From NCBI RefSeq assembly GCF_052425735.1, contig NC_135763.1, positions 17,374,298 to 17,438,297 of the forward strand: a DNA stretch of 64,000 nt, written 5' to 3'. The notes beneath the pieces are model-generated. The model was given only the letters and a program-made list of their open reading frames with translations. It had not been told where the DNA came from and did not search any database. Both the position numbers and the translations under genes were made by a program. Source of the DNA: Oculina patagonica (taxonomy: Eukaryota). Positions 1 to 64,000 of the stretch are shown here, one piece after another (position 1 is the stretch's first letter; the number at the start of each line of letters is the position of its first letter).

Positions 1-2019
1 TCTGTTAACCCCAAGGTTTGTTAGAGACATACCTTAATCCTTTATGTAGAAGAATCTCTGAAATTCTGCTCGAAGTATCTCACAATCGTGGAGACTATTC
101 TTTATTTTCTCTTTTGCTTTCGATCGTACGAACTTCACAAAAGCGGCCAGAAGCACCGCGGACGTTGTAAACACCTTTTTAGGGTGTTGTAAACTCTTTT
201 ATCTGCTCAACACAGGAAAGCACGGGTGTTGTTTCATTGGCAGGAAGCAAGTCTCGCGTTTTCTCGCCGAAAATTTCACGCTCGCGTGAAGCCGCCATGT
301 TTGTTTTGATTTGCCGGCATTTCAAGCTCGCCCTTTCGTACCCATTCTTCGCGCGGTCAAGAAACCCTATAGAGCCACCTTAAGTAGTCCAAGTGAATTC
401 AGCCTGGAATACTTGTGAAATCGCTCTACAATATATATAGTAATTTACGTTGCACAAGATCAGCTAAAGTCGCCTTAAGCGCCGAAAATCGCCTTAAGTC
501 ACCATGTTTTTTTGCCAATTTTGCTAAAGTCGCCTTAAATCGCCTAAAGTCGCCCAAAGTTATGGCGACTTTAGGTCCCAGAGTAGGCCTTTTTTACGTA
601 ACAACACCTGACACCGATGTAAACAACCAAAGCAGGAATACAAAATCAAGGGAAAAAGTACGAATTTGCAATTCTGCCAAAAAAACTAAAAAAATTGAAT
701 TATGTGGAAACAGTCGATATTTGGCCAAACACACAATGTTATGCAAGACAAAATTTATTCACGTCGAAATGTTATTCTCAATTTAAGCTGTTGTAACCAT
801 GTAGAAGGAGTCAGAAAAGAAATGTGGTGTATAATGAACGTACTATAAAGAATAAAATGAAATTTTACTTTGTCATTGGAAAAAAAATTTAAAACAATTA
901 AATCCCGTTTTTAAGTTTGAGAAACGATCGATCCTTAGTTTACCCATCAATCATTACTTTTTTGCCGTGACCTGTGTAAAAACTATCCACGCGCTGTATT
1001 ATTTGTGTTAATTTAACTTTCATTTTTTTTCCTCAAACAATGTACGACAGTTAATTGTTTATGAAGGTATTAGTATTCTTATTTACAGTATGTAATTTTT
1101 GGAAGAAGGATGCAAGAGTAAGAGAAAGAGAAAGATAAGTTTCTCCGTGCGTTTCATTACCTTCTTTTCTTTTCATTACCTCATTTTCCCTTCCATTTCT
1201 CCAGTGATGCTTTCCACCGCGTGTTCCGTTATACGCAACCCAGTGCGCCCCCCCCCCCCCCTTTGGGTTCCCTTGTTTCCCTCCTCCGTTCCCCACTGCA
1301 TTTGCTTTGGGTTCCACCATTCGTTCGCTCGTCGTGGTTTACTTATGCGTCAGTTTAAAGTGTACACGTTTATGCTACGTGGGGCTTAAAGCGGTAAAAA
1401 AAATATATATATCAGCGACAAAAAAAAAATCATTTTTGTCACTGATTGTTTGTTAGACGTTTCGGGTAATCCGTAAGCCTAATAATGGCGAGTTGGTTAC
1501 ACGCTTTTTGAGATAACGTAACGCAAGGCCTTCGCGCGTGACCATAAACGTTACCCACTGAATCTCGCCTCAGGTACAACATCACTAACGATTTTAAAAT
1601 CCATGCAGTGATTAAATAAATAAAATGGCCTTTAAGCTTGAGCCAAATTACCACGAGTGACTTCTCTACGGTAGACCCAAACGCTGCTTCAACTCATAAT
1701 CCCAGAAGGTCGAAACTCTTGACTAATTGTATCCGATAGTTCTTTTTTGGAGCTATTTTTCAGTTTCTGTCTTATTTCATATCACGGTTTTTTTGTTTTA
1801 TTTTATTTTTATTTTTAATTTAACTTCAATGGTAAGTTTTTACAGTTTTCTTCACAGAAGGTGAGAGTTCACGTGGTTTTTTTACGGTGATTATTTTCCG
1901 GTCGATGAATAAGCTAGGTAGAGTTGCTGAAAATCTTGGGGTCAACAAAACAATGGTAGTTCGTCTAAAGTTTTTGCCGCACCATGTTCTATGTTATTAT
2001 TATACTTATATTTTGCCCA

Positions 2020-2358
2020 TTACTTAGGGTAGTCATCAAACGAATATGATTTCAGAAAAGGAAAGTTGTTCATCATTTTTGTAACGCGCACTTTTTGTTT
2101 CGTGGTCCAGACAACTTTGTTTCTCGTGACTGAAGGAACTCCATACAAAATCCTGCTGCACTTTTCCAAGTAATTCTCGGAACACGTGACTCCTAAGTGG
2201 TCACACAATCTTTGCAAAGTTTCCTTGGGTCTTAATACTGTTTCATGTCCTGGAATATCGATAACGGCATCTCTGTACCGTTCCCTAACGCGTTGGTTGG
2301 CGGCTGCCAGGCCAAAGTAGAAATCAATTGCCTTGTCAAGTTCTGTTGCGTTGTTTAT
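2020..2358 (-). CDS. Sulfotransferase-like gene A, terminal exon (INNATELDKAIDFYFGLAAANQRVRERYRDAVIDIPGHETV...). The stop is at 2020.
   Basis: The acceptor is ttttttacgacag| (phase 0). The ORF runs on to a stop. A truncated paralogous fragment lies at 8651-8809. Confidence 0.55.
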   Translation of the reverse strand: MNNATELDKAIDFYFGLAAANQRVRERYRDAVIDIPGHETVLRPKETLQRLCDHLGVTCSENYLEKCSRILYGVPSVTRNKVVWTTKQKVRVTKMMNNFPFLKSYSFDDYPK

Positions 2359-2794
2359 CTGTCGTAAAAAAAGCAAACAAAGAAATTGCAATCAATTTCA
2401 GTGGTACGCTCCTTTTAAAAAAAAAAACTCCTACGACCATTTGGCGATGGGCTACTATTTATCCAAACTTATTATGACCTTATATCGGAGGTGCATGCTT
2501 TTACCACGTAGGTCAATCTTTATATAATTAATGTCGGGGCCTGAAGAATATTAATTGCGGAAAATTCTTACGTTAGTAAAACAGAATTGTCCAGTTTAAT
2601 TCTTAATCTGCTTCTGTTGATAGTCGGTTTTGCTAGCATGTTCCCGAAACAAAACGCACGCGTTCTAGCTTGCCCGGTCTTACAGGGTAGGATGCACCGA
2701 GTAGAATGCACTGTATATCTAAAGTGCTAGTATAGGGCATACTTTAATGATTATCTAGCTGATGTGAAAACCCTTGATAACCTTGCGTTCTTAC

Positions 2795-2998
2795 TTTTAC
2801 TCCTTCTTCCCTCACTGCGTCACGTGAACCTGTTTCGCGAAGCATTATGGTTGCAATGTTGTCAAATGGGTTCCTGATAACGTGTATGAATTTCATTGGT
2901 ACTTGAACGACTTGACCGATTTCTTCAAAAAGGCTCATTCGGCTGCTGTTTAACATTAACAGTCTTGCAGTATTACCTGCTTTCTTGTCACCAATAAC
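2795..2998 (-). CDS. Sulfotransferase-like gene A, exon 3 (VIGDKKAGNTARLLMLNSS...FIHVIRNPFDNIATIM...). It carries the 3'PB-type motif RNPxDxxxT.
   Basis: The acceptor is tttcttcgaaag| and the donor is aaa|gtaaga, both phase 0. RNPFDNIAT resembles the cytosolic and Golgi sulfotransferase motif RNPKDVAVS. Confidence 0.5.
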
Positions 2999-3329
2999 CT
3001 TTCGAAGAAACAAAATACCTTTTAAAAATTGCAATGTCTAAAACTCTGGAGTCGCCGTCAGAGTTAAATAACGTATTTCGACGAAGATACTCTCAAAACT
3101 AAAGAATACCTGGTTAAAACATTAAAGGGGTAGTGTCACCATAAAAAAACGAATCGATTGTTTTCTCCTGGTTTTCTTTTTTTTCCTATTTCTACGCATG
3201 CATGACTGTCCTTCTTTTCGCTTTCTTCCATGGGTATGGGACTCCGCTCTGCGGCCCTTCGAGCCGCTGGAGAGCTCCGCTATTACTTTATTTTGGCGGA
3301 GGGTGGTACTGGCCATGTTTGCAATGTGT

Positions 3330-3560
3330 TTGCACAACACGAAAAGTGCAGGGTGTGAAATTTAGCGATCTCACAACCTTATGACCGCCGCGCTACCACT
3401 AACCTAAGAAAGAATCTATCCTTATTCTCTGTTGATATCCTCCCTGCCATTAACTATTTTAGACTCACTAGTCAGGAAAGAGTGTTTTTGCTCAAAAATC
3501 AAACATTGCCTGTTCCATGGAGGGCTAATGAAAACCATAAAATAAAACATTTTCGCAGGT
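3330..3560 (-). pseudogene. Tandem partial duplicate of the 3' part of gene A exon 2 plus its flank. It is nearly identical to 3660-3910 and sits inside gene A intron 2.
   Basis: Direct sequence identity between 3330-3560 and 3660-3910, including the exon-intron boundary (gagcgagcttacctttattttc). Confidence 0.5.
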
Positions 3561-3762
3561 TTCCTTACTTTCAAAGATTTCAATTTCTTGTTTAAAAACC
3601 AGTTTCAATTTTTTGGAATCTTACTTTTTTTTGGTGGAGAGTGCTATCGTGAATGTAAATTGTCTGCAGAACACGAAAAGTGGAGGTTATGATGCCTGTG
3701 ATCTCACAATCTCATGACCACAAAGGCTCACAAAGCTACCACAAAGTTAAGAGCGAGCTTAC

Positions 3763-4133
3763 CTTTATTTTCTTTTGATACCCTCCTTGCCATAAACCAG
3801 GAATATTGTACGTGTACACTGTTTCAGACTCCTCACTCAGAATAGAGTCTTTTGCTCGAAAAACAAACATTGCCTGCTCCATGGAGAGCTGATGAAGGTC
3901 ATAAAATAAAACATATTTTTGCATGTTTTTTTGTTTAAATATTGGTGACTGGTACTTTGTCCAACGTTTTAGCAGATTGTACTCATGAGGGATGTTAACC
4001 TCTGGGTGAGCGTCCAATATGGCGGCCACTAAGCTGTGACTACTGCGAGGATATCCAATAAACATCACAAATGTCTCCACTTCATCGTACACTTTAAAGA
4101 GTTTCTCCGCAGGAGAAAGGAGAGGCGTTTCTT
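3763..4133 (-). CDS. Sulfotransferase-like gene A, exon 2 (EETPLLSPAEKLFKVYDEVETFVMFIGYPRSSHSLVAAILDAHPEV...). It carries a 5'PSB-like P-loop (GYPRSSHS).
   Basis: A phase-1 acceptor ctttttgcag| matches the exon 1 donor phase. The donor is aag|gtaagc. A paralog at 9002-9384 gives the same acceptor phase. Confidence 0.6.
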
Positions 4134-4426
4134 CTGCAAAAAGAAAACTGTAACTCATCTTTCAAAACACTGAGTATTTTTATCTTACTCTGGTTTAACT
4201 GCAGAATACCCCACCATCCTTTAGCTCTTTCCAAAAACGTGGATACGCAGTGGTTGACATCGTACTTGCCGAGTGGCTACGCGGTGATCTAAATTTTTTT
4301 GGAGCTTTTACTTGAGAAAGGAACAAAATTAGAAAAGATCCAAGGGGTACTTGAAACCCGAGGACGGTCTTAACCTGATCCAACCTGTTCAGCCTGCGGG
4401 AAGAAGTTGACATCTTCTTTACTTAC

Positions 4427-4610
4427 CGGTTTTGCAGCCTGTCGACGTTGCTTGAGCGGATGACGTTTTGCCTCCGTGGAAAGCATTTTCTTTTAATGGG
4501 GGCACTTGTGGTACAGATTTGAAAGCATCATTTTCTGTTCTGCGACTGATAATATAAACAACCAAAACAAAGCTAACCAAAACTGCTGCAAACAAAAGAG
4601 CATACTTCAT
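4427..4610 (-). CDS. Sulfotransferase-like gene A, exon 1. The ATG is at 4610. It encodes an N-terminal signal-anchor (MKYALLFAAVLVSFVLVVYIISRR) typical of type II Golgi enzymes. The donor is phase 1 (acc g|gtaagt).
   Basis: There is a real ATG and a hydrophobic TM stretch. A GTAAGT donor is present. A paralogous exon lies at 12475-12673. Confidence 0.55.
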
Positions 4611-7600
4611 CTTTAAAACGTATCTGAAAATGAAAAAATACGGTAAATTGCATTAAAGTATTTAGACGGAATCCGCCAGGACTTCGAGTACTTAATAATT
4701 TTTAAATATATTTTTTTCCAATTGAATTGGAAAAAAATATGTACCAAAATTATTTACATCTCATTGCAAGCTTCTGCGTTACTGTTTCAAATATCTTACC
4801 GAGAGAAATCATTTCTAGCAACACAAAAAATAAAAAACAAAGTTTGTGCACGTGACATTCGTATTGGTAATCAAATGGTGACGAGTGAAATTAGGAAATA
4901 ATTTCACGCGCGTTTTGTCAAAATGCCAGCTAATAATTTCCCGAGCCTTAAGCATACATTTTGCTCAAGCTCGCAAGTGTTTTAGTCTTTGAAGAAAACC
5001 TTTTAGAAATTCCTTTTTGCTGCTGAAAAAAAGTTTCAAAGATGAATCAACTGTCAATTATTTCTCACATTATGACCGTAGTTCGTCTTGAATGAACTGA
5101 AAACGTTGCCCATGTAAAACGCTCAAAAATCCGCTCGATGCCATTTAGTCACTCACTCACTCACTGCCTATTGTGCCCACTGGCACGTAGGACAGCATTT
5201 AGGCAATTGGCTTAAGTCTTGAAGTCGTTTTGACGTTTTGAAATATAAAATATCATCAAAAGCTTTATTACATGACCAAGGCTAGCTGGCTAAGGTGAAA
5301 TTCAAGCGAAAATGTACAAAGTTTAAGCTTTAAAACATCTTTTATTACGGACGCCATCTTGTCGCTTACTACGTTGCCATGGCAATTTTATAATTTCACA
5401 AGTGAAATTATAAAACGTTAAAATTTCGCGCCAAAGTTAAGGAGTAATTTGTCACCTATGATATTATTATAATAATCCCCGTTACGTGAAGCCGAGTAAC
5501 AATGGCCGTTTTCACACTAAAAACGAACAAATCGTCTCAGTGTGAAAACGGGACGAACATGGTTTTGGACGCGCAAGTCGTCTGAATTTCTCCATCGATT
5601 TGGCCGTCTGGGAAGACGATTTTTTGAGGACGCCGACTTGGTCGTATGGACGGACAAGTCGTCTAAAAATTCACACTAGACGAACAAATCATCGGACGAC
5701 TTGTCCATCTGGAAAATTCCAGTTTTATGACATCGCGACAGCTTGGCGATCGAGGGTGAAACTTTTCTACTTTATCTTCCTTCTTCATGAAGCCTTAAAG
5801 AAAGTCCAAAGGAAAACATCTCGCTCTTTGAGAAGAAACGTCCTTTCTCTACACTAGACAGGAATTTTGGATAAATTTGAATCGTTTAAACTGGTAAATT
5901 TTGCGTTCTTTGGTTCGATTGTTGACCTTGCTTTGCGAACAATCGGTCTGGTAGTATCAAATGGAACAGTAAATTTCCGGTCATTCTAGGAAAAACGGGA
6001 AAAAGGGAATACCTCTGAAGGTTTTTCTTTTATTCCGAAAAAATTCCAAAAAAGAACAGCCCCTTCCATTTGATTTTCCACCGAAACAACCGGTTTTTCC
6101 ATTCAAATGTAAAGCCTAAATACACGGAGATGTTTTCAAGCCAAGGTTGTCAAATAAAATTTTCAAGCTAATTAACTAAGACTCCTTCCAATTCTTTAAA
6201 TTTTCCGTCGTTATTAAGAAAGAAAAATACATTTAAAGGTATTATTTTATGCATTCACATAACCAAGTTTACAAATTCATTTAGTTTCCGACCGTGACAA
6301 CGGCGGTTGCCTTTACAAGAATTCAGAATTTACGTGGCCGCTTGATCATGAATTTTCATATCATACATATCAGTATAAAATAGAATAAATGAATGTTTTC
6401 TTTCCTTTTCTTTTTTTGATTGTCAGTGTTGTCATTATAAGATTCTGGTCATGCGAGTCTTGTTTGATTATTATACCGGCCATTCATTTATCAATTTATA
6501 GCAGGAGCCCGCTCTTGTTAATAGCAGCTGTGATAAAAAAAAAAAAAAAAAAAACTACTTCCAAATTCTAATTCGATCGGGAAAACACGGCCCAAGAAGC
6601 TTCTCTGAGCTTCAAAATGACAGCCGTGTTTAAGTACAGGTAAGGTAAGGTGATGCGAGAGAAAATTTATGTTACACCATCAACGATCTAGAGTAAAACT
6701 GTAAACGACGAAAATTGATTAAATTAAAAACAAAAATACATTTAAAAATAAAATTGCTCATCGGCGTTCGCATTTACCACGATGCAAATTATTTACAGTT
6801 AGGTCGGCTCTAAGAAACAAATTTAAAAACTAACTTTAGGAGTCAAACTGCCTGATCCTACCTGATTCTTCCCTGGCAATGATACAGCGTACTGGTGAAG
6901 TTGATCCTATCTTGAGGACGGTTATTTAAATCAAGTGATAGTGGGGGATATGCTAAAATGTGGTCTTTCTAATTGATAACATCTCGAATTAGGTTATTGG
7001 CTGCCTCACATGAATGGCTAGTTCCCATCAAGAGTACAATAGAACAAACAACATGAACAATGCCCCTAGCTCCAGAAATTAACAATACCAACGGCTACAC
7101 CAGAGGACCAATAGAATAATTAAGCTTCATAGAACTTGTTTTTTCGACAATTCGCCAACATACCGACGAAAAGACCTTTTTCGCTTGGGCGTTTTGTTGC
7201 CCCATTACAGACCATGTGATGATACTCTTGAGAATTTTTGCTTTCAAATTTTCAAATAGTCGCGTGTATATTTAACAATTATCCTGCGAAATCGCGCGGA
7301 ATTTCGCCTGTTATTTGCCGCGGGGCCGTGGGCGGGGTTGGCTAAAATAAGATATTTTTTCCCGAATTTGGGGAGAATTTTTTTTTTTTTTTTTAATATT
7401 TTTTAAAAAAAAATTTTTTTGAAAAAAAAAAAATTTTTAAAAGGCTTAAAAATTTTCAGAATTCTAACCCTATTTTCAGGTATATTTTTTATAGGAAAAA
7501 AAGAAATAAATTACAGGGGGGGGGGGCGCCGAAAAAAATGAATAGATTTTATGTGGACAAAAGGAAAATTCTCTAGAGAACATCACGTGGTCTGTAATGG

Positions 7601-8082
7601 GAAAACAAACCGCCCAAGCGAAAAAGGTCTATTCGAAGACCGACCAAAAATATTCGAACTTTGTTTTCCACGATCCGAACTTCCTGACATGAAGAGTTGG
7701 AATCCGGGCAAAAATTCTCAGCTTATCCGTGATACGCTCAATGTATCGCAAAAAAAATCCACAGTCTGTGCGCTTTTTAAGGCTAAATCCGTCGATCTGC
7801 GAACCTATTCGCCCCCCCCCCCCCCTCATGAAATCACATGGACATCGTGAGATGATAACAACATGAATGATTTTGTTCGCAGTATCAAAGAAAATGCCGT
7901 TCCTCGCCATCAATTGTGAATCCTCAATAGTGATATACCCGCTGATAAGGTCCAAAGGCAGTCAATTTTTTGGTAACATTGTATTTTATTGTAAATAATA
8001 AAGATGGTAAATTTTGCTCGGTAATAAATAATGAAGATGAAGTATTCAACATGACACGAGCATGGGACAAAGAAAAATTCTG

Positions 8083-8156
8083 AGTCCCCGACGGGAATCG
8101 AACCCATGGCCTCCCAGATACCGGTTGGGCGCTCTAACCAACTGAGCTACGAGAGA
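8083..8156 (-). tRNA. tRNA-like Pol III unit, left arm of a 345-bp palindrome. It has a D-arm TAGCTCAGTTGGTTAGAGC and a T-arm GGTTCGATTCC. The anticodon loop is CCGGTAT, with GGT at positions 34-36 if read canonically. The acceptor stem is imperfect, so this is possibly a tRNA pseudogene or SINE head.
   Basis: Canonical D and T arms. A 4-bp anticodon stem with an A31·C39 mismatch. It is followed by a T-run (aattttt). Confidence 0.45.
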
Positions 8157-8235
8157 CTCGTTGTGAGCTGGGCCATTAATTTTATCAACCAAGTGTCACT
8201 TATCAACCTAGTACAATGGCCCAGCTCACAACGAG

Positions 8236-8309
8236 TCGCTCGTAGCTCAGTTGGTTAGAGCGCCCAACCGGTATCTGGGAGGCCATGGGTTCGATTCCCG
8301 TCGGGGACT
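8236..8309 (+). tRNA. tRNA-like Pol III unit, right arm of the same palindrome. It is the mirror copy of 8083-8156.
   Basis: Same as the left copy. The arms 8025-8172 and 8223-8370 are near-perfect reverse complements. Confidence 0.45.
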
Positions 8310-8650
8310 CAGAATTTTTCTTTGTCCCATGCTCGTGTCATGTTGAGTACTTCATCTTCATTGTATTTTATTTTATCTAAAACATTTTGACTCATGATCT
8401 TTTTCATATTGTTTGTACATGTTTCATGTTAAAAATTTTGAAATGATTGGCAATCCGACCATCCCAGGATATAAATTCTGCCCAACAATAGTCTCGCAGA
8501 TCCGGCTGTTTTACGCAAAAGTGCAGCCACTGTAAACGCGAAGACTTGTCTGAGCCGCGCGGTTCCTGACTCGTTCCCAGTGCTTGATATTTATCCTCCT
8601 CTCATTTGATTTGTTTGCTTACCAGGAAACATGCATCTTAATTAAACTAA

Positions 8651-8809
8651 TTACTTGTAATATAAAACACAGACTACAATGTTTGGGCAAAACAGTTTAT
8701 TGACTAGCAGACTAACAGCATCTCCATACCGTTCCTTATCACGTTGGTTGGCGGCTGCCATTCCAAAGTAGCTTTTAATTGCCCAGTCAAGTTCTCTTGC
8801 GTTGTTTAT
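8651..8809 (-). pseudogene. Sulfotransferase-like paralog B, truncated last-exon fragment. The exon 3 equivalent is missing. Homology ends after ...ERYGDAV and a stop follows soon after.
   Basis: It aligns to 2255-2358 of gene A with the same acceptor (ttaacgacag|). It diverges right after that, and no exon 3 homolog lies between 8810 and 9001. Confidence 0.45.
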
Positions 8810-9001
8810 CTGTCGTTAAGAAAACAATCAAACAAACAAGTTGCCATCAATTTAAGTAACGCCGTCATAGAATGGTGGAATACTAATCGCTCTGACAATT
8901 TCAATCCTACTTGTTCGGAAATTCTTAATACGAAGAGTGAACATTAACAGTACTCGTCATTTCCATTTTGTGATCTCACACTACAATGCCAGTACAAAAG
9001 A

Positions 9002-9384
9002 CGACCTTACCTTTATTTTCTTTAGATATCCCCCTTGCCACAAACCAGGAATATTGTACGTGTACACTGTTTCAGACTTACTAGTCCGGAGAGAGTTATT
9101 TGCTCGAATGTCAAACATGGCCTGTTCAAAGGAGAGTTGATGAAGGTCATAAAATAGAACGAATTTTTGTAGGTTTTTCTGTTTTAGTTCTGGTGACTGG
9201 TACTTTGCCCAATTTGCAAGCACATTGTACTCATGAGGGATGATAATCCCTGGGTGAGCGTCCAATATGGCGCCCACCAAGCTATGACTGCTGTGAGGAT
9301 ATCCAATGAACATCACAAATGTCTCCACTTCATCGTACACTTTGAAGAGTCTTTCTGCAGGAGAAAGGAAAGGCGTTTCATCAT
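9002..9384 (-). pseudogene. Sulfotransferase-like paralog B, exon 2 (DETPFLSPAERLFKVYDEVETFVMFIGYPHSSHSLVGAILDAHPG...). It is intact in frame.
   Basis: It is about 75% aa identical to gene A exon 2. It has the same phase-1 acceptor (ttcttttgcag|) and a donor aag|gtaagg. The track's M is a TTG. Confidence 0.55.
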
Positions 9385-9444
9385 CTGCAAAAGAATCAAT
9401 CAACGCAGTTGAGTTATTTTCATAGGCCGTTTCTTAACTTCTTC

Positions 9445-9897
9445 CCCGGGGGGGGGGGGTACTCCCATAAATTTCGGATAGGGGTGTGCCGCCAAGTTTT
9501 TAAACCCTTACCCTATTTAAGGATAAAGAAAGCGAAAATTGATACCCTTTTTAAGGCCCCAAACCGAAAAATGACACCCTATTCAAGGGAAGAAGAAGCG
9601 ATCTGTGACGACCCAAATAGCGGCAAACCGCGCACGGCCAAACAGAAATCTTTATAAAATCGCTTTACTAATACTTGAACGGGTATTTCAGTTTTAAGAT
9701 ACCTTTTTTTCGTTTATCTGGGCGTTTATTAAAGCTGATAGAATATAGGTACCCTATCGAAGGATCACACCAGGAACAAATGCCAAAAGGACCAAAAATG
9801 ATACCCTATTTAAGGACCGAGAACCTCAAAAAACCATACCCGAACGGGCGGCACATACCTATATAGCCCATATATGTGAGTACCCCCCCCCCCCGGG
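9445..9897. mobile_element. Non-autonomous DNA transposon (MITE, about 450 bp) with G-rich TIRs (CCCGGGGGGGGGGTACTC...GAGTACCCCCCCCCCCGGG) and a perfect 8-bp TSD ACTTCTTC. It is hAT-like by TSD length.
   Basis: The TIRs and the 8-bp direct duplication are read directly at 9437-9444 and 9898-9905. No ORF. It lies in the intron of sulfotransferase paralog B. Confidence 0.55.
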
Positions 9898-11488
9898 ACT
9901 TCTTCTTGGTTCGCAGCATTAACGATTTACATTTCTCAAACTTAATAATAATTCTTCAAGTTAAAACAATGAAAATCATAACTGTACCCGTTCTTATTAA
10001 GAATTGTTTTTTAACGATATATTGCTCCGTTTAATCCGTAGGTTTTGTTTCGATTGAGGAGATACCGGTATATCAAACACTCGAGACTGTGTTTCATCGA
10101 CTATTCAAACACCTCGATCGAATTTCGTCAAAAATACTCCGCTGCGCTTTGTATTTTCAACTACTCTTCTCGCTGTTTGGATATCCCGATGAAACACTGT
10201 CTCTCGTGTTTAATATATTACATATAGAGCTGCTTGGCTGATTTGAAGAACAGACCATTTGCATGAATGAATGATAAAGGTTCTTATATAGCGCATTTAC
10301 AGAGCTCAATACGCTTCACAATTCGAATTATGGGATGAGACCGGACATCAGCATATCATGACGTAACGCACAAAGACTTCGGTAGTTGTAGTAAAGCTTG
10401 CGGGAAATTTTGACTCGTCATCAAGCCCACTCAGGGGAGCCCAAGAAAATTGTGATGGAGGTTACTCTCACCGAAGAAACCGGGGTTCGGGCTTTAAAAT
10501 AAAGTGGAGTGCAAATCATTTTGGATCTGTGGCCCATATTTAGTGGAACCAAAGGCTCCATCCCCCTAGGGATGAAAAGTTGAAGCCTCTTAGGCGTAAT
10601 TTCCGCGATTCTGAGCAGCTTTATACAGCTGTCGATTAGGGTATTAAAACACTGTTCTTCCTTGATAATTTGGCAATATATTTTTTCTTCAACTTACCTT
10701 GAGTTATATTTCGGAAAAAACGTCTACTTCTTATGAAGTGAACAGTGATTGAAATTTAAAGTTGACAAGCCAGGAACTTACAGGAAAGAACAGATATTTT
10801 TTTTTTGTTCACCCACGTGCGTGAAAATTTTTAGCCCTTGGCAAAGTGGCCTGAGAACAACTTTGGCGACTTTGCTTGCTTTTGAAATCGCTTCGATGCG
10901 AGAAAACGGTACAAAAACTCGCTAAAAAAAAGATGTAAATGGAGAAGAAAATCATTCCAGCTAGGCTAAAACAACTGTTGAAAGTTAAAAGGAATCTAAT
11001 TTTTTTAAAATTGTACGCACATGTTTTGTTTTATTAAGCCAGAAGTTCATAAAATGGGCCTTTTGAAAATCTCCTTTCTTTTGAAAAATGGCCTTTCTTA
11101 ACTTTGAACGGCCGCCTGACTATGTAGGGTGGATGGACATTGTCCTTATTTCCTATTTTAATTTGTTTATTTTTATTTTTCTGGTGGATCAAGAGGGGTG
11201 GCTAGCCACCCAATCCACCCCCCTGGATCCGCCCCTGAGTTTGGCAGTGTTTGGTTGAATCTTGGAAAAGTTATAAGCGTTCAAAGTCAACGCAGGCCTC
11301 AAAAGCTCCCCCCCCCCCCCCCCCGGGGTCTGAATAGGGTTAAATAAAGTTTATTGTATTGTATTTGTATTGAGATATAAGGCTAAAATTATTTACAAAA
11401 ATCCTCGATGTCGGCCTAGAGGAATGAATTTCTACCGAGTCAACTCAGCCAACGTACATAAACTTCGCCACACAACGTACATAACTTA

Positions 11489-11556
11489 CCGTATGTGAAA
11501 CAAACGTTTTGGGGAAACCCCTCCTGATGGAGGGGTTTCCCCAAAACGTTTGTTTT
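11489..11556. repeat. Perfect hairpin with a 27-bp stem and a 6-nt loop (AAACAAACGTTTTGGGGAAACCCCTCC TGATGG AGGGGTTTCCCCAAAACGTTTGTTT).
   Basis: Read directly. Confidence 0.8.
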
Positions 11557-11939
11557 TTTAAATTCTCTATGTGTTTCAAGAACACAGTCTATAGAACACT
11601 TATTGTTACTATTCAGTGCTACGCACAAAAACTTGTCTTAGTTAAAACACAGAACTCAGTCAAATTTCATTCCAAAGCTACCATCCTGTTTTCTATATTT
11701 TTGACAGGCAACTGAAAAACATTACATATACAGCCCAGCTTCAAAACAAATGTCCTAGATGTCCACCTTCGCACTTGGCTGCTTTAGCCAATCATAACCC
11801 TGATATTGTGTTTTCGAATTCCCGCGACCTTTACTACAACAACCAGAAGTCTTTGCGCATTTACGGCATAATGCAAATGGGATGCACGTGGATATATATA
11901 TGGACCAGGTGACGCCACCAATGTCATCGAATTTCCAAG

Positions 11940-12180
11940 TGAAGCTTTATCAACAACAATTATTTTATTTTGACAAAAAAAAAAAAAAATATTTAAAAAA
12001 AAAAAAAAATTAAATTAATAAAAAAAAAAAAAAAATTTGGGGGGGGCCTTTTTTTAAAAAAACGGGGGGTCCCCCGGGGGGTCTCCCTCTTTTCCCACAA
12101 CTGTAAAAACATATTTTCCCCTCCCCGCACCGGGGGGTTTTTTTTTTTTTTTTTTTTTTTTTTTGTTTAACTTCACCTCC
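11940..12180. repeat. Homopolymer-dominated low-complexity block (A, T, G and C runs of 10-25). Similar blocks lie at 7320-7530, 11317-11332 and 9440-9460. This is probable sequencing or assembly noise, or degraded simple repeats.
   Basis: Read directly. Runs such as aaaaaaaaaaaaaatttggggggggcctttttttaaaaaaacggggggtcccccgggggg have no biological periodicity. Confidence 0.5.
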
Positions 12181-12474
12181 GCATACATGAGGTTTTTTAG
12201 TCCGCCATTACAGTTCGTTTCGTTCAAGAATTTCCGATGAGCTGAAACGTCGGTTTGAAATAGCGTCAAGGTTCCTCTACTCGTTATTATTTGTTCTGCA
12301 AGGATATCTGGCGTTAATTATGAAGAAAAAGGTAAGTTTGTCGCGGAATTTTTAGTTTTGCTTGTAAACATTCCTTCGTGTGGGCTCACATAAACATTGC
12401 AGCCGAGATTGCGCAGTACGGACTGGAATTCATTTTTAAGCCTGCTAGAAAATATTGCCATCTTCTTAACTTAC

Positions 12475-12673
12475 TGGTTTCGAGGTCTGACGTTGAAGTT
12501 TGAGTGGTAGACGTTTTGCTGTCGGAGCGAGCATTTTCTTGCAATGATGACACTTGTGGAACAGATTTGCAAGGGTCGTATTCTGTTCTACGACTGATAA
12601 TGCAAACAACCACGACAGAGCTAACCAAAACAGCTGTAAGCAACCGACGAGGTCTAGCTTTGCATCTTTTCAG
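12475..12673 (-). pseudogene. Sulfotransferase-like paralog B, signal-anchor exon. The ATG is out of frame because of a 1-nt shift relative to gene A.
   Basis: It aligns to 4427-4623. The ATG context aag atg caa agc tag leads into a stop. The hydrophobic frame has no ATG (the track's start is TTG). Confidence 0.5.
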
Positions 12674-12859
12674 CTGGAAATGAAAAAAAAAAACGATAAT
12701 TAAAAGCGGCCAGTTATCAAAGTCTCGAAAGTTTTGTCAGTATAATACTATAAAAACCGTTATTTAGCGGCGACCTTCATTAAGCGGCCACCATTCGACC
12801 GTGCCGATGAGGATTTATCTATTGTTTGTACCTCTATTAAGCGGCCACCAAGAATTTAA

Positions 12860-13139
12860 AGGTCGGGTCGGGACACACTAGGCGACATGTTGCAGCGACA
12901 TGTCGCCTCGTGTGACATGCGACAAACTGTGTCGCTGCGACAGAATTTTGTCGCCGCGACAAAATATGAATTAACCAATGAGAGCGTGTCATGTATTTTC
13001 GCCATATTGAATATGGAAAACTAGTTCGCATTCCCACTCTTCCAAATTCGCTGTTTGTGCACCAAACAAACACCTTGTCGCAGCGACTTGTTTGTAAGCA
13101 GTACACACGGAGCGACTTGTCGCATAGTGTGTCCCGACC
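12860..13139. mobile_element. MITE of about 280 bp with 27-bp TIRs (GGTCGGGTCGGGACACACTAGGCGACATG...) flanked by TTAA.
   Basis: The TIRs are read at both ends. TTAA lies at 12856-12859 and 13140-13143. Internal short palindromes are present and there is no ORF. Confidence 0.5.
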
Positions 13140-16129
13140 TTAAAAGACATTAGTTTGGCCTTGTTTTAAACAACCTTATGACTGAAAGCGACGATTGATG
13201 AAACGTTTAAACTCACGCTTAACGTGATTCTGTTTTCACTAAGCTAAGTGATGATATTTCGATTTCTAGGCAATAAAGAGACGTTTCTATCACGACTTCC
13301 TAATTTTCTGACGAACCCACTTATTATAGCGGCCAGCCTCTGTTAAGCCACTTCATCATTTCCGAGGCAGCTTCATAGGGGTTCGACTAGAATAAGTTAT
13401 TTTTCGACGCCGTGAAGTTTTGCTGATTTTGTTTATCACAATTCAGAAAAAAATTGTTCGGAAAAAAACTGAACTGTCAACACTATAAAAGGGTTTCAGT
13501 AGTATGCCGGTTTCTTGAATATGTAATTAGGAAAGCCACGTAAATTTTCCATAAATTTAGTCTTGGCAGAAGTGGTAGTGGCTAAGCCTGCTTGAAGATG
13601 AAACCGAAGTTGAATCGTTGAGAATTATTTGTTCGGGGATCATCGAGAATATTTGTTTTGGAACGTTCTTCGGAAAAGCTGTCGAAAAACTCGAGCGTTT
13701 CCTTGATCTTCTCTTGCTATTTCGGGCGCTGTTCAAACTATTCGACGCTGTAATTACATAGCATACGGTAAACACAGAAAAATATAATGCTGAACAGGAT
13801 TACGCATTTAGTAATATTGGTAGAAGTAGCCGTAGATAACTTGCGTTGTGTTGTTTAGAATTATTGTTTAACTTTGTCTTGAAAGTCCTCGCATACCCAT
13901 CTGACGGTTTCGAAGAATCAAATGCTCCAGGCGTTGTCAATCGGCGATAGGAATCAATATCAGGAATCAGGAATTTCCTAAAGTTTGGAGTCCCGAATCC
14001 ACGGACATGGATTACGGAATACAATAGTTGAAATCCGAATCCACCGTGCGCAATGCGTAATCCAAGATTGTGAACGGTGGTTTGATATATGTCAGGAGCC
14101 CATCAACTCCTGTGTACGTTTACTGGAAAATTTTCTTCTCTTATTGTAACATTTTTATATTGTACATACTTTTATTGCCCTAGGACCCAATGAATACCAG
14201 CTTCGTTGCTGAATGAGCTACCCTGGAAAATATACTTTCTTGACTACTTTTCTTTCTGCCCAATCTTTGATAAACAATTCAACTTGTGGTCATTTTCTGG
14301 GCATTAACGGTAAGAAAAAAAAAACAGTATAAATTATTAAAACCCTCGGTGTAACTCAGTAAAAAGCTCGGCGAAGTCCATTTTTTAATTGTGATCAGTA
14401 TGTCTAGACACAACTTTGCCATACTCTAATAAAATCTTTGTGGATTGTTCAGGGCAACCTTAGATGTTCGATAGATTTTGCAAAAAAAAATATATATATA
14501 TTGCAGAAAGGTTATTGGAGGATTATAACAACAGTTTGTCTAATATATTCCTCGGTTTTCGTTTGTTATAAAACTAATAAAGGACGCTTTCATGATTCAA
14601 TTAATTAAATTGTTTCTTATTAAGTTGTAATGTTTCTTTATTTATCAAGGTAAAAAACCTTCAGCGGCATGCGCACATGACTATGAAAATGACGTGTTTG
14701 CCGATCTAATTGTTGTTTTAATCTGTATCGGCTGGTTAGTTGACATTGGGGCAATTAATTTCGCTAAAAAAGTTCGGCATATTTCGCGGGTCTTTATTCT
14801 CCCGATTTGGGTACAAAATTATTTTCTTAGGGAATTAATTTTCGCTAAAATGAAAAAAAAGACATTTAGTTTCGAGGATTTCATTATTATTTTACACTTC
14901 TTATTGCTGAAAATCATCAACTCATAACAAAACCAAACCATACAAACAGCATCATGTACCAAGGGATAGTCAAAGACATTTCCCTTATGCTTAACGTTCT
15001 TTGCAATTGTAATATAAAGATTTAGGCAAACCTAAAAGCGGAGCTTCCCTTTAATTTATTTAATTTTTGCTGGAGTTGTTCGAGCTTTTTGCTTTGTCGT
15101 CGTTTAGCACTACGAAAAACGTCACTTATACTGTATGAATTTCTTCCGCCGAGAAAATGTAAGGCTGAAAGTCGGAATAAACTCACAGCAATAAGAAATA
15201 AACTCTCACGGCAAGGGATTAGAATTCGACTTAATTGACGGCCAAAGAAAATCAACTTACGGCAATAGATAATCGGTAAATCCATAGAGAATGAAACCAA
15301 CTCAGGGGAACAAAAACAATGAACTGACAAGTAAGCGTCAGCTTAAATGTACTACAAACCACAGTTTAAGCGACTTTAATAAAGGGGCAAAGTATATTGC
15401 TTAAGTTAAGGAAAGATCTAAACTTTGCCGACACAGAAGCTATCGAAACTGCGCTTAGAAAGCAAGCTTGAGTTTATAAACGTCATGAAATTTTCTGTCA
15501 TAAAATCAGGCTCAGCAATTCAGTACAAGTTGTTACCTTTCATCAGGTCCCTGTATCTTTCTTCAGCGGACTTGATCCATGCAGTGTTTAGCTTCGTTTT
15601 TACACAATCATTGCTTAAGTTGTTGTATTCTTGATGTTCATGGCCGAAGATTCATCCGCAACTGAACAACAGAAACTAGCAAACTGGACGTGCACAAGGA
15701 ATATCATTCACAATTATTCCGGATCTCATCGTACACTTCTTTCGTTATCTACAATTTCACGGAATATAGGTGACTTTTGAGGACATCGTGCGAGAAATAT
15801 TACGGTAAGAAAGTTTTCTGTCGCTCTTTTTTATACTCTCGGTTTCTTTCAGCCTACACAGTGAACACCGCGCAACACATTTTCCCGCGTTTTCATAACA
15901 TTACTTCGTTTAGATCAAACTGAAACGTCCACATCATCCAGTCGATAGAAGATAACGTCAATTGCTCGTTTTAGGGTTACTAAAAATGCGACCAGAGACC
16001 AATAAATTGAATTTAACCGTGTAGCGATCGAACGAGAGCCATCGAGCAATATTGTTTTTTTTTTTGGCGTAAAGGCTTCGATACACTCACACGAAAAAAG
16101 ACTAACAAAATAGAGCAGTTGGATAATAA

Positions 16130-17260
16130 ACCTTTCAGATATTTTGCTGTGAAGTATAGGCTCGATTTCCGCCGCCTCCTCGAGTCCGGTCTTTGTTCCT
16201 CCCCGAGAGAGACGGCTGGACGCGTGAGCGGCCTACCATGTCTGTGACGTAATTAAAAAATAGTAATTTATGCGTTCTCATATGTCATCGGAGGTGAATT
16301 CGTATATTTGCCGTTTATATTACATTCGGTCTTTCGACCTTTTTTTGCTTCCCAGTTGTTTCTGAAGGGTACTATATGCTGTATTATTTGGAGGTATCAT
16401 GTATGTATTGATTTAAATAGAGCCGAAAGACTGGCCTAGCAAATTTCTAAAGGTCATAGGTCTGCGCTGCACGTATTTCCGTTTGAAGAGTTTAACACTT
16501 TTGGTTCTGTTTCGCTAGCGCGGTTTGTTTTGGCTCATTTCTATTTGCAAGATATGCTTAAAGCTTTTAAAGTGTTCGAACTGGAAAGAAAAGATCTGAC
16601 ATATTTCATACAAATGTTGATTTAATACGTGCATTTAATTGATTCCGGGCCCTGAGCATTGTTTAATCAATACTGTTGCAAGATGTACATGTATTTTGTC
16701 TTATCACGGATTTATCTCTGTCTGATCTTGCCAGAGACTGTTCTATCTTACTTCTAGAAAGACTAGAAAGTTGAAAGTTGGTTTCAGAGAGACATTCTGT
16801 GTTGTAAAGGATATGGTTCTTGCTTTAATCGAGCGCTTTGTCTTTTGAGCTCAATGTTTGGGTGACCTCCTTTGTTCGTTCCGTTACGTTGGCACCGCGT
16901 ACAAGATTCGAATGTAGATTTGTAGATCAGCGACTTTCCTGACCCTGTTGGCTGACTACGAAGACATCCTGGCCGCTAACCTGCTTTTCTATCGCTTTTT
17001 GCTATAATAAACGTCTCTAAAATCCGTTCACGTGCCACACGCAACATTCGTCATTTTGAACATCTTTGTCTGACAAGATTATTTATGCGGCCTGTTCGGC
17101 CTGACAAAAATCTGCAGGCGGAATTCTGATTGGCTAAGGCAAACAAAGGGGACCTCACGCGTCCAGCCGTGCTCTCGGGGGGGAGGAGCGCGGGCTCATT
17201 TTCCCGAAAAACGGCTGGAAATCGAGCCTATGTGAAGTATCGCTGTGTAATTTTACCCCT
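16130..17260. mobile_element. Non-autonomous DNA element of about 1.1 kb with long imperfect TIRs (CTGTGAAGTATAGGCTCGATTTCC...GACGGCTGGACGCGTGAG).
   Basis: 16141-16250 is the reverse complement of 17140-17250 at about 75% identity. No long ORF lies inside. Confidence 0.4.
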
Positions 17261-19204
17261 TGTGTACATTGTCTCTTGCCTTGCGAGCTTTATTTGCTGT
17301 TTGTAATTTCCTTACTTTTCTTAAGCCACGGGCGGGCAACCTCGTCCCTAGGCCTAATCCGTGCGTACGGGCGTACGTACGTACGTAGGCGACTCCCAAA
17401 ATTTCTCGGTTCGATATGATACCATTTGCCTGCCTATGGATGCTCCGCTCGCGCGCCTTCGGCGCGTGGGAGCTCCGCTATAATACAAACAGATGAAGAG
17501 GTTTAAAGCAACACAGATATAGCAAATGTATGCATGCCATTGAGCTGTTACACATTATACACAATACGTAGACATGTGCTTCTTCATTAAATTGAAGAAA
17601 CGAGAAATATTAGGAGGGTATTAAATTTCGCGAATTTTTTTTTCGCGCCGCTTTAAGTTCGAAATTAAAGCGGCGCGAAAATAAGTACCAATAAGGTAGC
17701 TCCTGGACAACAGGGTATCGAACATTCGACTAATACGCAATAAGCACTTTCTTTTTTGTGCAGTCCTGACCAACATACGTATCACATGTAGGTGAAATGT
17801 TAGTTTTAAAATGCCTTCTGAGCAGCGAAAAATGTCAATTGTTACACTAGCCCATCTTATTAACACTGTTGGGCGACAAGCATCTTAACGTCTATGCAAT
17901 TTAAGGTGCCAGTCAAACGAGCGGCTTTAATATAAATAAACTGAGACGTTTTCGTGTGAGAATCGAAGCGCCCAGTAAGCTAAGAGTTGGTTTATTTCCA
18001 ACCGTGAGTTTACTACGCGTGCAATAAACACTTCCGTTCACTGTTATTGCTTTCTGCTTCCGACGTAACGAATTCATTACAATAATTTCTTACACTGAGT
18101 TTGTCGCCAAAACTAAATTGAAATTTCCTGCAGGTTCACATTTCTGAACGAATTATGCATCAATTTTTAATGTTTCGATGCAACTGGATATTCTTAAATT
18201 AGTCAAAAGAAAGCGAAACTTAGTGTATTGTCCGTTACTGAAACCACTGATAATTATATTTATTCTTCTTCCCTTGTTTAATTTAAAAGATATTATTATC
18301 GTTATGCAAACAAACCTGGAAGTTTGCAACTTTAATTCAAAATAAAATAAACAAAATTAGTAATTGCTAAGCGTAATTCGGTAACTTTCCAAAACACAGA
18401 CCAATCTTCGCCCTTCCAAATTAAATGAATTAGGCTTTTGAAAAGTAGCCAAAACTAAACTTTAAACATGACATGTATATAACATAAAAATATTGCAAAG
18501 GCAATAAGCTTCTCTTTTCTTTGAAAAAAAATCGCAAAAGCGTTATCTCTTGCTAATAGCGAAAATTTTTTGACATCGAGAGCAAAATATAAGGACTTGT
18601 TTTACCGACTATCGGTTTATATTGAGTATTTATTTAAACCCACCAGGTGTTACACAGCCGAATCAATAGAGTGTAATTAACAATGTTTCACGCAAAAAAG
18701 CTCAATACAGCAAACGTGACAAGCTATTCGCTGATGCTGACTGGACCATAAATTATTTCGCCTTTAACGATCAGCAGCTGCAATTCGTTGTGCTTTAATC
18801 ACCCTGGGAGCTTTAGCAATCCGGATACGAAGGAATATTTAGTCATTTCACTGCCAGGTAAACGAGTGTTTTGTCAGGTAGAAACGTTCGGTCTACAACC
18901 CCAAACACAGCATTTGCGTTGGCAATTTGCTTTTAAGATAGCGATTGCAATTGTTGCCTCTAAAGCAAGTACTTGTTTACGAAACGACAAAGTCATTCTG
19001 AACACAGAGTTGTGGCATTTTCGAACTTTTGGCAAATGAAGAACTGAATTTTTGGTTTGTCTTCTTGAGGTGTGTTTTGCCAACGGAACATATAAACTTG
19101 GCAAAATGTTAATAAGGCCAACCCAAACCTTACCTTGTACAAATAGTGTTGTTACACTACTCATCTCTTTTATTAATGTAGCAGAAAACCGAGAGCTAGT
19201 CAAC

Positions 19205-19410
19205 ATGGCACAATATCTGCTGTTTTGGCTGTTGTTATCGTTATCTAGCGTGGATTCCAGCGTCGACACAAACTTCCACAGTTACGCATCGTGCACAAGC
19301 AATTGCCACTGTTCACGGAACGAAAAAGGAAAGGTTTTGGTGAAATGCAAGTTCGTCGGAGGAAATGAGACTGAAAAGGCGCTTCACCTACCGCCTGATG
19401 TGTACAGTTT
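19205..19410 (+). CDS. LGR-like GPCR, coding exon 1. It encodes a signal peptide (MAQYLLFWLLLSLSSVDSS) and a cysteine-rich LRR N-terminal cap (CTSNCHCS...KVLVKC) and ends at a phase-2 GTAAGT donor.
   Basis: The ATG at 19205 is followed by a hydrophobic signal-like peptide. The LRRNT cysteine pattern is present. A perfect donor tt|gtaagt sits at 19411. The frame continues into the downstream LRR exons. Confidence 0.7.
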
Positions 19411-20786
19411 GTAAGTACAGTAGAATTTATCGAACCCCTCGTTCCTTGATACTCAGGCCTTATTTCTCGATATCAATTTTCGTTTCCCTTGAATAGTACT
19501 TCTTTTTAATTTTACCCCCGAATTCTCGGGCTTTCCAATTTCTTGAAGCAATTTTCGTTTCTCCTGGTGGTTCGAGAAATCGTGATTCTACGGTAGATCT
19601 CAGTTATGCAATAAGTCAAAAGTATCATTAATACAATTTAGCAAAAACTGGGGCGTATACAGTAGTGGCTGTCTTCTTCTAGAGGATGCACAGTTTGGAA
19701 AAAGGGATTTTTCTTAAACGTTAGTTAGCACGCAAAAGCGCACAGCGATGCTCAATAGTAAGAGTACATTATATATGTATGGTTATGATGAACACCTGTG
19801 AAGGGGTATTATTTGATCGTGTGAACCGACCAGAATTTTGGAATTAGGCGATGCTTTAGAAGAGAACTGTATTGTCCTAAATGAACCATAACCGAAGAAT
19901 CATATAGCCAATGAAAGCCAATGGCAATTCAGGGCATAGCCGAGGAGTGATAACAAGGGAAAGTTTTAAGGCCAAGGACAAGTTTTTCCTTGTGAAAAGA
20001 CCAAAATCCTGCAATCCATCTAATCGATCGATCTAAAATTTCCACAAAAAACTGACGTGCTTTTTAACGGTTGGTGTGATATCTTAAGATTTTTACCGAC
20101 CTAATTATATGTAGATGTAGATGTAGAACAACAAAGGGAAAGAAACGATTGGCGAAGAAAGGTCCATAGGAGTTATTCCGAATTATATGATATTTATTGC
20201 ATGATTGCGACCGAGATACAAACAGGAAAAATGAGATAAAATTATATTTTGCGAGTATGCGATTAACTCTGTACCTTATGAAGCTAAAATTAGATGCATT
20301 AATGCTTGCCTTAGTGAAGCACCTTAGTAGCACCTCAGAAGATCGAGCAGCACAATAACAAGAAGAAAAAAAAAAGGACTGTGATACGATATCTTTAATG
20401 AAATAGTCTTAAAGAAAAACATATTTTTAAAAATGATCAAACTGACAGTTGGCTCTTTGTTTCTCGGGGAAATATGGAGATAACGTTAGAAATAATGTTA
20501 TGCTGTACCCGAACAAAGACTTCAGTACAACTACAAGTTTCCTTTTTAAATAATTTGATGGACACGATACAGTTTTTAAAAGACTACTTAGTTTGGCCTA
20601 AGACCGAAAAGCCCCAAAACAAGTTGTTCACCCTGAGCTTTTAATAATTTTACAGATTCTACACAGCCAAAACAAACAGTAACTTTTAATTTTGAAGACA
20701 CTCCACCTGCTGAACATGACACCCTACATGTATTTGTTTACTCGTACTAACTATCATGCTGCTTTCTGTTGTTATTATTTTGGCAG

Positions 20787-20858
20787 AGACTTATCCGATA
20801 ACAACTTGTCGCATGTTCCAACGTCCCTTGTCCATAAATATCGAAACATTACAAACTT
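20787..20858 (+). CDS. LGR-like GPCR exon 2, a 72-nt LRR exon (LDLSDNNLSHVPTSLVHKYRNITN).
   Basis: The acceptor is ttattattttggcag| and the donor is tt|gtaagt, both phase 2. The LxxLxLxxNxL consensus is present. Confidence 0.7.
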
Positions 20859-21177
20859 GTAAGTATAATAAAAACTACCATACGTTTTTTGACATTTTTT
20901 TTAAACTTGTAGTAATTTAAATTAGTTACTGATCCCTACGCATTTACACACTGGGCATTTAGTTTGATGTGAAAATAAGGCGAAAATAGTTTGAGGTTCA
21001 TCAAGAACATTTTCCCATAATGTGTTGTTAACTGCATGTCCATCGCTCTGGCACCATTTGGAAACAGAGTGTCAACCTAGAAAAGTCGTTCCTTTGTAAA
21101 ATTAAAGTTTTTAAGAGGAGATTTGTAGAAGAATCCGACAACGTTCGGTAATGCTATGAAAAATTGTTCGCTTATCC

Positions 21178-24100
21178 TTTGCATGAAGGTAGTCCTTATT
21201 AAAACTAAAAACGTTATGTTGTTTCTTTCTTCAAATATTTTTATTTTTCTGAGAAAAACGAAATTTTTTGATTTGACATCTAGACTCGTCTAGACTCGAT
21301 TGAGAGGGTACAAATTGGGTTGAAAATTGACCATTTTCAATCGATTCGTATGTCAAAACCATCACGCGCAGAAAAAAATAAATACAACCGGTCTATTGCA
21401 TAACTCTTCCTTGTCGAAATAAGCATAGTTTCAAGAGTTTTGGTTTAATCTAATTATTTTACGGTAAACAAAACCAGACTATTCTCACGCGAAATGAAAG
21501 TCGGTCGGTCAAAAGAATCGTCATTTTCACTATGTGCCTTATCTCAGAATTCCTTGAGATAAATATATTTCAACTGTAGAAGGATGATACTTTCAAAATA
21601 TTTAAAGTTTTGTCTGGGTAAATGATTAAGCACTTGTCAAAAAATTATTCAAAATCGTACAAAAACGACACAAAATCACGCAAGCTTTCGAATGCGTGAC
21701 CAAAAGTATTACCAACGTATTTGTTCTTTAAATCAATTTAGTCGCAACACTAGCAATACCAAGGCATAAATCATAATAAATATGTTCACCTTTGCTTGAT
21801 TATGATATCCTGTCCCATGCAATACGTTCTTTCCTGTCATTTCTTCAATGGCTTCCCGTTCAGTTCGCATGCCGCTTGTCGAATCCGTCTGCGACTGGTG
21901 AATTTGAAGCAACCACCGATACGAGTTTAACCAAATATGTATCGTCATGATTAACAAGCCCTTTTTGTGTTACTTGATTAAGCCATATTTCAGGTTATAG
22001 CCGGCAAAGCGTTTTCGATAAGCCACTTTGCAGTGCCTGTTGGCACCGTTATTATTCGAAGTGAAGTATAAATTTGCATACTTTCGAGACAAGCGTGACA
22101 GTTTTTTATACTTAGGGGGTGGGGTGAGGAAGGGTCTTAAATTTTTAGATGAATCAAATGTTTGAAAACGTTTGGGGATGAATTGTCACAAACTAATACC
22201 GTATTTTACATGGGGATGTAGAAGAATTTCACAACGTCAAACCTGAACCCACGGCAACAAGGATACCAGTTTTCTGCAATATGACATTTGATATTTCTCT
22301 TCCTACATCTCTATCTCCTTTAGAAGTCTTCCCTTTACTGTGATAAGCAATCTCGTGAGGAACTTTGCATGTACTGGAACTTTTTCGCCATCCAATTCCA
22401 AGCTCGGATCGATGAAAGGGACAGATAGTAAAAGCGCTAACATCCTGTTGCTTGTTAAAGATACCTGGTGTTAATGGCGAACAGGAACTTATTCTCCTTA
22501 GAGCATGCTCTAAGGACATGTAAGGAGAATAAGTTCCTGTTCGCCATTAACACCAGCAAAAGACCAGAGGGACTTATGATTTTCTATATCCTTGTTACAT
22601 GGGCAAAGGGACCTCGGTTATTAATTTACTTTTATCGCGTCGATCATGCGAGCAAGGACTGCCAACTATCGTTTTAAAAGAACAAGAAACTTCCATGAGA
22701 CACCAAGTGCAGCGAGAACATGTGGAGTTTCCAACAGTTCACCAGACAACTGAAGGGAAAAGCACTTTACGGGGACTGTGTTGTGCCGGTTGCTCCACAA
22801 ATGGTTCGTGAGAAAAAAGAAATCATTCAAACATCTATAATCGAGTTTAGTAAATTACATTAGTCTCGTCTCCTAAAAGTAAACAACGTGAATTCTCGCA
22901 CACACAAGTTGAGGTCAATTATTTTACTTTGTTGTTTTGGAGAATAATGAAGTACATAACTGAATTATATGGTTTTTATAGAAGGAGCAACCAGCAATTA
23001 GTAGATTATAGACTACCACCAAACCGGAAACGAGAAGCAAACGACTTTTAGAAAGTCTAACTTTAATAGATTACAACACTCTTTCCTGACAGCGGCTTTT
23101 TGTCAATACTTTTACGGTTTTTCTCTCTTTGATTTTGAGCGTAAGCAGAACTTATAAGTAAAGTAAATCACGTAGCAAATACGAGTTTGTGACAATTCAT
23201 CCCCAAACGTTTTCAAACCATTGCTTCATCTAAAAATTTAAGACCCTTCCTCACCCCACCCCCTAAGTATAAAAAACTGTCACGCTTGTCTCGAAAGTAT
23301 GCAAATTTATACTTCACTTCGAATAATAACGGTGCCAACAGGCACTGCAAAGTGGCTTATCGAAAACGCTTTGCCGGCTATAACCTGAAATATGGCTTAA
23401 TCAAGTAACACAAAAAGGGCTTGTTAATCATGACGATACATATTTGGTTAAACTCGTATCGGTGGTTGCTTCAAATTTACTAGTCGCAGACGGATTCGAC
23501 AAGCGGCATGCGAACTGAACGGGAAGCCATTGAAGAAATGACAGGAAAGAACGTATTGCATGGGACAGGATATCATAATCAAGCAAAGGTGAACATATTT
23601 ATTATGATTTATGCCTTGGTATTGCTAGTGTTGCGACTAAATTGATTTAAATAACAAATACGTTGGTAATACTTTTGGTCACGCATTCGAAAGCTTGCGT
23701 GATTTTGTGTCGTTTTTGTACGATTTTGAATAATTTTTTGACAAGTGCTTAATCATTTACCCAGACAAAACTTTAAATATTTTGAAAGTATCATCCTTCT
23801 ACAGTTGAAATATATTTATCTCAAGGAATTCTGAGATAAGGCACATAGTGAAAATGACGATTCTTTTGACCGACCGACTTTCATTTCGCGTGAGAATAGT
23901 CTGGTTTTGTTTACCGTAAAATAATTAGATTAAACCAAAACTCTTGAAACTATGCTTATTTCGACAAGGAAGAGTTATGCAATAGACCGGTTGTATTTAT
24001 TTTTTTCTGCGCGTGATGGTTTTGACATACGAATCGATTGAAAATGGTCAATTTTCAACCCAATTTGTACCCTCTCAATCGAGTCTAGACGAGTCTAGAT

Positions 24101-24200
24101 GTCAAATCAAAAAATTTCGTTTTTCTCAGAAAAATAAAAATATTTGAAGAAAGAAACAACATAACGTTTTTAGTTTTAATAAGGACTACCTTCATGCAGA
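21178..24200. repeat. Foldback structure. Inverted-repeat arms of about 1.05 kb (21178-22232 and 23162-24200, more than 95% identical) surround a central region of about 930 bp. It lies entirely within LGR intron 2.
   Basis: The arms are reverse complements along their whole length. This is seen directly, for example gcatgaaggtagtccttattaaaactaaaaacg paired with cgtttttagttttaataaggactaccttcatgc. Confidence 0.8.
22455..22555. repeat. Near-perfect palindrome of about 100 bp (tggtgttaatggcgaacaggaacttattctccttagagcatgctctaaggacatgtaaggagaataagttcctgttcgccattaacacca). It sits at the centre of the foldback.
   Basis: A self-complementary sequence with a stem of about 44 bp. Confidence 0.7.
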
Positions 24201-25639
24201 AGATGAGCGAAATCCCTGTATTTTAAGAATTGCCGCAAAAAAACAATTTTTGTTCGATTCTTCTACAAACTTGCTCTTAATTTAACCTGCAGTCCAATAT
24301 CGGGGCCAATTACCCTCGGCGCTCGTCTTAATGTTACGTTGTAGGAAACATATAACATGTTTTTTTCCTTTTAAACACAAGTCTGTCAGAAAGCAAAATT
24401 CGAGATAATAGCAGGACCTGGCAAGTCAATGAGTAGCGTCACTTTTTTTCAAGTAATTATTACTTCTGGCACACAGGGATATCTAAATTTATCAAAACCA
24501 CCGAAAACTTCGATATTCTCGAATATGATTGGTTTTCAACACTCCTAAGTTATTTAACATGAATAATTATTTACTGGCGCTGTAAACGAGACAGTGTTTT
24601 GCAAGAAGAAAAAAAACAATGTGAGAGATTCTCTTTCTAGTGCGTTTTGAAAGCAAACTACGCTGCTGTCGTCTTTTATTAACCAAAACAGTAAGCTTTT
24701 CGTTGTTATTTCCTTTCTCAATTTTTGCTGATTTTGTTACAATAATAATTTTACCAATTTAAATTGGTAGCATGACTTCATGTCGTCCAGTTCATTAAGG
24801 CCCCCGCAAACGAAGGAAAACTAATGCGGAAACGTTATTTCCAAAAAAGTATCCCAGGTTGCACCCACACACAACATTCGTTGCGAAAACAAAATTTGTT
24901 CGCGAGAAGCAAAATGTTTCCTCGTTGATATTTACATGTGGTACAGCAAATGTTTCCCCCATGGCGCCCAGCAATTAACTTCGTTTGTGGGTCCATCACA
25001 GACCGCGAGCTCGACTGAAATCAGTCCGATTACCGTACGGTAGTGAAAATTTAAACTTGTTCACAGCATTCATTTACTTTTTTGTCGTTGATTGGACTTT
25101 TTAATTGTGCAAATAATAATTGCATATCTGACGTTAGATAAATAGAAATTGAAAAAAAAAATAAAAAATGGAGAAACATGGAGAAAACTGGCATAGCGAA
25201 CAATTGATATAACTACTATAGCAAAAAATGTTTCAATCCTCAAGTTAAAGTTTTCACGCGTTGGTTGCCAGAAAAACCTACAATCGCGGCTTCACGCCGT
25301 GCCGCAATGACTTCGCTGCGTGAAATGAACCAAAGTGAACGATAAACAGATTTAAACATTGCTTTAAATGATTTTTAGAACTGTACACTAATATAATCCG
25401 TTATTATTCAGCTATCCGGCTTACTGGTACAACTGTTATCTTTCTCAGTGAAAAAAAAAAAAAATAAAAACCAAATAAAATGCCAGCTGCGAACGTCGAA
25501 ATTATTAATCAAGATAAAATTCACCTCCACTGCCAGGATTGACACATTTTTGCGATTCTGCTATATAATTACGTATGGCGTCTGTAGCAACGTTGGCTTC
25601 CAACAGCGAACCGAAAAATGTCCTATGCGGGTCCTCATG

Positions 25640-26583
25640 ACTAGCTATTCGCTGAAACTGACTGGACCATAAATCATTTTCGCCTTTAACGATCAGCAGC
25701 TGCAATTCGTCGTGCACTAAACACCCTGGGAGCTTTAGCAATTCGGATACGGAGGAATACTTAGTCATTTCACTGCCAGGTAAACGAGTGTTTTGTCAGG
25801 TAGAAACGTTCGGTCTTCAACCCCCAACACTGATTTCCGTTGGCAATTTGCTTTTTAGATAGCGATTGCAATTGTTGCCTCTAAAGCAGGTACTTGTTTT
25901 AGAAACGACACAGAAAAGTCATTTTGAACACCGAGTTGTGGCATTTTCTAACTTTTGGCAAATAATGAACTGAATTTTTGGTTTGTCTCCTTAACGTGTG
26001 TTTTGCCAAAAGAACTGAAAGATAAACTTGGCAAAATGTTAATAAAACCAACGCAAACCTTACGTTGTATAAATATTGTTGTTAACACTACTTATCTCTT
26101 TTATTAAAGGGACCGTGTCACGGATTTTAGACAAACTTAGGCATAGGAAATGACCACCAAATTCGTTTAAATATATAAAATAACATCTTAAAACAGTGAA
26201 GGAATATTTAAATCACACACCAAATGCAAAAGAAGGCACGGAGGCCAAAAGTGACGAAGATTGAAACAGATTGCGATATGGGTTTTTGAAAAGTGATCCG
26301 GCGGAACAGTTTTCAAAGTTAATCTTGTTTGCTTGTAACTTTAAATTACAACGCCGGGAAACATATTTGGTGCAGTGAAGCTATGATTTTGTCATTTAGA
26401 ATCATACAATTATTTTTTTGCAAACATTTAGTTTCATAGCGGGTGTATTTAATAACATAAAATTAACTTAGCCGTGACACAGTCCCTTTAATGTAACAGA
26501 AAACCGAGAACTAGTCAACATGGCACAATATCTGCTGTTTTGGCTGTTGTTATCGTTATCTAGCGTGGATTCCAGCGTCGACA
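25640..26583 (+). pseudogene. Partial duplicate of the LGR 5' flank plus the start of exon 1 (equivalent to 18725-19273, about 90% identical). It is interrupted by a 380-bp MITE and diverges right after ...SSVDT. It is a pseudo first exon inside intron 2.
   Basis: Alignable directly. The motif atggcacaatatctgctgttttggctgttgttatcgttatctagcgtggattccagcgtcgacaca is present at both 19205 and 26520. Confidence 0.7.
26108..26487. mobile_element. TTAA-flanked MITE (about 380 bp, TIR AGGGACCGTGTCACGG...CCGTGACACAGTCCCT) inserted into the duplicated LGR 5' copy. The empty site is visible in the original (ttattaa|tgta at about 19165).
   Basis: TSD TTAA at 26104-07 and 26488-91. The original locus has a single TTAA. 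Confidence 0.7.
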
Positions 26584-27021
26584 CACAAAATTCACAATTT
26601 TTCCAAAATGCCAGAAAATAAATAAAAATGTGCTTTAAATCCGTGAAAATAATTCCATTTAAGTTGATTTTTATTAACAGAGACACGCAAAATTACAAAT
26701 TTGGGAAAACATGCCTGTCAAAATGCCGTTGCCATGGTGATGTCAAGTTCCTGACACATCATCCAACCCTACCAAATTGTTGCCAGATAAATTTGAGGAA
26801 AACTCAGAAAGTTTGGCAGCGTTTGGTTAAATCTTAAAAAGTTATAAAAGTTCAAAGTCAACGCAGGCCTCAAAAGCCCCACCCCCCCGGTCTGAATAGG
26901 GTTAAATGTTATAAATATAGTCACGAACGGAAACAAATTCTTCAATTTCTGTCATCCCAGTTATCGTTGCTACTATTAAGAAAGAATTTTGTTTTTCATG
27001 TATTTTTCTTTTTTCTACCAG

Positions 27022-27096
27022 AATTTTGGATGGAAATGAATTACACAATCTGACATCCGAAGGACTGTTGGCTGATTTATCCTTCCTACAATATCT
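27022..27096 (+). CDS. LGR-like GPCR exon 3, a 75-nt LRR exon (LILDGNELHNLTSEGLLADLSFLQY).
   Basis: The acceptor is ttttttctaccag| and the donor is ct|gtaagt, both phase 2. An LRR motif is present. Confidence 0.7.
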
Positions 27097-27420
27097 GTAA
27101 GTGTTTAGATTGCAATAATTGTGTATAATGTTGCCACCTCTCTACGTCTCTTTTTTAAAGTACATCTCGCGCTTTGCAAAACACATAATTGTTGGAAAAT
27201 TGACAAAAACCTTCATCTTTGAGACTGTTCATGCACACTTTAAAGTTTGCTTCGAAAAGCAGTGAGAATATAAAATGCTCAATAAACGCAATGATGTGTC
27301 ATTCAGATTGCCCGTGCTCAGAAATTCCACCCAGCTATCCACTTAAAAAGATTTCGGGAAAGATAAAAAAGATGGACACATATAGGTGAACTTCATACTC
27401 AAGATAAATTTTACTATTAA

Positions 27421-29451
27421 AGTGCCTATGAAGTAAAAAACTTTTTTGCTTTTTTTGGTAGCTTATTATTGTACTTTCCGAAAAGCTAAAAAAAGAATAA
27501 TGTCAAAAGAGAGAAATCGGACTTTTTGCCGTCTAAAGTGCCCTCGGTAAGACAAAACAGTGGGTCCGGAGACTGGACACGATGGCCGAAGACGTAGTTA
27601 GTGGTTCCACGGATCAGTTTACACTTAATTTTATTGATACACAGTGAAGTTCACTACTTCAGCGAGATTGTTACTGCTTTTCGTTGATAAATCGAAATCT
27701 TGTCCGAAAAGAACGATATGTTGCCATCTCGGACTTGGCTGAGTGAGTTTCTAGCAGAAAAGAACGAAACGATCGTACACTAAATGGACTGAAGTAGTTA
27801 GTTGGACCTGTCCAACCGCCGCAAGCCGAATAAGCGCTCTTTCACACAAGCGCTGGTTGACGAGGATGATCGAATTTGGCAAAGCAGATAAAGAGAAATT
27901 CTATAAAAAATGAATAACTAGAATTTTATTTTTCCAAAAGCACATACATCGACGGGCTTTGATTTTGTGACTGGTTTCGCAGTGTCGCAATGGGCTTCGG
28001 AATTGACACGAGCGCTGCTTGCCGCGCCGGGGTTGCTTGCTTGTCGAATGTGTAAATTCAGGTTACGGTACGCCTATCCCGGTGGTTATTCGGTATTATA
28101 TCACGATTTAGTGATTTTAATACAAGTAGCGATCAGTTGCTCGCTTTCATTTTGATTGTGTTCTTGTGTGGGAAAGTACAGTGGACTGACATATTTCTCC
28201 GAAGCATGAGAGTGACATAATTAAACTTGACAACACGGCAAGATAACACTTCTTCAAACTCAAGGTTAGCACTTTTTGACTTGATCGAAACCAAAAATTT
28301 CCTCTTCAAGAATAAACAGAACTGCAGTTGTTGCTCTTTATGGTTCGTTAGCTCTACGGTATATTTTCAACCGTCTTTATTTGGATACGATAAATCCTGA
28401 TTACAGTGCGTGTTTATCGGCAAATATAAATTCCGGTGAAGGCAGCCGTAAAATTTGTCCTAGATTTTGCAAGATCTCAGTGTATTGTTTAAAAGTTCAT
28501 TCGCCATAGAATACCGGAAATGCAGACGTGAATGACAAAATTCGAAGCGCGCTACTTGAAAACAAACAAGCATTTCTAACTCACTCAAGTCGAATTTTAT
28601 ACATTCCATACTTTTGCTTCTTTCACAGATGCATTCGTTTGCGTCTGGCGATCGATCGTTTCAAGTGTTTGGGAAAGGAAACGACTGCTACCTTATGAAT
28701 GATAAAACGATCTACTAACCATACAAATTACATTTTGAGGAACGAAGTCTCATAATAAAAGAATAACACGTATACTGTACCCAGCTGTGTAACATATAGA
28801 CTTTCAATAAAGTCCTTCGTCTTGTTTATTATGGCGCGCCGGGAAACTCCGGGCGCGACTGCTAAATCTTTCTTTCGGCTAGTCAGGGCAGAATGAGAAA
28901 GAGACCGCCATATCCTTTACAGAGGTAACTCTTTTAATAAATTTCCTCCTCGCTTCATGACTTGATCGTTTCATTTGTGGCAAGGAAGAGCTTGTGCTGA
29001 GAACATCGATCCTTGAACTGCCGACGGAACAGAATTCGTTTCTTCTTGCGTTTTCATCAGAAGTGAACGAATAGCTTTACGATACACATGGAAATCTGCT
29101 TCCATTTACTCTGCTAAGCTTCACCAAAGGAAATAAGTGTATTTGTTGCAGTTTCGTTTGCGCAATTGCCTTAGTTTGACTCAAAAGCCGAAATATAGCT
29201 TTCGCCAGCCCTCTTTGCTCTCTTTACGCCATAATCCTGGTGTCTTTAGAACCACTAAGTACGTCATTTCCGGTGAAACCGGAGCGTTTGGCCGCGCGCG
29301 AGAAGGACCCACTTCAAATTGCGAAATCCAAACTTCGAGGCTAAAAAAATACTAGAAAAAAGCGCTTTTGATCTCTTAAACACGCATATTCGTGCTAACT
29401 AAGACATAAACAAGCAAATTGAGCAAAATTATTTTTTACTTCATAGGCACT
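27421..29451. mobile_element. Non-autonomous DNA transposon of about 2 kb (TIR AGTGCCTATGAAGTAAAAAA) flanked by TTAA. It occupies most of LGR intron 3.
   Basis: The inverted termini are at 27421-27445 and 29427-29451, with TTAA on both sides. Only short ORFs lie inside. Confidence 0.5.
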
Positions 29452-29551
29452 TTAAGGTTATGTATTTGAATCAAATTACAAAATATCAAGCATTCATTTC
29501 AAATTACGTAATTTTGACCGCTATTAACATCACGGTTGCCTTACTTTTTAG

Positions 29552-29623
29552 TTCTGTACAAAGAAACTCCATCAGAGATGTGGACAGCAAATTCTTTGGA
29601 GGACTTTATCGGCTAAAATACTT
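29552..29623 (+). CDS. LGR-like GPCR exon 4, a 72-nt LRR exon (LSVQRNSIRDVDSKFFGGLYRLKY).
   Basis: The acceptor is ccttactttttag| and the donor is tt|gtaagt, both phase 2. An LRR motif is present. Confidence 0.7.
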
Positions 29624-30206
29624 GTAAGTATCAGGAAAACGTTTAAAAATTGTAGAAAAAGACATAACAATTGTAACGACAGATGAAAGATAATTTTAAC
29701 TTTTAAACGGAACACGAAATACAAACTGTCATTCTGTTCTGTACAAATTTCGACTTTCGTTTGTCATGTCGTCATCTTATTACTATTCAGCACCTGCAGT
29801 CACTCTACTGCTACCCAGACCACCTTTCGGTCTTGACGCGTGCACTTTTGTGCTTTTTCCGACAACCTTTCTCGAATTAGCTATAGCTGTATACGGGAGA
29901 GGCTCCTGACTGTCTTCTGGGCCCTTTGCCTTAATACAGCGCTTTCCGATGGCTCTCAACGCAGCGAGTTGTTGTTTACTGAGTTTGTTTGTTTGCCGAG
30001 TTACAAAACTGCATGGCCAGACGTCTCGTCCAACATTCTGCACCAGAACAAAGATGTTTTCGTTTTAGTGCTTTATTTATTAGTGCTTAAAAAAATTGCA
30101 AGAGCCTTCCATTGTTTACTCGTTTTTTGTTGGAGCTGTTTTGTTAAACATTTTTAGATGAAACAAATGCAATCCCTCATGAGTATTGTTATTCTTTCCT
30201 CCACAG

Positions 30207-31728
30207 AAATCTTAGCCTCAACAATGTTAAGGCATGGACTGGGAACCAGTCACAAAGTACCGAACGTCTTGAATACTTGGACATCACTGGAACAATCGAC
30301 TGGGTCCCGGATGAAAACATCCTTGTCCTTCCAAACCTCAAAGAACTCAGGGGGGTCACTTGGTGTAAATTTTGTCCCAACTGTACAGTGATCAACCCAC
30401 GAAATATTGTCAATGAGTCACAGAGAAAACAGAAGGCAGAGGAATGCCTTCGAGAGTTTAATGACATGAAGTTTCTGGAATTTGGGAAGGAGGATCCCAA
30501 AAGATTTATAAGACACCGATACTTGCCCGAATGCATGTGCGTAAAGCAATCGGAATGTGAGTTCCGCCATGTCGTGATGCCATACTTTATAAAGCATACC
30601 TCATTGCCACAGACGTTGTTTTACTTAGAGTATGCTCTAAGTCCTTTTACTATCCTTCTAAACATTGTCGTAATTGTAACAATTCTGACATCTCGCTCTT
30701 TGCGCAAGGTACCTTCATTTATCCTAATAGGTCACACGGGACTTACCGACCTCCTGACCGGTATTTACGCAATATGGGTGGCCCATGTTAACATCTCTAA
30801 CATTGATAGTGTTTTAGAAGAGGTTATGTGGGCAGGGAAAGAGCTGCAACCCTCAACTGGTCCAATCTTCATCTCTGGCCAACTGATCTCGGTTTCAATT
30901 TCATTGCTTCTTACACTTGAAAGATATCTTGCTGTTGTTTACTGTGTGAAGCCGTCCAAACGCATGACAGCGAAAAGTGCTCAAATCTCTTTGCTTTTTG
31001 CTTGGGCCATGGCTATCGCTTTTGCTGTCATGCCCGTATTTGGTGTCGGCGGTCTACATTACAACATCAAACGAGCTTGCGCTCCTTTGAGTTACGATGA
31101 GCAGTTCAAGTCAGGGTCCTCGCTGATTCTTCTGTTCTCTCTTGTTTTCATTGTGTTGCTGTATCTTGTAAATCTTCCTTTGTACTTCCAGCTTTTTAGG
31201 TTTGTTAAAAGAAGCAGTAACCAGGCTGGTGTCAAGCGAGAGATGTCTCTTGCCAGAAAAATCGCTTTTTTGGTTCTCACTAATTTCATTTTCTTTGCTA
31301 TACCCATAATCCTCATTCTTGTGTTCTCCATCTTTGCCAATCTTGACAGCAACCCGTTTGACTTTGAAGGCGATGCTTTCAAAAGCACCGTTTTCAAGAT
31401 TTCTATTGGCCAATGGCTCCCAGTCACGTGTCTGAATATCAACTCCCTATTGGACCCGTTTCTTTACGCGTTTAAACACACGCACTTTAGGCGGGAAATC
31501 AGGTGCAGATTCCATCGTCTTTCTAGAAAGGTCTTTCCATCTTTGGTTCCTTCATTGATGTTTAATTCCGTTGATGATTTTTCAGCGTCCAGTGCCCCAC
31601 GAACAAGAAAAATGTCAAGAATCGACGAGCAGTCGACCGGAAGTAAAGCCAAAAATAAAATTGTTCCTGTTGCCAACGAAGAATTGGAATTCCAAGAAAC
31701 ACATAAACAAGTCTCTAAATCAATGTAA
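30207..31728 (+). CDS. LGR-like GPCR terminal exon. It encodes 2 LRRs, an LRRCT (CKFCPNC), a cysteine-rich hinge, the 7TM rhodopsin-class domain (ERY at the TM3 end, DPFLY = NPxxY in TM7) and a C-tail of about 80 aa. The stop TAA is at 31726.
   Basis: The acceptor is ttattctttcctccacag|. A 483-aa ORF (30277-31728) runs in the same frame. Seven hydrophobic helices are visible, and E/DRY and NPxxY-type motifs are present. Confidence 0.8.
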
Positions 31729-31789
31729 GAGGACAACCTGCGACTCTGTTGAAAATCGTTGTTGGAGCTCGAGGTAAAATAATGCCAAC

Positions 31790-31866
31790 AAACCCTCCCA
31801 AATAATCCCCCCTCCCCCCCACAAAAAAAAGGACCCCCCCCCCAAAAAAACAACAACAACAACAAC

Positions 31867-31900
<34 letters not shown>

Positions 31901-31910
31901 AGAGCGCTTC
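31790..31910. repeat. Compound low-complexity microsatellite (poly-C/poly-A, then (CAA)7 and (CA)15) just downstream of the LGR stop codon.
   Basis: Read directly. Confidence 0.8.
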
Positions 31911-34039
31911 AGGTTTTTCCACTTTTCTTCTTTCACTAAAAGCGTATTTGGGACTTTCCACTATACACTAAAGACGGCACTTCTTGATTGCCTAAAACTT
32001 CAGAGAAGTAAAATAAGAGTGAAGATGTAGTGAAAAAAGTGCTAGAATGTGTAAACTGAAAATATAGCCTTAACTATAATCTCCACTACATGTAAATGAT
32101 TAAGTACAAACATAAAGTTGTAAATACATGTATTTGCAAATACTCGAAGGGGGCGTTTTGGCGTTTTAATACCTCTGAGACCACTTTACGTGTGGTCACC
32201 ACATTTCAGGAAAAGTTGACATTCTAGTAATAAAATTACTTATGAATCTAAGAATTTTTGAAGTCTGCGACTGCGGCATAATTTAAAGTGACTTGCTACT
32301 AATTAGTTTTGACACTATAAAAATCCTTAGCAATGTACTTTCAGATGTAAATGACGACAATTAAATTAAGTGCATTACAGTGCTTTTATCTGTATCATGT
32401 ACATGTGCGGCATCAGTTGTAAATAGCTGAGTAATGGCAATGAGTTTGAAAGTATTATTTGTGGTATCTTGGTTCGTTTTCACATGAAACGAGTATGGTG
32501 GTCCATTGTATGTAAAATTGTACATAAAAATATATAATCCCACAATTATAACTGATTAAAACTTAAAGAACCTCGTGTTTGTTGAGCTAACCAGTTTCAA
32601 TTAAAACTATTATGTTAATTATAGCTAGTCAAACGCCCACAAACTTTAAAAAATGTTATTTCTGACGATTGAGTGACTTTGATGAATTAATGAGACAGAA
32701 ATTAGTGTTCTGACGGCACAATTGAGAGGCTGGCGGGTTGTCATGGGATGCTAGATCAAGATGACTGACTGACTGACTAGTAGAATGACTGACTGACACA
32801 TCCTGAATATAAACACTTCACATTGAATGTCTTGTGTAGGTGTAGTTAGAATCTTTCACGGGCCAAGCTATCTCTCTTAACCTTAACGTAAGGGACCATG
32901 AGAAAAAAAATGAATCACTAGAAGATCGCGAGTTATTTAGCAAATAATGCATCGAGGAAGTGTAAACCAGTAAGGGCTGATTCGCACTAGCGGACAAGTT
33001 TGTAATGTCCTGACATTTGTGACCAAAAAAATTGTCGCGACAAGTTGTCAGAGACATCTTGAAGAAAAAAAAGGTGGAATTATTAGTACAATAGCTTCTA
33101 GTATCCTTGTATATTTCTCAGTGCGGCCGTCTTGAGCAAACATCAAATATGAAGGACCACGTGGTAAAAAATTCCAAATACAATTCGCATTTAAAGTGCG
33201 CGTGTTCTCATGCAGTGGAAAAATGAGTCGCATCAAGAAAACGTTTCCTTTTCCCACCCTTACGTTGGGAGAAACACTTCATTTAAAAACATGCTTTGCC
33301 TATCACGAAAATATTTCACGGCTGTAATATGATAGTAACATCACGGTGCATACTGCCGTGCTGGATTCACAATGCGAATTTAGAAGCCTTTATATTACCG
33401 CGCTGGCACGAGATCAATAGGGGTGGTACATTTAAGAAAAATACTACAAGAAATAAAGATTTTTTTGACAATTCAGCTTCCCTTGATGAAAAATTACCGA
33501 GATTGGCTTAGCCTTTCTCTAACGTAAACAGAAGATTAGATTTAGCTGTTATGTCAATCACTTTACTTCTTTCTATCTTGTTCTCAGTTGCGAAGCAAAG
33601 CTAAGGTTGTAGCTTTCGTTGTACTTTGATGAACAGGTTAACTTTGCTGTAACCTTGGTTCACTGCAAAAACTTCTCGCATAAATTGTAATAAGAACAAC
33701 TGGCTCGAAGATCAGTGAACGAGTAGTGATCAAGAGATATCCCCGAATAACATTTTATACACAATATATATTTATTAACTCTTTGTTAATAAAAAAATAA
33801 ATAGTTTATTAAATAGACATAATGACATTGCAAAATATTCACGTAATGCATAGAAAAAGTGTCCTAGAGAGCACTTAATTATTTACGATTACGACATTTT
33901 TGAAAGTGGTTTCAATTTTCTTGGAGTAGTGTCTGGTAAGTTACTGTGGGCTTTCGCCTCGTTTTCCGGTGGTGTTTTGGCGCTGTTAATTACAATGTAC
34001 AGCTGTGGGCAACACTCCAGGAACGAAGGAATAGTGCAA

Positions 34040-34156
34040 TTAACACCAAGTAAGGTTCTGATTGGTCCGGAAGCTTGGTTGGTCACATGGCCTGAGTAGT
34101 GATTCATTCTCTGCTGAGCCTGGACTGTCATTTTCTGGTTCATCAGTGGCTTGAAC
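34040..34156 (-). CDS. SLC35F6-like copy 1, terminal exon (VQATDEPENDSPGSAENESLLRPCDQPSFRTNQNLTWC*).
   Basis: The acceptor is tttgtgtacag|. The copy 2 equivalent (53427-53531) is conserved in this frame only (VQATDEPENDSPGSGESEPLLRG...). It has an acidic, Ser-rich tail like the human SLC35F6 C-terminus. Confidence 0.5.
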   Translation of the reverse strand, partial: VQATDEPENDSPGSAENESLLRPCDQPSFRTNQNLTWC

Positions 34157-34218
34157 CTGTACACAAATCACAAAATTTCATGCTGTACATGTATTTTCGT
34201 TATTCGCTGCTAATTTTA

Positions 34219-34609
34219 AGGGAACTGTGTTACGGATTGAAGCCAAATTTAGGCATGGGAAACGGCCATCAAATTCGGTGAATATAAACAAATAATTGCT
34301 TAAAACGGTGATAGAACGTTTCTATAACACAGAAAATACAAAAGAAGGTACGGATGGCCAAAAGTGAGGAAGATTGAAACGGATTGCGATGTGAAATGAA
34401 ATACTGTTGGGCTGAACAGTTTTCAAAGTTAATCTCGTTTGCTTGTAACTTTAAAATATAACGCCTGGGAGACGCATTTGGTTGTAATGAAGCTATGGTT
34501 TTGTTTTTTAGATCCACAGAAGTAATTTCTTTGCAAACTTTAAGTATCATAGCGAGTATTTGGCAAAACTTAATACAATAAACTTAACTCAGCCTTGACA
34601 CAGTCCCTT
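34219..34609. mobile_element. Member of the TTAA-MITE family (AAGGGAACTGTGTTACGG...CCTTGACACAGTCCCTT). It lies between SLC35F6-like copy 1 exons.
   Basis: It shares the termini and the internal sequence (about 80%) with 26108-26487. Confidence 0.5.
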
Positions 34610-34838
34610 CAAGTAACCGATCGAAATTAACAAAATCTAACCCCTGGTTACTTAAAACTGTGTAAGAGGAGGCACTGATCTTGGATTAGTTTTCTCCAGT
34701 ATTCCTATCAAAGTCAATTTAAGTAAAGTAACTAAAAACTTTTTTTTTCGTGTCTATGTATTTAGCCCTTGTGGGCTAATTGGGGACACCAATTAAAATT
34801 CCTAAAACTGTTAATACTTAGCCTAAAATTTATGTTAC

Positions 34839-34933
34839 CTGCTGTGGTGGTTCAGGCTTGGGCATCAATGGCGGAATTATTAAAAGTTCATTATAAAGAG
34901 CGTTGCCAAGCAGTAGGAAAAGGAATCCATCGA
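34839..34933 (-). CDS. SLC35F6-like copy 1 exon (DGFLFLLLGNALYNELLIIPPLMPKPEPPQQ). The donor is cag|gtaaca.
   Basis: It matches human SLC35F6 ...GFLILLIGTALYNGLHRPLLG. The acceptor is ttttttttccacag| (phase 1). Confidence 0.6.
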
Positions 34934-36111
34934 CTGTGGAAAAAAAAGTTGATTCAGGAAATGCAATTTCCACGCATAATATTAATTGAAAGTAAGAAAA
35001 GAAATGTTGGAGGTACAGCAGTAAAATGTTATAATTTAAAAATATGTACACAATTGAGAGAAAAATCAAAACGAATTGTCGAGTCCCAACTCACCATACA
35101 TATTCCGTTCTTCAAGAACCACTCCTCAAAAAAGAGTCATAAAATGACTATGCTGCAACTTTCAGTTGAACCAGTTTTGAATTGCCCGTCTCCTTGCCTT
35201 AATAGTTTTTCAGTTGCTCGTGGAAATTCACAGTATGTAAAAAACCACAGAGGATTGAAGACAACTTCTTACCTTGAAATATGCCATATTTACTGTCCCA
35301 AGCTTCACCAAAACCCTAACAACACAGACACAAGTGAACTACAACGTTAAGACAAAACAAATACACCATTGGAATAAAGTTATGACAAATTTCGGGCAAA
35401 AAACCCTTTACTCTTCACTGTATGTATCGTACATTAACGGTTTGACTGAGATTAAGGGGATTGACCAATAAAAGCGTCACTGGGGAAGTCAAAACGTTGC
35501 GTGGCTGAAAGACTAATAATTTTGCCGATTCATTTTGGCATCATGCCTCCAAAAAATAACACGGTAACTTCATATTCTATTTTTGCTTACGAAATTTTCC
35601 ATCTAAAACCTTTAGTGTGTTCGTTTAAAGTGAAAGGAACAGAAATTATGACTCCAATCTTAAGGATCAGAAAGCATCTGCACAAAATGATTTTTTGTGG
35701 GGTAGCAGTAGCTGTTATTGCAGTTTTCAGCAGTTTGATACACAAAGGGTCATTCTGTTAACCCTTTCGTCTCGTTCGCATACCTTCTTAACAAAAGAAT
35801 ATATTATTGCAGGCTCAACTGAATAACAGCCATTTGTTATGTGTATGTATTGCAGAGACCATTGACTCGCGGACAGGAGGCACTAACAAAGAGAACTCAA
35901 CTTAAAATTGAATGGAAACTATCAACATGGTGATATCGTTTGAATGCGAATGCAATTAACATTTAGGATATGTTTTGCAGTTTGATTTTATTACCGAACG
36001 ATTTGCATGCTTTGAAATCTTTGCTTCACGGGTCGTGAATCAATTCGTACAGAGACGACCACAATTATTAATTTCTTGAAGTGCCATAGTGTTAAATGGA
36101 AATACATGTAC

Positions 36112-36194
36112 CTCATGAAAGACGTAGTGCACAAAAAGGTCGACAACCCAAACAACAATGGTCCTGAGAGCATCTATTAATGTTGTGTGGACAG
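36112..36194 (-). CDS. SLC35F6-like copy 1 exon (VHTTLIDALRTIVVWVVDLFVHYVFHE).
   Basis: It matches human MVLDSLRTVVIWALSLALGWEAFH. The acceptor is ttttcag| and the donor is gag|gtacat. Confidence 0.65.
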
Positions 36195-36401
36195 CTGAAA
36201 AGGAGAGTGGTCATGATTTAATAATACAACAAACAAACAAACAAACAAACAAACAACCACACAAAAAACCAAGAAAAAAAAACAAGCAAACAGACTTGTA
36301 ACTTGTAAACCAATAGTACAAAGCACAGAATAGAACAATATAAAACTAAGAATTTTAATTTGCCTACTAAATGATTCATCAGATGCCACAACCATTCTTA
36401 C

Positions 36402-36467
36402 CCGTTAGAGACTTTGTGACTGAGAGGCCAAAGAAACTGTAAAACGAAACAGAACAGATATACAAAA
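36402..36467 (-). CDS. SLC35F6-like copy 1 exon (VLYICSVSFYSFFGLSVTKSLT).
   Basis: It matches human ISSIAFFNFAGISVTKELSA. The acceptor is tgttttgcag| (phase 1) and the donor is acg g|gtaaga. Confidence 0.6.
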
Positions 36468-36906
36468 CTGCAAAACAAGAGGTTAAAACAATAAACCAGT
36501 TGAATACATTAAAAGCACAAAAAAGAAAAAAGAGAGAATACTTAAAAAATATAAATCTTTTTTACACAGTCAAACCCATTAGGACGTAAGGATGATTAAC
36601 GAAGTTGGAAATGGATTAAAGAGTTAAAGAGTAGAAACAGAGGATTAAAGAGTGCCTACAATACCTACAATTAACTGTGTAAGCTAAATACCACGTCACT
36701 TAATAAATAAAGGTATTCATTTCAATATTACATGTAAAAATGTGGGGCTTGTGTTTTTTATGTTTTGTGTCGATTCCGTTAAAATGCTTGAAAAGCTTGT
36801 TCTACAAAATTACACTTTGAGCTTGTTCCATGGCTAAACGGCCTAAACAAATTTCTGCCAAGATGACATAAATACAAGCACACATACAAGTACTTTTTAA
36901 ACACAC

Positions 36907-37021
36907 CTGACATTCCTAACAGTTGCGAATTATTTTTGATCATCAATATTGCATCAAGACTGTTCTCGTAGCTGTGGTGGTTCTGGTCTCCTGGAATGTA
37001 GTACAGCACAGGAAGGACTAA
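36907..37021 (-). CDS. SLC35F6-like copy 1 exon (LVLPVLYYIPGDQNHHSYENSLDAILMIKNNSQLLGMS).
   Basis: It matches human LLVPMYYIPAG...LEDALDAF. The acceptor is ttatgttacag| and the donor is tca g|gtgtgt. Confidence 0.65.
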
Positions 37022-37154
37022 CTGTAACATAAAGATACAGAGATGAAAATGAACTTTTTCATGAAGAGTTAGCCAAGCCTTATGCTTCATTACATGTTGA
37101 TACAGGTATCAAGCTGTAAGCAAAAAGCTAGTTTTTGTTGTTGTTTTTATTATT

Positions 37155-37541
37155 AAAGGACTATGTCACGGCGATTTGGTAGATTTTTGGTCTAAACTGT
37201 TTTGAAATTAGTGGTAGGCAACTTAACTCATGAAAATCATTATCTTTGAACATCTAAAAGAAGATATAACCATAACTTGCAGATAGAAATCAAGCCATGG
37301 CTTTAAATATCGATATTTTGAAGACGCGCGGAAAGAACGTGAAAAGTTAAAGCCTTAATTTTTCAAATTGCAATCCATTTCCATCCAAGCCATTAGCAGC
37401 CAAAGACGCTTGTTAACAGTTTCAGTGCTCTAATATAGCAATTTTTGATAAAATTGGACCATTATTTTAAGGTTTCCTACAAAACAAATAAAAATAGGGG
37501 CTGTTTAAGAATCTGTTACAATTCGTGACAAAGCCCCTTTA
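37155..37541. mobile_element. Member of the TTAA-MITE family (AGGACTATGTCACGG...CGTGACAAAGCCCCT) with TTAA on both sides.
   Basis: TTAA at 37151-54 and 37542-45. It shares the internal block taaaattggaccattatt with 60650. Confidence 0.5.
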
Positions 37542-37731
37542 ATACGGACATAATTAAATAAGAGAAAGGAGAAAGGAAGATAACGATTAATTGCAGGGAT
37601 TTTTTTTTTAAAGTGAGACATTCAACTTTTCCAACATGCGAGACTCTTAAACATTATGACATGCCATGATAGATTCGTTACACTATAAAAAGCACCAAAA
37701 TGATCTATCCAAAGGTAAACGAAATACTTAC

Positions 37732-37776
37732 AAAACTCATGAAAATGATTCCAAAGAAACCTTCCACTCCAACAAC
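37732..37776 (-). CDS. SLC35F6-like copy 1 exon of 45 nt (VVGVEGFFGIIFMSF).
   Basis: It matches human AVGTEGLFGFVILSL. The acceptor is gtcataatag| and the donor is ttt|gtaagt. Confidence 0.6.
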
Positions 37777-37904
37777 CTATTATGACAAAAGAAGTCATCA
37801 AATCTACATGTAGGAATATAAATGACTGCATTTAGACTAGGACTTATAATAAAAGTAATGAGAGCAGCATAGTAACCTCCAGCAAGATTATAATGTCTAA
37901 CTTG

Positions 37905-40140
37905 GGTAGTGAGTTCCTTATGGAACTCATGTCATCTGAATGCATCATATTGACCTCGTGCTAGATTATTCTGTCTTACCAATTTCGGTGGTGAGTTCCT
38001 TATGGAACTCACGTTATCTGTGGGCAGCATATTGACCTCGTGCTAAATTATTCTGTCTCACTTGGGTGGTAAGTTCCTCATGGAACGCATGTTATCTGAG
38101 GGAAGCATATTGACCTTGTGCTAAATTATTCTGTCTTAATTGGGTGGTGAGTTCCTTATGGAACCGATGTTATTTGGGGTCACCACATTGACCTCGTGCT
38201 TGATTATTCTGTTTAACCTGGGTGGTGATTTCCTTATGGATCTCATGTTATCTGAGGGCAGCATATTGATTTCGTGCTAGATTATTAAGTGTTACGTGGG
38301 TGGTAAGTTCCTTATGGAACTCGTGCTATCTGTTGCCAGCATATTGACCTAGTGCCACATTATTCCGCCTTACTTTGGTGGGGAGTACCTTATGGAACTC
38401 ATGTTATATAAGGTCAGCATTATGATATTAACCTTGTGCTAGATTATGCTGTTTTACTTGGGTGGCGAGTTCCTTATAGAACTCATGTTATCTGAGAGCA
38501 GCATATTGACTTTGTTCTAGAGTGTTCTGTTTTACTTGGGTTGTGAGGTCCTTATGGAATTCATGTTATCTAAGGGCAACCCATTGACCTCGTGCCAGAT
38601 TTTTCTGTCTTACTTGGGCAGTGAGTTCCTTACGAAACTCGTGTTATTTTAAGTCAGCCTATTGACCTCGTGCTAGATTATTAAGTCTTACTTCGTTGGT
38701 GAGTTCCTTATGGAACTCATGTTCTATGAGGTCACCATATTGACCTTCGTTCTAGATTACTAAGTCTTGCTTGGATGGCGAGTTCCTTGTGAAACGCATG
38801 TTAACTGAGCATATTGACCTCGTGCTAGATAATTAAGTCTTTCCTGGTTGGTGAGTTCCTTATGGAACTCATGTTATCTGAGGACAGCATATTGACCTCG
38901 TGCCATATTATTTAGTCTTATTTGGGGGTCACCATCTTAACCTCGTGCTAGATTACGCTGTTTTGCTTGGGCGGAAAGTTCCTTATGGAACTCATGTTAT
39001 CTGAGGGCAGCATATTGACCTTGTGCCAGATTATTCAGTCTTACTTGGAGGGTGAGTTCCTTATGCAACTCATGTTATCCGAGGGCAGCATATTGACTTT
39101 GTGCCACATTATTCCCCTTACTTTAAAGGTGAATTCCTTATGGAACTCATGTTATCTGGGGGTACCATATTGACCTCGTGCTGGGTTGATACTCATGTTA
39201 ACTGAAGGCAGCATATTGACCTTCGTTCTAGATAATTACGTCTTACTTTAAAGGTGAGTTCCTCATGGAACTCATGTTATCTGACAGCAGCATATTGACC
39301 TCCTGCTAGATTATTATGTCTTATTTGGGTAGTGAGTTCCTTACAAAACTCGTGTTCTCTGAAGTCAGCATATTAACATTAACCTCTTGCTACATTATTA
39401 TGTCTTTCTTGGTTAGTGAGTTCCTTACGGAACTCATGTTATCTGAGGTCACCATATTGACCTCGTGCTAAATTATACTGTTTTACTTGGGTGGTTAGTT
39501 CCTTATGGAACTCATGTTATCTGAGGGCAGCATATTGACTTTGTGCTAGATTATTATGTCTTACTTGCGTGGTGATTTCCTTATGGAACTTATGTTATAT
39601 GAGGGCAACATATTAACCTCCCGCTAGATTATTATGTCTTACTTGGGTAGTGATTTCCTTACGTAACTCATGTTATCTGAGATCATCATATTGACTTCGT
39701 GCTAGATTATGCTATTTAACTTGGGTAGTGAGTTCCTTACGTAACTCATGTTATCTGAGATCATCATATTGACCTGGTGCTAGATTATGCTATTTAACTT
39801 GGGTAGTGAGTTCCTTACGTAACTCATGTTATCTGAGATCATCATATTGACCTGGTGCTAGATTATGCTGTTTAACTTGGGTAGTGAGTTCCTTATGGAA
39901 CTCATGTTATGAGTGCAGCATATTGACCTTTTTTCTTATTGACCTTATTTCTACATTATTAGTCCTGACCTTCTTTCTACATTATTAGTCCAGCTTGGGT
40001 GGTGAGTTCCTTATGGAGCTCATGTTGTATTGTTATATGTCTTATATTATTGTTTTATGTTTTACGTCTTGTATGTCTTGTTATATGTCTTAGCATATTA
40101 ACTTCGTGTAAGATTATTTTGTCTTACTTGGGGGAGGTGA
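37905..40140. repeat. Satellite array of about 28 copies of an 80-bp unit (consensus about GGTGGTGAGTTCCTTATGGAACTCATGTTATCTGAGGGCAGCATATTGACCTCGTGCTAGATTATTCTGTCTTACTTG). It lies inside SLC35F6-like copy 1 intron 4 (between exons 41549-41643 and 37732-37776) and is absent from copy 2.
   Basis: Tandem periodicity is read directly. Each unit contains the hairpin GAGTTCCTTATGGAACTC (7-bp stem). Confidence 0.85.
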
Positions 40141-41548
40141 GTTCCTTATAATGAACAAAGCTTTAAAATTATTTAAAGTATTTGGATAAAGCGTTTCAAT
40201 ATGAACAAGAATTCAGCATGGACTGTTATCGCACTTAGGAGGTTTTACCTTCCTTTCACTCTTTAACTACCCTGGGTGCCAGAGGTTTTTCTTGCGCGGT
40301 TTCCGGTGTCAGTCATGTCTTTATTATTGTTGCTTCGCCACTTGTGGTGAAAAAAATCCTCTGGTACCCAGGGTACTCTGCAACTACAACATTAAAGATA
40401 TCTGCATTAAAGAGCGAGCTACCACTATTTTATGAAAAAATGCGGCAATGTTGGTTTGAGTTTAATATGCAGGAACATACAGATCCATATACAAAGAATT
40501 GATTCTATGGAATAACAAAGATATTAAAATCAATAACAAAATGATCTTCCTTCCCACTTGGTTCGATAAAGGAATTTCTACTTTAGAACACCTTCTCGAC
40601 CCAAATCTAAATTTCCTTACCTTTGAAGAATTCAAATTCCGACAACAGCTGCAAACTAATATTTTGACTTATTATGGAGTAATAAACGCTATCCCAAAAG
40701 AATATAAAAGGTCAATAAGGCAAACTGATGCACCTCAAGATTGTCTTGAACAGAGATCGCAGAACTTGAAAACTCTTAGAACTAAGGCTATTCACAAAGG
40801 TTTGTTAAGGCTTTTTTTGAAGAACCCACCGCCACCGCTATTTTCCAATACAAAATTCTGCATAATATAGTTTTTATCAAAAGCAAGCTGTTTAAAGCTA
40901 AACTCACAAGTAGCGATCTATCCCATTTATGCTTAAATACAAAACAGGATCTGAGGCATATATATGTTGTTCCAATGTCTGGCGGTCTCTGAATTCTGGA
41001 TAGCTTTTCTAGACTGGTACGAGAATCACACGTCAATGGAGCTAGAATTGTCGACCGTCAAAATCTTGTACGGTACTATTGGTAACGACAAACTCAACAA
41101 GTTAACCAATCATCTCTTGCTACTCGCCAAATACTATATATACTGCTGTAGTATCAATGAAGACCCTTTATCTAAGTGTTTATCAAACAATAGTGATGAA
41201 CAAAGCTGAAATCGAAAAATGAGTAGCAACAAGTACTAATCTACCTGAAGTCTACTATAATAAATGGAAACCTTTAATCGACAAGAAGATTGTTCATTAG
41301 CACTATTATTATTGTTGATGTATCCAGTAGCTCTTCATTGCTCTTTGTAGAATGTAACGTACCGTATAGTATTGTGTGTATAGTAAATAGTGTAAGTTCT
41401 ATGCGCGGCGAGTGTAAAATAATTTTAAAATTTAGTATTGTAACTAGTGTAAGTTCTCGCTGTATGTCTTTATGTGTTGCAATAAATAAAATGAAAAAAA
41501 TAAATGAAGTAATGTTTTCACTTCTTGACTTTTAAAGCAAGAACTGAC

Positions 41549-41643
41549 CTGTAGAGGATGGAACTTTCTTTTCTTTAAGAAGAATTCTTCTACAACCATC
41601 TGAGTGGCGCTGAAACACTGTGCAGCTAAGATTAAAACAATTC
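41549..41643 (-). CDS. SLC35F6-like copy 1 exon (IVLILAAQCFSATQMVVEEFFLKKRKFHPLQ).
   Basis: It matches human DLLIIMAQIIVAIQMVLEEKFVYKHNVHPLR. The acceptor is ttttgtgtccag| and the donor is cag|gtcagt. Confidence 0.65.
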
Positions 41644-41954
41644 CTGGACACAAAATAACGCGGAAAAGGATCCATGGTTAAAAGTAATAAAAAAAGTTAT
41701 TGATCTGTTGCACGTAGATGAAAAAAAAGATATATATTATATTAATGTAATTAGTTACTGACAATAAAATAAAAAAAAAATATGTTTTCTTTGCTACGCT
41801 TTTTATAATGGTGCATTAAAAAAGGGTGTGTCAGGGCAAACTTTCACTGCGTGTGTAGTGTAGGTGGACGCCTCGTATCGTCCTTGCAAAATGCTGCATA
41901 TAATAATCAAATTATTAACCATTCCATTTATAATAATGAAGGAAAACACATGTC

Positions 41955-42095
41955 AGTCAGTCAGTCAGTCAGTCAGTCAGTCAGTCAGTCGGTCGGTTGG
42001 TTGGTCGGTTAGTCAGTCAGTCAGTCAGTCAGTCAGTCAGTCAGTCAGTCAGTCAGTCAGTCAGTCAGTCAGTCAGTCAGTCAGTCAGTCTACAT
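41955..42095. repeat. (GTCA)n microsatellite of about 33 units with a few GGTC/GGTT variants.
   Basis: Read directly. Confidence 0.9.
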
Positions 42096-42167
42096 TTGTT
42101 GATTTTAGCAAAATGCAAAAACTAAAGAAATCTTCTTCTGTTAATGTTGCTGTGTGTAATTGTTTAC

Positions 42168-42246
42168 CTAATACCACCTGCCCTTTAGTGGCTCCCTGGT
42201 GATTGTCTCTGAGAACACTTGATAATCCAACAAGCACTAAACCTAA
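42168..42246 (-). CDS. SLC35F6-like copy 1 exon (LGLVLVGLSSVLRDNHQGATKGQVVL).
   Basis: It matches human IAGLVVVGLADLLSKHDSQHKLSEVITG. The acceptor is ttcgcag| and the donor is tta g|gtaaac. Confidence 0.6.
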
Positions 42247-42872
42247 CTGCGAATTATAACAGATAACTTAAGTTACAAAGTAACATTTTTTATGTTCATT
42301 TGTCGACTTTAGCAAAATGCAAAACTAACGAAAACCTTTTCTATTAATATTAAAATAGCTGTACTATTGAAGTTAAAATTAAAAATTCTATTAACAAACA
42401 ACAATTCGTATTGAATACTGTGTTTAAGCTCTAGGAATTCTGGTAAAAGGAAATTTGTTGTCTTAAGCCCCACTGATGTTACTTCATATTCAACCTTTCG
42501 AATTCTGATCAGCATTCAATAAATTACAATTTTGTCTGCTCAGACTGAAAAGAAGGGCACTTCTTTTGTTTTCATTCAGTTATACAAATTAAACTGAAGC
42601 ATTTGTCCCTCCAATCGCTCTTCGACCGTATTAGCCTGCGTTGCAGACGAAATAAAACCCTGGTAAAGTCATTACCAGGGTTAACTTAGTCTGCAACGCA
42701 GGTTACGGCCGTTCCAGTTGTTGTTGTGCCAGTTGTTGTTGTGTATTGACAGCTGAATTTTTGCAAGCTATGATGGCAGCTGCTTACAATCTGAAAAATC
42801 AAAATCGTAATTAAAAAACAACAACAACAACAACAACAGCAGCAACAGGGTCATGAGAAGATTCAACCTTAC

Positions 42873-42932
42873 CATAGAAACAGTCATGCCAATCCAGTGA
42901 ATTGGCCAAAGCTTTCTCTTGAAAAATATTTT
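42873..42932 (-). CDS. SLC35F6-like copy 1 exon (KIFFKRKLWPIHWIGMTVSM).
   Basis: It matches human VAFLGRRLVLSQWLGILATI. The acceptor is ttctttag| and the donor is atg|gtaagg. Confidence 0.6.
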
Positions 42933-43177
42933 CTAAAGAATAAAAGGAATACTGGATTAAAAACTGAACGTTTGCAACTTAAGTAATTAAGTATAAATAA
43001 ATGTGACTGAATGTAATTTAGCCTAAGTTAAAATCGAGCCAATGTTGGTCAGCGGCAATCGTGGGACCATGCACTGCTACCTGACATACAGGGTTTCAAG
43101 AAAAACTGAACTGAGTGTTTGTTTCTCAGTCAACGGCAACAACAACAAAAACGTTTGATAAACAAATTTATACTCAC

Positions 43178-43257
43178 AGAAAGCACACCAGTAAAAATAA
43201 TCATTGAACCTCCCAACATCTGCCATACAGAGGCATTGACATAAAGCAGGGCAATTC
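43178..43257 (-). CDS. SLC35F6-like copy 1 exon (IALLYVNASVWQMLGGSMIIFTGVLS).
   Basis: It matches human SLMYVALNMTSASSFQMLRGAVIIFTGLFS. The acceptor is tttttatcag| and the donor is tct|gtgagt. Confidence 0.65.
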
Positions 43258-43561
43258 CTGATAAAAATAAGAGAATGGCAAAGAAAGTTTCGTATAAAGT
43301 AAAATTCTCTACATGTACATCATGATCATATTATGTATATTAACACACAACAGAATTTTGATTGGTCGAACCTCCAAGGTAAACAAATTTTGGTTCGAGA
43401 AATCGGGGAGTACAAGAAATCGGGGGTAAAATTACAATATTCGACTGATGGTAGGGAGAGCACTTATGGTTGAAGTTTTTTGGCGAATTCAAGGAAACGG
43501 GATTCCACGGAAAATGTACATAGCACTATTAGATGAGAATCTGTGAAAAAATCTGAAGCAC

Positions 43562-43603
43562 CTGTGATATAAGACCACCCTGTAAAAAAGATTTGGGCTA
43601 AAC
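43562..43603 (-). CDS. Tentative SLC35F6-like copy 1 exon of 42 nt (LAQIFFTGWSYIT).
   Basis: The acceptor is ttttctcag| and the donor is aca g|gtgctt. The phases fit both neighbours and there is weak homology to human LAAFYLL...MTG. This is uncertain. Confidence 0.3.
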
Positions 43604-44824
43604 CTGAGAAAAATGAGTTTGTTTTTTCACGTTTTTTTCTTAACAGGTTTTGACACTGTACATTAGGGTTCAAATTTGCTTACAGGATGTGTTTGCAGGC
43701 GACGTCCCATTGGAAGTTTACTCGGCGAGAGGCCATTCTGAAGACAGAAGAGCACTAAGGATATCTTTATTATTTATGAGCATAAACTTTGCTGCATGGA
43801 TTGCTCGTTCGAAGTCGCCATTTGCTTCAGGGTATCTTGGCGAACTTGTGATGTGCAGAAAGCCACATAAGGTTGCAAACTGTAGAAGGATTCTGCACTG
43901 TCGTAAGGGCCTTTGTCAGACGTTATTACGTTCAAAATGCTGTGGATCGCAAAAAGTTCCTTGAGTGCTTGTATAACACTTCTGGATTTTTCGTCACAGA
44001 GTTCCCTTATTTCAAACCACCTGAAGTTGTAGTCCACATTGATGAGCTACACTTTCCCTTTTAACTTGAGCAGGTCAGTTGCAATTCTTTTCCATGGACG
44101 GGATGAAAAGGAGGCTAACATAAGTAGTTCTAAGGGCACTGTTTGATCTTAGGCACAAGCGACGCATTTGGAAGCAAGGTCTTCTATTTTCTTTGAAAGT
44201 CCAGGCCACCAGACTGATGTGCGAGCACTCAATCAGCCCATAATGATTTCCAGCTGACCCGTGTGAATCAGGCAAGGATCTGTAGGTCTCGTACTCCTTG
44301 GGATGACTATGTGGTCATCACACGGGAGTTAATCATTTACTATGGTGAGGTGGCCTCTGCTTTCCAAGTATGGGCGGATGAGGGGCTGATGAGGCATGCA
44401 GTAAGCTCTCACTTAAGTGCATTCTTCATCAACGTCCTGTGCCTGTTACGTTGCATTTCTTGCAGTCTATTAGCTGTGACAGGACGCCTAGTTGTTGTCT
44501 GAGTTGTAAAGGCTTCAACTTCTTCTGCAAACACCTCACCTTTTTGCACAGGTAAGCCAACAGGTGTGCGAGAGTGCATCCTGGGTATGTGCTGAATTTA
44601 AAGATGTATCTCATAAGTCCCAGGCGAAACTGCAAGGTGCAGGGTGGTGGGGGCGGGGGCATCTTAGAGAGCTCTGTCGACTCCAGGATTGCAGTAAAGT
44701 GGCTTATAATCTGTCTCAAGGACAAAGGGTATTACAAGCAGATAGTCAGAAAACTGGCCCATGTGACTGCAAGAACTTCTGTCACGATGCCTGCATAACG
44801 TTTCTCTGTGTCCATCCATAGCAG

Positions 44825-45000
44825 ATCAAGTGGCGTTCCCTATTCTCTTGGACTTGAAGTAGCACTGCTTCTGAGCGGTCCGGGTTTGAGCCCTGGCCAG
44901 GGTACAGCAGAAAGTGTTTGAACTCAACCAAGATGGTGACTCCTTTATTGCACATGGTCCCAGCATGCATTGGAACACGGCATGTGACAATCCTATACCA
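44825..45000 (-). mobile_element. Fragment of a tRNA-derived SINE (GGGCTCAAACCCGGACC...).
   Basis: It matches the tRNA-like head of 46855-47045 in reverse orientation. Confidence 0.35.
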
Positions 45001-45209
45001 GGGAACCACACTGTTATCAGAGCAATTAAACTATGGCTGGTATATAGGGAAATGTCTTTTTTATTGTCTCAAAGTTGATGTTCACTCGGTAACTATTGCT
45101 TTCCACTAGTACTGATCCTGTCCACACACTGCACACTGTATAGCATTCAGCCCATATTTAATGTCATCCTGTATTATACATGTGCATTTTGTAAACATTT
45201 TCCCCTCAC

Positions 45210-45271
45210 CTCCTAGCGTATTTCCAAACAGATCACAAACAGTGGGAAAAGCAATGATCCACTGGAACATC
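45210..45271 (-). CDS. Tentative SLC35F6-like copy 1 exon (MFQWIIAFPTVCDLFGNTLG).
   Basis: The acceptor is tttcatcttcag| and the donor is gga g|gtgagg, phase-compatible with 43603. There is weak homology to human SFQHPFLQAVGMFLGEF. The first coding exon was not located. Confidence 0.3.
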
Positions 45272-46854
45272 CTGAAGATGAAATACATTAATGTACATTT
45301 ACCGATGTAATGTAGCAAGCTTTTATAAAATGGTGTCCAATCTGTGTTTTCAATAATCTGACAGCTCAGATAAAGGTCAGTTTTGCACATTTGTTGTTAG
45401 GGTGGCAATGTCATGGGATGAAAAGTCTGATCCTTTCTGCCCAAGTGAGCCTAGGCACTTCTGGCATCAACTGTAGTGGGGGGGGGGGGGGGAGGTATTT
45501 TGCCTTTGTTGACTAGACAGTTAGAAGTACTTTTTGGGTGGGGCTAAATTTCACATGTGGATTTGGAAATGTAACATATGCTGCAAAAAATTGATTGCTA
45601 CAATGTTATTGTTCCAGAGAATATCCATTCCATTTCGAATGACCTTTGGTTCGGTATGGATATTTTCTACAACCACACAATTCTCTAGCATAAAACATTC
45701 AAAAGAGGCAGTTGTCATTCTTAAACACACTGACTGCATGTCTGTTTCCTTGTCAATTAGTTGCAGCCACCGCCCTTGCACAGCACATACACGTCTCATC
45801 TTAGTGTTAATCAAATTCTCTGCATTCAGGCTTAATTGAGGCCAGACACTGAGCACTATAACTGTGCAGACATATATATGTATATACATAGTAATCACTT
45901 TTCATACAAGTGCTCCATTGATCTCTACACCTCCCTCATTAATGCTACTTTACATGGCATACCTTGGTTGTTGACTTATTTCTGCTAATGTTTCACCTCC
46001 ATTACTTTCATCACTAATGGCACTTATTAACTTCTGGTTTTAGAAAAAAAAATTATACTACTAAGAAAAAAATGCTAATTAATTATATTAAGCCAACAAA
46101 CATTTTTCTCCCTTAATTCCACAAACATACAATTGCAAGCTCAAACCTGTCTGAATTTCTGTCTTTCTCTTCTTTGGTGAAAACAAAAGCCAATCAAACA
46201 CGTTGCTTCCCCTGATGAAAAAAAAAAAAATATTATTAAAATTACTAGTTATACACATTTATTTACAATAAGTTACATTTATTGTTTCTTAAATGTCATC
46301 TAAAAACTAAAAATATGTCCAATAAACAGGCATCATATCATATCCTATTTATTAAAGCCTCAAGGTATAGATGTACAGCATATGATCTACAAAGTGGTCA
46401 AACCACATTATTTTAAATAATCTAAGAAAAGGATCAAATCAGTTCCCAAATCTGCATTTACTTTCTCAGAAAACCTGGCCACCATAAGAAAATAATGTGG
46501 CTTTATGGAATTTATGCTAACAGTCATGCATGCTTTCCATGGTGGTCATACACAAAAGAGGTGCTAGAACAGGGGGCTTAATTCAAGTGATTTATGTTCT
46601 AGTCATATGTGGCTAGTGCTGTTTCTTGGGTTCGTTTTTGCTATCGATATCATTCATTTCTTCTCATTCTTCTTCTTACTTAGGTAATAAGCATTCAGGT
46701 TGGTTTAAGACTAAAGGGTCATTCTGTATTGTGTTCACTGATGTGTTGACCCTTTCGCCTCGTTCGCATACCTTTTCAACAGAAGAATATATTATTGCTG
46801 GCTCAACTGCAATAACAGCTATTAGTGGCATTTTAAGTTACTTACAAGTTAACG

Positions 46855-47045
46855 GGAGGTGCGGTGGCCTAATGGTTAGTGTACTGGACTCTGGATCGAA
46901 TGGTCCTGGTTTCGAGCCCTGGCTGGGGTCACTACATCTGATTGTGTTCTTGGGCAGGACACTTTACTCTCATAGTACCTTTCTCCACCCAGGTGTGTGA
47001 AATGGGTACTGGTGAATAAATGCTGGGCACAGACTACAATTACCT
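46855..47045 (+). mobile_element. tRNA-derived SINE-like element (GGTGGCCTAATGGTTAGTGTACTGGACTCTGGATCGAATGGTCCTGGTTTCGAGCCCTGGCTGGGGTCA..., core ...CCACCCAGGTGTGTGAAATGGGTACTGGTGAATAAATGCTGGG).
   Basis: It has a tRNA-like A/B-box-bearing head (TGGTTAG, GGTTTCGAGCCC) followed by a conserved core. A second partial copy lies at 44825-45000. Confidence 0.4.
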
Positions 47046-47363
47046 CAACATAGACTAATTCCCTTTAACAAGTTAATGGTAAGTTTGAATTAACTATTGT
47101 CTACTAATTAATTATAGTTTTTACACATATTAATATTTTTACCTTACCAATAAACATAAGGCCAGTTTGAAACCAGGGGTGGTCAAATTTGTGCACTTCA
47201 TTGCCATGTTCATCTTTTAGTCCTTTGGCTCTAAACAAATTAAAACACTACCTTATAAAATTTCGAAGAACACCCAGCTATTATCATAATAGTTTAAAAT
47301 TTAAGAGTGTAATTGTAACTACCTTTCCTTATGGTGATTTTATTATTGAAGGGTATCACATTC

Positions 47364-48297
47364 CAGTGGCGTAGCCAGGGGAGGGTTCCAGGGGTTCCGG
47401 AACCCCCCTTCGGGATATCGCAATAGCTAATTCAAGAGAAAAAATATTATTAGAACCCCCCTTTAATTCCGCCAGATTAGAAAAATGAAATTTTCAAGAA
47501 AATAAAATGAAATCTATAAATTATCACCTTGTGTTTACAATTACAAAATTTCGTGTACACAAGCCTGCGTTGTACGTGGGATCCAGCGCTTTTGGTTGCC
47601 TCGTTTTCAAATCTGCACACAACAGGCACATGGTCGGCTGACGCCACTCTGTTGTCAGATCAAAGGTCACGGCGGGAAAGTCGAAAGAAGCGAAGATTCG
47701 ATTCAATATGCAGCGTTCTATAACAGGATTTTTCACTAGTAAAAGGTAATGTGACAGTGATTTTTATCCAAATGTGAACAAGTTGCTGCACATCTTGTGT
47801 ACGTTGCCAATTACTTCTGCAGAATGTGAGCGATCGTTCAGCACATTGCGCAGACTAAAGACATACCTGCGGGCTACAATGACCAGCGAGCGAGAGTCAG
47901 GACTTGCTCTTATGAACATACATTACAACAGACAAATTGACATTAGTGCAACAGTCGACATTTTTGCACGGAAGCATCCACGGCGCCTACTTCTGGCTGA
48001 TATACTAGCTGACTAGTGAGTGACAGTACGCCGGGAGTGAATGGTACGCCAGAAAAATTACCTGGTACGCGGGATTTTGAGCTTCCCTTCTAAGAAATAC
48101 TAGCTTCAATTGACGCTAAAATTGCTAAAAAATTTATGCTTAGAATCAAGGAGATGCCATTTCTGGGGACCACAAATTTCAAAATTTCCCGGGGGAGCAT
48201 GCCCTAGAGGAGGAGCGCCTACGGCGCTCAGTTTTACCATAACAATTACAATTCACATTTGGAACCCCCCTATACAAAAATCCTGGCTACGCCCCTG
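47364..48297. mobile_element. Internally deleted hAT-superfamily element of about 0.93 kb. Its TIRs are CAGTGGCGTAGCCAGG and CAGGGGCGTAGCCAGG (revcomp). It retains an ORF for the hAT C-terminal dimerisation domain (47774-48016, ...SAECERSFSTLRRLKTYLRATMTSERESGLALMNIH...).
   Basis: The inverted termini are read directly. The ORF matches the characteristic hAT family dimerisation motif (E-C-E-R-x-F-S...LKTxLR). Confidence 0.5.
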
Positions 48298-51200
48298 CAT
48301 TCTGTACTTTCTTGGTAATAAATATAATTTATTGCTGCAAAAAATATTTTAACTGGTCACCATAGTGCAACTGCCTGATCGACATCCGGCTGAGCACTCC
48401 TAAGCACTCCATTGTTACCTAACTGTAACAATGTTCAGGGTTGTCAGAAAGTTGTGAAGGCGATTTTACTGTTGAAGTAGGTGGCTGATTTTGTCATCTT
48501 TTAATGAAGAATGAGCAGAAATTTCAGCAAAAAAGTCAGCCAGATACATGAAGTTACGGGTAAGTATGGGTAGTGATTATTGTCCACCGCTGGCTATTTG
48601 TGACAACCCTGTATGCCGACAGAGACAAATGCATGGCCTTTTGCCCCAATGGTATTGAAGACCGAAATCTTTCTGTATACGTTTGGTTCAAAACTTAGCA
48701 TTTCTGGTACATGTCTTGCACCTATCAATGATAAGCTGGAGGAGGTGGGGAGGCTGGGCATAGGAGCAGCATTTGAAGTTAGCTGAGATTTTCTGTTCAA
48801 ATGCCCCACCAAAGTGCTTTTGTGGATGGTCAAAAAGTCACTACACGTCAATAGTGTTTGAAAGTCCACTAAAGTGGTCAAAAGTCCTCAATAAGGGCAG
48901 ACAACTGATGCCAAATCCCCTGCCTTTGCCCAGCCAGCACATATATCCCATATGAAGACCACAAAGGTATACATACACTAATAAAGTGAGACTTGGGTTG
49001 AAGTACAGTATACATTATGAAGAGCCCTTGAAAATCAAAAGTTCAATTGTGTTTGAGTGATAATATTTCGGGTAGACATGCCTTTGCCTTTTTGAAGACT
49101 CTTTGAACAGAGCACAAGAATTGCCACAAGTGCGTGACCGGCTAGTACGTGCTATTCCTACACACCTTGTTTTGATTAGTCTCCGAATTGGTCACGCAAA
49201 TAAGGGTCACGCTTGCTTGCCAGTATATTGGACCACTTATAGATCGATTACAAATCACGAACTTTCATTTCTTGGCTACAAACTATTGGATGTTATTCCA
49301 ACAAGCCACCTGGATTTAAATTTAACTTATTGCAACGGTGTACTGAAAAATCCCAATCACTATTAAATTCTAAAGCTTTGTATTTTGTGATTACGGTACC
49401 CTTAACGTTCGAAAACCAAACACGCAATCTCAAACCAAGACTTTACACACACCATGCCAATAAAACACTTACGAGCAGTCATTCTGCGCTTTCTTCGATA
49501 ACGTTTCCAAAGATCCTGAAATAAGCATTCCTAGAGCCAACAAAATCTGACTGCAAGTCAGAGCGGCCATCTTGACTCTTTGAGTTGTGACAGAGATCTG
49601 GGTACTAGGAGACGGAGTTGGACGTCACGAGGGAGGGGATGGCAGGGAAAAGTTTCGTTTTGGGACAGCTTTCAACTCCACAAACAAACAAACGACCAAA
49701 TACACCTATTCAAAAAACAAACTCCCATTACAGAGTGTATTGCTTTTCCGATAAAATTTGTTGTTGTGGTGGCTGTTGTTGTCGTTGTGGAGCTTGTTCA
49801 GTCATTTGTTCCGTTTTTGTTTTTTAGGGGGAATTTAAATACATAGGAAGAGAATTTAACCATGGACATTGCCTCAGTCATATTTTGTTTTTGTGCAGCG
49901 AGTGACCCAGCGTCCTACTACATCATGCCGTGTTACCATGGTTACTCGAAATAAAACTACGGGGCTGACAAGTCGTAAATGCAAAATTGGGAGCCCTTTG
50001 ATGATCAGAATGAGATTATCTTTCACTAAAAATGATTGCTGGATTTTATTAATCGGGCGGGGCCTGGGCCCGATTCATAATCTGTGTCAGATTTTGTCGT
50101 TTTTTTTTTTTTTTGTCGGTAAATCGTTCCAGAACCTCGCGGTCCAGCCGATCCCTTGGTCACGGTCACGCAAGTTTTCATTACTTGCGAAATATCACGT
50201 TCAAATCGTACAAGTTTTAATGTTTACTCCCTGGAAGCTGTGTTACAAAATCATTCCCGTCTAATTTTACGAGTACTCTATGCTCTGTTAAACGCAAAAT
50301 ATACATAATATTTTTGTGTCCGGCATTTAAGTCTTGACTTGGAGCGAGTACTGGAGATTCGCATTGCAAAATATTGCTTTCTTTGCCATGTCCAAACTAT
50401 TATTGTGAACGCAATACCAATTAATAAATTCCACGGCTCAGACACGCACAATTTTTACGGCTTCAAAACTTTCGAAATTCAAATACTTTTCGAAACATTT
50501 CTTGGTCTTATCTTGAAAAAAAAAAAAATCAATCTGAAACATCTTTTTGGAGATTCTTACGTTTGTCTCAGAGCGAGTACAAAATATTTAAATTGCGAAA
50601 GCTATTTCCGTAGTAAACACGTACTACGTCATTCACGTAATTTGTCTTCGCCGGAAACTGCAAGCTTCACTGCTTTCTGCAGTGCACTTTTTTCAGCCAG
50701 ACTCCACTTTAAAGAAATTTTATTGAGGAAGAACTATTTTATTGAAGCGTTTGGCTCAGAGCGAAAACAAAACGTCGTATTACGTACCCGGAATGTACTG
50801 AATACCGCAAAATAACGCAGTTTGACATGTACAAGTCGTGCAAGCTAAATAAAGAACCATTACGTCATGACAGATTCAAAAACCCCAGTGTGCTGTGATG
50901 CAATAGCATTGTTGATGTCTTCGTTCGCTGTGCTAGTGGGGAGTTTATGAGGAGTTGCTTTGAGCTTTTAATCTACAGCAGGGTTTATTTTTTTGACATT
51001 CGGAACAAAACAAATATTTGCATGCGAAGGCAGGCATTTTTCCGGCTAGGCATGTGGTTTTAAAAAGCAAATAGTTTTAAAAAGCAAAACTGACGTGTGA
51101 AGGAAATGCATGTCACGTTCACTCCGTGACTAACGCAAACACGACTTGTGTGTTTCTCAAGTGACTGCTTTTCTAAAGATTTTACTGTGCGGCGAAAGAG

Positions 51201-53214
51201 GTCAGGTGGTCAAACATTACCCGCACGATTATAAACTGCTTGCAGTTCTTGTTTATGAAGAGATACATCAAGGTATTTTCGATAAACAAGTGTTATTCGT
51301 TCGTTTTATTAGTAAAATATGACTTATTAATTGCCATTTAAAGCAATTGTAACGTATTGAAGATTCATTTATTCTAAACTAGCTTTCTCTTTGTGGAACA
51401 TACATGGCTATAATGTAATACTATATAAATTTCTAATTTAATTTTTTTATTTGCAATTCAATAAATAACTATCATTTTGTAATATTAAAATGACTGGAAG
51501 AAAACGAATATTTTAATATTTATGAAATATGGCAACATTTTCAAGTTTGAAATACATGTTTCAGACAAAATCAAATTTATCACCAGTTCTTGTATAACTG
51601 TGACAGTTTACTTAGAGATTGATCTTATTTTATAAAAAATGTTCTGCTTCCAAAGAAGAAACATACAATGCCACTTTGTAACAAGCAGCACGATTACAAA
51701 GAATGAAAAGGTGCAACACATTATCATGATCATTTGAAATATGAATGGTTAAGTGTCCTAGAACGTACTTTACTACGATTCTTAAACTTTTTTAAAAAAT
51801 AAAAAGGATTTCAAGTTTCATGTCTCCTCCACGCCCTTCCTTGTTGACCAATTGCTAGGTGGAATAGTGTCCGATGACGACGCTACGAGACTTTTTATCT
51901 CGTTAAATTCTGATTGTGTTTTGGCGACGTTAAGATCACTGGTTTTAAGTTTATTTCACAGAAAAACATATATAGAACTACGTCAATAAGGAAATAGTCC
52001 AAATCCGGAAAATTTCATAATTAAGTTTTCTTTTCCCGATTTGAGTAATCAACCTAGGAACCACAATAAATTTTATTTTGTCATCCTAGAAGTGTTCAAT
52101 ATGGAAAATAGGAAAAAACGCGAGCTATATAGCCATTTCATAACAACATTAGTAACACTGAAATGGATGATATAAACCGATGTGTCTGAGACACGTTAAA
52201 ATGTTGTCGTTTTCCTTAACATATCTAAGTTATAAGTTGAATCTTGCTATGCAATCGTAAAACTAATAACCATAAAAAAATCCCTACAAGGCAAATTCAC
52301 GACCCAAAGTACAAATGTATAAGGAACACCTACCGAACTTTGTCACAAAGCTTTCTACTAATCTAGTAAAAACCATGCATATATACTATAAGGGTACAAT
52401 ACAGATAGATAAGTTACAAACAAGAACTTATCAAAAATAGCATTCATTGATTTTTCTTTTACTTATAAAATTATCATTACTCAATAACAATTGCTTTCAA
52501 GGCTGTAAAGGTAAAAAGATAATAATAAATAAAAGACAAAAACAACAAAAAGATTAACCAAAAATGACTGACAAACAACACAAAAGAAGGCAGAAAAATA
52601 AATAAAAAACAGCACCCTACCGATAAAAAAGGGTGGCTGATACCTTAAGGTAAACACGAAGAACTGTATAACAATATTTCATTCACGTTAGGTGTAATTC
52701 TCGGTACGTTTCTGTAAGACAATTTGGTCTTTCATTTTAATAACCTGCCTTCTTCTCTTGGTCAAGAAACGGCGGGAAAAATGTAAAAACTGATAGCCTT
52801 AGGGATAAAAAGGTAAAACAAGAAAACCATGACGAAAAGAAAACTTAACTAAAATTGAATTAAAAAAGTATAAAAATGTATAGCCCATCCTGAAAAGCTA
52901 CTTCGGCATTCTTGCTACCCTCTATGTGTAAATATTTATAGAACTTTTGCATTACAAACTAATCTCACTTGGGATTAAAGGGTAAAACAGCAAGAAGAAA
53001 AATGACGAAAAGAAAACTAAATCAAAAAAATTAAAGACACTTAAAAAAGTATACCGCATCGTGAAAGCCTCTTCGGCAGGCTTTCTACTCTGTACTATTT
53101 CTTGAACGTTTGCATTGCAGTTTAACGAAATCAGTAACAACTAATTGTTTAGCAAACAAGCAAGCAAAGCGAACAAATAGTTAGAGCATAATCTAATAGA
53201 AATACGATGTAGAG

Positions 53215-53460
53215 CTGTGACACTTAAGGAATGAAGATTGGTCCAAAATCGAAACACGTGATTAAACAACACTAGTGTAAGGCCCTGATTGGCTTCAAAT
53301 CAAAACACGTGATATAACAGCACAAGTGTAGGGTCCTGATTGGTTTAAAATTGAAACACATGATACAAAAACATGGTTACAAACACAACTGCACGGTACT
53401 GATTGGTCCAAAATCGGAACACGTGATTAAACAACGCCAGTGTACGTTCCTGATTGGTCA
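53215..53460. repeat. Four tandem copies of a 57-bp unit (CTGATTGGyyyAAAATCGAAACACGTGATTAAACAACAyyAGTGTAnGGyCC), each containing CTGATTGG (CCAATCAG reverse). They sit immediately 3' of the SLC35F6-like copy 2 stop codon. Copy 1 has a single unit.
   Basis: Read directly. The copy 1 equivalent at 34044-34075 has one unit. Confidence 0.6.
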
Positions 53461-53531
53461 CGTCCCCTGAGTAATGGTTCACTTTCTCCTGACCCTGGGC
53501 TGTCATTTTCTGGTTCATCAGTGGCTTGAAC
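53427..53531 (-). CDS. SLC35F6-like copy 2, terminal exon (VQATDEPENDSPGSGESEPLLRGRDQSGTYTGVV*).
   Basis: It is the paralog of 34040-34156. The acceptor is tttttttgtacag|. Confidence 0.45.
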   Translation of the reverse strand, partial: VQATDEPENDSPGSGESEPLLRGRDQSGTYTGVV

Positions 53532-53987
53532 CTGTACAAAAAAACACAACATTTCATGGTGTGCTAATTTGCTTTTATACAACCAGGCGTTATAAGCTAC
53601 AATTGAAGTTTAAACAGCAGACAACAAAACCAACAAGGTATAACCCTTCACAAAACTTCTGAAGCACCGATGTGCGGAAAAATAACGTTTGTTGTTAAAT
53701 TGGAAATAAACTGCAATATTGAGCAGAATAGGATACAATTATAAGAGTGGGGGGCTAAATAAATGATGCATATGACGAACTAAGATTTCCTTGTCCTTGT
53801 TTTAATGCGATTGTCACATCTAATTTAACTTACAGTCAGTCAGTCGGAAACAGAGAACAAAACAAAGAAAGGGAAACCACAATTGATAACTTTCAAAATT
53901 GGAACTTTCGAAGCGCTAGAGGATTAGTCCTGGATTAGCTTTATCCTGGTTTTTATAGTAAAATAATGATGAATACAATGATGTTAC

Positions 53988-54082
53988 CTGTTGTGGTGGA
54001 TCAGGCTTTGGCATCAATGGCGGAATAATTAAAAGTTCATTATAAAGGGCGGTGCCCAGCAGTAAGAAAAGGAATCCATCAA
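53988..54082 (-). CDS. SLC35F6-like copy 2 exon (DGFLFLLLGTALYNELLIIPPLMPKPDPPQQ).
   Basis: It is the paralog of 34839-34933. The acceptor is ttttccacag| and the donor is cag|gtaaca. Confidence 0.55.
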
Positions 54083-55439
54083 CTGTGGAAAATAAAAGTC
54101 GAATCAAAAAATGCTATTTTCAGGCATTTAATAAATTGAAATGCATATATTAAAAAGGACGTAATGAAAGCGTTAAAAGGGGTCTGAACCCTCCCTGACT
54201 TGGGCACAGCGTTAAATACAACGTTTACATGAACTTGGTAAAGACCCTTTGATTTTCATCCCCGACTGCAATTATTAGTATTTTCCGTTGAAATAGGAGG
54301 TGCAACAGTATAACATAATTTAAAAAAAATATATACAATGATTAAATAGTGAAACCCGAAACTAAATTGTTGGTTCCAACTTGCCATATTCCCTCCTCAA
54401 CAAATAAGTGCCCTAAAACTTTTGAGTTGAAATAGTTTTGGCTTCTCATCTTCTTGCCTTAGGTTATAAATATTCTTCCACATAATCGTTAAAAGCACTA
54501 CATTTCTTTTTTGCCACAGCTCAATAGAGCATGTCAACAACGACAGAGAAAGACGAGCTCTTACCTTGAAATATGCCATATTTACTGTCCCAAGCTTCAC
54601 CAAAAGCCTATCAACATAGACAAAAGTGACATTATCAGGAAACAAAATTACCATCTGACTACATGTAACAGCAAACTTACGTGTGAAAGGCCCTTTTACC
54701 GTATGCATGTTGTCACTAGGCATGCATTAGGACAAGCATCAGCATAAGTGCATAAAAAGAACGAACACACTCATTTTTTTTATACATGTACTATTCCCGC
54801 ATGGCATAAGCAAAAGCACAAGACAAGACAATCGTTCGCTTATCTTGTGCTAATGCTTATACGTATTCCTAGTGAGGACGGCGTAAGAAGAATGAGTGTG
54901 TTTGTTCTTCTTATGCGGTTATGCTGGTGCTTGTGTTTATGCACAGTGATAACCAACCTTAAGTTTTATTCACTTCTAAGAGGTTTGTATTGTTTTGTTT
55001 CGTTCTTATTTTGGTGGCGAACCGGTTAACTAGCTTTTTAGCTAAGTGTTCTGACCACACCAAATCAATTATTGCATTGCATTGTATTGCACTGGTAAGG
55101 AATGAAGTAGGCTCGATTACCAAGCGTGAGAGAGGGAGAGAATCGAGCCTAGGAATAAAGTCACTTTTAAGGGAAATGGCAACGTTGCATAACAAAATTA
55201 TGCCTCCACAAAGCATTACAATCATGTTAAAGTTCACTGCATTTTTTATAAAATTTGATGTCCAGAATATTCAACATGTTCGTTCAAGGTAAATGGATGT
55301 AGTTTTGACATGAACTTTGGCGTCTTAATATGAATGGAAATGATCAACACGGACGCAAATCATCGTTGTTTGCACGCAAATGAAGAATTTTCCTCAACTA
55401 ACATTTAATTGTTTTTTAGTCATTTATTTGTAAAAAGAT

Positions 55440-56391
55440 ATAGTGTACCGTATTTTCTCAATTAAACGCCGGGTACCGAATAAACGCCGGTCTGCAAGGT
55501 GGAGTTGAAAGTAGGCTCCTCAGGTATTTATTTGAGGTATAAAAAGCTGTAGGTATAAAATATAGATTTAGCCAAGCCTAAAAGCGGAGCTCCACACTTA
55601 TTTTCTTGTTCTTAAAATTTTGTGAAAATACTTTCATTGAAAATACTGTTAGTATAGGAGATTGCACGACCTTTTCGTAAAATTCATGATAAATATGGCC
55701 GCCTGATGTTTTGAAAGTTCTCAAAATTAGGCGAGTGCAATTTGAGAACTTTTAAAACATGACGAGTACCTTTTAATGATGAATTGTACGAGAAGTTCGT
55801 GCGATTTTTTAATTTATAGTATACAAAACAAAATTACACTTCGGAACAGTAAACTTTCTAACTCCTCGGTCTGGTCTTCAGAATACTTCAGGTGAACTTC
55901 GAATTCTAAAACCTTCCTAAGTCTTCGGACAGACATCAGAAAATCCTCGGAAGAGTTTGGTTCAACTCAAGTCTTCGAATCAACTTCGGAAATACTCGGA
56001 AGTCTTCGGGTAGACTTCAGAAATCTTCGGAAGTGTTCGGGTCAACTTCAGAAGACTTCTGGTCAACGTCGGAAAGAAAACTAAATGGTACTCCTATTAA
56101 TCGTATCTATAACAAAATTCTCGATTTTGATTGGTTCTTCGCGCGCCTATTTGTCGCGTAATTGGCGCGAGATCACGTGGGTGTCCAATTATAGGTATCC
56201 AATTTGAGCAACTTCAAATTGGATACCTGTAATTGGACACCTACGCCATTCGCGCATCAATCACACGCATATAAATGGGTTCTTTCTTGCTGTTTTCCCA
56301 CTGTTTGTACAACCAGTTGAATTTACCATTGACTTTTTCACACTAAAAAAGATTCTCAAAGACTTCCTAACCTCGAATTTTGTTATTGATA

Positions 56392-56430
<39 letters not shown>

Positions 56431-57313
56431 AGAGTAATCGTGCTCGTAATTTCAAATCGTTCTCGCGCTGCGCGCTCGGCCGATTTTGAAATTACTCGCC
56501 CCATTACTTCCTGAATTGTACTCCACTCAGTCCAATTACTATTATTAATTGCACTGCTCTCGTCCAATCAGAATCCAGTAATATTTTTGAGTGTACTATA
56601 ATTGAAGTAATTAAACGTATACTAGTCAAGAACGATCCATAGACGAAATAAATCGTCCACTTCAATCGAAAAAAAAAAATACGTTTACAAAATCCTGCCA
56701 TTACCCTGGGCAAGAAAAGTAGTTGAAATATTCGGCCAATAAATCTTGCCCTCCTGCCGTTGTACCAGCCTTGTAATCAATTTGGTTTTAAAAGAAAAGT
56801 AGGATTTGAGCCCGCGATGCAACGGAAAACTCAAAAAGACACATGAACTCGATGAGTTGTACATCTGAGCCCGCGATATGGTCATGTGATACTGGTCAGC
56901 GGATACCTTGTTTTGACAGCTGTCAATTGACCATAACATGGGTGACCAATATCAAAGAAACAAGTTGACGTTCCTTGGGATATGATATGATGACATTCTC
57001 CTCCTCCCGATCGGGTTGCCTTGTGACTCCCTTCCCCCTCCCCGAAAGTCTGTAGGCGCGGCGGGCGTACGCTCACTCGATAACCAAATTTTCTCGGCTC
57101 TATGGGTTAACCAAATTTCCTTACCCATGGTGCTCCGCTGGCGCGCTTCGCGCACTGGAGCTCCGCTATTAGCAAGATGCATTTCTGTCAAATGACGAAA
57201 ACCGTTGCTTAAAAAAATGGGCTCAAGTAAACTGCAGGAGTCAAATAAACGCCGAGTCTGCCAGGCTCAGTTTAAAATAAACACGGGGAGCGTTTAATTG
57301 AGAAAATACGGTA
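55440..57313. mobile_element. Non-autonomous Tc1/mariner-type element of about 1.87 kb. It has a TA TSD and TIRs CCGTATTTTCTCAATTAAACGCC with subterminal AAACGCCGG repeats. It contains an internal block of about 20-bp tandem repeats (55850-56090) and several long palindromes (56183-56245, 56400-56560).
   Basis: The left end is at 55438 (ta|ccgtattttctc). The right end is at 57313 (gagaaaatacgg|ta). No ORF. Confidence 0.5.
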
Positions 57314-57367
57314 TGTGGTAAACTAGCTCGTACGTCCACAATTTGCCTAAAATGACATTTGCAGTAC

Positions 57368-57450
57368 CTCATGAAAGACGTAGTGTACAAAAAGGTCGAC
57401 AACCCACACAACAATCGTCCTGAGAGCATCAATAAGTGTTCTGTGGACAG
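57368..57450 (-). CDS. SLC35F6-like copy 2 exon (VHRTLIDALRTIVVWVVDLFVHYVFHE).
   Basis: It is the paralog of 36112-36194 with identical splice signals. Confidence 0.6.
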
Positions 57451-57891
57451 CTGAAAAGGAAAAACTAATTCAATGTATCCCATTGTATCCCAATATTAAT
57501 AAATCATTTAATGTCATTTTAAAAATGACATGTCAAAGGTAATACTCCCCTTTGTGTTTTACTCCTTTCGTTTTCAGCAAAATACCTTTTAAAAATTTAA
57601 CAGAAACCACCCTTTCTAACAAGGTTGTTATATCGTTTAAATGGCACATTACACAATTAATAAAAGTTAGTCACTTTTGGGATTCATCTACCGGCCGACA
57701 ACAAAACCATAATTCAAAAACAATTTAATAAATGACTGAAGAATCCATACAACTTTGCATTAAAAATTAAGATCATTTGTACAAAGATAAAATAAAAACA
57801 AACTAATGGTACAAAGCAATTCGAAAACCTGAAGAGTAACAGGAACAAGGAATTGTTATTTCCTGCAGAAATTGCTCGGAACCCTTCTTAC

Positions 57892-57957
57892 CTGTTAAAG
57901 ATTTTGTGACTGAGAGTCCAAAGAAATTGTAAAACGAAATAGAACAGATATACAAAA
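57892..57957 (-). CDS. SLC35F6-like copy 2 exon (VLYICSISFYNFFGLSVTKSLT).
   Basis: It is the paralog of 36402-36467. Confidence 0.55.
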
Positions 57958-58248
57958 CTGCAAAACAAAAGGTTAAAACATTAATCCTATGAATAACATT
58001 TGTGGCAAAGAAAATAAAAATAGAATTTCTTAGAAAATAAATAGACGTTCGTTTTACCTGCAAATGGTCGCGATAAAAGCAAGCTTTTGACGATTTTTTG
58101 AAAAAAGACAACACCGTTATTACGATTTAAGATACGTTTCGATTGAAAAGTGTCGTTGACAGTTATAATGTTAAATTTGAATTTGTTAACCTTAAAAACA
58201 GATCCGTGATAACAAGTGTTAGTTATTTAATAGAATAACATATACCGT

Positions 58249-58695
58249 ATTTTCTCGATTAAACGCCGGACCCCGATTAAACGCCGGCCTCGTATAAACG
58301 CCGGGTTAAAATTGCTAGTTTTTAAATAAACGCCGGGGGCGTTTGTTCGAGGTCTCGGCGTTTATTTGAGGTCAAGCTAACAAGTAACTATATTCTGTTT
58401 GTCACAAATCTCGATTTCAACATAAACTATCCAATCCGTAACAGTGCACCTTTGGGAAATAATCACCTTTGGATACCCAGGGACACTTTTTCGGGGCAGA
58501 ACGAAGAGAAAAATCGTCCCGCTTTGACAAACTGCCCCTTTGTCTTGAAGATCGGTAACAATAAAACAATCTGAAAAATTGGCAGAAAGTTGTAGTCCGT
58601 TAATAAACGCCGGGCCCCGATTAAACGCCGGCTTCAAATAAACGCCGGGTTCATGAAGCCAAGTTTGAAATAAACGCCGGGGGCGTTTATTTGAG
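58249..58695. mobile_element. A 450-bp MITE of the same family as 55440-57313 (TIR CCGTATTTTCTCGATTAAACGCCGG...), with a TA TSD. It lies in an SLC35F6-like copy 2 intron.
   Basis: The termini match the larger copy. Subterminal AAACGCCGG is present at 4-5 copies per end. Confidence 0.55.
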
Positions 58696-58884
58696 AAAAT
58701 ACGGTAAGCTTATACATGTAACAACAATTATAACATTGTTGTGATTTAACAAGGTGCTATGGCCTAGACGCACACTCTAAATTTAACCACACACATCAGA
58801 AGAGCATTTCTTGCAAGTGAGTTATTTGCCCCCTTCTCTTCGGTTTGCAACAATGTGTGATATCACTGCATTTTATTTCCACAC

Positions 58885-58999
58885 CTGACATAATTAACAG
58901 TTTGGCATCATTCTTCATCATCAACAGTGCATCAAGACTGTTCTCGTAGCTGTGGTGGTTCTGGTCTCCTGGAATGTAGTACAGCACAGGAAGAACTAA
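58885..58999 (-). CDS. SLC35F6-like copy 2 exon (LVLPVLYYIPGDQNHHSYENSLDALLMMKNDAKLLIMS).
   Basis: It is the paralog of 36907-37021. Confidence 0.6.
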
Positions 59000-59075
59000 C
59001 TGTAACATAAAGACACGTACAGGCAGTAGTCAGACACAGGCAGTAGTCAGACACAGGCAGTAGAAGCACGCACGC

Positions 59076-59429
59076 TATTCAGGTACGCTTTTAGTGCACC
59101 CAGAAGGGAAAATGAAAAAGTCTTTTGGTGACAGATCTTTCAGTGTCAGTGCGCCTACACTTTGGAATGCGCTTCCAGCTAGCCTTCGTAATATTAGTTC
59201 TATTTTTAGTTTTAAATCTCGTCTTAAAACATATCTTTTTAAATTAGCTTTTTTTTTTTTACTTTTAGATCTAGTCAATAATGTGTATATAGTTAGTATA
59301 TTTCAATATTTTTATGTTTTAATATTGTAATGTATATAGTTAGTATATTTTAATATTTTAATGCGCATTTGCTCATTTACATGTTAAAAAGCACAATATA
59401 AATTCATAAATTATTATTTATTATTATTA
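59076..59429 (+). mobile_element. SINE-like retroposon insertion of about 350 bp with an A/T-rich 3' tail. It is flanked by a duplication of about 16 bp (TAGTCAGACACAGGCAGTA). It lies in the SLC35F6-like copy 2 intron.
   Basis: The flanking direct repeats are at 59042-59075 and 59430-59450. The tail is ...ataaattattatttattattatt. An internal pseudo-ORF peptide (...SFKSRLKTYLF...) is like a motif I believe recurs in metazoan repeat-derived ORFs, recalled from memory rather than checked. Confidence 0.4.
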
Positions 59430-60266
59430 GTCAGACACAGGCAGTAAGTCAGATACATTTTACTGCATGTGCCAAGCTGTAGGCAGATGAAATACATTGT
59501 AGTCGGAATAGAGCGATTTCCACGGTCCCGGTGTCAAAAGTAATTTGCATTTCCTTTGTTTTTTGCATTATTACGCTAAGTAATTGGTTTAAAAAAAAAC
59601 TCCCGCCACTTTCTCATTCAGTCAGAAGGAAAACCAAAACCAACCATGACTCGCTCACACACATTTTCAAGTACTTTACATGCTTCCCGTACATGTATTT
59701 GCTTCGAGTTGTGACTAGATCACTGGATTTTCTGTGTCTTTTGTGATTGGCCAGAGTCATTACTTTGGTTTTGGTTAACGAAACTCAATCTAAAATCGCT
59801 CTTTAATTGTCTTTTTAAGCATCTAGTGTCCCTTCAACTGAACCAAATTAATATACCACATGCATGTTCGGTTATTTGTGCATGGGGCAAATTTATCATT
59901 TTTCAGATATTTCAATTTAGTTGTATTGCGGAATGTGGCTCGTTGTCATTAATTTTATTAACAATTTAAATGTGGCAAACAGTCTTAAGGTAGTGCATGC
60001 CTTGATGTGTGTTACGTGTATGTTCAGGTATGATTTTAAATAAACAGTTATTGCTGGGAATGTGCACATAGTCTTGGCTTTTGGTTTTCAGGGAGAAAAA
60101 TACAACTTTTTACACCAGTAATTTCACTATAAGTAAAACATTAATTTTAGCAGGATTTTGAAAAAGTAATCGAGTTAGATTTCAATCTGGGACTCTCAAC
60201 CAATACGAGACAACCTTCTGCTTTTAAAACAATAAACAAATAATTACAAATGAAATGTGTACTTAC

Positions 60267-60311
60267 AACACTCATGAAAATAATTCCAAAGAAGCCTTCC
60301 ATTCCAACAAC
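60267..60311 (-). CDS. SLC35F6-like copy 2 exon of 45 nt (VVGMEGFFGIIFMSV).
   Basis: It is the paralog of 37732-37776. Confidence 0.55.
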
Positions 60312-60371
60312 CTAAATCATGACAAAAAACGCCAACAAATTTAACTGACTACATGTATGCGTGACTTAAAA

Positions 60372-60740
60372 CACTGTCACAGGGATTTCGATTTTTTTCG
60401 GTTAAAAGTACTAATATCGGCGAACAGGTATTCTCGTACATGAAATGCACCTAGTCAATCAAGATGGAGATATAAACTATATTGTTGTTGAAGGAACAAG
60501 GAAGCCATAATAAATTTTAGGTGTTTTTCCATTCCACAAGGACAAAAATTGACAAAAATCGAGCTGATTTTTTCAAGTTGAGATCTTAAGTTCCTCATGG
60601 CATTGTAATAATACCACTTGTTTATTGCTTCAGTACACTTCCATGGTGATTTTTAATAAAATTGGACCACTATTCGTAGTTTAATATGTCTTTAGGCTCT
60701 TGAGTTTTTTAAGTGAAACTGGTGACACTGTGCCCCTTTA
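60372..60740. mobile_element. Degenerate member of the TTAA-MITE family (...GGTGACACTGTGCCCCT|TTAA).
   Basis: The right TIR and TTAA are intact. The left end is eroded. The internal sequence is homologous to 37155-37541. Confidence 0.35.
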
Positions 60741-61085
60741 ATATTAACAGCTTTAGACTGCAAGGTTAGAGGTTTTACACAGAAATGCTGAAATTACACA
60801 CAGGTAAAACCTTGCAAAAATCATTCTGATGTAATGTATATGAAATGATTCATATATGAACTGCGGATGTATATAAAAGTGATAAATTATCATCGCAGTG
60901 AAGCCCTGAAGTTTTTTCAGGCTTCTTTATTTCCAATTGCTTAAATTAGAAATTCACTGCGATGATCATTTATCACTTTCATATACATCCACAGTTCATA
61001 ATATGAATCATTTCATATACATTACATCATTTCACTCCTCTCACGGGAAAATATGAACTCACAGTTGACTTCGCTCCCAATGCGT

Positions 61086-61125
61086 GGCTTCAATAGCTCA
61101 GTTGGTAGAGCATCGCACCGGTATC

Positions 61126-61159
<34 letters not shown>
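61086..61159 (+). tRNA. tRNA-like gene with a perfect 7-bp acceptor stem (GGCTTCA/TGAAGCC). It has a D-arm TAGCTCAGTTGGTAGAGC, a T-arm ACGGGTTCGAATCCCGT, an anticodon loop CCGGTAT (Thr-GGU-like if canonical) and one extra nt before position 8. A T7 Pol III terminator follows immediately.
   Basis: The cloverleaf is readable by eye. The run ctgaattttttt follows directly downstream. The anticodon loop and the A31·C39 mismatch match the 8-kb units. Confidence 0.5.
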
Positions 61160-61337
61160 TGAATTTTTTTCAGGCTTCTTTATTTCCAATTGCTTAAATT
61201 GGAAATTCACTGCGATGATCATTTATCACTTTCATATACATCCGCAGTTCATATATGAATCATTTCATATACATTACATCATTTCACTCCTCTCACTGGA
61301 AAATATGAACTCACAGTTGACCTCGCTCCCAATGCGT

Positions 61338-61410
61338 GGCTTCAATAGCTCAGTTGGTAGAGCATCGCACCGGTATCGCGGAGGTCACAGGTTGAGTCCC
61401 GTTGAAGCCC
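61338..61410 (+). pseudogene. Tandem second copy of the 61-kb tRNA-like unit, with a degenerated T-loop (ACAGGTTGAGTCCCGT). It is a likely tRNA pseudogene.
   Basis: The 243-bp direct repeat 60906-61148 and 61149-61393 carries a second unit, which has a 1-nt deletion and substitutions in the T-arm. Confidence 0.45.
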
Positions 61411-61537
61411 TGAATTTTTTTCTAGGCTTCTTTATTTCCAATTGCTTAAATTGGAAATTCAATCACTGCGATGATCATTTATCACTTTAATAATCATTCT
61501 AGCACTTGGCTGTTTTCACTTTTTAACAAAAACTTAC

Positions 61538-61632
61538 CTGTAAAGGATGGTACTTCCTTTTCTTCAAAAATAATTCCTCTACAATCATCTGTGTGGCACT
61601 GACGCTCTGACCAGCCAAGATTAAAACAATAC
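61538..61632 (-). CDS. SLC35F6-like copy 2 exon (VLILAGQSVSATQMIVEELFLKKRKYHPLQ).
   Basis: It is the paralog of 41549-41643. Confidence 0.6.
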
Positions 61633-61828
61633 CTGATCACAAAATAAGAGAAAAAGAATACACAATGGTTTGAGGAGAAAAGAAAACATACTGTTAATTA
61701 GCACTTTGTGATTAGTTACGGATATGTTAAAAGTATTTGACAAAAAAACACATTAACTTAATTACTATACCAAATGTCGAGAACATATAAATATGTAATT
61801 ACTATTAGTGATGCATGTAATTGTTTAC

Positions 61829-61907
61829 CTAATACAACCTGCCCTTTAGTGGCTCCCTGGTGATTGTCTCTCAGAACACTTGATAATCCAACAAGTACTA
61901 AACCAAA
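61829..61907 (-). CDS. SLC35F6-like copy 2 exon (FGLVLVGLSSVLRDNHQGATKGQVVL).
   Basis: It is the paralog of 42168-42246. Confidence 0.55.
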
Positions 61908-62883
61908 CTGCAAATTATATATGATAACAGATAAAATGATCAGTAAATTTCTACATGGTAAATGTAATTTTGACCATTGATACCCTATTCTACTAGTTTA
62001 AGGCAAACATTCAGTTGTATCAATGAGTGTCAATAAACAAAACTGTTCTAAAGATAGTTATCACAACTACACATACATGTGCATTTTGCTGATTACAACA
62101 TCACTCTTTAGCAAGCTGCTATCAAATTTTCCTTGCCTGGGGCTGTTGCTTGCTTATAATTTATTTGGCAGATCAATGACTTGCCTGGGCACTTATTAAC
62201 TAAAACCAACCAATGATAACAGTGCTTCATTGGCGGCCTTCAGGTCCAATGTTTTCAAGTACTAAGTACATTTTATAGACTGGGTAAAGTTTCTACAGTG
62301 TACAACCGGCCTCTGTTTTTTTAAAGTAGTGTACATAAATATCTCACTAGTGACCAAGCTTGCTTGGAACCATACCAGGAGAATATCAACCCTTGCTGCA
62401 CTTGATCTGAAACATTTGTCAACATGAAGGGCAAATATCTCCCAGTACAGCCCTTGCACTAGGGTAATAAGATTTCAATATAATCATGACAGCAGCTGCT
62501 CACAGTCTGAAACAACCACAGGATATTTGCCTACTTGTAGTATCATACTCCATAGGCTGCAAAATGAAAAGTGCACTCTGCATGTTTTACATGCATACCA
62601 ACCCTCCAAGTTAAGACCATTTTAGTCGCCATGGCGACTAAAATTTTGGAGCTGGCGACTGGATTTGAACTGTAGTCGCCAGCCTGGCAACTAAAATTGA
62701 GAAGGATTGAAAGCGTGAACTTAATTTAGCTACTAAAATTTTTCACTGGCGACCAAACTTGAGCAGTCAGTTGCCAAATGGCCACTAAGAAAAAAAATAA
62801 ACTTGGAGGGTTGCATATATATATTAGTTTAGAGCTAAAGTAAAGATTGCAACAAAGATAAATAATATTTTTTGACATCATAC

Positions 62884-62943
62884 CATGGTAACAACCATGC
62901 CAATCCAGTGAATTGGCCATAACTTTCTCTTGAGAAATATTTT
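62884..62943 (-). CDS. SLC35F6-like copy 2 exon (KIFLKRKLWPIHWIGMVVTM).
   Basis: It is the paralog of 42873-42932. Copy 2 exons further 5' were not found before the window ends. Confidence 0.55.
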
Positions 62944-63068
62944 CTAAACAAAAGAAAAAAAAAAGATTTAAAACAGAAAGTATGAAAATTAATAGTGCAA
63001 GTCAAGTTTCAAGTTTATTTTTTTGCCACTCATAGACTAATAAAATAACAATACAGCATATTAAAGAA

Positions 63069-63128
63069 AAACCACTTGTAAGGCTTTTAATAAACATAAT
63101 GTTTATTAAAAGCCTTACAAGTGGTTTT
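63069..63128. repeat. Perfect 60-bp palindrome (AAACCACTTGTAAGGCTTTTAATAAACAT|ATGTTTATTAAAAGCCTTACAAGTGGTTT).
   Basis: Self-complementary, read directly. Confidence 0.8.
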
Positions 63129-63139
63129 TTACATTAGTG

Positions 63140-63430
63140 ACCTTGCACGGGAAAACGTACTTTAACGCTTTTTCGTTAAACGACTTAAATCGTTTGTTAG
63201 TCGTTAGATTACCGTTAGGACGACTAAGAAAATCGTTAGAAGCGTTAGAATAGTCGTTAGAAAAATTTTCTTTGTCGTTAGAAGCGTTAGAAAAATCGTG
63301 CAAAGATCATGCACGTCGTTAGATGTATCAAGAAAAGTCGTTCATATCGTTAGTAAAATCGTTAGAATCTCCGTTCAAGTCGTTTGAAACTTTAGAAAAT
63401 CAGTTAGAATTACCTTCCAAGTAGTTTTGA
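63140..63430. repeat. Cryptic tandem repeat made of TCGTTAGA/CGTTAG(A)-containing units of 10-20 bp (about 15 copies).
   Basis: Read directly. Confidence 0.6.
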
Positions 63431-64000
63431 ACACTAAAGAAAGTAATACTTGTTAGATTATCGCTCTGTTATTGTTTAAATCGTTATGTTAGTCCAATTG
63501 TTTTATAAACGCACCTCAAACGTATCAGTGTATTCGACTTGTGTTTTGGAGAAATGCGAACACGAATTAGTTTTGTCCCCCTGAAGAAGGCAGCGTTGCC
63601 GAAACGTCGGGAATTCAGACAAGAGTTTCCGTAAATAAAACCGGTTCTTAAATTTGACTTGTAAAATATCTGTAGTCGACAAACGAAACATTCCACATGA
63701 AAAACATCGGAGCCTTCCGTGAATATTAAATTGAAAGACAGACTTGTGTCGCGCCATCGCGTCTAGCTTGAAATGAACTTGTTTTATTTTTTTTGTGAAT
63801 TTGGCATAAAATTCTTAAAACCTAATTTTTTCTTGAATGAAACTTGTCTTCATTTATAACACAGACAATGGCGTCAATTATAATTACAGCTGTAGAGGAG
63901 ATATACAAATTTTGCTTTTTTAAAGCGGCGCAGCCAAAAGAGTCTAAAAAGTTGGCAAAATTTGCCTATGTCAAAAGTAATTTGAAACCTTTCGAATAAA

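Follow-up and report, generated by a model that had tools for sequence, protein, structure and literature searches.

Four tRNA-like sequences in the 64,000-nucleotide stretch of Oculina patagonica DNA analysed here (the window) are modules of two insertions of a mobile element that is abundant in stony corals; they are not tRNA genes. The pair at 8 kb (7991-8358) is one insertion with a target-site duplication on both flanks, and the cluster at 61 kb (60827-61491) is another, made up of a 75-nt inverted arm and 2.3 tandem units. We think it probable, at roughly 0.6, that a family of non-autonomous stony-coral retroelements with a Penelope-like mode of insertion accounts for both clusters.

Four tRNA-like units with an unusual anticodon arm

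An earlier reading of the window from its letters only (the sequence-only reading) had picked out four tRNA-like units with a common, odd anticodon arm. ARAGORN and Rfam bear this out: both programs call a tRNA in every unit (Table 1), and all four score above the RF00005 gathering score of 29 bits. In each, the 9-mer ACCGGTATC provides the loop CCGGTAT, in which position 33 is C; positions 31 and 39 are A and C and do not pair, and Rfam marks them 'v'. The 9-mer occurs five times in the window, against an expectation of 0.23; the fifth, at 10061-10069, lacks tRNA-like surroundings and is due to chance. Searching the whole window with Rfam at E values up to 1 yielded no further tRNA-like unit and no ribozyme, and the sub-threshold matches to miRNA and sRNA families are noise.

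The units differ in how well they are preserved. At 61086-61159, as the sequence-only reading had noted, the 7-bp acceptor stem is perfect (GCTTCAA/TTGAAGC) and a T7 run follows at 61164-61170. This unit fits the cloverleaf model well (50.5 bits), and its transcription by Pol III is plausible, given that both boxes and the T7 run are intact. Three of the four units have A and B boxes (TAGCTCAGTTGG, GGTTCGANTCC), as do the family consensus sequences. Although the Rfam/Infernal search proposed in that reading gave tRNA scores throughout (35.0-50.5 bits), 61338-61410 has a damaged B box/T-loop and a broken T arm, and the 8-kb units align only to model positions 4-67, have degenerate acceptor stems and fold no better than shuffled sequence (z = +0.26).

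We considered whether the units might be working genes for a lineage-specific tRNA or tRNA-like RNA, such as a coral tRNA-Thr(GGU) with an odd loop, lying in duplicated DNA. They are like a genuine tRNA-Thr(GGU) in their cloverleaf, in GGT at the anticodon position and in A37. The agreement of the two programs on all four units and the acceptor stem, boxes and terminator of 61086-61159 speak for such genes, as do the invariant loop and the compensatory changes between subfamilies set out below, which imply that the fold matters in the source copies. The units differ from a genuine tRNA-Thr(GGU) in having C33 in place of the near-universal U33, in the A/C at 31/39, which is found in all 12 family representatives, and in being embedded in a repeat. 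Eukaryotes normally read ACC with tRNA-Thr(AGU, I34), and this too argues against the gene explanation, as do the degenerate stems and random-like fold of the 8-kb units, the missing B box of 61338-61410 and the target-site duplications that bound both clusters. We regard tRNA genes as extremely improbable.

A repeat family of stony corals

The pattern CCGGTATN5AGGN5GGTTCGANTCC, which demands the loop plus the B box, matched at least 120 coral metagenome contigs. Among the matches listed, every contig except one is DNA of the coral host and has conserved sequence flanking the tRNA-like part on either side; no coral match listed stands alone outside the repeat, a further point against tRNA genes. 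The sequence-only reading was right that this is not a standard tRNA and that the arm marks a large family: the motif is clearly neither unique to these copies nor outside repeats. The exception, L003, is the sole free-standing tRNA with this loop among the matches listed. Its perfect cloverleaf is unrelated to the coral family and its contig is bacterial- or phage-like, with tRNA-Pro, tRNA-Arg and an HNH-like ORF; we rejected it as a source gene.

By blastn, the 61-kb units are about 90% identical to a family consensus sequence (consensus A), and the 8-kb dimer belongs to a rare subfamily, D. On Montipora capricornis chromosome CM071738.2, a stretch of 26 kb contains three family copies, and one retains CCGGTAT. 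The best named relatives of a neighbouring receptor protein in the window are from Montipora (71% identity) and Acropora (65%); a look-up of the Acropora muricata ortholog gave no result. Because the window species and Montipora are only 71% identical in this protein, the family seems, judged from these sequences, to span distantly related stony corals.

With a length of about 250 bp, the repeat unit comprises a 5' region, the tRNA-like module, a T-run in a hairpin, a second hairpin and a tail. About 110 nt of conserved 5' sequence precede the 73-nt cloverleaf, which carries the Pol III A and B boxes and has its borders at unit positions ~135 and ~208. A conserved T5-T7 run lies 4-5 nt past the cloverleaf, and the element goes on beyond it. 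Hairpin 1 arises from pairing of the acceptor 3' strand with what follows the run, and has the run in its loop, as for the T7 of full unit 1 at 61 kb (61164-61170); hairpin 2 has the loop GCTTA and is followed by the tail, which begins ACTGCGATGATC. The segment 61086-61206 folds with z = -3.84, both hairpins being formed. Family copies have no poly(A) or simple-repeat end. The idea that the units head a SINE family thus holds for the repeat family but not for the head: the tRNA-like part is internal, with conserved sequence upstream and the T-run, followed by more of the element, directly after it, and neither feature suits a Pol III SINE transcript.

Both clusters are single insertions

The sequence-only reading had taken the 8-kb pair for a 345-bp perfect palindrome at the break point of a truncated sulfotransferase paralog. 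We found that neither pair is a local rearrangement or a duplication break point, that each is a single insertion with its own target-site duplication (Table 1), and that inverted-pair and tandem architectures recur at unrelated loci in other corals. The 8-kb inverted repeat consists of two arms of 156 nt each (8022-8177 and 8215-8370), 97% complementary and separated by 37 non-palindromic bases, and homology to the sulfotransferase paralog ends at 8713, ~340 bp away. The two dimer arms are 98.6% identical over 144 nt. The A-run of the long arm is T5 on the element strand, and the 43-nt extension shows homology to the 3' region of L026, a second copy of subfamily D. At 61 kb the pair is a 252-bp tandem repeat in 2.3 copies (60899-61492), with units 1 and 2 96.8% identical.

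Table 1. Positions in the window of the two insertions, their parts and the four tRNA-like units.
Feature	Positions	Strand	Remarks
8-kb insertion, left target-site duplication CATTGTATTTTATT	7977-7990		Exact 14-mer, repeated at 8359-8372
8-kb insertion, long arm of head-to-head dimer	7991-8177	-	Holds unit 8082-8157(-) and A-run 8073-8077
8-kb insertion, 3' extension ('tail') of long arm, 43 nt	7991-8033	-	Missing from short arm
tRNA-like unit	8082-8157	-	ARAGORN tRNA-Thr(GGT); Rfam RF00005 41.4 bits
8-kb insertion, inner junction/spacer of the two 5'-truncated arms	8178-8214		Partly upstream region of + arm
8-kb insertion, short arm of dimer	8215-8358	+	~20 nt conserved upstream, unit 8235-8310, short 3' end
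tRNA-like unit	8235-8310	+	ARAGORN tRNA-Thr(GGT); Rfam RF00005 41.4 bits
8-kb insertion, T5 run in short arm	8315-8319	+	Enclosed by GGGAC/GTCCC hairpin
8-kb insertion, right target-site duplication CATTGTATTTTATT	8359-8372		Both copies abut insert ends directly
61-kb insertion, left target-site duplication AATCATTC	60819-60826		Extends to 11 nt with one mismatch allowed
61-kb insertion, inverted 5'-truncated arm, unit positions 1-75, long ('tail') 3' end	60827-60899	-	blastn against consensus A; inverted repeats I1, I2, I4
61-kb insertion, start of direct array, unit positions 197-251	60899-60955	+	End of acceptor 3' strand, T6 run, hairpins 1 and 2
61-kb insertion, full unit 1	60956-61207	+	5' region 60956-61085, tRNA-like 61086-61159, T7 61164-61170, hairpin 2 61182-61206
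tRNA-like unit	61086-61159	+	ARAGORN tRNA-Thr(GGT); Rfam RF00005 50.5 bits
61-kb insertion, full unit 2	61208-61460	+	tRNA-like 61338-61410, T7 61415-61421, hairpin 2 61434-61458
tRNA-like unit	61338-61410	+	ARAGORN tRNA-Thr(GGT); Rfam RF00005 35.0 bits
61-kb insertion, terminal partial unit, positions 1 to ~24 plus AAT	61461-61491	+	Short 3' end of the insertion
61-kb insertion, right target-site duplication AATCATTC	61492-61499		Abuts insert

Fixed 3' ends and head-to-head dimers

We placed the ends of family copies by aligning them to two consensus sequences with blastn; in divergent subfamilies the positions are approximate. The 3' ends cluster at positions 21-30 in 15 arms and at 61-80 in 38, and 5' ends are widely scattered, with an enrichment (43 of 113 arms) at 101-140, shortly before the tRNA-like part. 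In ten cases an exact target-site duplication, 7-15 bp long, lies immediately against the repeat; both window clusters are among these. Nine duplication-flanked dimers end in ...CACTTT(CA) at 24-26 on one side and in ...CACAT(CA) at 73-75 on the other. Each therefore has one short and one long end, and the two 3' sites are 49 nt apart, fixed within 1-2 nt in all nine. The 8-kb dimer is asymmetric likewise, its extension being confined to one arm.

Among 87 arrays with both flanks present, 61 are in a single orientation and 26 are mixed; every mixed array is head-to-head (26 of 26) and none is tail-to-tail. The 8-kb pair and the 61-kb cluster are both arranged in this way. Inner junctions vary between copies. 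Tandems are common, with nearly 3 units in L073, 2.3 in the window, 2 in L040, 1.8 in L103 and 1.1-1.3 in many others. Many single-orientation copies have no clear target-site duplication, for which chimeric short-read contigs, duplication-free integration or another cause are possible explanations.

These data bear on an origin at the DNA level, whether as a MITE or foldback transposon, by satellite expansion through unequal crossing-over, or as a palindrome formed at the break of the sulfotransferase duplicate. The long inverted arms, the 252-bp period of the 61-kb array, the truncated paralog near the 8-kb structure and a short inverted motif that the two termini have in common (GTGAAG) could all be read in that way. 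Duplication lengths that vary between insertions from 7 to 15 bp, however, are not known from any single DNA transposase. Most copies are in one orientation and 5'-truncated, so that one 'terminal repeat' is missing; inner junctions differ from copy to copy; the same architectures occur at unrelated loci of other corals; and paralog homology stops at 8713 and not at the repeat. We hold a DNA-level origin to be very unlikely.

A probable Penelope-like mode of insertion

Partial tandems, an inverted 5'-truncated neighbour copy, a one-sided tail, two starts of reverse transcription and variable or absent duplications make up the published signature of Penelope-like elements. Because the insertion pattern of the coral family is the same, we infer that it is mobilised by a Penelope-like reverse transcriptase/GIY-YIG endonuclease and not by a LINE. 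The published one-sided tail is 30-50 nt long (elsewhere given as 30-40 bp), with duplications that vary and are sometimes absent. Adineta vaga has duplications of 8-10 bp or none at all, a tail of 31 bp and, as its commonest arrangement, head-to-head copies (PMC3846280). In work with a purified Penelope-like protein, both strands were cut and extended, and reverse transcription began at two adjacent internal sites of the RNA, the spacing of which equals the tail (PMC11167929).

The coral element is thus like Penelope-like elements and their non-autonomous derivatives, the animal non-LTR retrozymes and the Chlamys-derived MRC1, in its 5' truncation and its partial or multi-copy head-to-tail tandems. 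It also shares with them the adjacent inverted, 5'-truncated head-to-head copy, the tail at one end with two fixed start sites, the short, variable and sometimes absent target-site duplications and the precise 3' ends that lack poly(A). It differs in that its tail, at 43-49 nt, is slightly longer than the published 30-40 bp; in that no hammerhead was found, unlike in canonical Penelope-like clades and retrozymes; and in that it carries a full tRNA-like Pol III module with a terminator-like T-run, for which we found no described Penelope-like counterpart. Rfam detected no hammerhead ribozyme in the window, at the gathering score or at E values up to 1, and we rejected a strict retrozyme (hammerhead plus circular RNA) on the lack of a ribozyme. 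The Naiad and Chlamys clades of Penelope-like elements have no canonical hammerhead ribozymes either, so the ribozyme is no universal trait of the group. Penelope-like elements of the Neptune, Naiad and Hydra clades are reported in Acropora millepora. We also rejected RNase P/RNase Z cleavage of the cloverleaf as the source of the ends, the termini lying at 24-26 and 73-75 as against cloverleaf borders at ~135 and ~208.

Under the Penelope-like explanation, copies would arise by reverse transcription primed on nicked target DNA, with the cDNA starting in the tail at one or other of two fixed points (24-26 or 73-75 of the unit). Frequent early stops of the cDNA would give the variable 5' ends, and frequent copying of more than one unit would give tandem arrays. 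Priming by both DNA strands, in about one third of insertions, would produce a dimer whose arms stand head-to-head, one with the short and one with the long end, between the copies of a single target-site duplication; the 8-kb pair would be such a dimer.

We looked for the autonomous partner in several ways. No autonomous Penelope-like element sharing the family sequence was found, and no long ORF follows the conserved ACTGCGATGATC in 121 loci. A blastn search of the window with the unit returned the two known clusters only, with no partner LINE or Penelope-like element, and occurrences of the tail motif outside repeat arrays revealed none either. The frame from a conserved ATG runs for 35-42 codons in A and B, whereas subfamily C has it interrupted and Montipora lacks it, and in no case does it lead into a long ORF; a HMMER scan of 1.84 billion representative proteins with the 40-residue frame at 61215-61334 returned repeat-derived ORFs of 55-269 aa only. 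A T5-T7 run right after the tRNA-like part should terminate Pol III, and yet the RNA that is copied includes sequence from both sides of this run, which counts against the explanation.

The main competing explanation is a classical tRNA-derived SINE moved by a LINE, for example of the L2/CR1 or RTE type, both abundant in corals. Its dimers would come from twin priming, and its tandems from template switching or from the transcription of older arrays. The family is like coral and cnidarian SINE2-type elements (SINE2-2_Adi, Styp) in its tRNA-related module with intact A and B boxes, its high dispersed copy number, its target-site duplications of variable length and its 5'-truncated copies with fixed 3' ends; tRNA finders call thousands of such pseudo-tRNAs in corals. 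The start of many arms just upstream of the tRNA-like part would also suit a SINE. The covarying stem-loop with a conserved loop near the 3' end of the coral element resembles LINE and SINE tails that their reverse transcriptase recognises. LINE twin priming can also yield head-to-head inversions inside one duplication, which counts against the Penelope-like explanation. L1 twin priming, reportedly described by Ostertag and Kazazian in 2001 as inversion plus 5' truncation inside one target-site duplication, is like the coral pattern in its head-to-head arms, outward 3' ends, single duplication and variable inner junctions. Its internal priming site, however, is essentially arbitrary, whereas the second site of the coral element is always 49 nt from the first. 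Unlike tRNA-derived SINEs, the coral element also has an internal tRNA-like part with a T-run right after it, tandem multimers, two fixed 3' ends and no identified LINE-derived tail. The absence of both poly(A) and simple-repeat tails, the absence of a LINE with the same tail from the window and the 121 loci, and the one-sided tail, which is reported to be specific to Penelope-like elements, likewise argue against a SINE. We judge the LINE-driven explanation possible but rather doubtful.

A covarying cloverleaf around an invariant loop

Across 12 subfamily representatives, 89.6% of cloverleaf cells are paired, as against 26-51% when the partners are slid. Changes on both sides occur in 10 of 21 cloverleaf pairs, and the covariation score was reached by none of 500 shuffles. 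Hairpins 1 and 2 stay paired despite differing sequences in subfamilies A, B, C, D, E and F and in Montipora. The 9-nt loop is invariant while the cloverleaf around it covaries between subfamilies; as RNA (ACCGGUAUC) it includes the self-complementary ACCGGU. The loop could have a function of its own, such as letting RNA molecules dimerise through loop-loop contacts and so favouring template switching, or being recognised by a processing enzyme or the reverse transcriptase. The tRNA-like module itself may serve as a Pol III promoter or small-RNA gene, or as a structural or processing signal in the RNA.

One tentative and, in our estimate, unlikely proposal goes further: that the family represents an undescribed class of short non-autonomous elements that bear a Pol III/tRNA-like module and are moved by Penelope-like retrotransposons, a cloverleaf maintained through compensatory changes taking the place of the retrozyme hammerhead. 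A literature search for the element's own sequence gave no match, and searches on coral and cnidarian SINEs with these features returned general SINE surveys only. A parallel in layout is offered by TRIMp3 elements (Cassandra, Helenus, Ajax), non-autonomous LTR retrotransposons whose terminal repeats each contain a Pol III sequence that is 5S- or tRNA-like (PMC10886601). In both, a non-autonomous retroelement other than a SINE carries a Pol III module resembling a small-RNA gene within its repeated terminal part, and both inflate tRNA predictions; TRIMp3 elements have true LTRs, a primer-binding site, a polypurine tract and fixed 4-5-bp duplications, whereas the coral element has none of these. 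A Penelope-like partner, if real, would make the coral family the third class of retroelement to recruit Pol III/tRNA-like modules, after LINE-dependent SINEs and the LTR-type TRIMp3.

Penelope-like elements are the least understood class of retrotransposon, and an abundant 250-bp element with base-precise starts of reverse transcription and clean duplications would offer a compact natural substrate for studying how tandems, inversions and tails originate; the invariant loop and the hairpin round the T-run are specific candidates for function. Coral tRNA-like loci of this kind should be masked as repeats and excluded from counts of tRNA-Thr genes. Of the low-confidence tRNA predictions in coral genomes, which number in the thousands, a sizeable part is probably due to this family. 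In Porites harrisoni, where such predictions and abundant SINEs would also sit well with a SINE origin, 20,234 SINE elements have been reported along with 5,938 putative tRNAs, 674 of them of high confidence.

The odd anticodon arm in the window

ARAGORN identified exactly four tRNA-like genes in the window, an inverted 8-kb pair and a tandem 61-kb cluster, and called all of them tRNA-Thr(GGT). All four carry ACCGGTATC, which has five sites in the window against 0.23 expected; the fifth has no tRNA context. The Rfam tRNA model flags position 31-39 as a non-pair. Hence, the loop CCGGTAT with C33 and the A31/C39 mismatch described by the sequence-only reading are real. Two of its other claims did not survive: rather than a perfect palindrome, the 8-kb pair forms two 156-nt arms, 97% complementary, around a 37-nt spacer, and it does not mark the break point of a sulfotransferase paralogue, since homology to the other copy stops at 8713, ~340 bp away. 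In the 8-kb units the acceptor stem is degenerate, and folding is no better than that of shuffled sequence.

Identification of the sulfotransferase-like gene is weak (Sulfotransfer_3, Pfam E = 8.5e-4, below cut-off). Its second copy keeps the N-terminal exon (85.5% nucleotide identity), has a C-terminal exon reduced to the first ~43 codons, and has an intron of ~133 bp, against ~1.35 kb in the other copy.

Coordinates in the window and in the ~250-bp repeat unit, numbered from ACTGCGATGATC; scores are for the Rfam tRNA model (gathering score 29 bits)
Feature	Position	Strand	Remark
tRNA-like unit	8082-8157	-	41.4 bits
tRNA-like unit	8235-8310	+	41.4 bits
tRNA-like unit	61086-61159	+	50.5 bits
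tRNA-like unit	61338-61410	+	35.0 bits
8-kb insert	7991-8358
8-kb direct repeats	7977-7990, 8359-8372		CATTGTATTTTATT
61-kb insert	60827-61491
61-kb direct repeats	60819-60826, 61492-61499		AATCATTC
Sulfotransferase-like, second copy	8713-8857, 8990-9395
Sulfotransferase-like, other copy	2262-2402, 3749-4145
Receptor ORF	30277-31728
Hairpin-like stretch	22462-22559	both
Tandem repeat	41941-42020		ORF 41864-42202
Unit: tail	1-75		
Unit: 5' region	76-134
Unit: cloverleaf	~135-207
Unit: T-run	~212-218
Unit: two hairpins	through 251

A repeat family in corals

We scanned metagenome contigs with a pattern whose fixed parts were the 7-nt loop, AGG and the B box. At least 120 contigs matched, almost all listed matches being from coral metagenomes, and in every coral match listed the cloverleaf flanks are conserved on both sides: ...GACC(T/A)(C)GCTCCCA... 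upstream and, downstream, a T-run, two hairpins and then ACTGCGATGATC. Thus, the arm marks a repeat family, one of the two options raised by the sequence-only reading, and the four units are explained as its copies rather than as novel tRNA genes. We distinguish subfamilies A (61-kb type; window units ~90% identical to its consensus), B and C (common), E and F (rarer) and D, the rare 8-kb type, whose distinct 3' region is common to two metagenome loci, L020 and L026. On a Montipora capricornis chromosome, three copies, one of which keeps CCGGTAT, lie within 26 kb around the orthologue of the receptor gene in the window. The window is from a stony coral, and its receptor ORF matches follicle-stimulating-hormone-receptor-like proteins, at 71% identity in M. 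capricornis and 65% in Acropora muricata. ARAGORN calls nearly all family loci tRNA-Thr, with GGT or, after decay of the CpG, AGT, consistent with the thousands of low-confidence tRNA predictions reported in coral genomes; for Porites harrisoni, 5,938 tRNAs were predicted and 674 kept, and 20,234 SINE elements were reported. The family is very likely already in coral repeat libraries, perhaps misclassified.

Coral contigs also hold tRNA-like repeat heads with different loops (L028, 581-653(+); L027, 7244-7293(-)). The L028 head, with loop ACTAGATCA (47.1 bits; tRNA-Ser by ARAGORN), may be either a subfamily-D relative with a decayed CpG or a distinct family. Among the matches listed, only L003 (ENA OBLW0100255623.1) is non-coral: this bacterial- or phage-like contig encodes three tRNAs, all on the same strand (183-255(-), 682-756(-), 908-1000(-)), and between these lies an ORF resembling HNH endonucleases. 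The tRNA-Thr(GGT) of this contig forms a perfect cloverleaf (59.3 bits) and shares the unusual loop CCGGTAT with C33, but its 31-39 pair is closed; the neighbouring tRNA-Arg(ACG) is 92 nt long and has 21 nt inserted in its D-arm region.

Conserved structure of the unit

Across 12 subfamily representatives, 89.6% of cloverleaf cells pair, compared with 26-51% after sliding the partners; both sides have changed in 10 of 21 pairs, and none of 500 shuffles reached the covariation score. This covariation indicates that the fold matters in source copies. The 7-nt loop is almost unchanged, though the scan required it and subfamilies lacking it would be invisible; A31 and C39, which were not required, are present in 12 of 12. 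The 9-nt ACCGGTATC is conserved as sequence. It contains the self-complementary ACCGGU in its loop, through which two RNAs might pair loop to loop.

In hairpin 1, the acceptor 3' strand plus TGA(A) pairs with the sequence directly after the T-run, placing the T-run in the hairpin loop. This pairing is retained with differing sequences: GAAGCC.TG/CAGGCTTC in subfamily A, AGGCCTGAA/TTCAGGCTT in B, CAGAGCCTGAA/TTCAGGTCTCTG in E and GGGAC/GTCCC in D. Hairpin 2 has a constant loop, GCTTA, and a variable stem (TTCCAATT/AATTGGAA, CACAACT/AGTTGTG, TTCAACC/GGTTGAA and, in Montipora, ACGCAATT/AATTGCGT). Both form in the predicted fold of the 121-nt RNA 61086-61206 (z = -3.84).

An ATG within ACTGCGATGATC opens a frame at unit 7-134 (61215-61340 in the window). 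Subfamilies A and B keep it open over 35-42 codons, subfamily C has it closed, and one Montipora copy lacks it; public collections hold at least 50 clusters of short 'proteins' called from such frames.

Intact copies such as 61086-61159 have all that a Pol III gene needs and would yield a predicted RNA of ~80 nt ending in the T-run. This RNA is not the transposition template, because copies span both sides of the T-run. Of 113 arms, 43 have their 5' end at 101-140, an excess immediately 5' of the cloverleaf (blastn end points being approximate), and some templates may begin there and read through the T-run. RNase P or RNase Z cleavage does not account for the insertion termini.

Insertion anatomy

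The 8-kb pair is flanked by an exact 14-bp direct repeat, and the 61-kb cluster by an 8-bp repeat that extends to 11 nt with one mismatch; each is a single insertion. The 61-kb insert starts with an inverted piece (unit 1-75), continues in direct orientation from 197 to 251 and through two full units sharing 96.8% identity, and ends with 1-24.

We mapped two consensus sequences to 121 loci and the window. The 3' ends cluster at unit 21-30 and 61-80, the 5' ends are widely spread, and many insertions are longer than one unit. Both orientations occur in 26 of the 87 arrays having both flanks, always head-to-head (26/26) and never tail-to-tail. Exact target-site duplications, 7-15 bp long, flank ten insertions. 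In every duplication-flanked dimer (L017, L027, L037, L055, L058, L107, L119 and the 61-kb cluster), one outer end is ...CACTTT(CA) at 24-26 and the other ...CACAT(CA) at 73-75; the 8-kb dimer, counted with these, has an end difference of 43 nt. Many single-orientation copies have no duplication.

Many short-read metagenome contigs start or stop in the cloverleaf, only slightly ahead of its loop (L015, L019, L026, L041, L042 and others start 6-8 nt before CCGGTAT), which shows that assemblers break contigs inside the repeat. Contigs crossing it may therefore be chimeric, which could account for the absent duplications.

Origin as a DNA transposon or by local rearrangement is argued against by the variable duplication length, the 5' truncation and the differing inner junctions, which argue for target-primed reverse transcription. 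We initially took the family for a LINE-dependent SINE that uses twin priming, and tRNA-derived SINEs do share the module, but their architecture differs. That reading fits poorly: the second priming site is base-exact, the extra 43-49 nt are always on one end, and complete tandem units, including ~110 nt 5' of the cloverleaf, were copied through the T-run.

Penelope-like insertions show frequent 5' truncation, partial tandems as pseudo-LTRs, an adjoining inverted 5'-truncated copy and a 'tail' of 30-40 bp at one end only, a set stated to be absent from non-LTR elements (PMC8557442). Those of Adineta vaga have a 31-bp tail, duplications of 8-10 bp or none, and usually a head-to-head arrangement; their pseudo-LTRs are enough by themselves for mobilisation in trans (PMC3846280). 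A purified Penelope-like protein cuts and extends both DNA strands; on multi-copy transcripts, it initiates reverse transcription at two neighbouring sites within the RNA, and the distance between them is the tail (PMC11167929). Stony corals have three Penelope-like clades, and animal retrozymes have been argued to be non-autonomous Penelope-like derivatives. Since the coral family's insertion features match this set, we infer from insertion anatomy that a Penelope-like partner is likelier than a LINE. Searches for the tail motif outside arrays, for ORFs in the 121 loci and by HMMER protein scan found no partner element. Rfam found no hammerhead ribozyme in the window (gathering score and E up to 1); Naiads likewise lack canonical ones (PMC8557442).

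Penelope-like non-autonomous elements and retrozymes share the insertion signature but are not known to carry a tRNA-like module. TRIMp3 elements (Cassandra, Helenus) are non-SINE retroelements that also have a Pol III module in their terminal repeat, but they belong to the LTR type. Our literature search found no description of the coral family or of a tRNA-bearing Penelope-type element.

Other features of the window

The hairpin-like stretch resembles miRNA precursor families far below gathering scores (mir-4841, 40.9 of 100 bits; MIR7996, 37.8 of 119) and is probably an inverted-repeat element, not a miRNA. The short-period tandem repeat is a simple one that reads as (SVSQ)n in one frame, and it probably does not encode protein.

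What the first reader, a model, noticed from the sequence alone, without database searches (positions are those of the whole stretch)
19205..31728. LRR-containing GPCR (LGR-type) with compact 5-exon structure
An LRRNT exon, three 72-75 nt phase-2 LRR exons and a single large exon carrying two LRRs, the LRRCT and the 7TM domain form the architecture of the glycoprotein-hormone and relaxin receptor family (LGR). This one has only about 6 LRRs, far fewer than vertebrate GPHRs. The TM3 motif is ERY and TM7 has DPFLY. The cysteine-rich hinge (CKFCPNC...ECMCVKQSECEF) could correspond to the LGR hinge region. This is a candidate peptide or hormone receptor of unknown ligand class.
Basis: partly seen in the sequence, partly recalled or inferred. 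Interest (0 to 1): 0.6.

Follow-up and report, generated by a model that had tools for sequence, protein, structure and literature searches.

The report
Coral short-ectodomain LGR-type orphan receptor
This is a real, intact five-exon stony-coral gene for a cell-surface receptor related to the glycoprotein-hormone receptors; it belongs to an already described but still ligand-less cnidarian side branch of that family, so it is a sound gene call, not a surprise.

Summary
On the + strand, five exons (19205-19410, 20787-20858, 27022-27096, 29552-29623, 30207-31728) join through GTAAGT donors and phase-2 introns into a 648-aa protein. It has a signal peptide, a 4-Cys LRRNT cap, about 6 LRRs, a 7-Cys hinge and a rhodopsin-class 7TM domain with ERY and DPFLY.

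Pfam finds 7tm_1 (3e-23) and LRR_8. The best solved-structure matches, by sequence and by fold, are TSHR, FSHR, LHCGR, LGR4 and RXFP1. The NCBI-annotated Montipora ortholog has the same exon plan (224/72/75/72/1423 nt, all phase 2).

The gene is not type A, B or C. Its closest relatives are the non-canonical, few-LRR LGRs of Nematostella (Nvec-LGR13, 12, 6, 7, 9 and 10; Koch & Grimmelikhuijzen 2022), at E 1e-59 to 1e-35. Canonical type-A LGRs score about 1e-15. The ligand is unknown.

One feature is specific to the coral orthologs. The usual TM3 cysteine (3.25) is lost, the ECL2 cysteine is kept, and a new hinge cysteine (C195) appears. This suggests a rewired hinge-ECL2 disulfide, which I could not test.

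Verdict: interpretation supported; new member of a known kind; modest interest.

The parts
19205..19410 (+). Exon 1 (206 nt): ATG, signal peptide (MAQYLLFWLLLSLSSVDS), LRRNT cap (C30, C34, C36, C48), first half of LRR1. It ends 2 nt into a codon.
19411..20786 (+). Intron 1 (1376 nt, phase 2, GTAAGT...CAG)
20787..20858 (+). Exon 2 (72 nt): LRR1 (LDLSDNNLSHVPTSLVHKYRNITN)
20859..27021 (+). Intron 2 (6163 nt, phase 2). It is inflated by a 1028-nt inverted repeat and by a partial copy of the gene's own 5' end. The Montipora counterpart is 669 nt.
27022..27096 (+). Exon 3 (75 nt): LRR2 (LILDGNELHNLTSEGLLADLSFLQY)
27097..29551 (+). Intron 3 (2455 nt, phase 2)
29552..29623 (+). Exon 4 (72 nt): LRR3 (LSVQRNSIRDVDSKFFGGLYRLKY)
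29624..30206 (+). Intron 4 (583 nt, phase 2)
30207..30357 (+). Exon 5, first part: LRR4, LRR5 and the capping LRR6 (residues 142-192)
30358..30600 (+). Exon 5: cysteine-rich hinge, residues 193-273 (C195, C198, C201, C222, C251, C253, C259). Modelled as a compact helical module with pLDDT above 90.
30601..31533 (+). Exon 5: 7TM domain and helix 8, residues 274-584. Key residues: N294 (1.50), D323 (2.50), Q356 at 3.25, ERY 380-382, W408 (4.50), ECL2 C433, LTN 499-501, P508 (6.50), N554, DPFLY 558-562.
31534..31728 (+). Exon 5: poorly conserved Ser/Thr-rich cytoplasmic tail (residues 585-648) and the TAA stop (31726-31728)

Best explanation
This is an intact scleractinian-coral gene under purifying selection. 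[quoted passage not shown] It belongs to the non-canonical, few-LRR cnidarian clade (the group of Nematostella Nvec-LGR5-13), not to type A (glycoprotein hormone), type B (LGR4-6/bursicon) or type C (relaxin).

Inferred mechanism:
- The signal peptide directs the N-terminus outside the cell.
- A short horseshoe of about 6 LRRs, capped by a 4-Cys LRRNT, binds a still unknown extracellular protein or peptide ligand.
- A compact, disulfide-locked helical hinge sits directly on the 7TM bundle and passes ligand binding on to it, as in glycoprotein-hormone receptors.
- The 7TM domain keeps the class-A activation residues (D2.50, ERY, P6.50, N7.45, D/NPxxY, helix 8), so it should signal through heterotrimeric G proteins.

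Shown: gene structure, domain architecture, family placement, conservation.

Inferred: ligand binding by the LRRs, G-protein coupling, and a possible C195-C433 (hinge-ECL2) disulfide replacing the canonical TM3-ECL2 bridge in the coral orthologs.
For: Gene model:
- Consensus splice sites and an in-frame 1947-nt CDS.
- The annotated Montipora capricornis ortholog has the identical exon plan, 224/72/75/72/1423 nt, all phase 2.
- Collinear alignment to the Montipora and Acropora proteins at 61-65% identity, with no junction gaps.

Selection:
- pN 0.23 against pS 0.70 compared with Montipora, giving dN/dS of about 0.13. The tail is relaxed at 0.65.

Domains and fold:
- 7tm_1 at 3e-23 and LRR_8 at 4e-13.
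- PDB sequence hits are FSHR, LGR4, LHCGR, RXFP1 and TSHR.
- The family profile scores TSHR 180, FSHR 164, LHCGR 158, RXFP1 125 and LGR4 104 bits, against about 100 for rhodopsin or CB2. The alignment runs through the hinge cysteine boxes.
- AF2 model with pLDDT 83 and pTM 0.76. Best folds are TSHR, FSHR, LGR4, LHCGR and C. elegans LGR.

Family placement:
- phmmer against 1.84e9 representatives gives 72 clusters at E<=1e-30. Nearly all of the best 150 are few-LRR relatives; the seven type-A LGRs recognised among them lie in the last 17 rows, at 8e-17 to 4e-14.
- Hit clusters contain A7RYQ4, A7RYQ5, A7RJD5, A7T202, A7RW36 and A7RQR1. These are Nvec-LGR13, 12, 6, 7, 9 and 10.
- PMC9545775 describes these as neither A, B nor C, with fewer LRRs and their own hinge.
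- NJ bootstrap: type A against the rest 300/300; coral orthogroup 300/300.
Against: - No transcript evidence for the splice junctions in this species. The only exact-match public contig is genomic.
- Types B and C were excluded by architecture, profile scores and the published tree. I did not build my own tree containing B or C sequences.
- The one-to-one Nematostella ortholog is unresolved: bootstrap 13% for the LGR13/12 grouping and 49% for the Actinia group.
- Ligand, G-protein coupling and disulfide map are untested.
- AF2 confidence is low for residues 100-120 (LRR2/3), where few full-length homologs cover the alignment.
Confidence: 0.88

Rival explanations
1. It is a true ortholog of the type-A glycoprotein-hormone receptors (FSH/LH/TSH/thyrostimulin receptor), as the NCBI names of its Acropora and Montipora orthologs ('follicle-stimulating hormone receptor-like') suggest. 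Its ligand would then be a GPA2/GPB5-like cystine-knot hormone.
For: At the profile level, type-A receptors are the best solved-structure matches, and the alignment extends into the hinge cysteine boxes. The best fold hits are TSHR and FSHR. The gene has one LRR per phase-2 exon and an intronless hinge+7TM exon; from my own knowledge of the FSHR, LHCGR and TSHR genes, type-A genes are built the same way.
Against: - It has about 6 LRRs.
- It lacks the type-A signatures seen in the type-A representatives: the C-x-P-x-P-x-A-F-N/Q-P-C-E motif before TM1, ERW, FTDF and NPFLY. Here these are VMPYF, ERY, LTNF and DPFLY.
- Type-A sequences score about 1e-15, against 1e-35 to 1e-59 for the non-canonical Nvec-LGRs.
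- Type A separates from this clade in 300/300 bootstraps.
- Nematostella has separate type-A genes, Nvec-LGR1 and 2.
Confidence: 0.04
2. It is an LRR-GPCR that arose by independent fusion of an LRR module to a rhodopsin-class receptor, and so is convergent with LGRs and not homologous to them.
For: With the single sequence, the margin of LGRs over other class-A GPCRs is modest: FSHR 60 bits against CCR1 37. The hinge sequence is unlike any canonical type.
Against: The family profile separates GPHRs (157-180 bits) clearly from generic class-A receptors (about 100 bits). It also aligns LRR-cap, hinge Cys boxes and TM collinearly with TSHR. Whole-length fold matches are all LGRs. The gene shares the phase-2 one-LRR-per-exon layout and the intronless hinge+7TM exon. 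The published tree groups the Nematostella relatives with the LGRs.
Confidence: 0.05
3. It is a decaying or non-functional gene copy. The partial duplication of its own 5' end and the large inverted repeat in intron 2 hint at a rearranged locus.
For: Intron 2 holds a truncated second copy of the upstream region, ATG and signal-peptide codons, plus a 99% identical 1-kb inverted repeat.
Against: - The reading frame is open across all five exons and every splice site is consensus.
- All family-invariant residues are kept.
- There is strong purifying selection against Montipora.
- Orthologs at 56-92% identity exist in many coral assemblies.
- The rearrangements lie wholly inside the intron.
Confidence: 0.03

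Closest known systems
Non-canonical ('N. vectensis-specific') LGRs, Nvec-LGR5 to 13 (Koch & Grimmelikhuijzen 2022, PMC9545775)
   Same: Both have few LRRs, their own cysteine-rich hinge and an LGR-like 7TM domain, and both are orphans. Six of the nine (LGR13, 12, 6, 7, 9, 10) are among the best database hits. The hinge cysteines C198, C201, C222, C251 and C259, the TN motif in TM6 and N7.45 are shared across the family.
   Different: The coral orthogroup is only 26-34% identical to them over hinge+7TM, and no one-to-one Nematostella ortholog is resolved. Alone in the 79-sequence alignment, the coral orthogroup (14 of 14) has the combination C195, no C3.25 and retained C433; all 14 also carry D7.49 (16 of 79 overall, against N in 63). 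It also shows that the group is not Nematostella-specific.
Type-A LGRs: glycoprotein-hormone receptors (FSHR, LHCGR, TSHR; Anthopleura and Nematostella LGR1/2)
   Same: Same order of modules: LRRNT, LRRs, a hinge with two cysteine boxes, then the 7TM domain. These are the best profile and fold matches. The hinge+7TM is a single exon and the LRR exons are phase 2 (GPHR gene structure from my own knowledge).
   Different: It has about 6 LRRs rather than the 9 drawn for human FSHR in PMC9545775 (that review gives 'about 7-9' for types A and C). It has no FNPCEDIMGY-type segment before TM1. It has ERY, LTN and DPFLY in place of ERW, FTD and NPFLY. It forms a separate clade.
Type-B (LGR4-6, bursicon receptor) and type-C (RXFP1/2, Lgr3) LGRs
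   Same: LRR ectodomain joined to a rhodopsin-class 7TM domain; significant sequence and fold similarity.
   Different: Type B has 14-18 LRRs (PMC9545775). Type C has an N-terminal LDLa module, and some type-C (RXFP/LGR3-type) genes have phase-1 introns inside TM2 and TM5 (PMC11863921). None of these is present here. Profile scores are lower than for type A.

Membership tests
LGR superfamily (LRR-containing rhodopsin-class GPCRs) | Extracellular N-terminus with a signal peptide, a cysteine-capped LRR array and a cysteine-rich hinge before TM1 | tested here: met
   Spliced protein; LRR_8 at 4e-13; N-cap aligns to the LGR5 and IGFALS LRRNT; 7-Cys hinge modelled with pLDDT above 90
LGR superfamily (LRR-containing rhodopsin-class GPCRs) | 7TM domain closer to known LGRs than to other class-A GPCRs | tested here: met
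   phmmer: FSHR 1e-15 and LGR4 2e-15 against CCR1 1e-8. Profile: GPHRs 157-180 bits, RXFP1 125, LGR4 104, others up to 101. Foldseek top hits are all LGRs.
LGR superfamily (LRR-containing rhodopsin-class GPCRs) | Activation by a secreted protein or peptide ligand bound to the LRR domain, with G-protein signalling | not testable with these tools
   Needs expression and ligand assays. The activation residues D2.50, ERY, P6.50 and Y7.53 are present.
Non-canonical cnidarian LGRs (Nvec-LGR5-13 group) | Fewer LRRs than types A, B and C, and a hinge of its own kind | tested here: met
   About 6 LRRs. Hinge cysteines C198, C201, C222, C251 and C259 are at least 90% conserved across 79 family members, including five clusters linked to Nvec-LGR6, 7, 10, 12 and 13.
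Non-canonical cnidarian LGRs (Nvec-LGR5-13 group) | Closest homologs and tree neighbours are members of that group, not canonical LGRs | tested here: met
   Clusters holding Nvec-LGR13, 6, 12, 10, 9 and 7 score E 8e-59 to 4e-35; type A scores about 1e-15. NJ split from type A is 300/300. My tree contained no type B or C sequences.
Type-A LGR (glycoprotein-hormone receptors) | Type-A hinge ending in C-x-P-x-P-x-A-F-N/Q-P-C-E-(D/N)-(I/V/L)-M-G before TM1, plus the ERW, FTD and NPFLY motifs | tested here: not met
   These motifs are present in type-A representatives P0165, P0166, P0171, P0173, P0175 and P0177 and in TSHR (P0180 has FNPCSD); they are absent here, replaced by ECEFRHVVMPYF, ERY, LTN and DPFLY.
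Type-A LGR (glycoprotein-hormone receptors) | Phylogenetic position inside type A | tested here: not met
   Type A forms its own clade in 300/300 bootstraps.
Type-B LGR (LGR4-6 / bursicon receptor) | 14-18 LRRs and a type-B hinge | tested here: not met
   About 6 LRRs. LGR4 has the lowest profile score of the LGR types.
Type-C LGR (relaxin / Lgr3 receptors) | N-terminal LDLa module; introns within TM2 and TM5 in some RXFP/LGR3-type genes | tested here: not met
   No LDLa hit at E<=1. The 7TM domain is encoded without introns. The type-C introns are described in PMC11863921.

The most novel reading that the evidence does not exclude
In the coral orthologs of this receptor, the near-universal class-A disulfide between TM3 (Cys3.25) and ECL2 has been replaced by a disulfide between a newly acquired hinge cysteine and the retained ECL2 cysteine. 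The new cysteine is C195, directly after the last LRR strand; the retained one is C433. The ligand-binding ectodomain would then be tied covalently to the transmembrane bundle. That would be a new structural variant of LGR ectodomain-to-7TM coupling. It may go together with the subfamily-specific D7.49 (DPFLY).

The basis is cysteine bookkeeping:
- All 14 coral-orthogroup sequences have C195, no C3.25 and C433.
- None of the 65 other family members has C195.
- 56 of those others have both C3.25 and C433, and 8 lost both together.
- The nearest outgroup has the same six other hinge cysteines plus the canonical pair.

All of this traces to one evolutionary event.
Probability: 0.4. Interest if true: 0.5.

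Novelty: new member of a known kind. Interest (0 to 1): 0.3.

Why it matters
The gene gives a clean, ortholog-verified model for a coral member of the orphan few-LRR LGR group. That group was described in 2022 as 'Nematostella-specific'. This result shows it is conserved, with identical exon structure and under purifying selection, across stony corals and sea anemones. It is also misleadingly auto-named 'FSH receptor-like'. These receptors are candidates for unknown cnidarian protein or peptide hormone systems, possibly relevant to coral reproduction or development, and none has a known ligand. The apparent disulfide partner swap gives a concrete, testable structural hypothesis. None of this overturns current understanding.

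Tried and rejected
- A second paralog or extra exons in the window. tblastn of the protein finds only the five exons, plus the 8-codon match in the partial 5' copy.
- The 5' copy in intron 2 (ATG at 26520) as an alternative first exon. It runs into a stop after 33 codons and has only non-consensus phase-2 GT sites. I judged it a dead duplicate.
- Transcript evidence. The only 100% identical public contig (Logan SRR27962760) is collinear genomic DNA that includes intron 4. No paper mentions that run, so the species was not identified.
- Locus look-up for the Acropora protein P0013. It is not on record, so I used Montipora P0012 instead. My first exon-boundary script missed one acceptor by one base; this was fixed.
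- A neat reciprocal D6.44/N7.49 to N6.44/D7.49 swap relative to GPHRs. Rejected: Asn in TM6 is family-wide, whereas D7.49 is in only 16 of 79 (all 14 coral orthologs plus two others), and the spacing to P6.50 differs by one residue.
- Biopython BLOSUM bootstrap timed out. A Kimura-distance run produced NaNs. The final Poisson-distance run is.
- The AFDB Foldseek library was not available.
- The Genome Research DLGR-2 paper is not held, so the statement on GPHR intron phases rests on my own knowledge.
- Model coordinates are not exposed, so Cys-Cys distances could not be measured.
Full report
**1. Observation**

The window is AT-rich eukaryotic DNA, about 38% GC. The stated features are on the + strand.
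- ATG at 19205 opens a typical signal peptide. It is followed by a C-x3-C-x-C-x11-C cap and the beginning of an LRR. The exon ends at 19410 before GTAAGT.
- I scanned the whole interval 19412-30206 for open AG...GT exons in the phase-2/phase-2 frame that carry an LRR motif. The scan found 20787-20858 (72 nt), 27022-27096 (75 nt) and 29552-29623 (72 nt). It also found one poor 63-nt candidate (21006-21068) without pyrimidine tract or consensus donor; including it would insert 21 residues that neither ortholog has.
- The last exon starts at 30207 after a pyrimidine tract and CAG, and runs to the TAA at 31726-31728.
- Joined, the five exons give a 1947-nt in-frame CDS of 648 aa. All four donors are GTAAGT and all four introns are phase 2.
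- tblastn of the protein back onto the window finds only these five exons.

**2. Independent support for the model**

- A protein search gave 30 strong homologs. Most are single-exon fragments from coral assemblies at 55-100% identity. Two are full-length NCBI proteins: 'follicle-stimulating hormone receptor-like' of Montipora capricornis (P0012, 621 aa) and of Acropora muricata (P0013, 648 aa).
- Both full-length proteins align end to end with no gap at any of the four junctions.
- I fetched the Montipora locus and reconstructed its exons so that they translate exactly to P0012. The exons are 224/72/75/72/1423 nt, all phase 2, with GTAAGT donors and the same junction positions. The exon plan is therefore conserved between coral families.
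- Against Montipora, pN is 0.23 and pS is 0.70. Synonymous sites are saturated and dN/dS is about 0.13. The value is 0.12 in the 7TM domain and 0.65 in the tail. This indicates purifying selection.
- No transcript evidence was available. The one identical public contig is genomic.

**3. What the protein is**

- Pfam finds 7tm_1 (3e-23, residues 294-562) and LRR_8 (4e-13). There is no LDLa or other module.
- Against PDB sequences, the 7TM domain hits FSHR (1e-15), LGR4 (2e-15), LHCGR, RXFP1 and TSHR ahead of any other GPCR; CCR1 is at 1e-8. The N-terminus aligns with the LRRNT and first LRRs of LGR4, LGR5 and IGFALS.
- A 79-sequence family alignment (A2) used as a profile scores TSHR 180, FSHR 164, LHCGR 158, RXFP1 125 and LGR4 104 bits. 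Rhodopsin, CB2 and others score up to 101 bits.
- The TSHR alignment runs collinearly from the last LRRs into TM1-7 and helix 8. It passes through the two hinge cysteine boxes: the family C-x-x-C against TSHR C283/C284, and the distal cysteines against the second TSHR cysteine cluster ending at the FNPCED cysteine (residue numbers from my own knowledge of TSHR).
- An AlphaFold2 model built on A2 has mean pLDDT 83 and pTM 0.76. It shows LRR strands, a high-confidence helical hinge (residues 193-273), seven helices and helix 8. Confidence is low only at the signal peptide, residues 100-120 and the tail.
- Foldseek against the PDB ranks TSHR, FSHR, LGR4, LHCGR and the C. elegans LGR first, over the whole length.

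**4. Which LGR**

- An exhaustive phmmer search of the exon-5 protein against 1.84 billion representatives found 857 relatives, 72 of them at E<=1e-30. Many hits cover the last LRRs, the hinge and the 7TM domain together.
- Canonical type-A LGRs appear only near the bottom of the 150 listed hits, at 8e-17 to 4e-14. They are recognisable by AFNPCED/AFQPCEN-type hinge ends before TM1 (P0180 has FNPCSD), ERW (ERY in P0165 and P0166), FTDF (LTNF in four of them) and NPFLY.
- Cluster look-ups tie the better hits to UniProt entries A7RYQ4, A7RJD5, A7RQR1, A7T202, A7RYQ5 and A7RW36.
- Supplementary Table 2 of Koch & Grimmelikhuijzen 2022 names these Nvec-LGR13, 6, 10, 7, 12 and 9.
- That review states that nine of the thirteen Nematostella LGRs are neither type A, B nor C. 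They have fewer LRRs and different hinges, and their ligand class cannot be predicted. It calls them N. vectensis-specific.
- In my neighbour-joining analysis I used 400 columns of the last LRRs (from residue 150), hinge and 7TM, and 42 taxa. Type A splits from this group in 300/300 bootstraps, and the coral orthogroup is recovered in 300/300.
- Deeper relations are unresolved: 49% for a sister group containing an Actinia tenebrosa protein, and 13% for the Nvec-LGR13/12 group.
- Types B and C are excluded by three lines of evidence. The gene has about 6 LRRs and no LDLa, and no intron interrupts the 7TM domain; some RXFP/LGR3-type genes have phase-1 introns in TM2 and TM5 (PMC11863921). Profile scores for B and C are lower. 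The published tree places the Nematostella relatives outside B and C.
- I did not build a tree containing B or C sequences.

**5. Mechanism (inferred)**

- The architecture and the conserved class-A residues argue for a signalling-competent GPCR. These residues are N1.50, D2.50 (78/79), E/DRY, W4.50, P6.50 (79/79), N7.45, P7.50 and Y7.53, together with helix 8.
- I infer that the short LRR horseshoe binds an extracellular protein or peptide, and that the rigid hinge couples this to the helix bundle, as in glycoprotein-hormone receptors.
- One feature is specific to the coral orthologs. Position 3.25 (Q356, counted from R3.50 = R381) is not cysteine. ECL2 C433 is retained, and a cysteine is present at 195, right after the last LRR strand.
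- In the 79-sequence alignment, all 14 orthogroup members show C195, no C3.25 and C433. None of the other 65 has C195. Of those others, 56 have both C3.25 and C433, and 8 have lost both together.
- The nearest outgroup sequences (P0027, P0036) have the same six other hinge cysteines plus the canonical pair. C195 and C433 are therefore the two unpaired extracellular cysteines.
- This suggests a hinge-ECL2 disulfide replacing the TM3-ECL2 bridge. The pattern is a single evolutionary event, and I could not measure the distance in the model, so it remains a hypothesis.
- All 14 orthogroup members also carry D7.49 (DPFLY); in the whole alignment it is D in 16 of 79 sequences against N in 63.

**6. 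Comparison and novelty**

- The gene works like an LGR and is a member of the LGR superfamily. It fails the defining tests for types A, B and C, and fits the published non-canonical cnidarian group.
- Orthologs are already in NCBI under automatic 'FSH receptor-like' names.
- What is added here: a verified gene model in another coral; evidence that the group is conserved in Scleractinia and Actiniaria and so is not Nematostella-specific; the conserved exon plan; and the cysteine-swap observation.
- I rate it a new member of a known kind, of modest interest.

**7. Surroundings**

- Intron 2 is 6163 nt, against 669 nt in Montipora. It contains a 1028-nt inverted repeat at 99% identity with a 989-nt spacer.
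- It also holds a partial direct copy of the gene's own upstream region, ATG and 22 signal-peptide codons.
- Other items seen in passing are listed separately.

Noticed in passing
window 18717-19270 versus 25638-26107 and 26488-26585: The gene's upstream region and the first 66 nt of its CDS (ATG plus 22 signal-peptide codons) are duplicated in direct orientation inside intron 2. Identity is 90-98%, with about 380 nt inserted between the two parts. The copy's ORF stops after 33 codons and has no consensus donor, so it is probably a dead partial duplicate, though it could act as an internal promoter.
   Followed up: partly
window 21167-22194 and 23184-24211: A 1028-nt inverted repeat with 99.1% identical arms separated by 989 nt lies inside intron 2. 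There is no other copy in the window and no Pfam hit for the central ORF. It may be a foldback-type element or a recent inverted duplication. With the duplicate above, it explains why intron 2 is 6.2 kb here against 0.67 kb in Montipora.
   Followed up: partly
window 8082-8157(-)/8235-8310(+) and 61086-61159(+)/61338-61410(+): Four tRNA-like sequences are all called tRNA-Thr with anticodon GGT, which from my own knowledge is unusual for eukaryotic nuclear tRNA-Thr genes. One pair is inverted and one is direct. Rfam tRNA scores are 35-50 bits. They may be tRNA-derived repeats rather than working genes.
   Followed up: no
window 3736-4158(-) and 8981-9403(-): Two paralogous 140-aa ORFs of similar sequence lie about 5 kb apart on the minus strand. 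One gives a weak Sulfotransfer_3 match (E 4e-4, below the Pfam cutoff). They look like exons of tandemly duplicated sulfotransferase-like genes.
   Followed up: partly
window about 31750-31950: Simple repeats, inferred from the minus-strand ORF translations (CVCVCV..., LLLL, GGG runs): a (TG)n microsatellite and homopolymer G/C runs start within about 30 nt of the stop codon. The matching public contig L001 stops aligning at window 31827 (L001 position 1970 of 2055).
   Followed up: no
protein P0048 (GenBank UQI50297.1): One member of this few-LRR family is deposited as 'follicle-stimulating hormone Receptor [Haliclona caerulea]', a sponge record. In the NJ tree it sits among sea-anemone sequences. 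It is either a genuine sponge member, which would widen the family beyond Cnidaria, or cnidarian contamination of the sponge data.
   Followed up: no
protein P0029 (Actinia tenebrosa LOC116298871, 995 aa): This NCBI model contains two consecutive LRR-hinge-TM units, the first truncated after TM4. It looks like a fused prediction of two tandem family members, which suggests tandem arrays of these receptors in sea anemones. The adjacent Nematostella loci LOC5515295 and LOC5515296 (Nvec-LGR13 and 12) point the same way.
   Followed up: no
window 19106: An in-frame ATG lies 33 codons upstream of the proposed start, in a weaker context (T at +4). The orthologs start at the signal peptide, so 19205 is preferred. 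The true start depends on the unknown transcription start site.
   Followed up: no

Follow-up and report, generated by a model that had tools for sequence, protein, structure and literature searches.

The window, i.e., the whole 64-kb stretch of Oculina patagonica DNA that was analysed, harbors on its plus strand a five-exon gene for an LGR-type receptor of 648 amino acids with LRR and 7TM. The gene model is based on a tblastn of Montipora and Acropora proteins onto the window, from which the splice sites were read, and a subsequent colinear alignment. All introns have the form GTAAGT...AG and are in phase 2. The gene is composed of the following elements:

19205..19410, plus strand: exon 1, with the ATG, a hydrophobic leader, a Cys-rich N-cap and a GTAAGT donor; phase 2 (tblastn, model)
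20787..20858, plus strand: exon 2, one LRR, 72 bp; phase 2 (tblastn, model)
20859..27021, plus strand: intron 2, 6163 bp, in which the fragment described below and an inverted-repeat structure of 3 kb are located (locus comparison)
27022..27096, plus strand: exon 3, LRR, 75 bp; phase 2 (tblastn, model)
29552..29623, plus strand: exon 4, LRR, 72 bp; phase 2 (tblastn, model)
30207..31728, plus strand: exon 5, with the last LRRs, hinge, 7TM, tail and stop codon (protein search, Pfam, model)

The open frame at 30148-31725 (526 codons) matches rhodopsin-family receptors in a protein search, and its best named matches are "follicle-stimulating hormone receptor-like" proteins of Montipora capricornis (70%) and Acropora muricata (64%); no transcript-derived protein of O. 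patagonica was found among the matches to the last-exon protein. Pfam reports 7tm_1 for residues 152-420 of the last exon (E = 2e-23) and LRR_8 at a score that exceeds the curated cut-off (E = 6e-14), and exons 2 to 4 contribute one LRR of 24-25 amino acids each. The receptor is colinear with the Montipora "FSH receptor-like" protein P0016 (65% identity over 578 aa, one gap). The two Pfam domains and this colinearity support the label "LGR gene", which the initial annotation of the locus had used, and the LRR ectodomain, the rhodopsin-type 7TM and the colinearity with the family identify the predicted host protein as an LGR-type GPCR.

A block of 554 bp from the beginning of this gene, comprising 488 bp of 5' flank and the first 66 nt of the coding sequence (CDS; 22 codons), recurs on the same strand with an offset of 6921 bp. 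The copy at 25638-26585 is recovered by BLASTN in two regions:

18717..19270, plus strand: original segment (BLASTN and alignment)
25638..26107, plus strand: copy part A, matching original 18717-19176 (BLASTN and alignment)
26488..26585, plus strand: copy part B, matching original 19173-19270 (BLASTN and alignment)

Part A is 89.6% identical to the original over 471 columns with 37 mismatches and six gap openings (BLASTN, E = 3e-171), which corresponds to 91.9% of the ungapped columns, and part B is 98% identical with two mismatches in 98 nt (BLASTN, E = 1e-45). The 66 nt of CDS are the same in copy and original. The edges of the similarity at about 18717/25638 and at 19270/26585 are abrupt, with unrelated sequence outside, as documented by a global alignment from which the insert had been removed, and a self-comparison of the whole window revealed no third copy of the block. 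The duplicate is located in sense orientation within intron 2 of the receptor gene, and its end lies 436 bp upstream of exon 3. A partial duplication at 25640-26583 within this intron, with roughly 90% identity, had been proposed previously; our coordinates agree within 2 bp, and both the location and the identity are supported by the alignments. It had also been stated correctly that 5' flank and CDS start were copied together, but the coding part comprises 66 nt and not the first 70. The ATG (26520 in the copy, 19205 in the original) and the N-terminal hydrophobic leader (MAQYLLFWLLLSLSS) are retained as described, with all 22 codons of the copied stretch (MAQYLLFWLLLSLSSVDSSVDT) unchanged.

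The coding capacity of the copy is limited to a short reading frame:

26520..26621, plus strand: truncated ORF of the copy (ORF reading)

It encodes the 22 N-terminal amino acids of the receptor followed by 11 unrelated ones and ends with a stop codon at 26619-26621. The remaining 140 nt of exon 1, i.e., two thirds of it, are missing from the copy together with the GTAAGT donor. In-frame joining to exon 3 would require a phase-2 donor; the open part of the copy contains no in-frame consensus donor, and its phase-2 GT sites agree with the consensus in at most three of eight positions. Methionine is absent from exons 3 and 4. Because the donor was not copied, the GT sites are poor and exons 3 and 4 lack Met, the copy is predicted to be incapable of encoding an in-frame alternative N-terminus.

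The two parts of the copy are separated by a miniature inverted-repeat transposable element (MITE), two further representatives of which are present in the window:

26104..26107: left TTAA target-site duplication (flank reading)
26108..26487: MITE, 380 bp, 35% GC, longest ORF 42 aa (terminal inverted repeats, ORF, folding and flank checks)
26488..26491: right TTAA target-site duplication (flank reading)
19173..19176: single, empty TTAA in the original, paralogous to the insertion site, in the context tcttttaTTAAtgtagcag (alignment)
34220..34608: second, older copy of the MITE family, 78% identity, with degenerate inverted repeats and TTAA / TCAA flanks (self-comparison)
37157..37538: related MITE with similar inverted repeats (AGGACTATGTCACGG ... 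CGTGACAAAGCCCCT) and TTAA on both sides (flank reading)

The element inserted at a TTAA 29 bp upstream of the copied ATG. Its 16-bp terminal inverted repeats (AGGGACCGTGTCACGG / CCGTGACACAGTCCCT) are complementary in 15 of 16 positions, and the folding of its single strand beats that of all 100 shuffled sequences (z = -2.97). Since the TTAA site in the original is empty, the duplication happened first and the MITE inserted later; the empty paralogous site thus documents past mobility of the element. The TTAA-flanked MITE in the copy and the empty TTAA in the original, both of which the initial annotation had noticed, are thereby confirmed. The element exhibits every property of a MITE, namely, a size under the usual limit of about 500-600 bp, lack of coding capacity, terminal inverted repeats, a target-site duplication with an empty site, and dispersed copies of homogeneous size; the window contains no autonomous partner with matching inverted repeats and a piggyBac (DDE_Tnp_1_7) transposase.

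A scan of metagenome contigs for the pattern of TTAA plus MITE inverted repeat retrieved the inverted repeat in 33 contigs, from which seven copies of 359-404 bp were extracted. One of them is 5'-truncated and two pairs share their flanks; these pairs (L018/L024 and L027/L029) represent alleles or diverged duplicates. Many contigs stop inside the element, as expected of a high-copy repeat. Within the set L006-L038, which mostly originates from metagenome Ga0126336, the stop is frequently located about 115 bp inside the MITE, and these breaks indicate a high-copy family that disrupts short-read assemblies of coral host DNA in metagenomes.

At element ends that were not fixed by the search pattern, TTAA was found in L018/L024 and in L035. 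It is present at both ends of the window copies at 26108 and 37157, and also of L012, although the pattern had fixed both ends of the latter, and older copies carry degenerate versions of the target site (CTAA, TTGA, TCAA). Because the pattern-free ends show TTAA or a one-base variant, the target appears to be TTAA and not TA or TWA. The latter two, typical of Tc1/mariner and PIF/Harbinger, respectively, were considered since the element ends with A...T, but they are opposed by the flanks of independent copies and would require a coincidental T/A everywhere. The hallmark of piggyBac elements, which has also been quoted for the CMITEs of corals, is TTAA-CC[C/T]T...A[G/A]GG-TTAA (PMC2872659). 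The TTAA target-site duplication of our element conforms to this structure, but its termini read TTAA-AGGG...CCCT-TTAA, i.e., each end begins inward with AGGG and not with CCYT. Because the terminal hallmark is absent, the element is best regarded as a TTAA-specific MITE without a firm assignment to piggyBac.

Four contigs that encode close relatives of the receptor served as comparison loci:

L001: protein 89%; covers window 19733-32750 (intron 1 to past the stop codon); intron 2 of ~2.3 kb
L004: protein 76%; exon 1 included; intron 2 of ~1.6 kb
L003: protein 75%; exon 1 included; intron 2 of ~0.6 kb
L005: protein 82%; 1276 bp upstream of exon 3; intron 2 partial

L003 and L004 possess a single exon 1, and the sequences of L001 and L005 stop short of it. 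A BLAST search with word size 7 detected no match to the duplicated block in intron 2 of any of the four loci (partial intron in L005). The identity between the introns of the window and L001 is 78-79% (ungapped columns), compared to 92-93% between the paralogous blocks (ungapped columns). Because the paralogues are more similar to each other than the introns are, the duplication is younger than the split from L001, which fits its absence from this locus, and with all four loci lacking the copy it is lineage-specific. In a sensitive BLAST, the alignment of intron 2 with its L001 equivalent is confined to the initial 190 bp and to some patches that reach as far as position 24921; no alignment with L001 exists across 24922-27006, so that the pre-insertion target, and with it a junction microhomology, is not recoverable.

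The considerable length of intron 2 (6.2 kb versus 2.3 kb in L001) is paralleled by intron 3 (27097-29551), which spans 2455 bp in the window and 344 bp in L001 (3447-3790). In the lineage of the window, a general expansion of the introns of the receptor gene has thus taken place. A further structure in intron 2, located at 21167-24211, is an inverted repeat with two 1028-bp arms, 21167-22194 and 23184-24211, which share 99% identity and enclose a spacer of 989 bp. It shows no clear target-site duplication, no Pfam match of its ORFs and no counterpart in L001, and it may be a young element of the foldback type or an inverted duplication. A short dispersed repeat is located between the copy and exon 3 (26697-26907); it is found again at 11238-11345 of the window (85%) as well as in metagenome contig L038 and intron 2 of L004 (70-72%).

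Duplications and repeats also occur in other parts of the window. Ten colinear patches of 80-160 bp with 80-95% identity, about 19.4 kb apart, connect the regions 34076-42937 and 53451-62948, which points to an old tandem segmental duplication. Within this pair the MITE at 34.2 kb and a 2-kb satellite are restricted to the first copy; the satellite (37859-39929) consists of about 26 copies of a 78-bp unit with 72% matches and higher-order periods of 201 and 396 bp. An ORF of 194 aa at 34766-35347 has no Pfam match. Microsatellites and other repeats at 41952-42090, 60899-61492 and 31800-31900 include about 35 units of (GTCA) and a 252-bp tandem repeat with 2.3 copies (95%), and CA- and CAG-rich microsatellites directly follow the stop codon of the receptor gene. 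The minus strand carries tandem paralogues at 2023-4652 and 8984-12736 with a weak Sulfotransfer_3 signal (E = 4e-4, under the Pfam cut-off); they are 85.5% identical between 3749-4145 and 8998-9395, and the exons for their hydrophobic N-termini (4388-4595; 12436-12643) share 77%. The ORF at 47750-48013 on the plus strand encodes a dimerisation domain of the type found at the C-terminus of hAT-family proteins (Pfam E = 5e-15), and it is the remnant of a hAT transposase or a domesticated gene.

The differences between copy and original are unevenly distributed, with two in the 98 nt after the MITE and 37 in the 459 nt before it (Fisher p = 0.03). The alignment contains perfect runs of 74 and 56 nt (simulation p = 0.035; jointly 0.003), and the overall divergence of the copy from the original is about 7-10%. 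This pattern could result from constraint on both copies or from gene conversion, and chance together with constraint on just the original would also account for it. According to an estimate from the observed rate, constraint on the original only would halve the divergence in functional blocks and yield a probability of about 0.07 for zero changes in 66 nt. The conserved stretches may therefore be read as a weak signal and not as evidence of a functional copy.

We conclude that the copy is probably the inert relic of a gene fragment, which originated from a lineage-specific partial duplication at the DNA level and was later hit by a MITE. In this scenario, intron 2 received a 554-bp piece, in unchanged orientation, from a source 6.9 kb upstream, and we infer that local double-strand-break repair or template switching is the likely mechanism. 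A TTAA-targeting, non-autonomous DNA transposon would then have inserted upstream of the copied ATG, followed by neutral decay of the copy. The duplicate is most likely transcribed only within the intron and removed by splicing, while the functional gene would remain the five-exon unit that starts at 19205. A search of the surroundings of the copy for the marks of a transposon, such as terminal inverted repeats or target-site duplications, yielded only short repeats at chance level. Since the block is bordered by no transposon termini, target-site duplication or poly(A), it is unlikely to have been captured by a mobile element or retroposed. A retro copy is moreover opposed by the presence of 488 bp 5' of the ATG, the truncated 3' end and the lack of flanking direct repeats.

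Three other origins of the duplicate have to be weighed against a partial duplication at the DNA level. One of them would see in the copy what is left of a tandem duplicate of the whole gene: after deletions, exons 1-2 would stem from the upstream paralogue and exons 3-5 from the downstream one, of which the promoter and the start of exon 1 would also persist as the copy. This origin is quite improbable. Tandem paralogues and segmental duplications are common in the window, as exemplified by the sulfotransferase-like pair (3749-4145 / 8998-9395) and by the regions at 34-43 kb and 53-63 kb, and a similar origin has been proposed for PEP1 (PMC3527215). However, this explanation requires a large duplication and at least two precise deletions, there is no trace of the remaining exon 1, intron 1 or exon 2 in 26586-27021, the nearest relative L001 is a simple single gene, and the start of intron 2 is still orthologous to its equivalent in L001. 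The notion that the shared 554 bp are a dispersed repeat, i.e., a transposon fragment present at both sites, is hardly credible. The region is repeat-rich and the fragment at 26697-26907 recurs elsewhere, but only two copies of the duplicated core exist in the window and about 170 kb of other coral DNA, and a 30-mer from its most conserved block had no match in the metagenome contigs compared to 33 for the MITE inverted repeat. The block furthermore lacks terminal inverted repeats and a target-site duplication and includes the start codon and 22 codons, which in the original run without interruption into the rest of an exon 1 that aligns to orthologues. The earlier claim that the similarity concerns the gene-specific 5' region and is not limited to a generic repeat has thus withstood scrutiny. 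A protein-database search with three concatenated long ORFs of the core (18788-19414, both strands) returned nothing at E <= 0.01, which is a weak search as the species' own ORFs are absent from the database, and an Rfam scan of 18000-27500 detected no family. Errors of assembly, for instance through a chimeric read or the mis-joining of an alternative haplotype, are just as implausible an explanation as a dispersed repeat. Coral assemblies are prone to false duplications, and exact look-ups of exon 1 (69 aa) and two junction-spanning ORFs retrieved no independent contig across the junctions. A divergence of about 7-10% with six indels, a private MITE and unrelated flanks is nevertheless unlike a haplotig duplication; the gene model on either side of the copy is free of irregularities and shows colinearity with the relatives, and the last exon nearby is matched at 99.8% by an independent Logan contig from O. 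patagonica.

The remaining question is whether the copy acts as a promoter. This label was an assumption already for the original flank, which is itself only a putative promoter. A pyrimidine tract followed by tag/cag directly upstream of the original ATG (ctcatctcttttattaatgtag/cag) resembles a 3' splice site, and part of the 5' flank could thus be a 5'-UTR intron. The 150 bp upstream of the ATG are too divergent from L003 and L004 for a reading of promoter conservation. A TATA-like motif is present in the original at 19138-19145 (TACAAATA), 60 nt before the ATG, and the copy contains a better one at 26068-26075 (TATAAATA). A working internal promoter or alternative first exon that drives a second transcript, be it an RNA that is non-coding or bears uORFs, a receptor with a truncated N-terminus that starts at a downstream Met, or one that interferes with the host gene, is an improbable explanation of the copy, albeit the least improbable of its alternatives. 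It would accord with the sense orientation at a distance of 436 bp to exon 3, the retention of 488 bp of 5' flank including the better TATA-like motif, the intact context of the ATG, and the 98% identity of the 3' 98 bp with long perfect blocks. Precedents are PEP1 of Arabis alpina (PMC3527215) and, as cited there, pea lip1/COP1. However, in contrast to PEP1, neither the exon-1 donor nor 140 nt of exon 1 are part of the copy; it offers no in-frame consensus donor and runs into a stop after 33 codons, and the downstream exons 3 and 4 are devoid of Met. Insertion of the MITE has moved the copied ATG 380 bp further away from its flank and placed five ATGs (26150, 26224, 26278, 26383 and 26491) in between, and the copy is absent from the four related taxa. 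The suggestion of an alternative promoter, a decoy or a short transcript therefore finds no support in the sequence, and we infer a lack of promoter activity. It is very unlikely that the intronic copy still serves as an internal promoter, with transcripts beginning some 0.5-1 kb before exon 3 and the MITE tuning its activity. If it did, a receptor without ectodomain could be produced from the first Met of the last exon and could signal without ligand, or the full-length gene could be dampened via transcriptional interference or a uORF-laden RNA; either way, a hormone-receptor-like gene of a coral would have gained a regulatory innovation that is young and species-specific.

The interpretation of the copy as an inert gene-fragment relic is mainly of value for annotation: the copied ATG and leader may be mistaken for the start of a gene or for an alternative first exon of this receptor gene, and assemblies can break at members of the MITE family. 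Thanks to the empty site, which is preserved, the locus allows the ordering of events, first the duplication and then the MITE insertion, and it documents recent small-scale duplication and DNA-transposon activity in a coral lineage. It also defines a family of ~380-bp TTAA-targeting MITEs without the canonical terminal motif of piggyBac. If transcription did start from the copy, the locus would exemplify how a promoter can be born through intragenic duplication, but the sequence currently favours no such activity.

The components of the locus can be compared with known systems. LGR or glycoprotein-hormone-receptor-like GPCRs have been documented in cnidarians (PMC4079206), with which the receptor shares an LRR ectodomain encoded by short phase-2 exons and the combination of hinge and 7TM in one large exon; it differs in its short ectodomain of about 5-6 LRRs. 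The MITE resembles the CMITEs of Acropora (PMC2872659), which are likewise small, non-coding and intronic, possess terminal inverted repeats and a TTAA target-site duplication, and occur in many copies in coral DNA. The latter are about 100 bp long compared to ~380 bp here, and the resemblance is one of structure. In PEP1 of Arabis alpina the promoter and exon 1 have been duplicated, which results in two overlapping transcripts (PMC3527215), and a similar precedent is the internal promoter of pea lip1/COP1 as cited in that study. The shared characteristic is the duplication of the proximal 5' flank and the gene start in tandem orientation, within the same locus and upstream of shared exons. 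In PEP1, however, the whole exon 1 was duplicated with its donor and both copies splice to exon 2 (PMC3527215), whereas the copy in O. patagonica is not a complete first exon with a usable donor: it comprises only 66 nt of CDS, lacks a donor, terminates its ORF, and is located two introns into the gene. With truncated, unprocessed gene-fragment pseudogenes that arise by local duplication at the DNA level, the copy shares its shortness, the presence of putatively non-transcribed flank, the lack of poly(A) and of intron loss, a near-neutral divergence and the restriction to one lineage. The fragment is peculiar in its position inside its own parent gene in sense orientation, but otherwise nothing essential distinguishes it from typical gene-fragment pseudogenes, and the case is of an ordinary, well-documented kind, namely, a gene-fragment duplicate within its parent gene that subsequently received a MITE.

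Follow-up and report, generated by a model that had tools for sequence, protein, structure and literature searches.

A tandem pair of SLC35F6-like genes with unequally diverged copies in the coral Oculina patagonica

A 64-kb window of the Oculina patagonica genome (the whole stretch of 64,000 nucleotides analyzed here) contains two adjacent SLC35F6-like genes arranged head to tail on the minus strand. A blastn comparison of the window with itself returned ten collinear same-strand matches, pairing 34076-42982 in the downstream gene (copy 1) with 53451-62992 in the upstream gene (copy 2) at 80.5-92.9% identity and E values of 1e-19 to 5e-49. The exons at 36112-36194 and 57368-57450 align without gaps with 76 of 83 identical bases, and those at 41549-41643 and 61538-61632, also ungapped, with 79 of 95. 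On the minus strand every paired block is bordered by an AG acceptor and a GT donor; when joined, the blocks of the two copies form open frames of 265 and 261 codons without interruption. Nine of the ten exon pairs are equal in length and phase, whereas the last exon measures 117 nt in copy 1 and 105 nt in copy 2. An original prediction for this DNA had listed ten collinear exon pairs on the minus strand, and its coordinates coincide with spliceable exons to the base; tblastn of coral orthologs likewise recovers collinear exons in both copies. The spacing of about 19.5 kb proposed at the same time applies to the two ends of the series only, as the offsets between partners range from 19.1 to 22.5 kb across the exon pairs.

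Using tblastn of coral orthologs, copy 1 could be reconstructed as a complete gene at positions 34040-49570 of the minus strand. It consists of 16 coding exons (49570-49473, 47230-47148, 46211-46147, 46033-45963, 45271-45210, 43257-43178, 42932-42873, 42246-42168, 41643-41549, 37776-37732, 37021-36907, 36467-36402, 36194-36112, 35315-35273, 34933-34839 and 34156-34040, the latter including the stop codon) with AG/GT at all exon borders, and its ORF of 1257 nt encodes 418 amino acids. All 418 aa of the product match the O. patagonica protein XP_078372205.1 / KAL9969783.1 (P0121; 100% identity), which is named 'SLC35F6-like'; copy 1 is already known from RefSeq and GenBank. For copy 2, self-blastn and tblastn of coral orthologs identified exons 7-16 at 53427-62943 of the minus strand (62943-62884, 61907-61829, 61632-61538, 60311-60267, 58999-58885, 57957-57892, 57450-57368, 54607-54565, 54082-53988 and 53531-53427, with the stop codon in the last). 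All results on copy 2 rest on these ten exons, exons 1-6 being located beyond the end of the window; a search for exon 6 between 62943 and 64000 gave no match. The protein collection contained no 100% match to the copy 2 protein, so the annotation of this copy deserves checking.

A distance of 3.9 kb separates the stop codon of copy 2 from the start codon of copy 1, which follows downstream. The proximal upstream or 5'UTR region of copy 1 (49577-49717, minus strand) is 66-71% identical to the regions upstream of single-copy orthologs, as detected by sensitive blastn against the upstream regions L001 and L002, and only about 150 bp before the start codon still match the ancestral upstream region. 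What was duplicated is the entire 16-exon gene together with proximal upstream sequence of about 150 bp or more; the units now repeat at a period of about 19-22 kb. The size of about 9.5 kb originally given for the duplication corresponds just to the portion of copy 2 inside the window. In a search for the duplication breakpoints, the 3' flanks of the two copies showed no remaining similarity, no zf-C4H2 fragment was found between the copies, and no TE protein ORF of at least 110 aa was recognizable in the region.

Both genes resemble SLC35F6 (C2orf18 / ANT2BP / 'ROAM1'), an orphan lysosomal member of the SLC35 nucleotide-sugar-transporter family within the drug/metabolite transporter (DMT) superfamily, in profile scores, in identity and in a dileucine-type motif. 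Full copy 1 scored 27.1 bits against Pfam SLC35F (PF06027, cut-off 21) and 30.8 bits against EamA (cut-off 28.2); with the partial proteins, 22.8 bits (copy 1) and 29.5 bits (copy 2) were obtained for PF06027. Among the 120 matches listed, every named one, from cnidarians, molluscs, amphioxus or echinoderms, is SLC35F6 or SLC35F6-like (49-93% identity, 88-100% coverage), and identity to the named SLC35F6 of amphioxus, sea urchin and molluscs is 49-57%; these names are the sources' own and not experimentally based, and the orthogroup placement follows the closest matches. The scores, the identity across phyla and the NCBI annotation of copy 1 agree with the prediction of two tandem SLC35F6-like paralogs. 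The last exon of both copies encodes a C-terminal [D/E]XXXL[L/I] motif, ENESLL in copy 1 and ESEPLL in copy 2. In human SLC35F6 the dileucine motif EQERLL is a lysosomal sorting signal, and the C-terminal tails decide the localization of SLC35F1/F6 in human cells (PMC11203873). A UDP-GlcNAc ligand and AMPK binding have been reported for mammalian SLC35F6 only (PMC13382097). Localization and ligand data are mammalian; the coral genes are known here from sequence. Oculina differs from the other sampled corals, which have one gene at this locus, in its tandem pair, and copy 1 deviates from the rest of the family by changes at 8 near-invariant positions and by the frameshift in its tail.

The age of the duplication can be judged from the orthologous loci of Orbicella faveolata (XP_020622440-type, P0003), Desmophyllum pertusum (P0004) and Porites lutea (P0006). 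Each contains one SLC35F6-like gene within the synteny zf-C4H2 / SLC35F6 / LRR-GPCR, where single copy refers to 10 kb on either side of the gene. These genes resemble the Oculina gene in having 16 exons and the same neighbors; the lengths of exons 7-15 are identical to those of copy 2 in all three species, and that of exon 16 in Orbicella and Desmophyllum. They differ in being unduplicated at the locus. The conserved downstream neighbor in Oculina is an LRR-containing GPCR gene convergent with copy 1. Its last exon (30154-31728, plus strand) contains an ORF at 30277-31728 and, along more than 500 aa, is 81-82% identical in amino acids to the gene that follows SLC35F6-like on its downstream side in Orbicella and Desmophyllum; more GPCR exons are located upstream, at about 29544, 27020, 20779, 19289 and 10068. 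The dS between the copies (0.317) is lower than that to Orbicella (0.49-0.51) and Desmophyllum (0.54-0.58), with a bootstrap ratio of 0.63 (CI 0.42-0.89). Neighbor-joining trees united copy 1 and copy 2 with 97% bootstrap support for all sites and 86% for third positions, and informative sites were split 12:5:5 in support of this clade. Both the dS values and the trees assign the duplication to the Oculina lineage.

Over the shared exons 7-16 the two copies differ at 95 nucleotides, 46 of them at codon positions 1 or 2, which amounts to 12% of the coding nucleotides at an amino acid identity of 86%. The differences had been described as almost only synonymous, but 48.7 nonsynonymous stand against 46.3 synonymous changes (dN 0.084, dS 0.317-0.33). 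Of 36 amino acid changes, 30-31 are private to copy 1 and 2-3 to copy 2 (relative-rate test, p ~1e-6), and the protein of copy 2 is 93% identical to those of Orbicella and Desmophyllum (87-93% with Porites included). Branch omega was about 0.33 (CI 0.17-0.83) for copy 1 and about 0.05 (CI 0.005-0.13) for copy 2; with Desmophyllum as outgroup the upper confidence limit of copy 1 was 0.97, near 1. At the protein level copy 1 evolved about 7x faster than copy 2. As judged by this dN/dS analysis, purifying selection acts on both copies, as had been predicted, although its strength is very unequal. This resembles the asymmetric divergence of tandem duplicates, in which one copy stays ancestral-like and the other accelerates with omega still below 1, and nothing sets the Oculina pair apart from the classical duplication-divergence pattern.

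The additional changes of copy 1 affect conserved residues and the C-terminus. Copy 1 is changed at 8 of 91 near-invariant family columns and copy 2 at 0 of 61. The replaced residues sit in columns with a family-wide conservation of at least 95% and include two arginines (R142G and R310T); N295 and T359 are also lost. Among solved structures the only match was a remote one, the CMP-sialic acid transporter, so that the lost arginines are not mappable to a binding site. When the tails of the two copies were aligned with those of Orbicella and Desmophyllum, a 16-nt insertion, CTTCCGGACCAATCAG, became apparent at 34058-34073 (minus strand), within the final exon of copy 1. The insertion causes a frameshift by which PSFRTNQNLTWC replaces the conserved C-terminus ...SGTYTGVV and a new stop codon arises at 34042-34040. 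This sole frameshift of copy 1 touches the last 12 codons only. The lost ...YTGVV terminus is conserved in anthozoans and constitutes a YXX-phi-like motif, whereas the dileucine signal is spared.

We consider it probable that the locus reflects a whole-gene tandem duplication in the Oculina lineage, with copy 2 conserved and copy 1 retained as a diverged but functional paralog. An ancestor of O. patagonica would have duplicated the entire 16-exon gene head to tail after the split from the lineages of Orbicella, Desmophyllum and Porites, converting zf-C4H2 / SLC35F6 / LRR-GPCR into ... / copy 2 / copy 1 / LRR-GPCR. The upstream copy 2 is held by strong purifying selection and probably keeps the ancestral role. 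The downstream copy 1 kept about 150 bp of upstream sequence, then accelerated its protein evolution about sevenfold and replaced 8 family residues, and the 16-nt insertion rewrote its tail; the introns have meanwhile diverged to near saturation and now contain different repeats. Coral genomes are heterozygous and assemblies do contain false tandem duplications, a general background from which the second copy could be an artefact in which two haplotypes of one gene were placed in tandem. This is effectively refuted by the 12% nucleotide and 14% amino acid difference between the coding sequences, a divergence far above the allelic level and comparable to more than half of the distance to another coral family, and by introns of different length and repeat content, hardly alignable, as well as the frameshifting indel. 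It is also quite improbable that the duplication predates the split of Orbicella and Desmophyllum, with the second copy lost there and the exons of Oculina looking young through gene conversion. In favor of such an origin, just 576 of about 8100 nt of the introns of the two copies can be aligned, far more divergence than a dS of 0.32 would naively predict, codon positions 1+2 alone group copy 2 with Orbicella and Desmophyllum in 36% of the bootstraps, and Pocillopora likewise has a divergent second SLC35F6 paralog. However, orthologous introns are equally saturated between species, so that the high intron divergence is not peculiar to the paralogs, and the 57% support of codon positions 1+2 for the pair of copies is expected with one long branch; third positions and all sites favor this pair clearly, and an older duplication would require three independent losses. 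The Pocillopora paralog is not tandem within 10 kb and has just 4 of 36 copy-1 states, and was rejected as a tandem partner or copy-1-like gene. Gene conversion was rejected as the cause of the exon similarity, since divergence between the copies does not vary significantly from exon to exon (chi-square p = 0.29) and so gives no signal of a conversion tract.

A more serious alternative, which we nevertheless regard as rather unlikely, is that selection on copy 1, as a redundant duplicate, has been relaxed and that the gene is on its way to a pseudogene, its residue losses and frameshifted tail being damage and not adaptation. The seven-fold higher omega, the eight altered near-invariant positions with both arginines, the destruction of an anthozoan-conserved C-terminus, and the fact that no copy-1-type ortholog was found in the other sampled anthozoans would fit this. 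On the other hand, the omega of copy 1, as an average of the whole branch, is 0.33 and not 1. Copy 1 shows no premature stops, no frameshift in the core, no lost splice sites and no omega of about 1. In a simulation of neutral drift, the probability of no premature stop in the 418 codons was 0.0015 and that of all splice dinucleotides remaining intact (30 of 30 in 15 introns) about 1.6e-4, the joint neutral probability being well below 1e-3. A very recent loss of constraint would escape these tests. The intact ORF, the splice sites and the retained [D/E]XXXL[L/I] motif argue that copy 1 has been under constraint. We infer that copy 1 is a functionally diverged (sub- or neofunctionalized) paralog and not a dead copy, where the activity of both copies is deduced from constraint and, for copy 1, additionally from the RefSeq models. 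The further step to a neofunctionalized transporter is tentative, and we think it unlikely: R142G, R310T and the losses of N295 and T359 may have changed the substrate or produced a non-transporting regulator, and the frameshift may have re-routed endo-lysosomal sorting. As the tails decide the localization of human SLC35F1/F6 (PMC11203873), a neofunctionalized copy 1 would be a second, differently located SLC35F6-type carrier in Oculina.

The pair thus represents a real yet ordinary gene duplication with unequal divergence, of little importance beyond the annotation of coral genomes. We found no paper on the nuclear genome of O. patagonica or on a coral SLC35F6 duplication. Should the substrate or location of copy 1 prove to be new, the two genes would amount to a natural experiment on which residues are important in the poorly understood SLC35F6, namely the two invariant arginines and those of the C-terminal tail.

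The introns of the two copies contain different repeats, as had been proposed. Intron 9 of copy 1 harbors a 78-bp satellite array at 37859-39929 (TRF period 78, 26.3 copies; also detected by self-blastn), with degenerate remnants up to about 40150; this satellite had no matches at the orthologous loci of Orbicella, Desmophyllum and Porites. The same intron of copy 2 contains a tRNA-like tandem array at 60899-61492 (plus strand; TRF, ARAGORN and Rfam), the predicted pair of tRNA-like units, in which a 252-bp unit is repeated 2.3 times. Both arrays were originally assigned to intron 4; the agreement between the copies stands, but the intron is number 9 of the 16-exon gene. In each 252-bp unit a T-run comes after a tRNA-derived segment (61086-61159, Rfam 50.5 bits, and 61338-61410, 35 bits, both above the gathering score). 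A partial unit in inverted orientation is located at 60827-60902, and relatives were found at 8073-8319 of the window and at the Desmophyllum and Porites loci. Unit 1 folds to a cloverleaf with the anticodon loop CCGGUAU, that is with C at position 33 and the anticodon GGU, and the B box of unit 2 is degraded. U33 is near-universal in tRNAs, and a GGU 'Thr' anticodon is not normally used by eukaryotes. The units are more likely a tRNA-derived repeat than functional tRNA genes. They resemble tRNA-derived SINE-type repeats in the tRNA segment with A/B box-like elements, the T-run and the relatives in the window and in other corals, and differ from them in the 252-bp tandem arrangement with an inverted partial copy, C33, the GGU anticodon and the degraded B box of unit 2. 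The assumed gain of these insertions by the respective copy is not polarizable, since the introns are close to saturated with changes when the two copies are compared and likewise when species are compared. The predicted MITE of copy 2 corresponds to a MITE-like element in intron 11 (58243-58706) with 25-nt terminal inverted repeats that are 92% complementary, and related fragments were detected by blastn at 55416-55493 and 57228-57325.

Comparison of the window with itself revealed ten collinear matches on the same strand between 34076-42982 and 53451-62992, with identities of 80.5-92.9% and E-values of 1e-19 to 5e-49; the partner exons lie 19.1-22.5 kb apart. Every one of these minus-strand blocks is bordered by AG and GT, and the joined blocks form continuous reading frames, 265 and 261 codons long, both closed by a stop. 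The ten exon pairs of the original prediction are therefore real, and the two quoted pairs, 36112-36194 with 57368-57450 and 41549-41643 with 61538-61632, align without gaps and coincide with the independently derived exons. The gene family was also named correctly: both partial proteins score above the threshold of Pfam SLC35F, in agreement with the named protein matches. Copy 1 is 100% identical to XP_078372206.1 (P0001 of the protein collection; solute carrier family 35 member F6-like isoform X2 from Oculina patagonica), and its 418-aa product is identical to KAL9969783.1 / XP_078372205.1 (P0121). Public databases already contain an annotation of this copy. The other named proteins among the matches listed are SLC35F6 or SLC35F6-like, with 79-84% identity to copy 1 for corals and 49-57% for molluscs, amphioxus and echinoderms.

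Mapping of full-length coral orthologs onto the window placed six further coding exons of copy 1 upstream of the ten shared ones, with the start codon at 49570. The 16 exons, all with exact AG/GT borders, give a 1257-nt ORF encoding 418 aa. Only the ten 3' exons of copy 2 are visible in the window; the same mapping gave no match for exon 6 between exon 7 (62943-62884) and the window end at 64000. Copy 2 ends with a stop codon at 53427, and the start codon of copy 1 follows 3.9 kb downstream. The duplicated unit is thus the whole gene, and the predicted size of 9.5 kb is too small, corresponding to the portion of copy 2 inside the window.

The loci of Orbicella faveolata, Desmophyllum pertusum and Porites lutea contain one SLC35F6-like gene each, in all three cases flanked by a divergent zf-C4H2 gene about 1 kb upstream and a convergent LRR-containing GPCR downstream, and no second copy was found within 10 kb at these loci. 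In Oculina the LRR-GPCR ortholog on the plus strand runs up to 31728, in convergent orientation to copy 1, and the window contains no zf-C4H2 fragment between the two copies. Exons 7-15 have the same lengths and AG/GT borders in both Oculina copies and the three reference corals. Using these exons (227 codons, ungapped), dS was 0.317 between the copies, 0.49-0.51 between either copy and Orbicella, 0.54-0.58 to Desmophyllum and more than 1.3 to Porites; the ratio of paralog to Orbicella dS was 0.63 (bootstrap CI 0.42-0.89). Parsimony-informative sites (12:5:5) favor grouping copy 1 with copy 2. Neighbour-joining bootstrap for this group reached 97% with all sites and 86% with third positions, and 57% with first and second positions, where the long branch of copy 1 draws it outward. 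The private states of copy 1 are shared by no other anthozoan sequence in the protein collection. Taken together, synteny, dS, informative sites, trees and the lack of a copy-1-type anthozoan sequence in the collection point to a duplication that is specific to the Oculina lineage, yet old.

The proposed dN/dS comparison between the copies, performed according to Nei-Gojobori on the ten shared exons, gave dS = 0.335, dN = 0.084 and ω = 0.25. With 46 of the 95 nucleotide differences at first or second codon positions (49 at third positions) and 86% amino-acid identity, the description of the differences as almost only synonymous was overstated. The duplicate pair as such is real, but its strong one-sidedness had been overlooked: when Orbicella or Desmophyllum serves as reference, copy 1 has 30-31 private amino-acid changes, compared with 2-3 in copy 2. 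This rate asymmetry (Tajima test, p about 1e-6) persists with five more outgroups. An alignment of 68 full-length family members has 91 near-invariant columns (conservation of 95% or more); copy 1 is altered at eight of them (T123N, G129A, R142G, L157F, I291V, N295S, R310T and T359N) and copy 2 at none of the 61 within its coverage. Branch lengths estimated from three taxa, Orbicella being the outgroup, yielded dS 0.146, dN 0.048 and ω 0.33 (95% CI 0.17-0.83) for copy 1 and dS 0.171, dN 0.008 and ω 0.05 (95% CI 0.005-0.13) for copy 2, in line with the predicted purifying selection on both; Desmophyllum as outgroup left the picture unchanged.

The last exon of copy 1 carries a 16-nt insertion, CTTCCGGACCAATCAG (34073-34058, minus strand), which shifts the frame and creates the new terminus PSFRTNQNLTWC in place of ...SGTYTGVV, the ending common to copy 2 and Orbicella (...SEPYTGVV in Desmophyllum). 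A [D/E]XXXL[L/I] motif just upstream of the tail is kept in both copies (ENESLL in copy 1, ESEPLL in copy 2). Human and mouse SLC35F6 are routed to lysosomes by a signal of this type (PMC11203873), with which the coral motifs appear to agree. UDP-GlcNAc binding and AMPK regulation were recently proposed for mammalian SLC35F6 (PMC13382097). A structure search found no solved structure for SLC35F6, the nearest being the remote CMP-sialic acid transporter 6i1r, so the mechanistic meaning of the arginines lost in copy 1 (R142G, R310T) would have to be inferred.

Judged from sequence, copy 1 is most likely a functionally diverged, live paralog. The main rival explanation, that it is a decaying gene, has to be weighed against a simulation of neutral drift over its branch length, in which the open 418-codon frame survived in about 0.15% of runs; the probability that all 60 splice-dinucleotide bases stay intact was about 1.6e-4. 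Because such preservation is improbable under drift, copy 1 has been constrained for most of its history, though much more weakly than copy 2. An older duplication hidden by gene conversion is unlikely: no sign of conversion between the copies was found, per-exon heterogeneity being not significant (p = 0.29), the copies form a clade at all sites and at third positions, and the paralog dS is below that to Orbicella or Desmophyllum. It is also unlikely that the second copy is an assembly artefact, considering the 86% amino-acid identity and the 576 of about 8100 bases of copy 1 introns that align to copy 2.

The pair arose by head-to-tail duplication of the whole SLC35F6-like gene in the Oculina lineage, followed by asymmetric divergence in which the upstream copy 2 remained ancestral. 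The downstream copy 1 retained about 150 bp of ancestral proximal upstream sequence (49577-49717), then gathered changes at conserved sites and gained its new C-terminal tail. The case is thus an ordinary tandem gene duplication.

The 576 alignable intron bases, obtained with sensitive settings, mostly adjoin exons. The same procedure aligned 321-508 bases to Orbicella, and 347 when Orbicella was compared with Desmophyllum. Since alignability is similarly low between paralogs and between species, intron sequence is near saturation at each of these distances, and the repeats described as gained by one copy or the other cannot be polarised. The satellite predicted in copy 1 is present (37859-39929, 26 copies), but its period is 78 bp and it is located in intron 9, not intron 4; it was not seen in the SLC35F6-like loci of Orbicella, Desmophyllum and Porites. 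The same intron of copy 2 contains, as predicted, tandem tRNA-like units (252 bp x2.3, 60899-61492), in each of which a T-run follows a tRNA-derived segment. Although the first unit folds into a cloverleaf, its position 33 is occupied by C and its anticodon is GGU; in the second, the B box is degraded. These features suggest that they are probably not working tRNA genes. Related segments at 8073-8319 and at the loci of Desmophyllum and Porites make a dispersed tRNA-derived repeat the more likely identity of the unit. The MITE expected in copy 2 was found as a MITE-like element with 25-nt terminal inverted repeats (58243-58706), and the 2.8-kb intron 13 of this copy harbors several palindromic elements. 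Dispersed repeats of copy 1 are located at 34216-34620, 35756-35837 and 46744-47033.

The first of these, in the last intron, shares about 400 bp with 26104-26500 in a GPCR intron (78% identity). A SINE-like repeat in intron 2 (46626-47033) accounts for a spurious ORF (…GSNGPGFEPWLGSLHLIVFLGRTLYSHSTFLHPGV); intron 13 holds another fragment (35756-35837), and a relative is present in the zf-C4H2 gene region of the Orbicella locus (L001, about 6950-7500). Intron 8 of copy 1 carries a (GTCA)n microsatellite with 35 units (41952-42090), and a 51-bp x2.5 tandem repeat (53245-53373) starts just beyond the copy 2 stop codon. A 360-bp near-palindrome (8021-8380, 90% self-complementary) encloses two inverted tRNA-like units, 8087-8153 (minus) and 8239-8305 (plus), with Rfam tRNA scores of 41.4 bits each and about 79% similarity to the units in the copy 2 intron.

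Within an LRR-GPCR intron, 21167-22194 and 23184-24211 form an inverted repeat of 1028 bp (99.1% identity, spacer about 990 bp) with small ORFs only; it represents a long-TIR element or the product of a recent inverted duplication. The LRR-GPCR region also contains a direct duplication of about 550 bp in two blocks (18717-19270 and 25638-26585, 90-98% identity). Three collinear direct repeat pairs at the left window end (2262-2402/8713-8857, 3749-4141/8998-9392 and 4388-4595/12436-12643; 76-85% identity) could represent dispersed repeats or exon duplicates from the upstream part of the GPCR gene. A divergent second paralog of SLC35F6 is present in Pocillopora verrucosa (CM071755.1, locus L004, gene 10001-19722): P0015 is 71% identical to copy 2, is not copy-1-like and has no tandem partner within 10 kb. 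Downstream of it lies an LRR-GPCR, as in the ancestral locus, but collagen/Ig genes precede it; here the gene pair may have been duplicated independently and at an earlier date.
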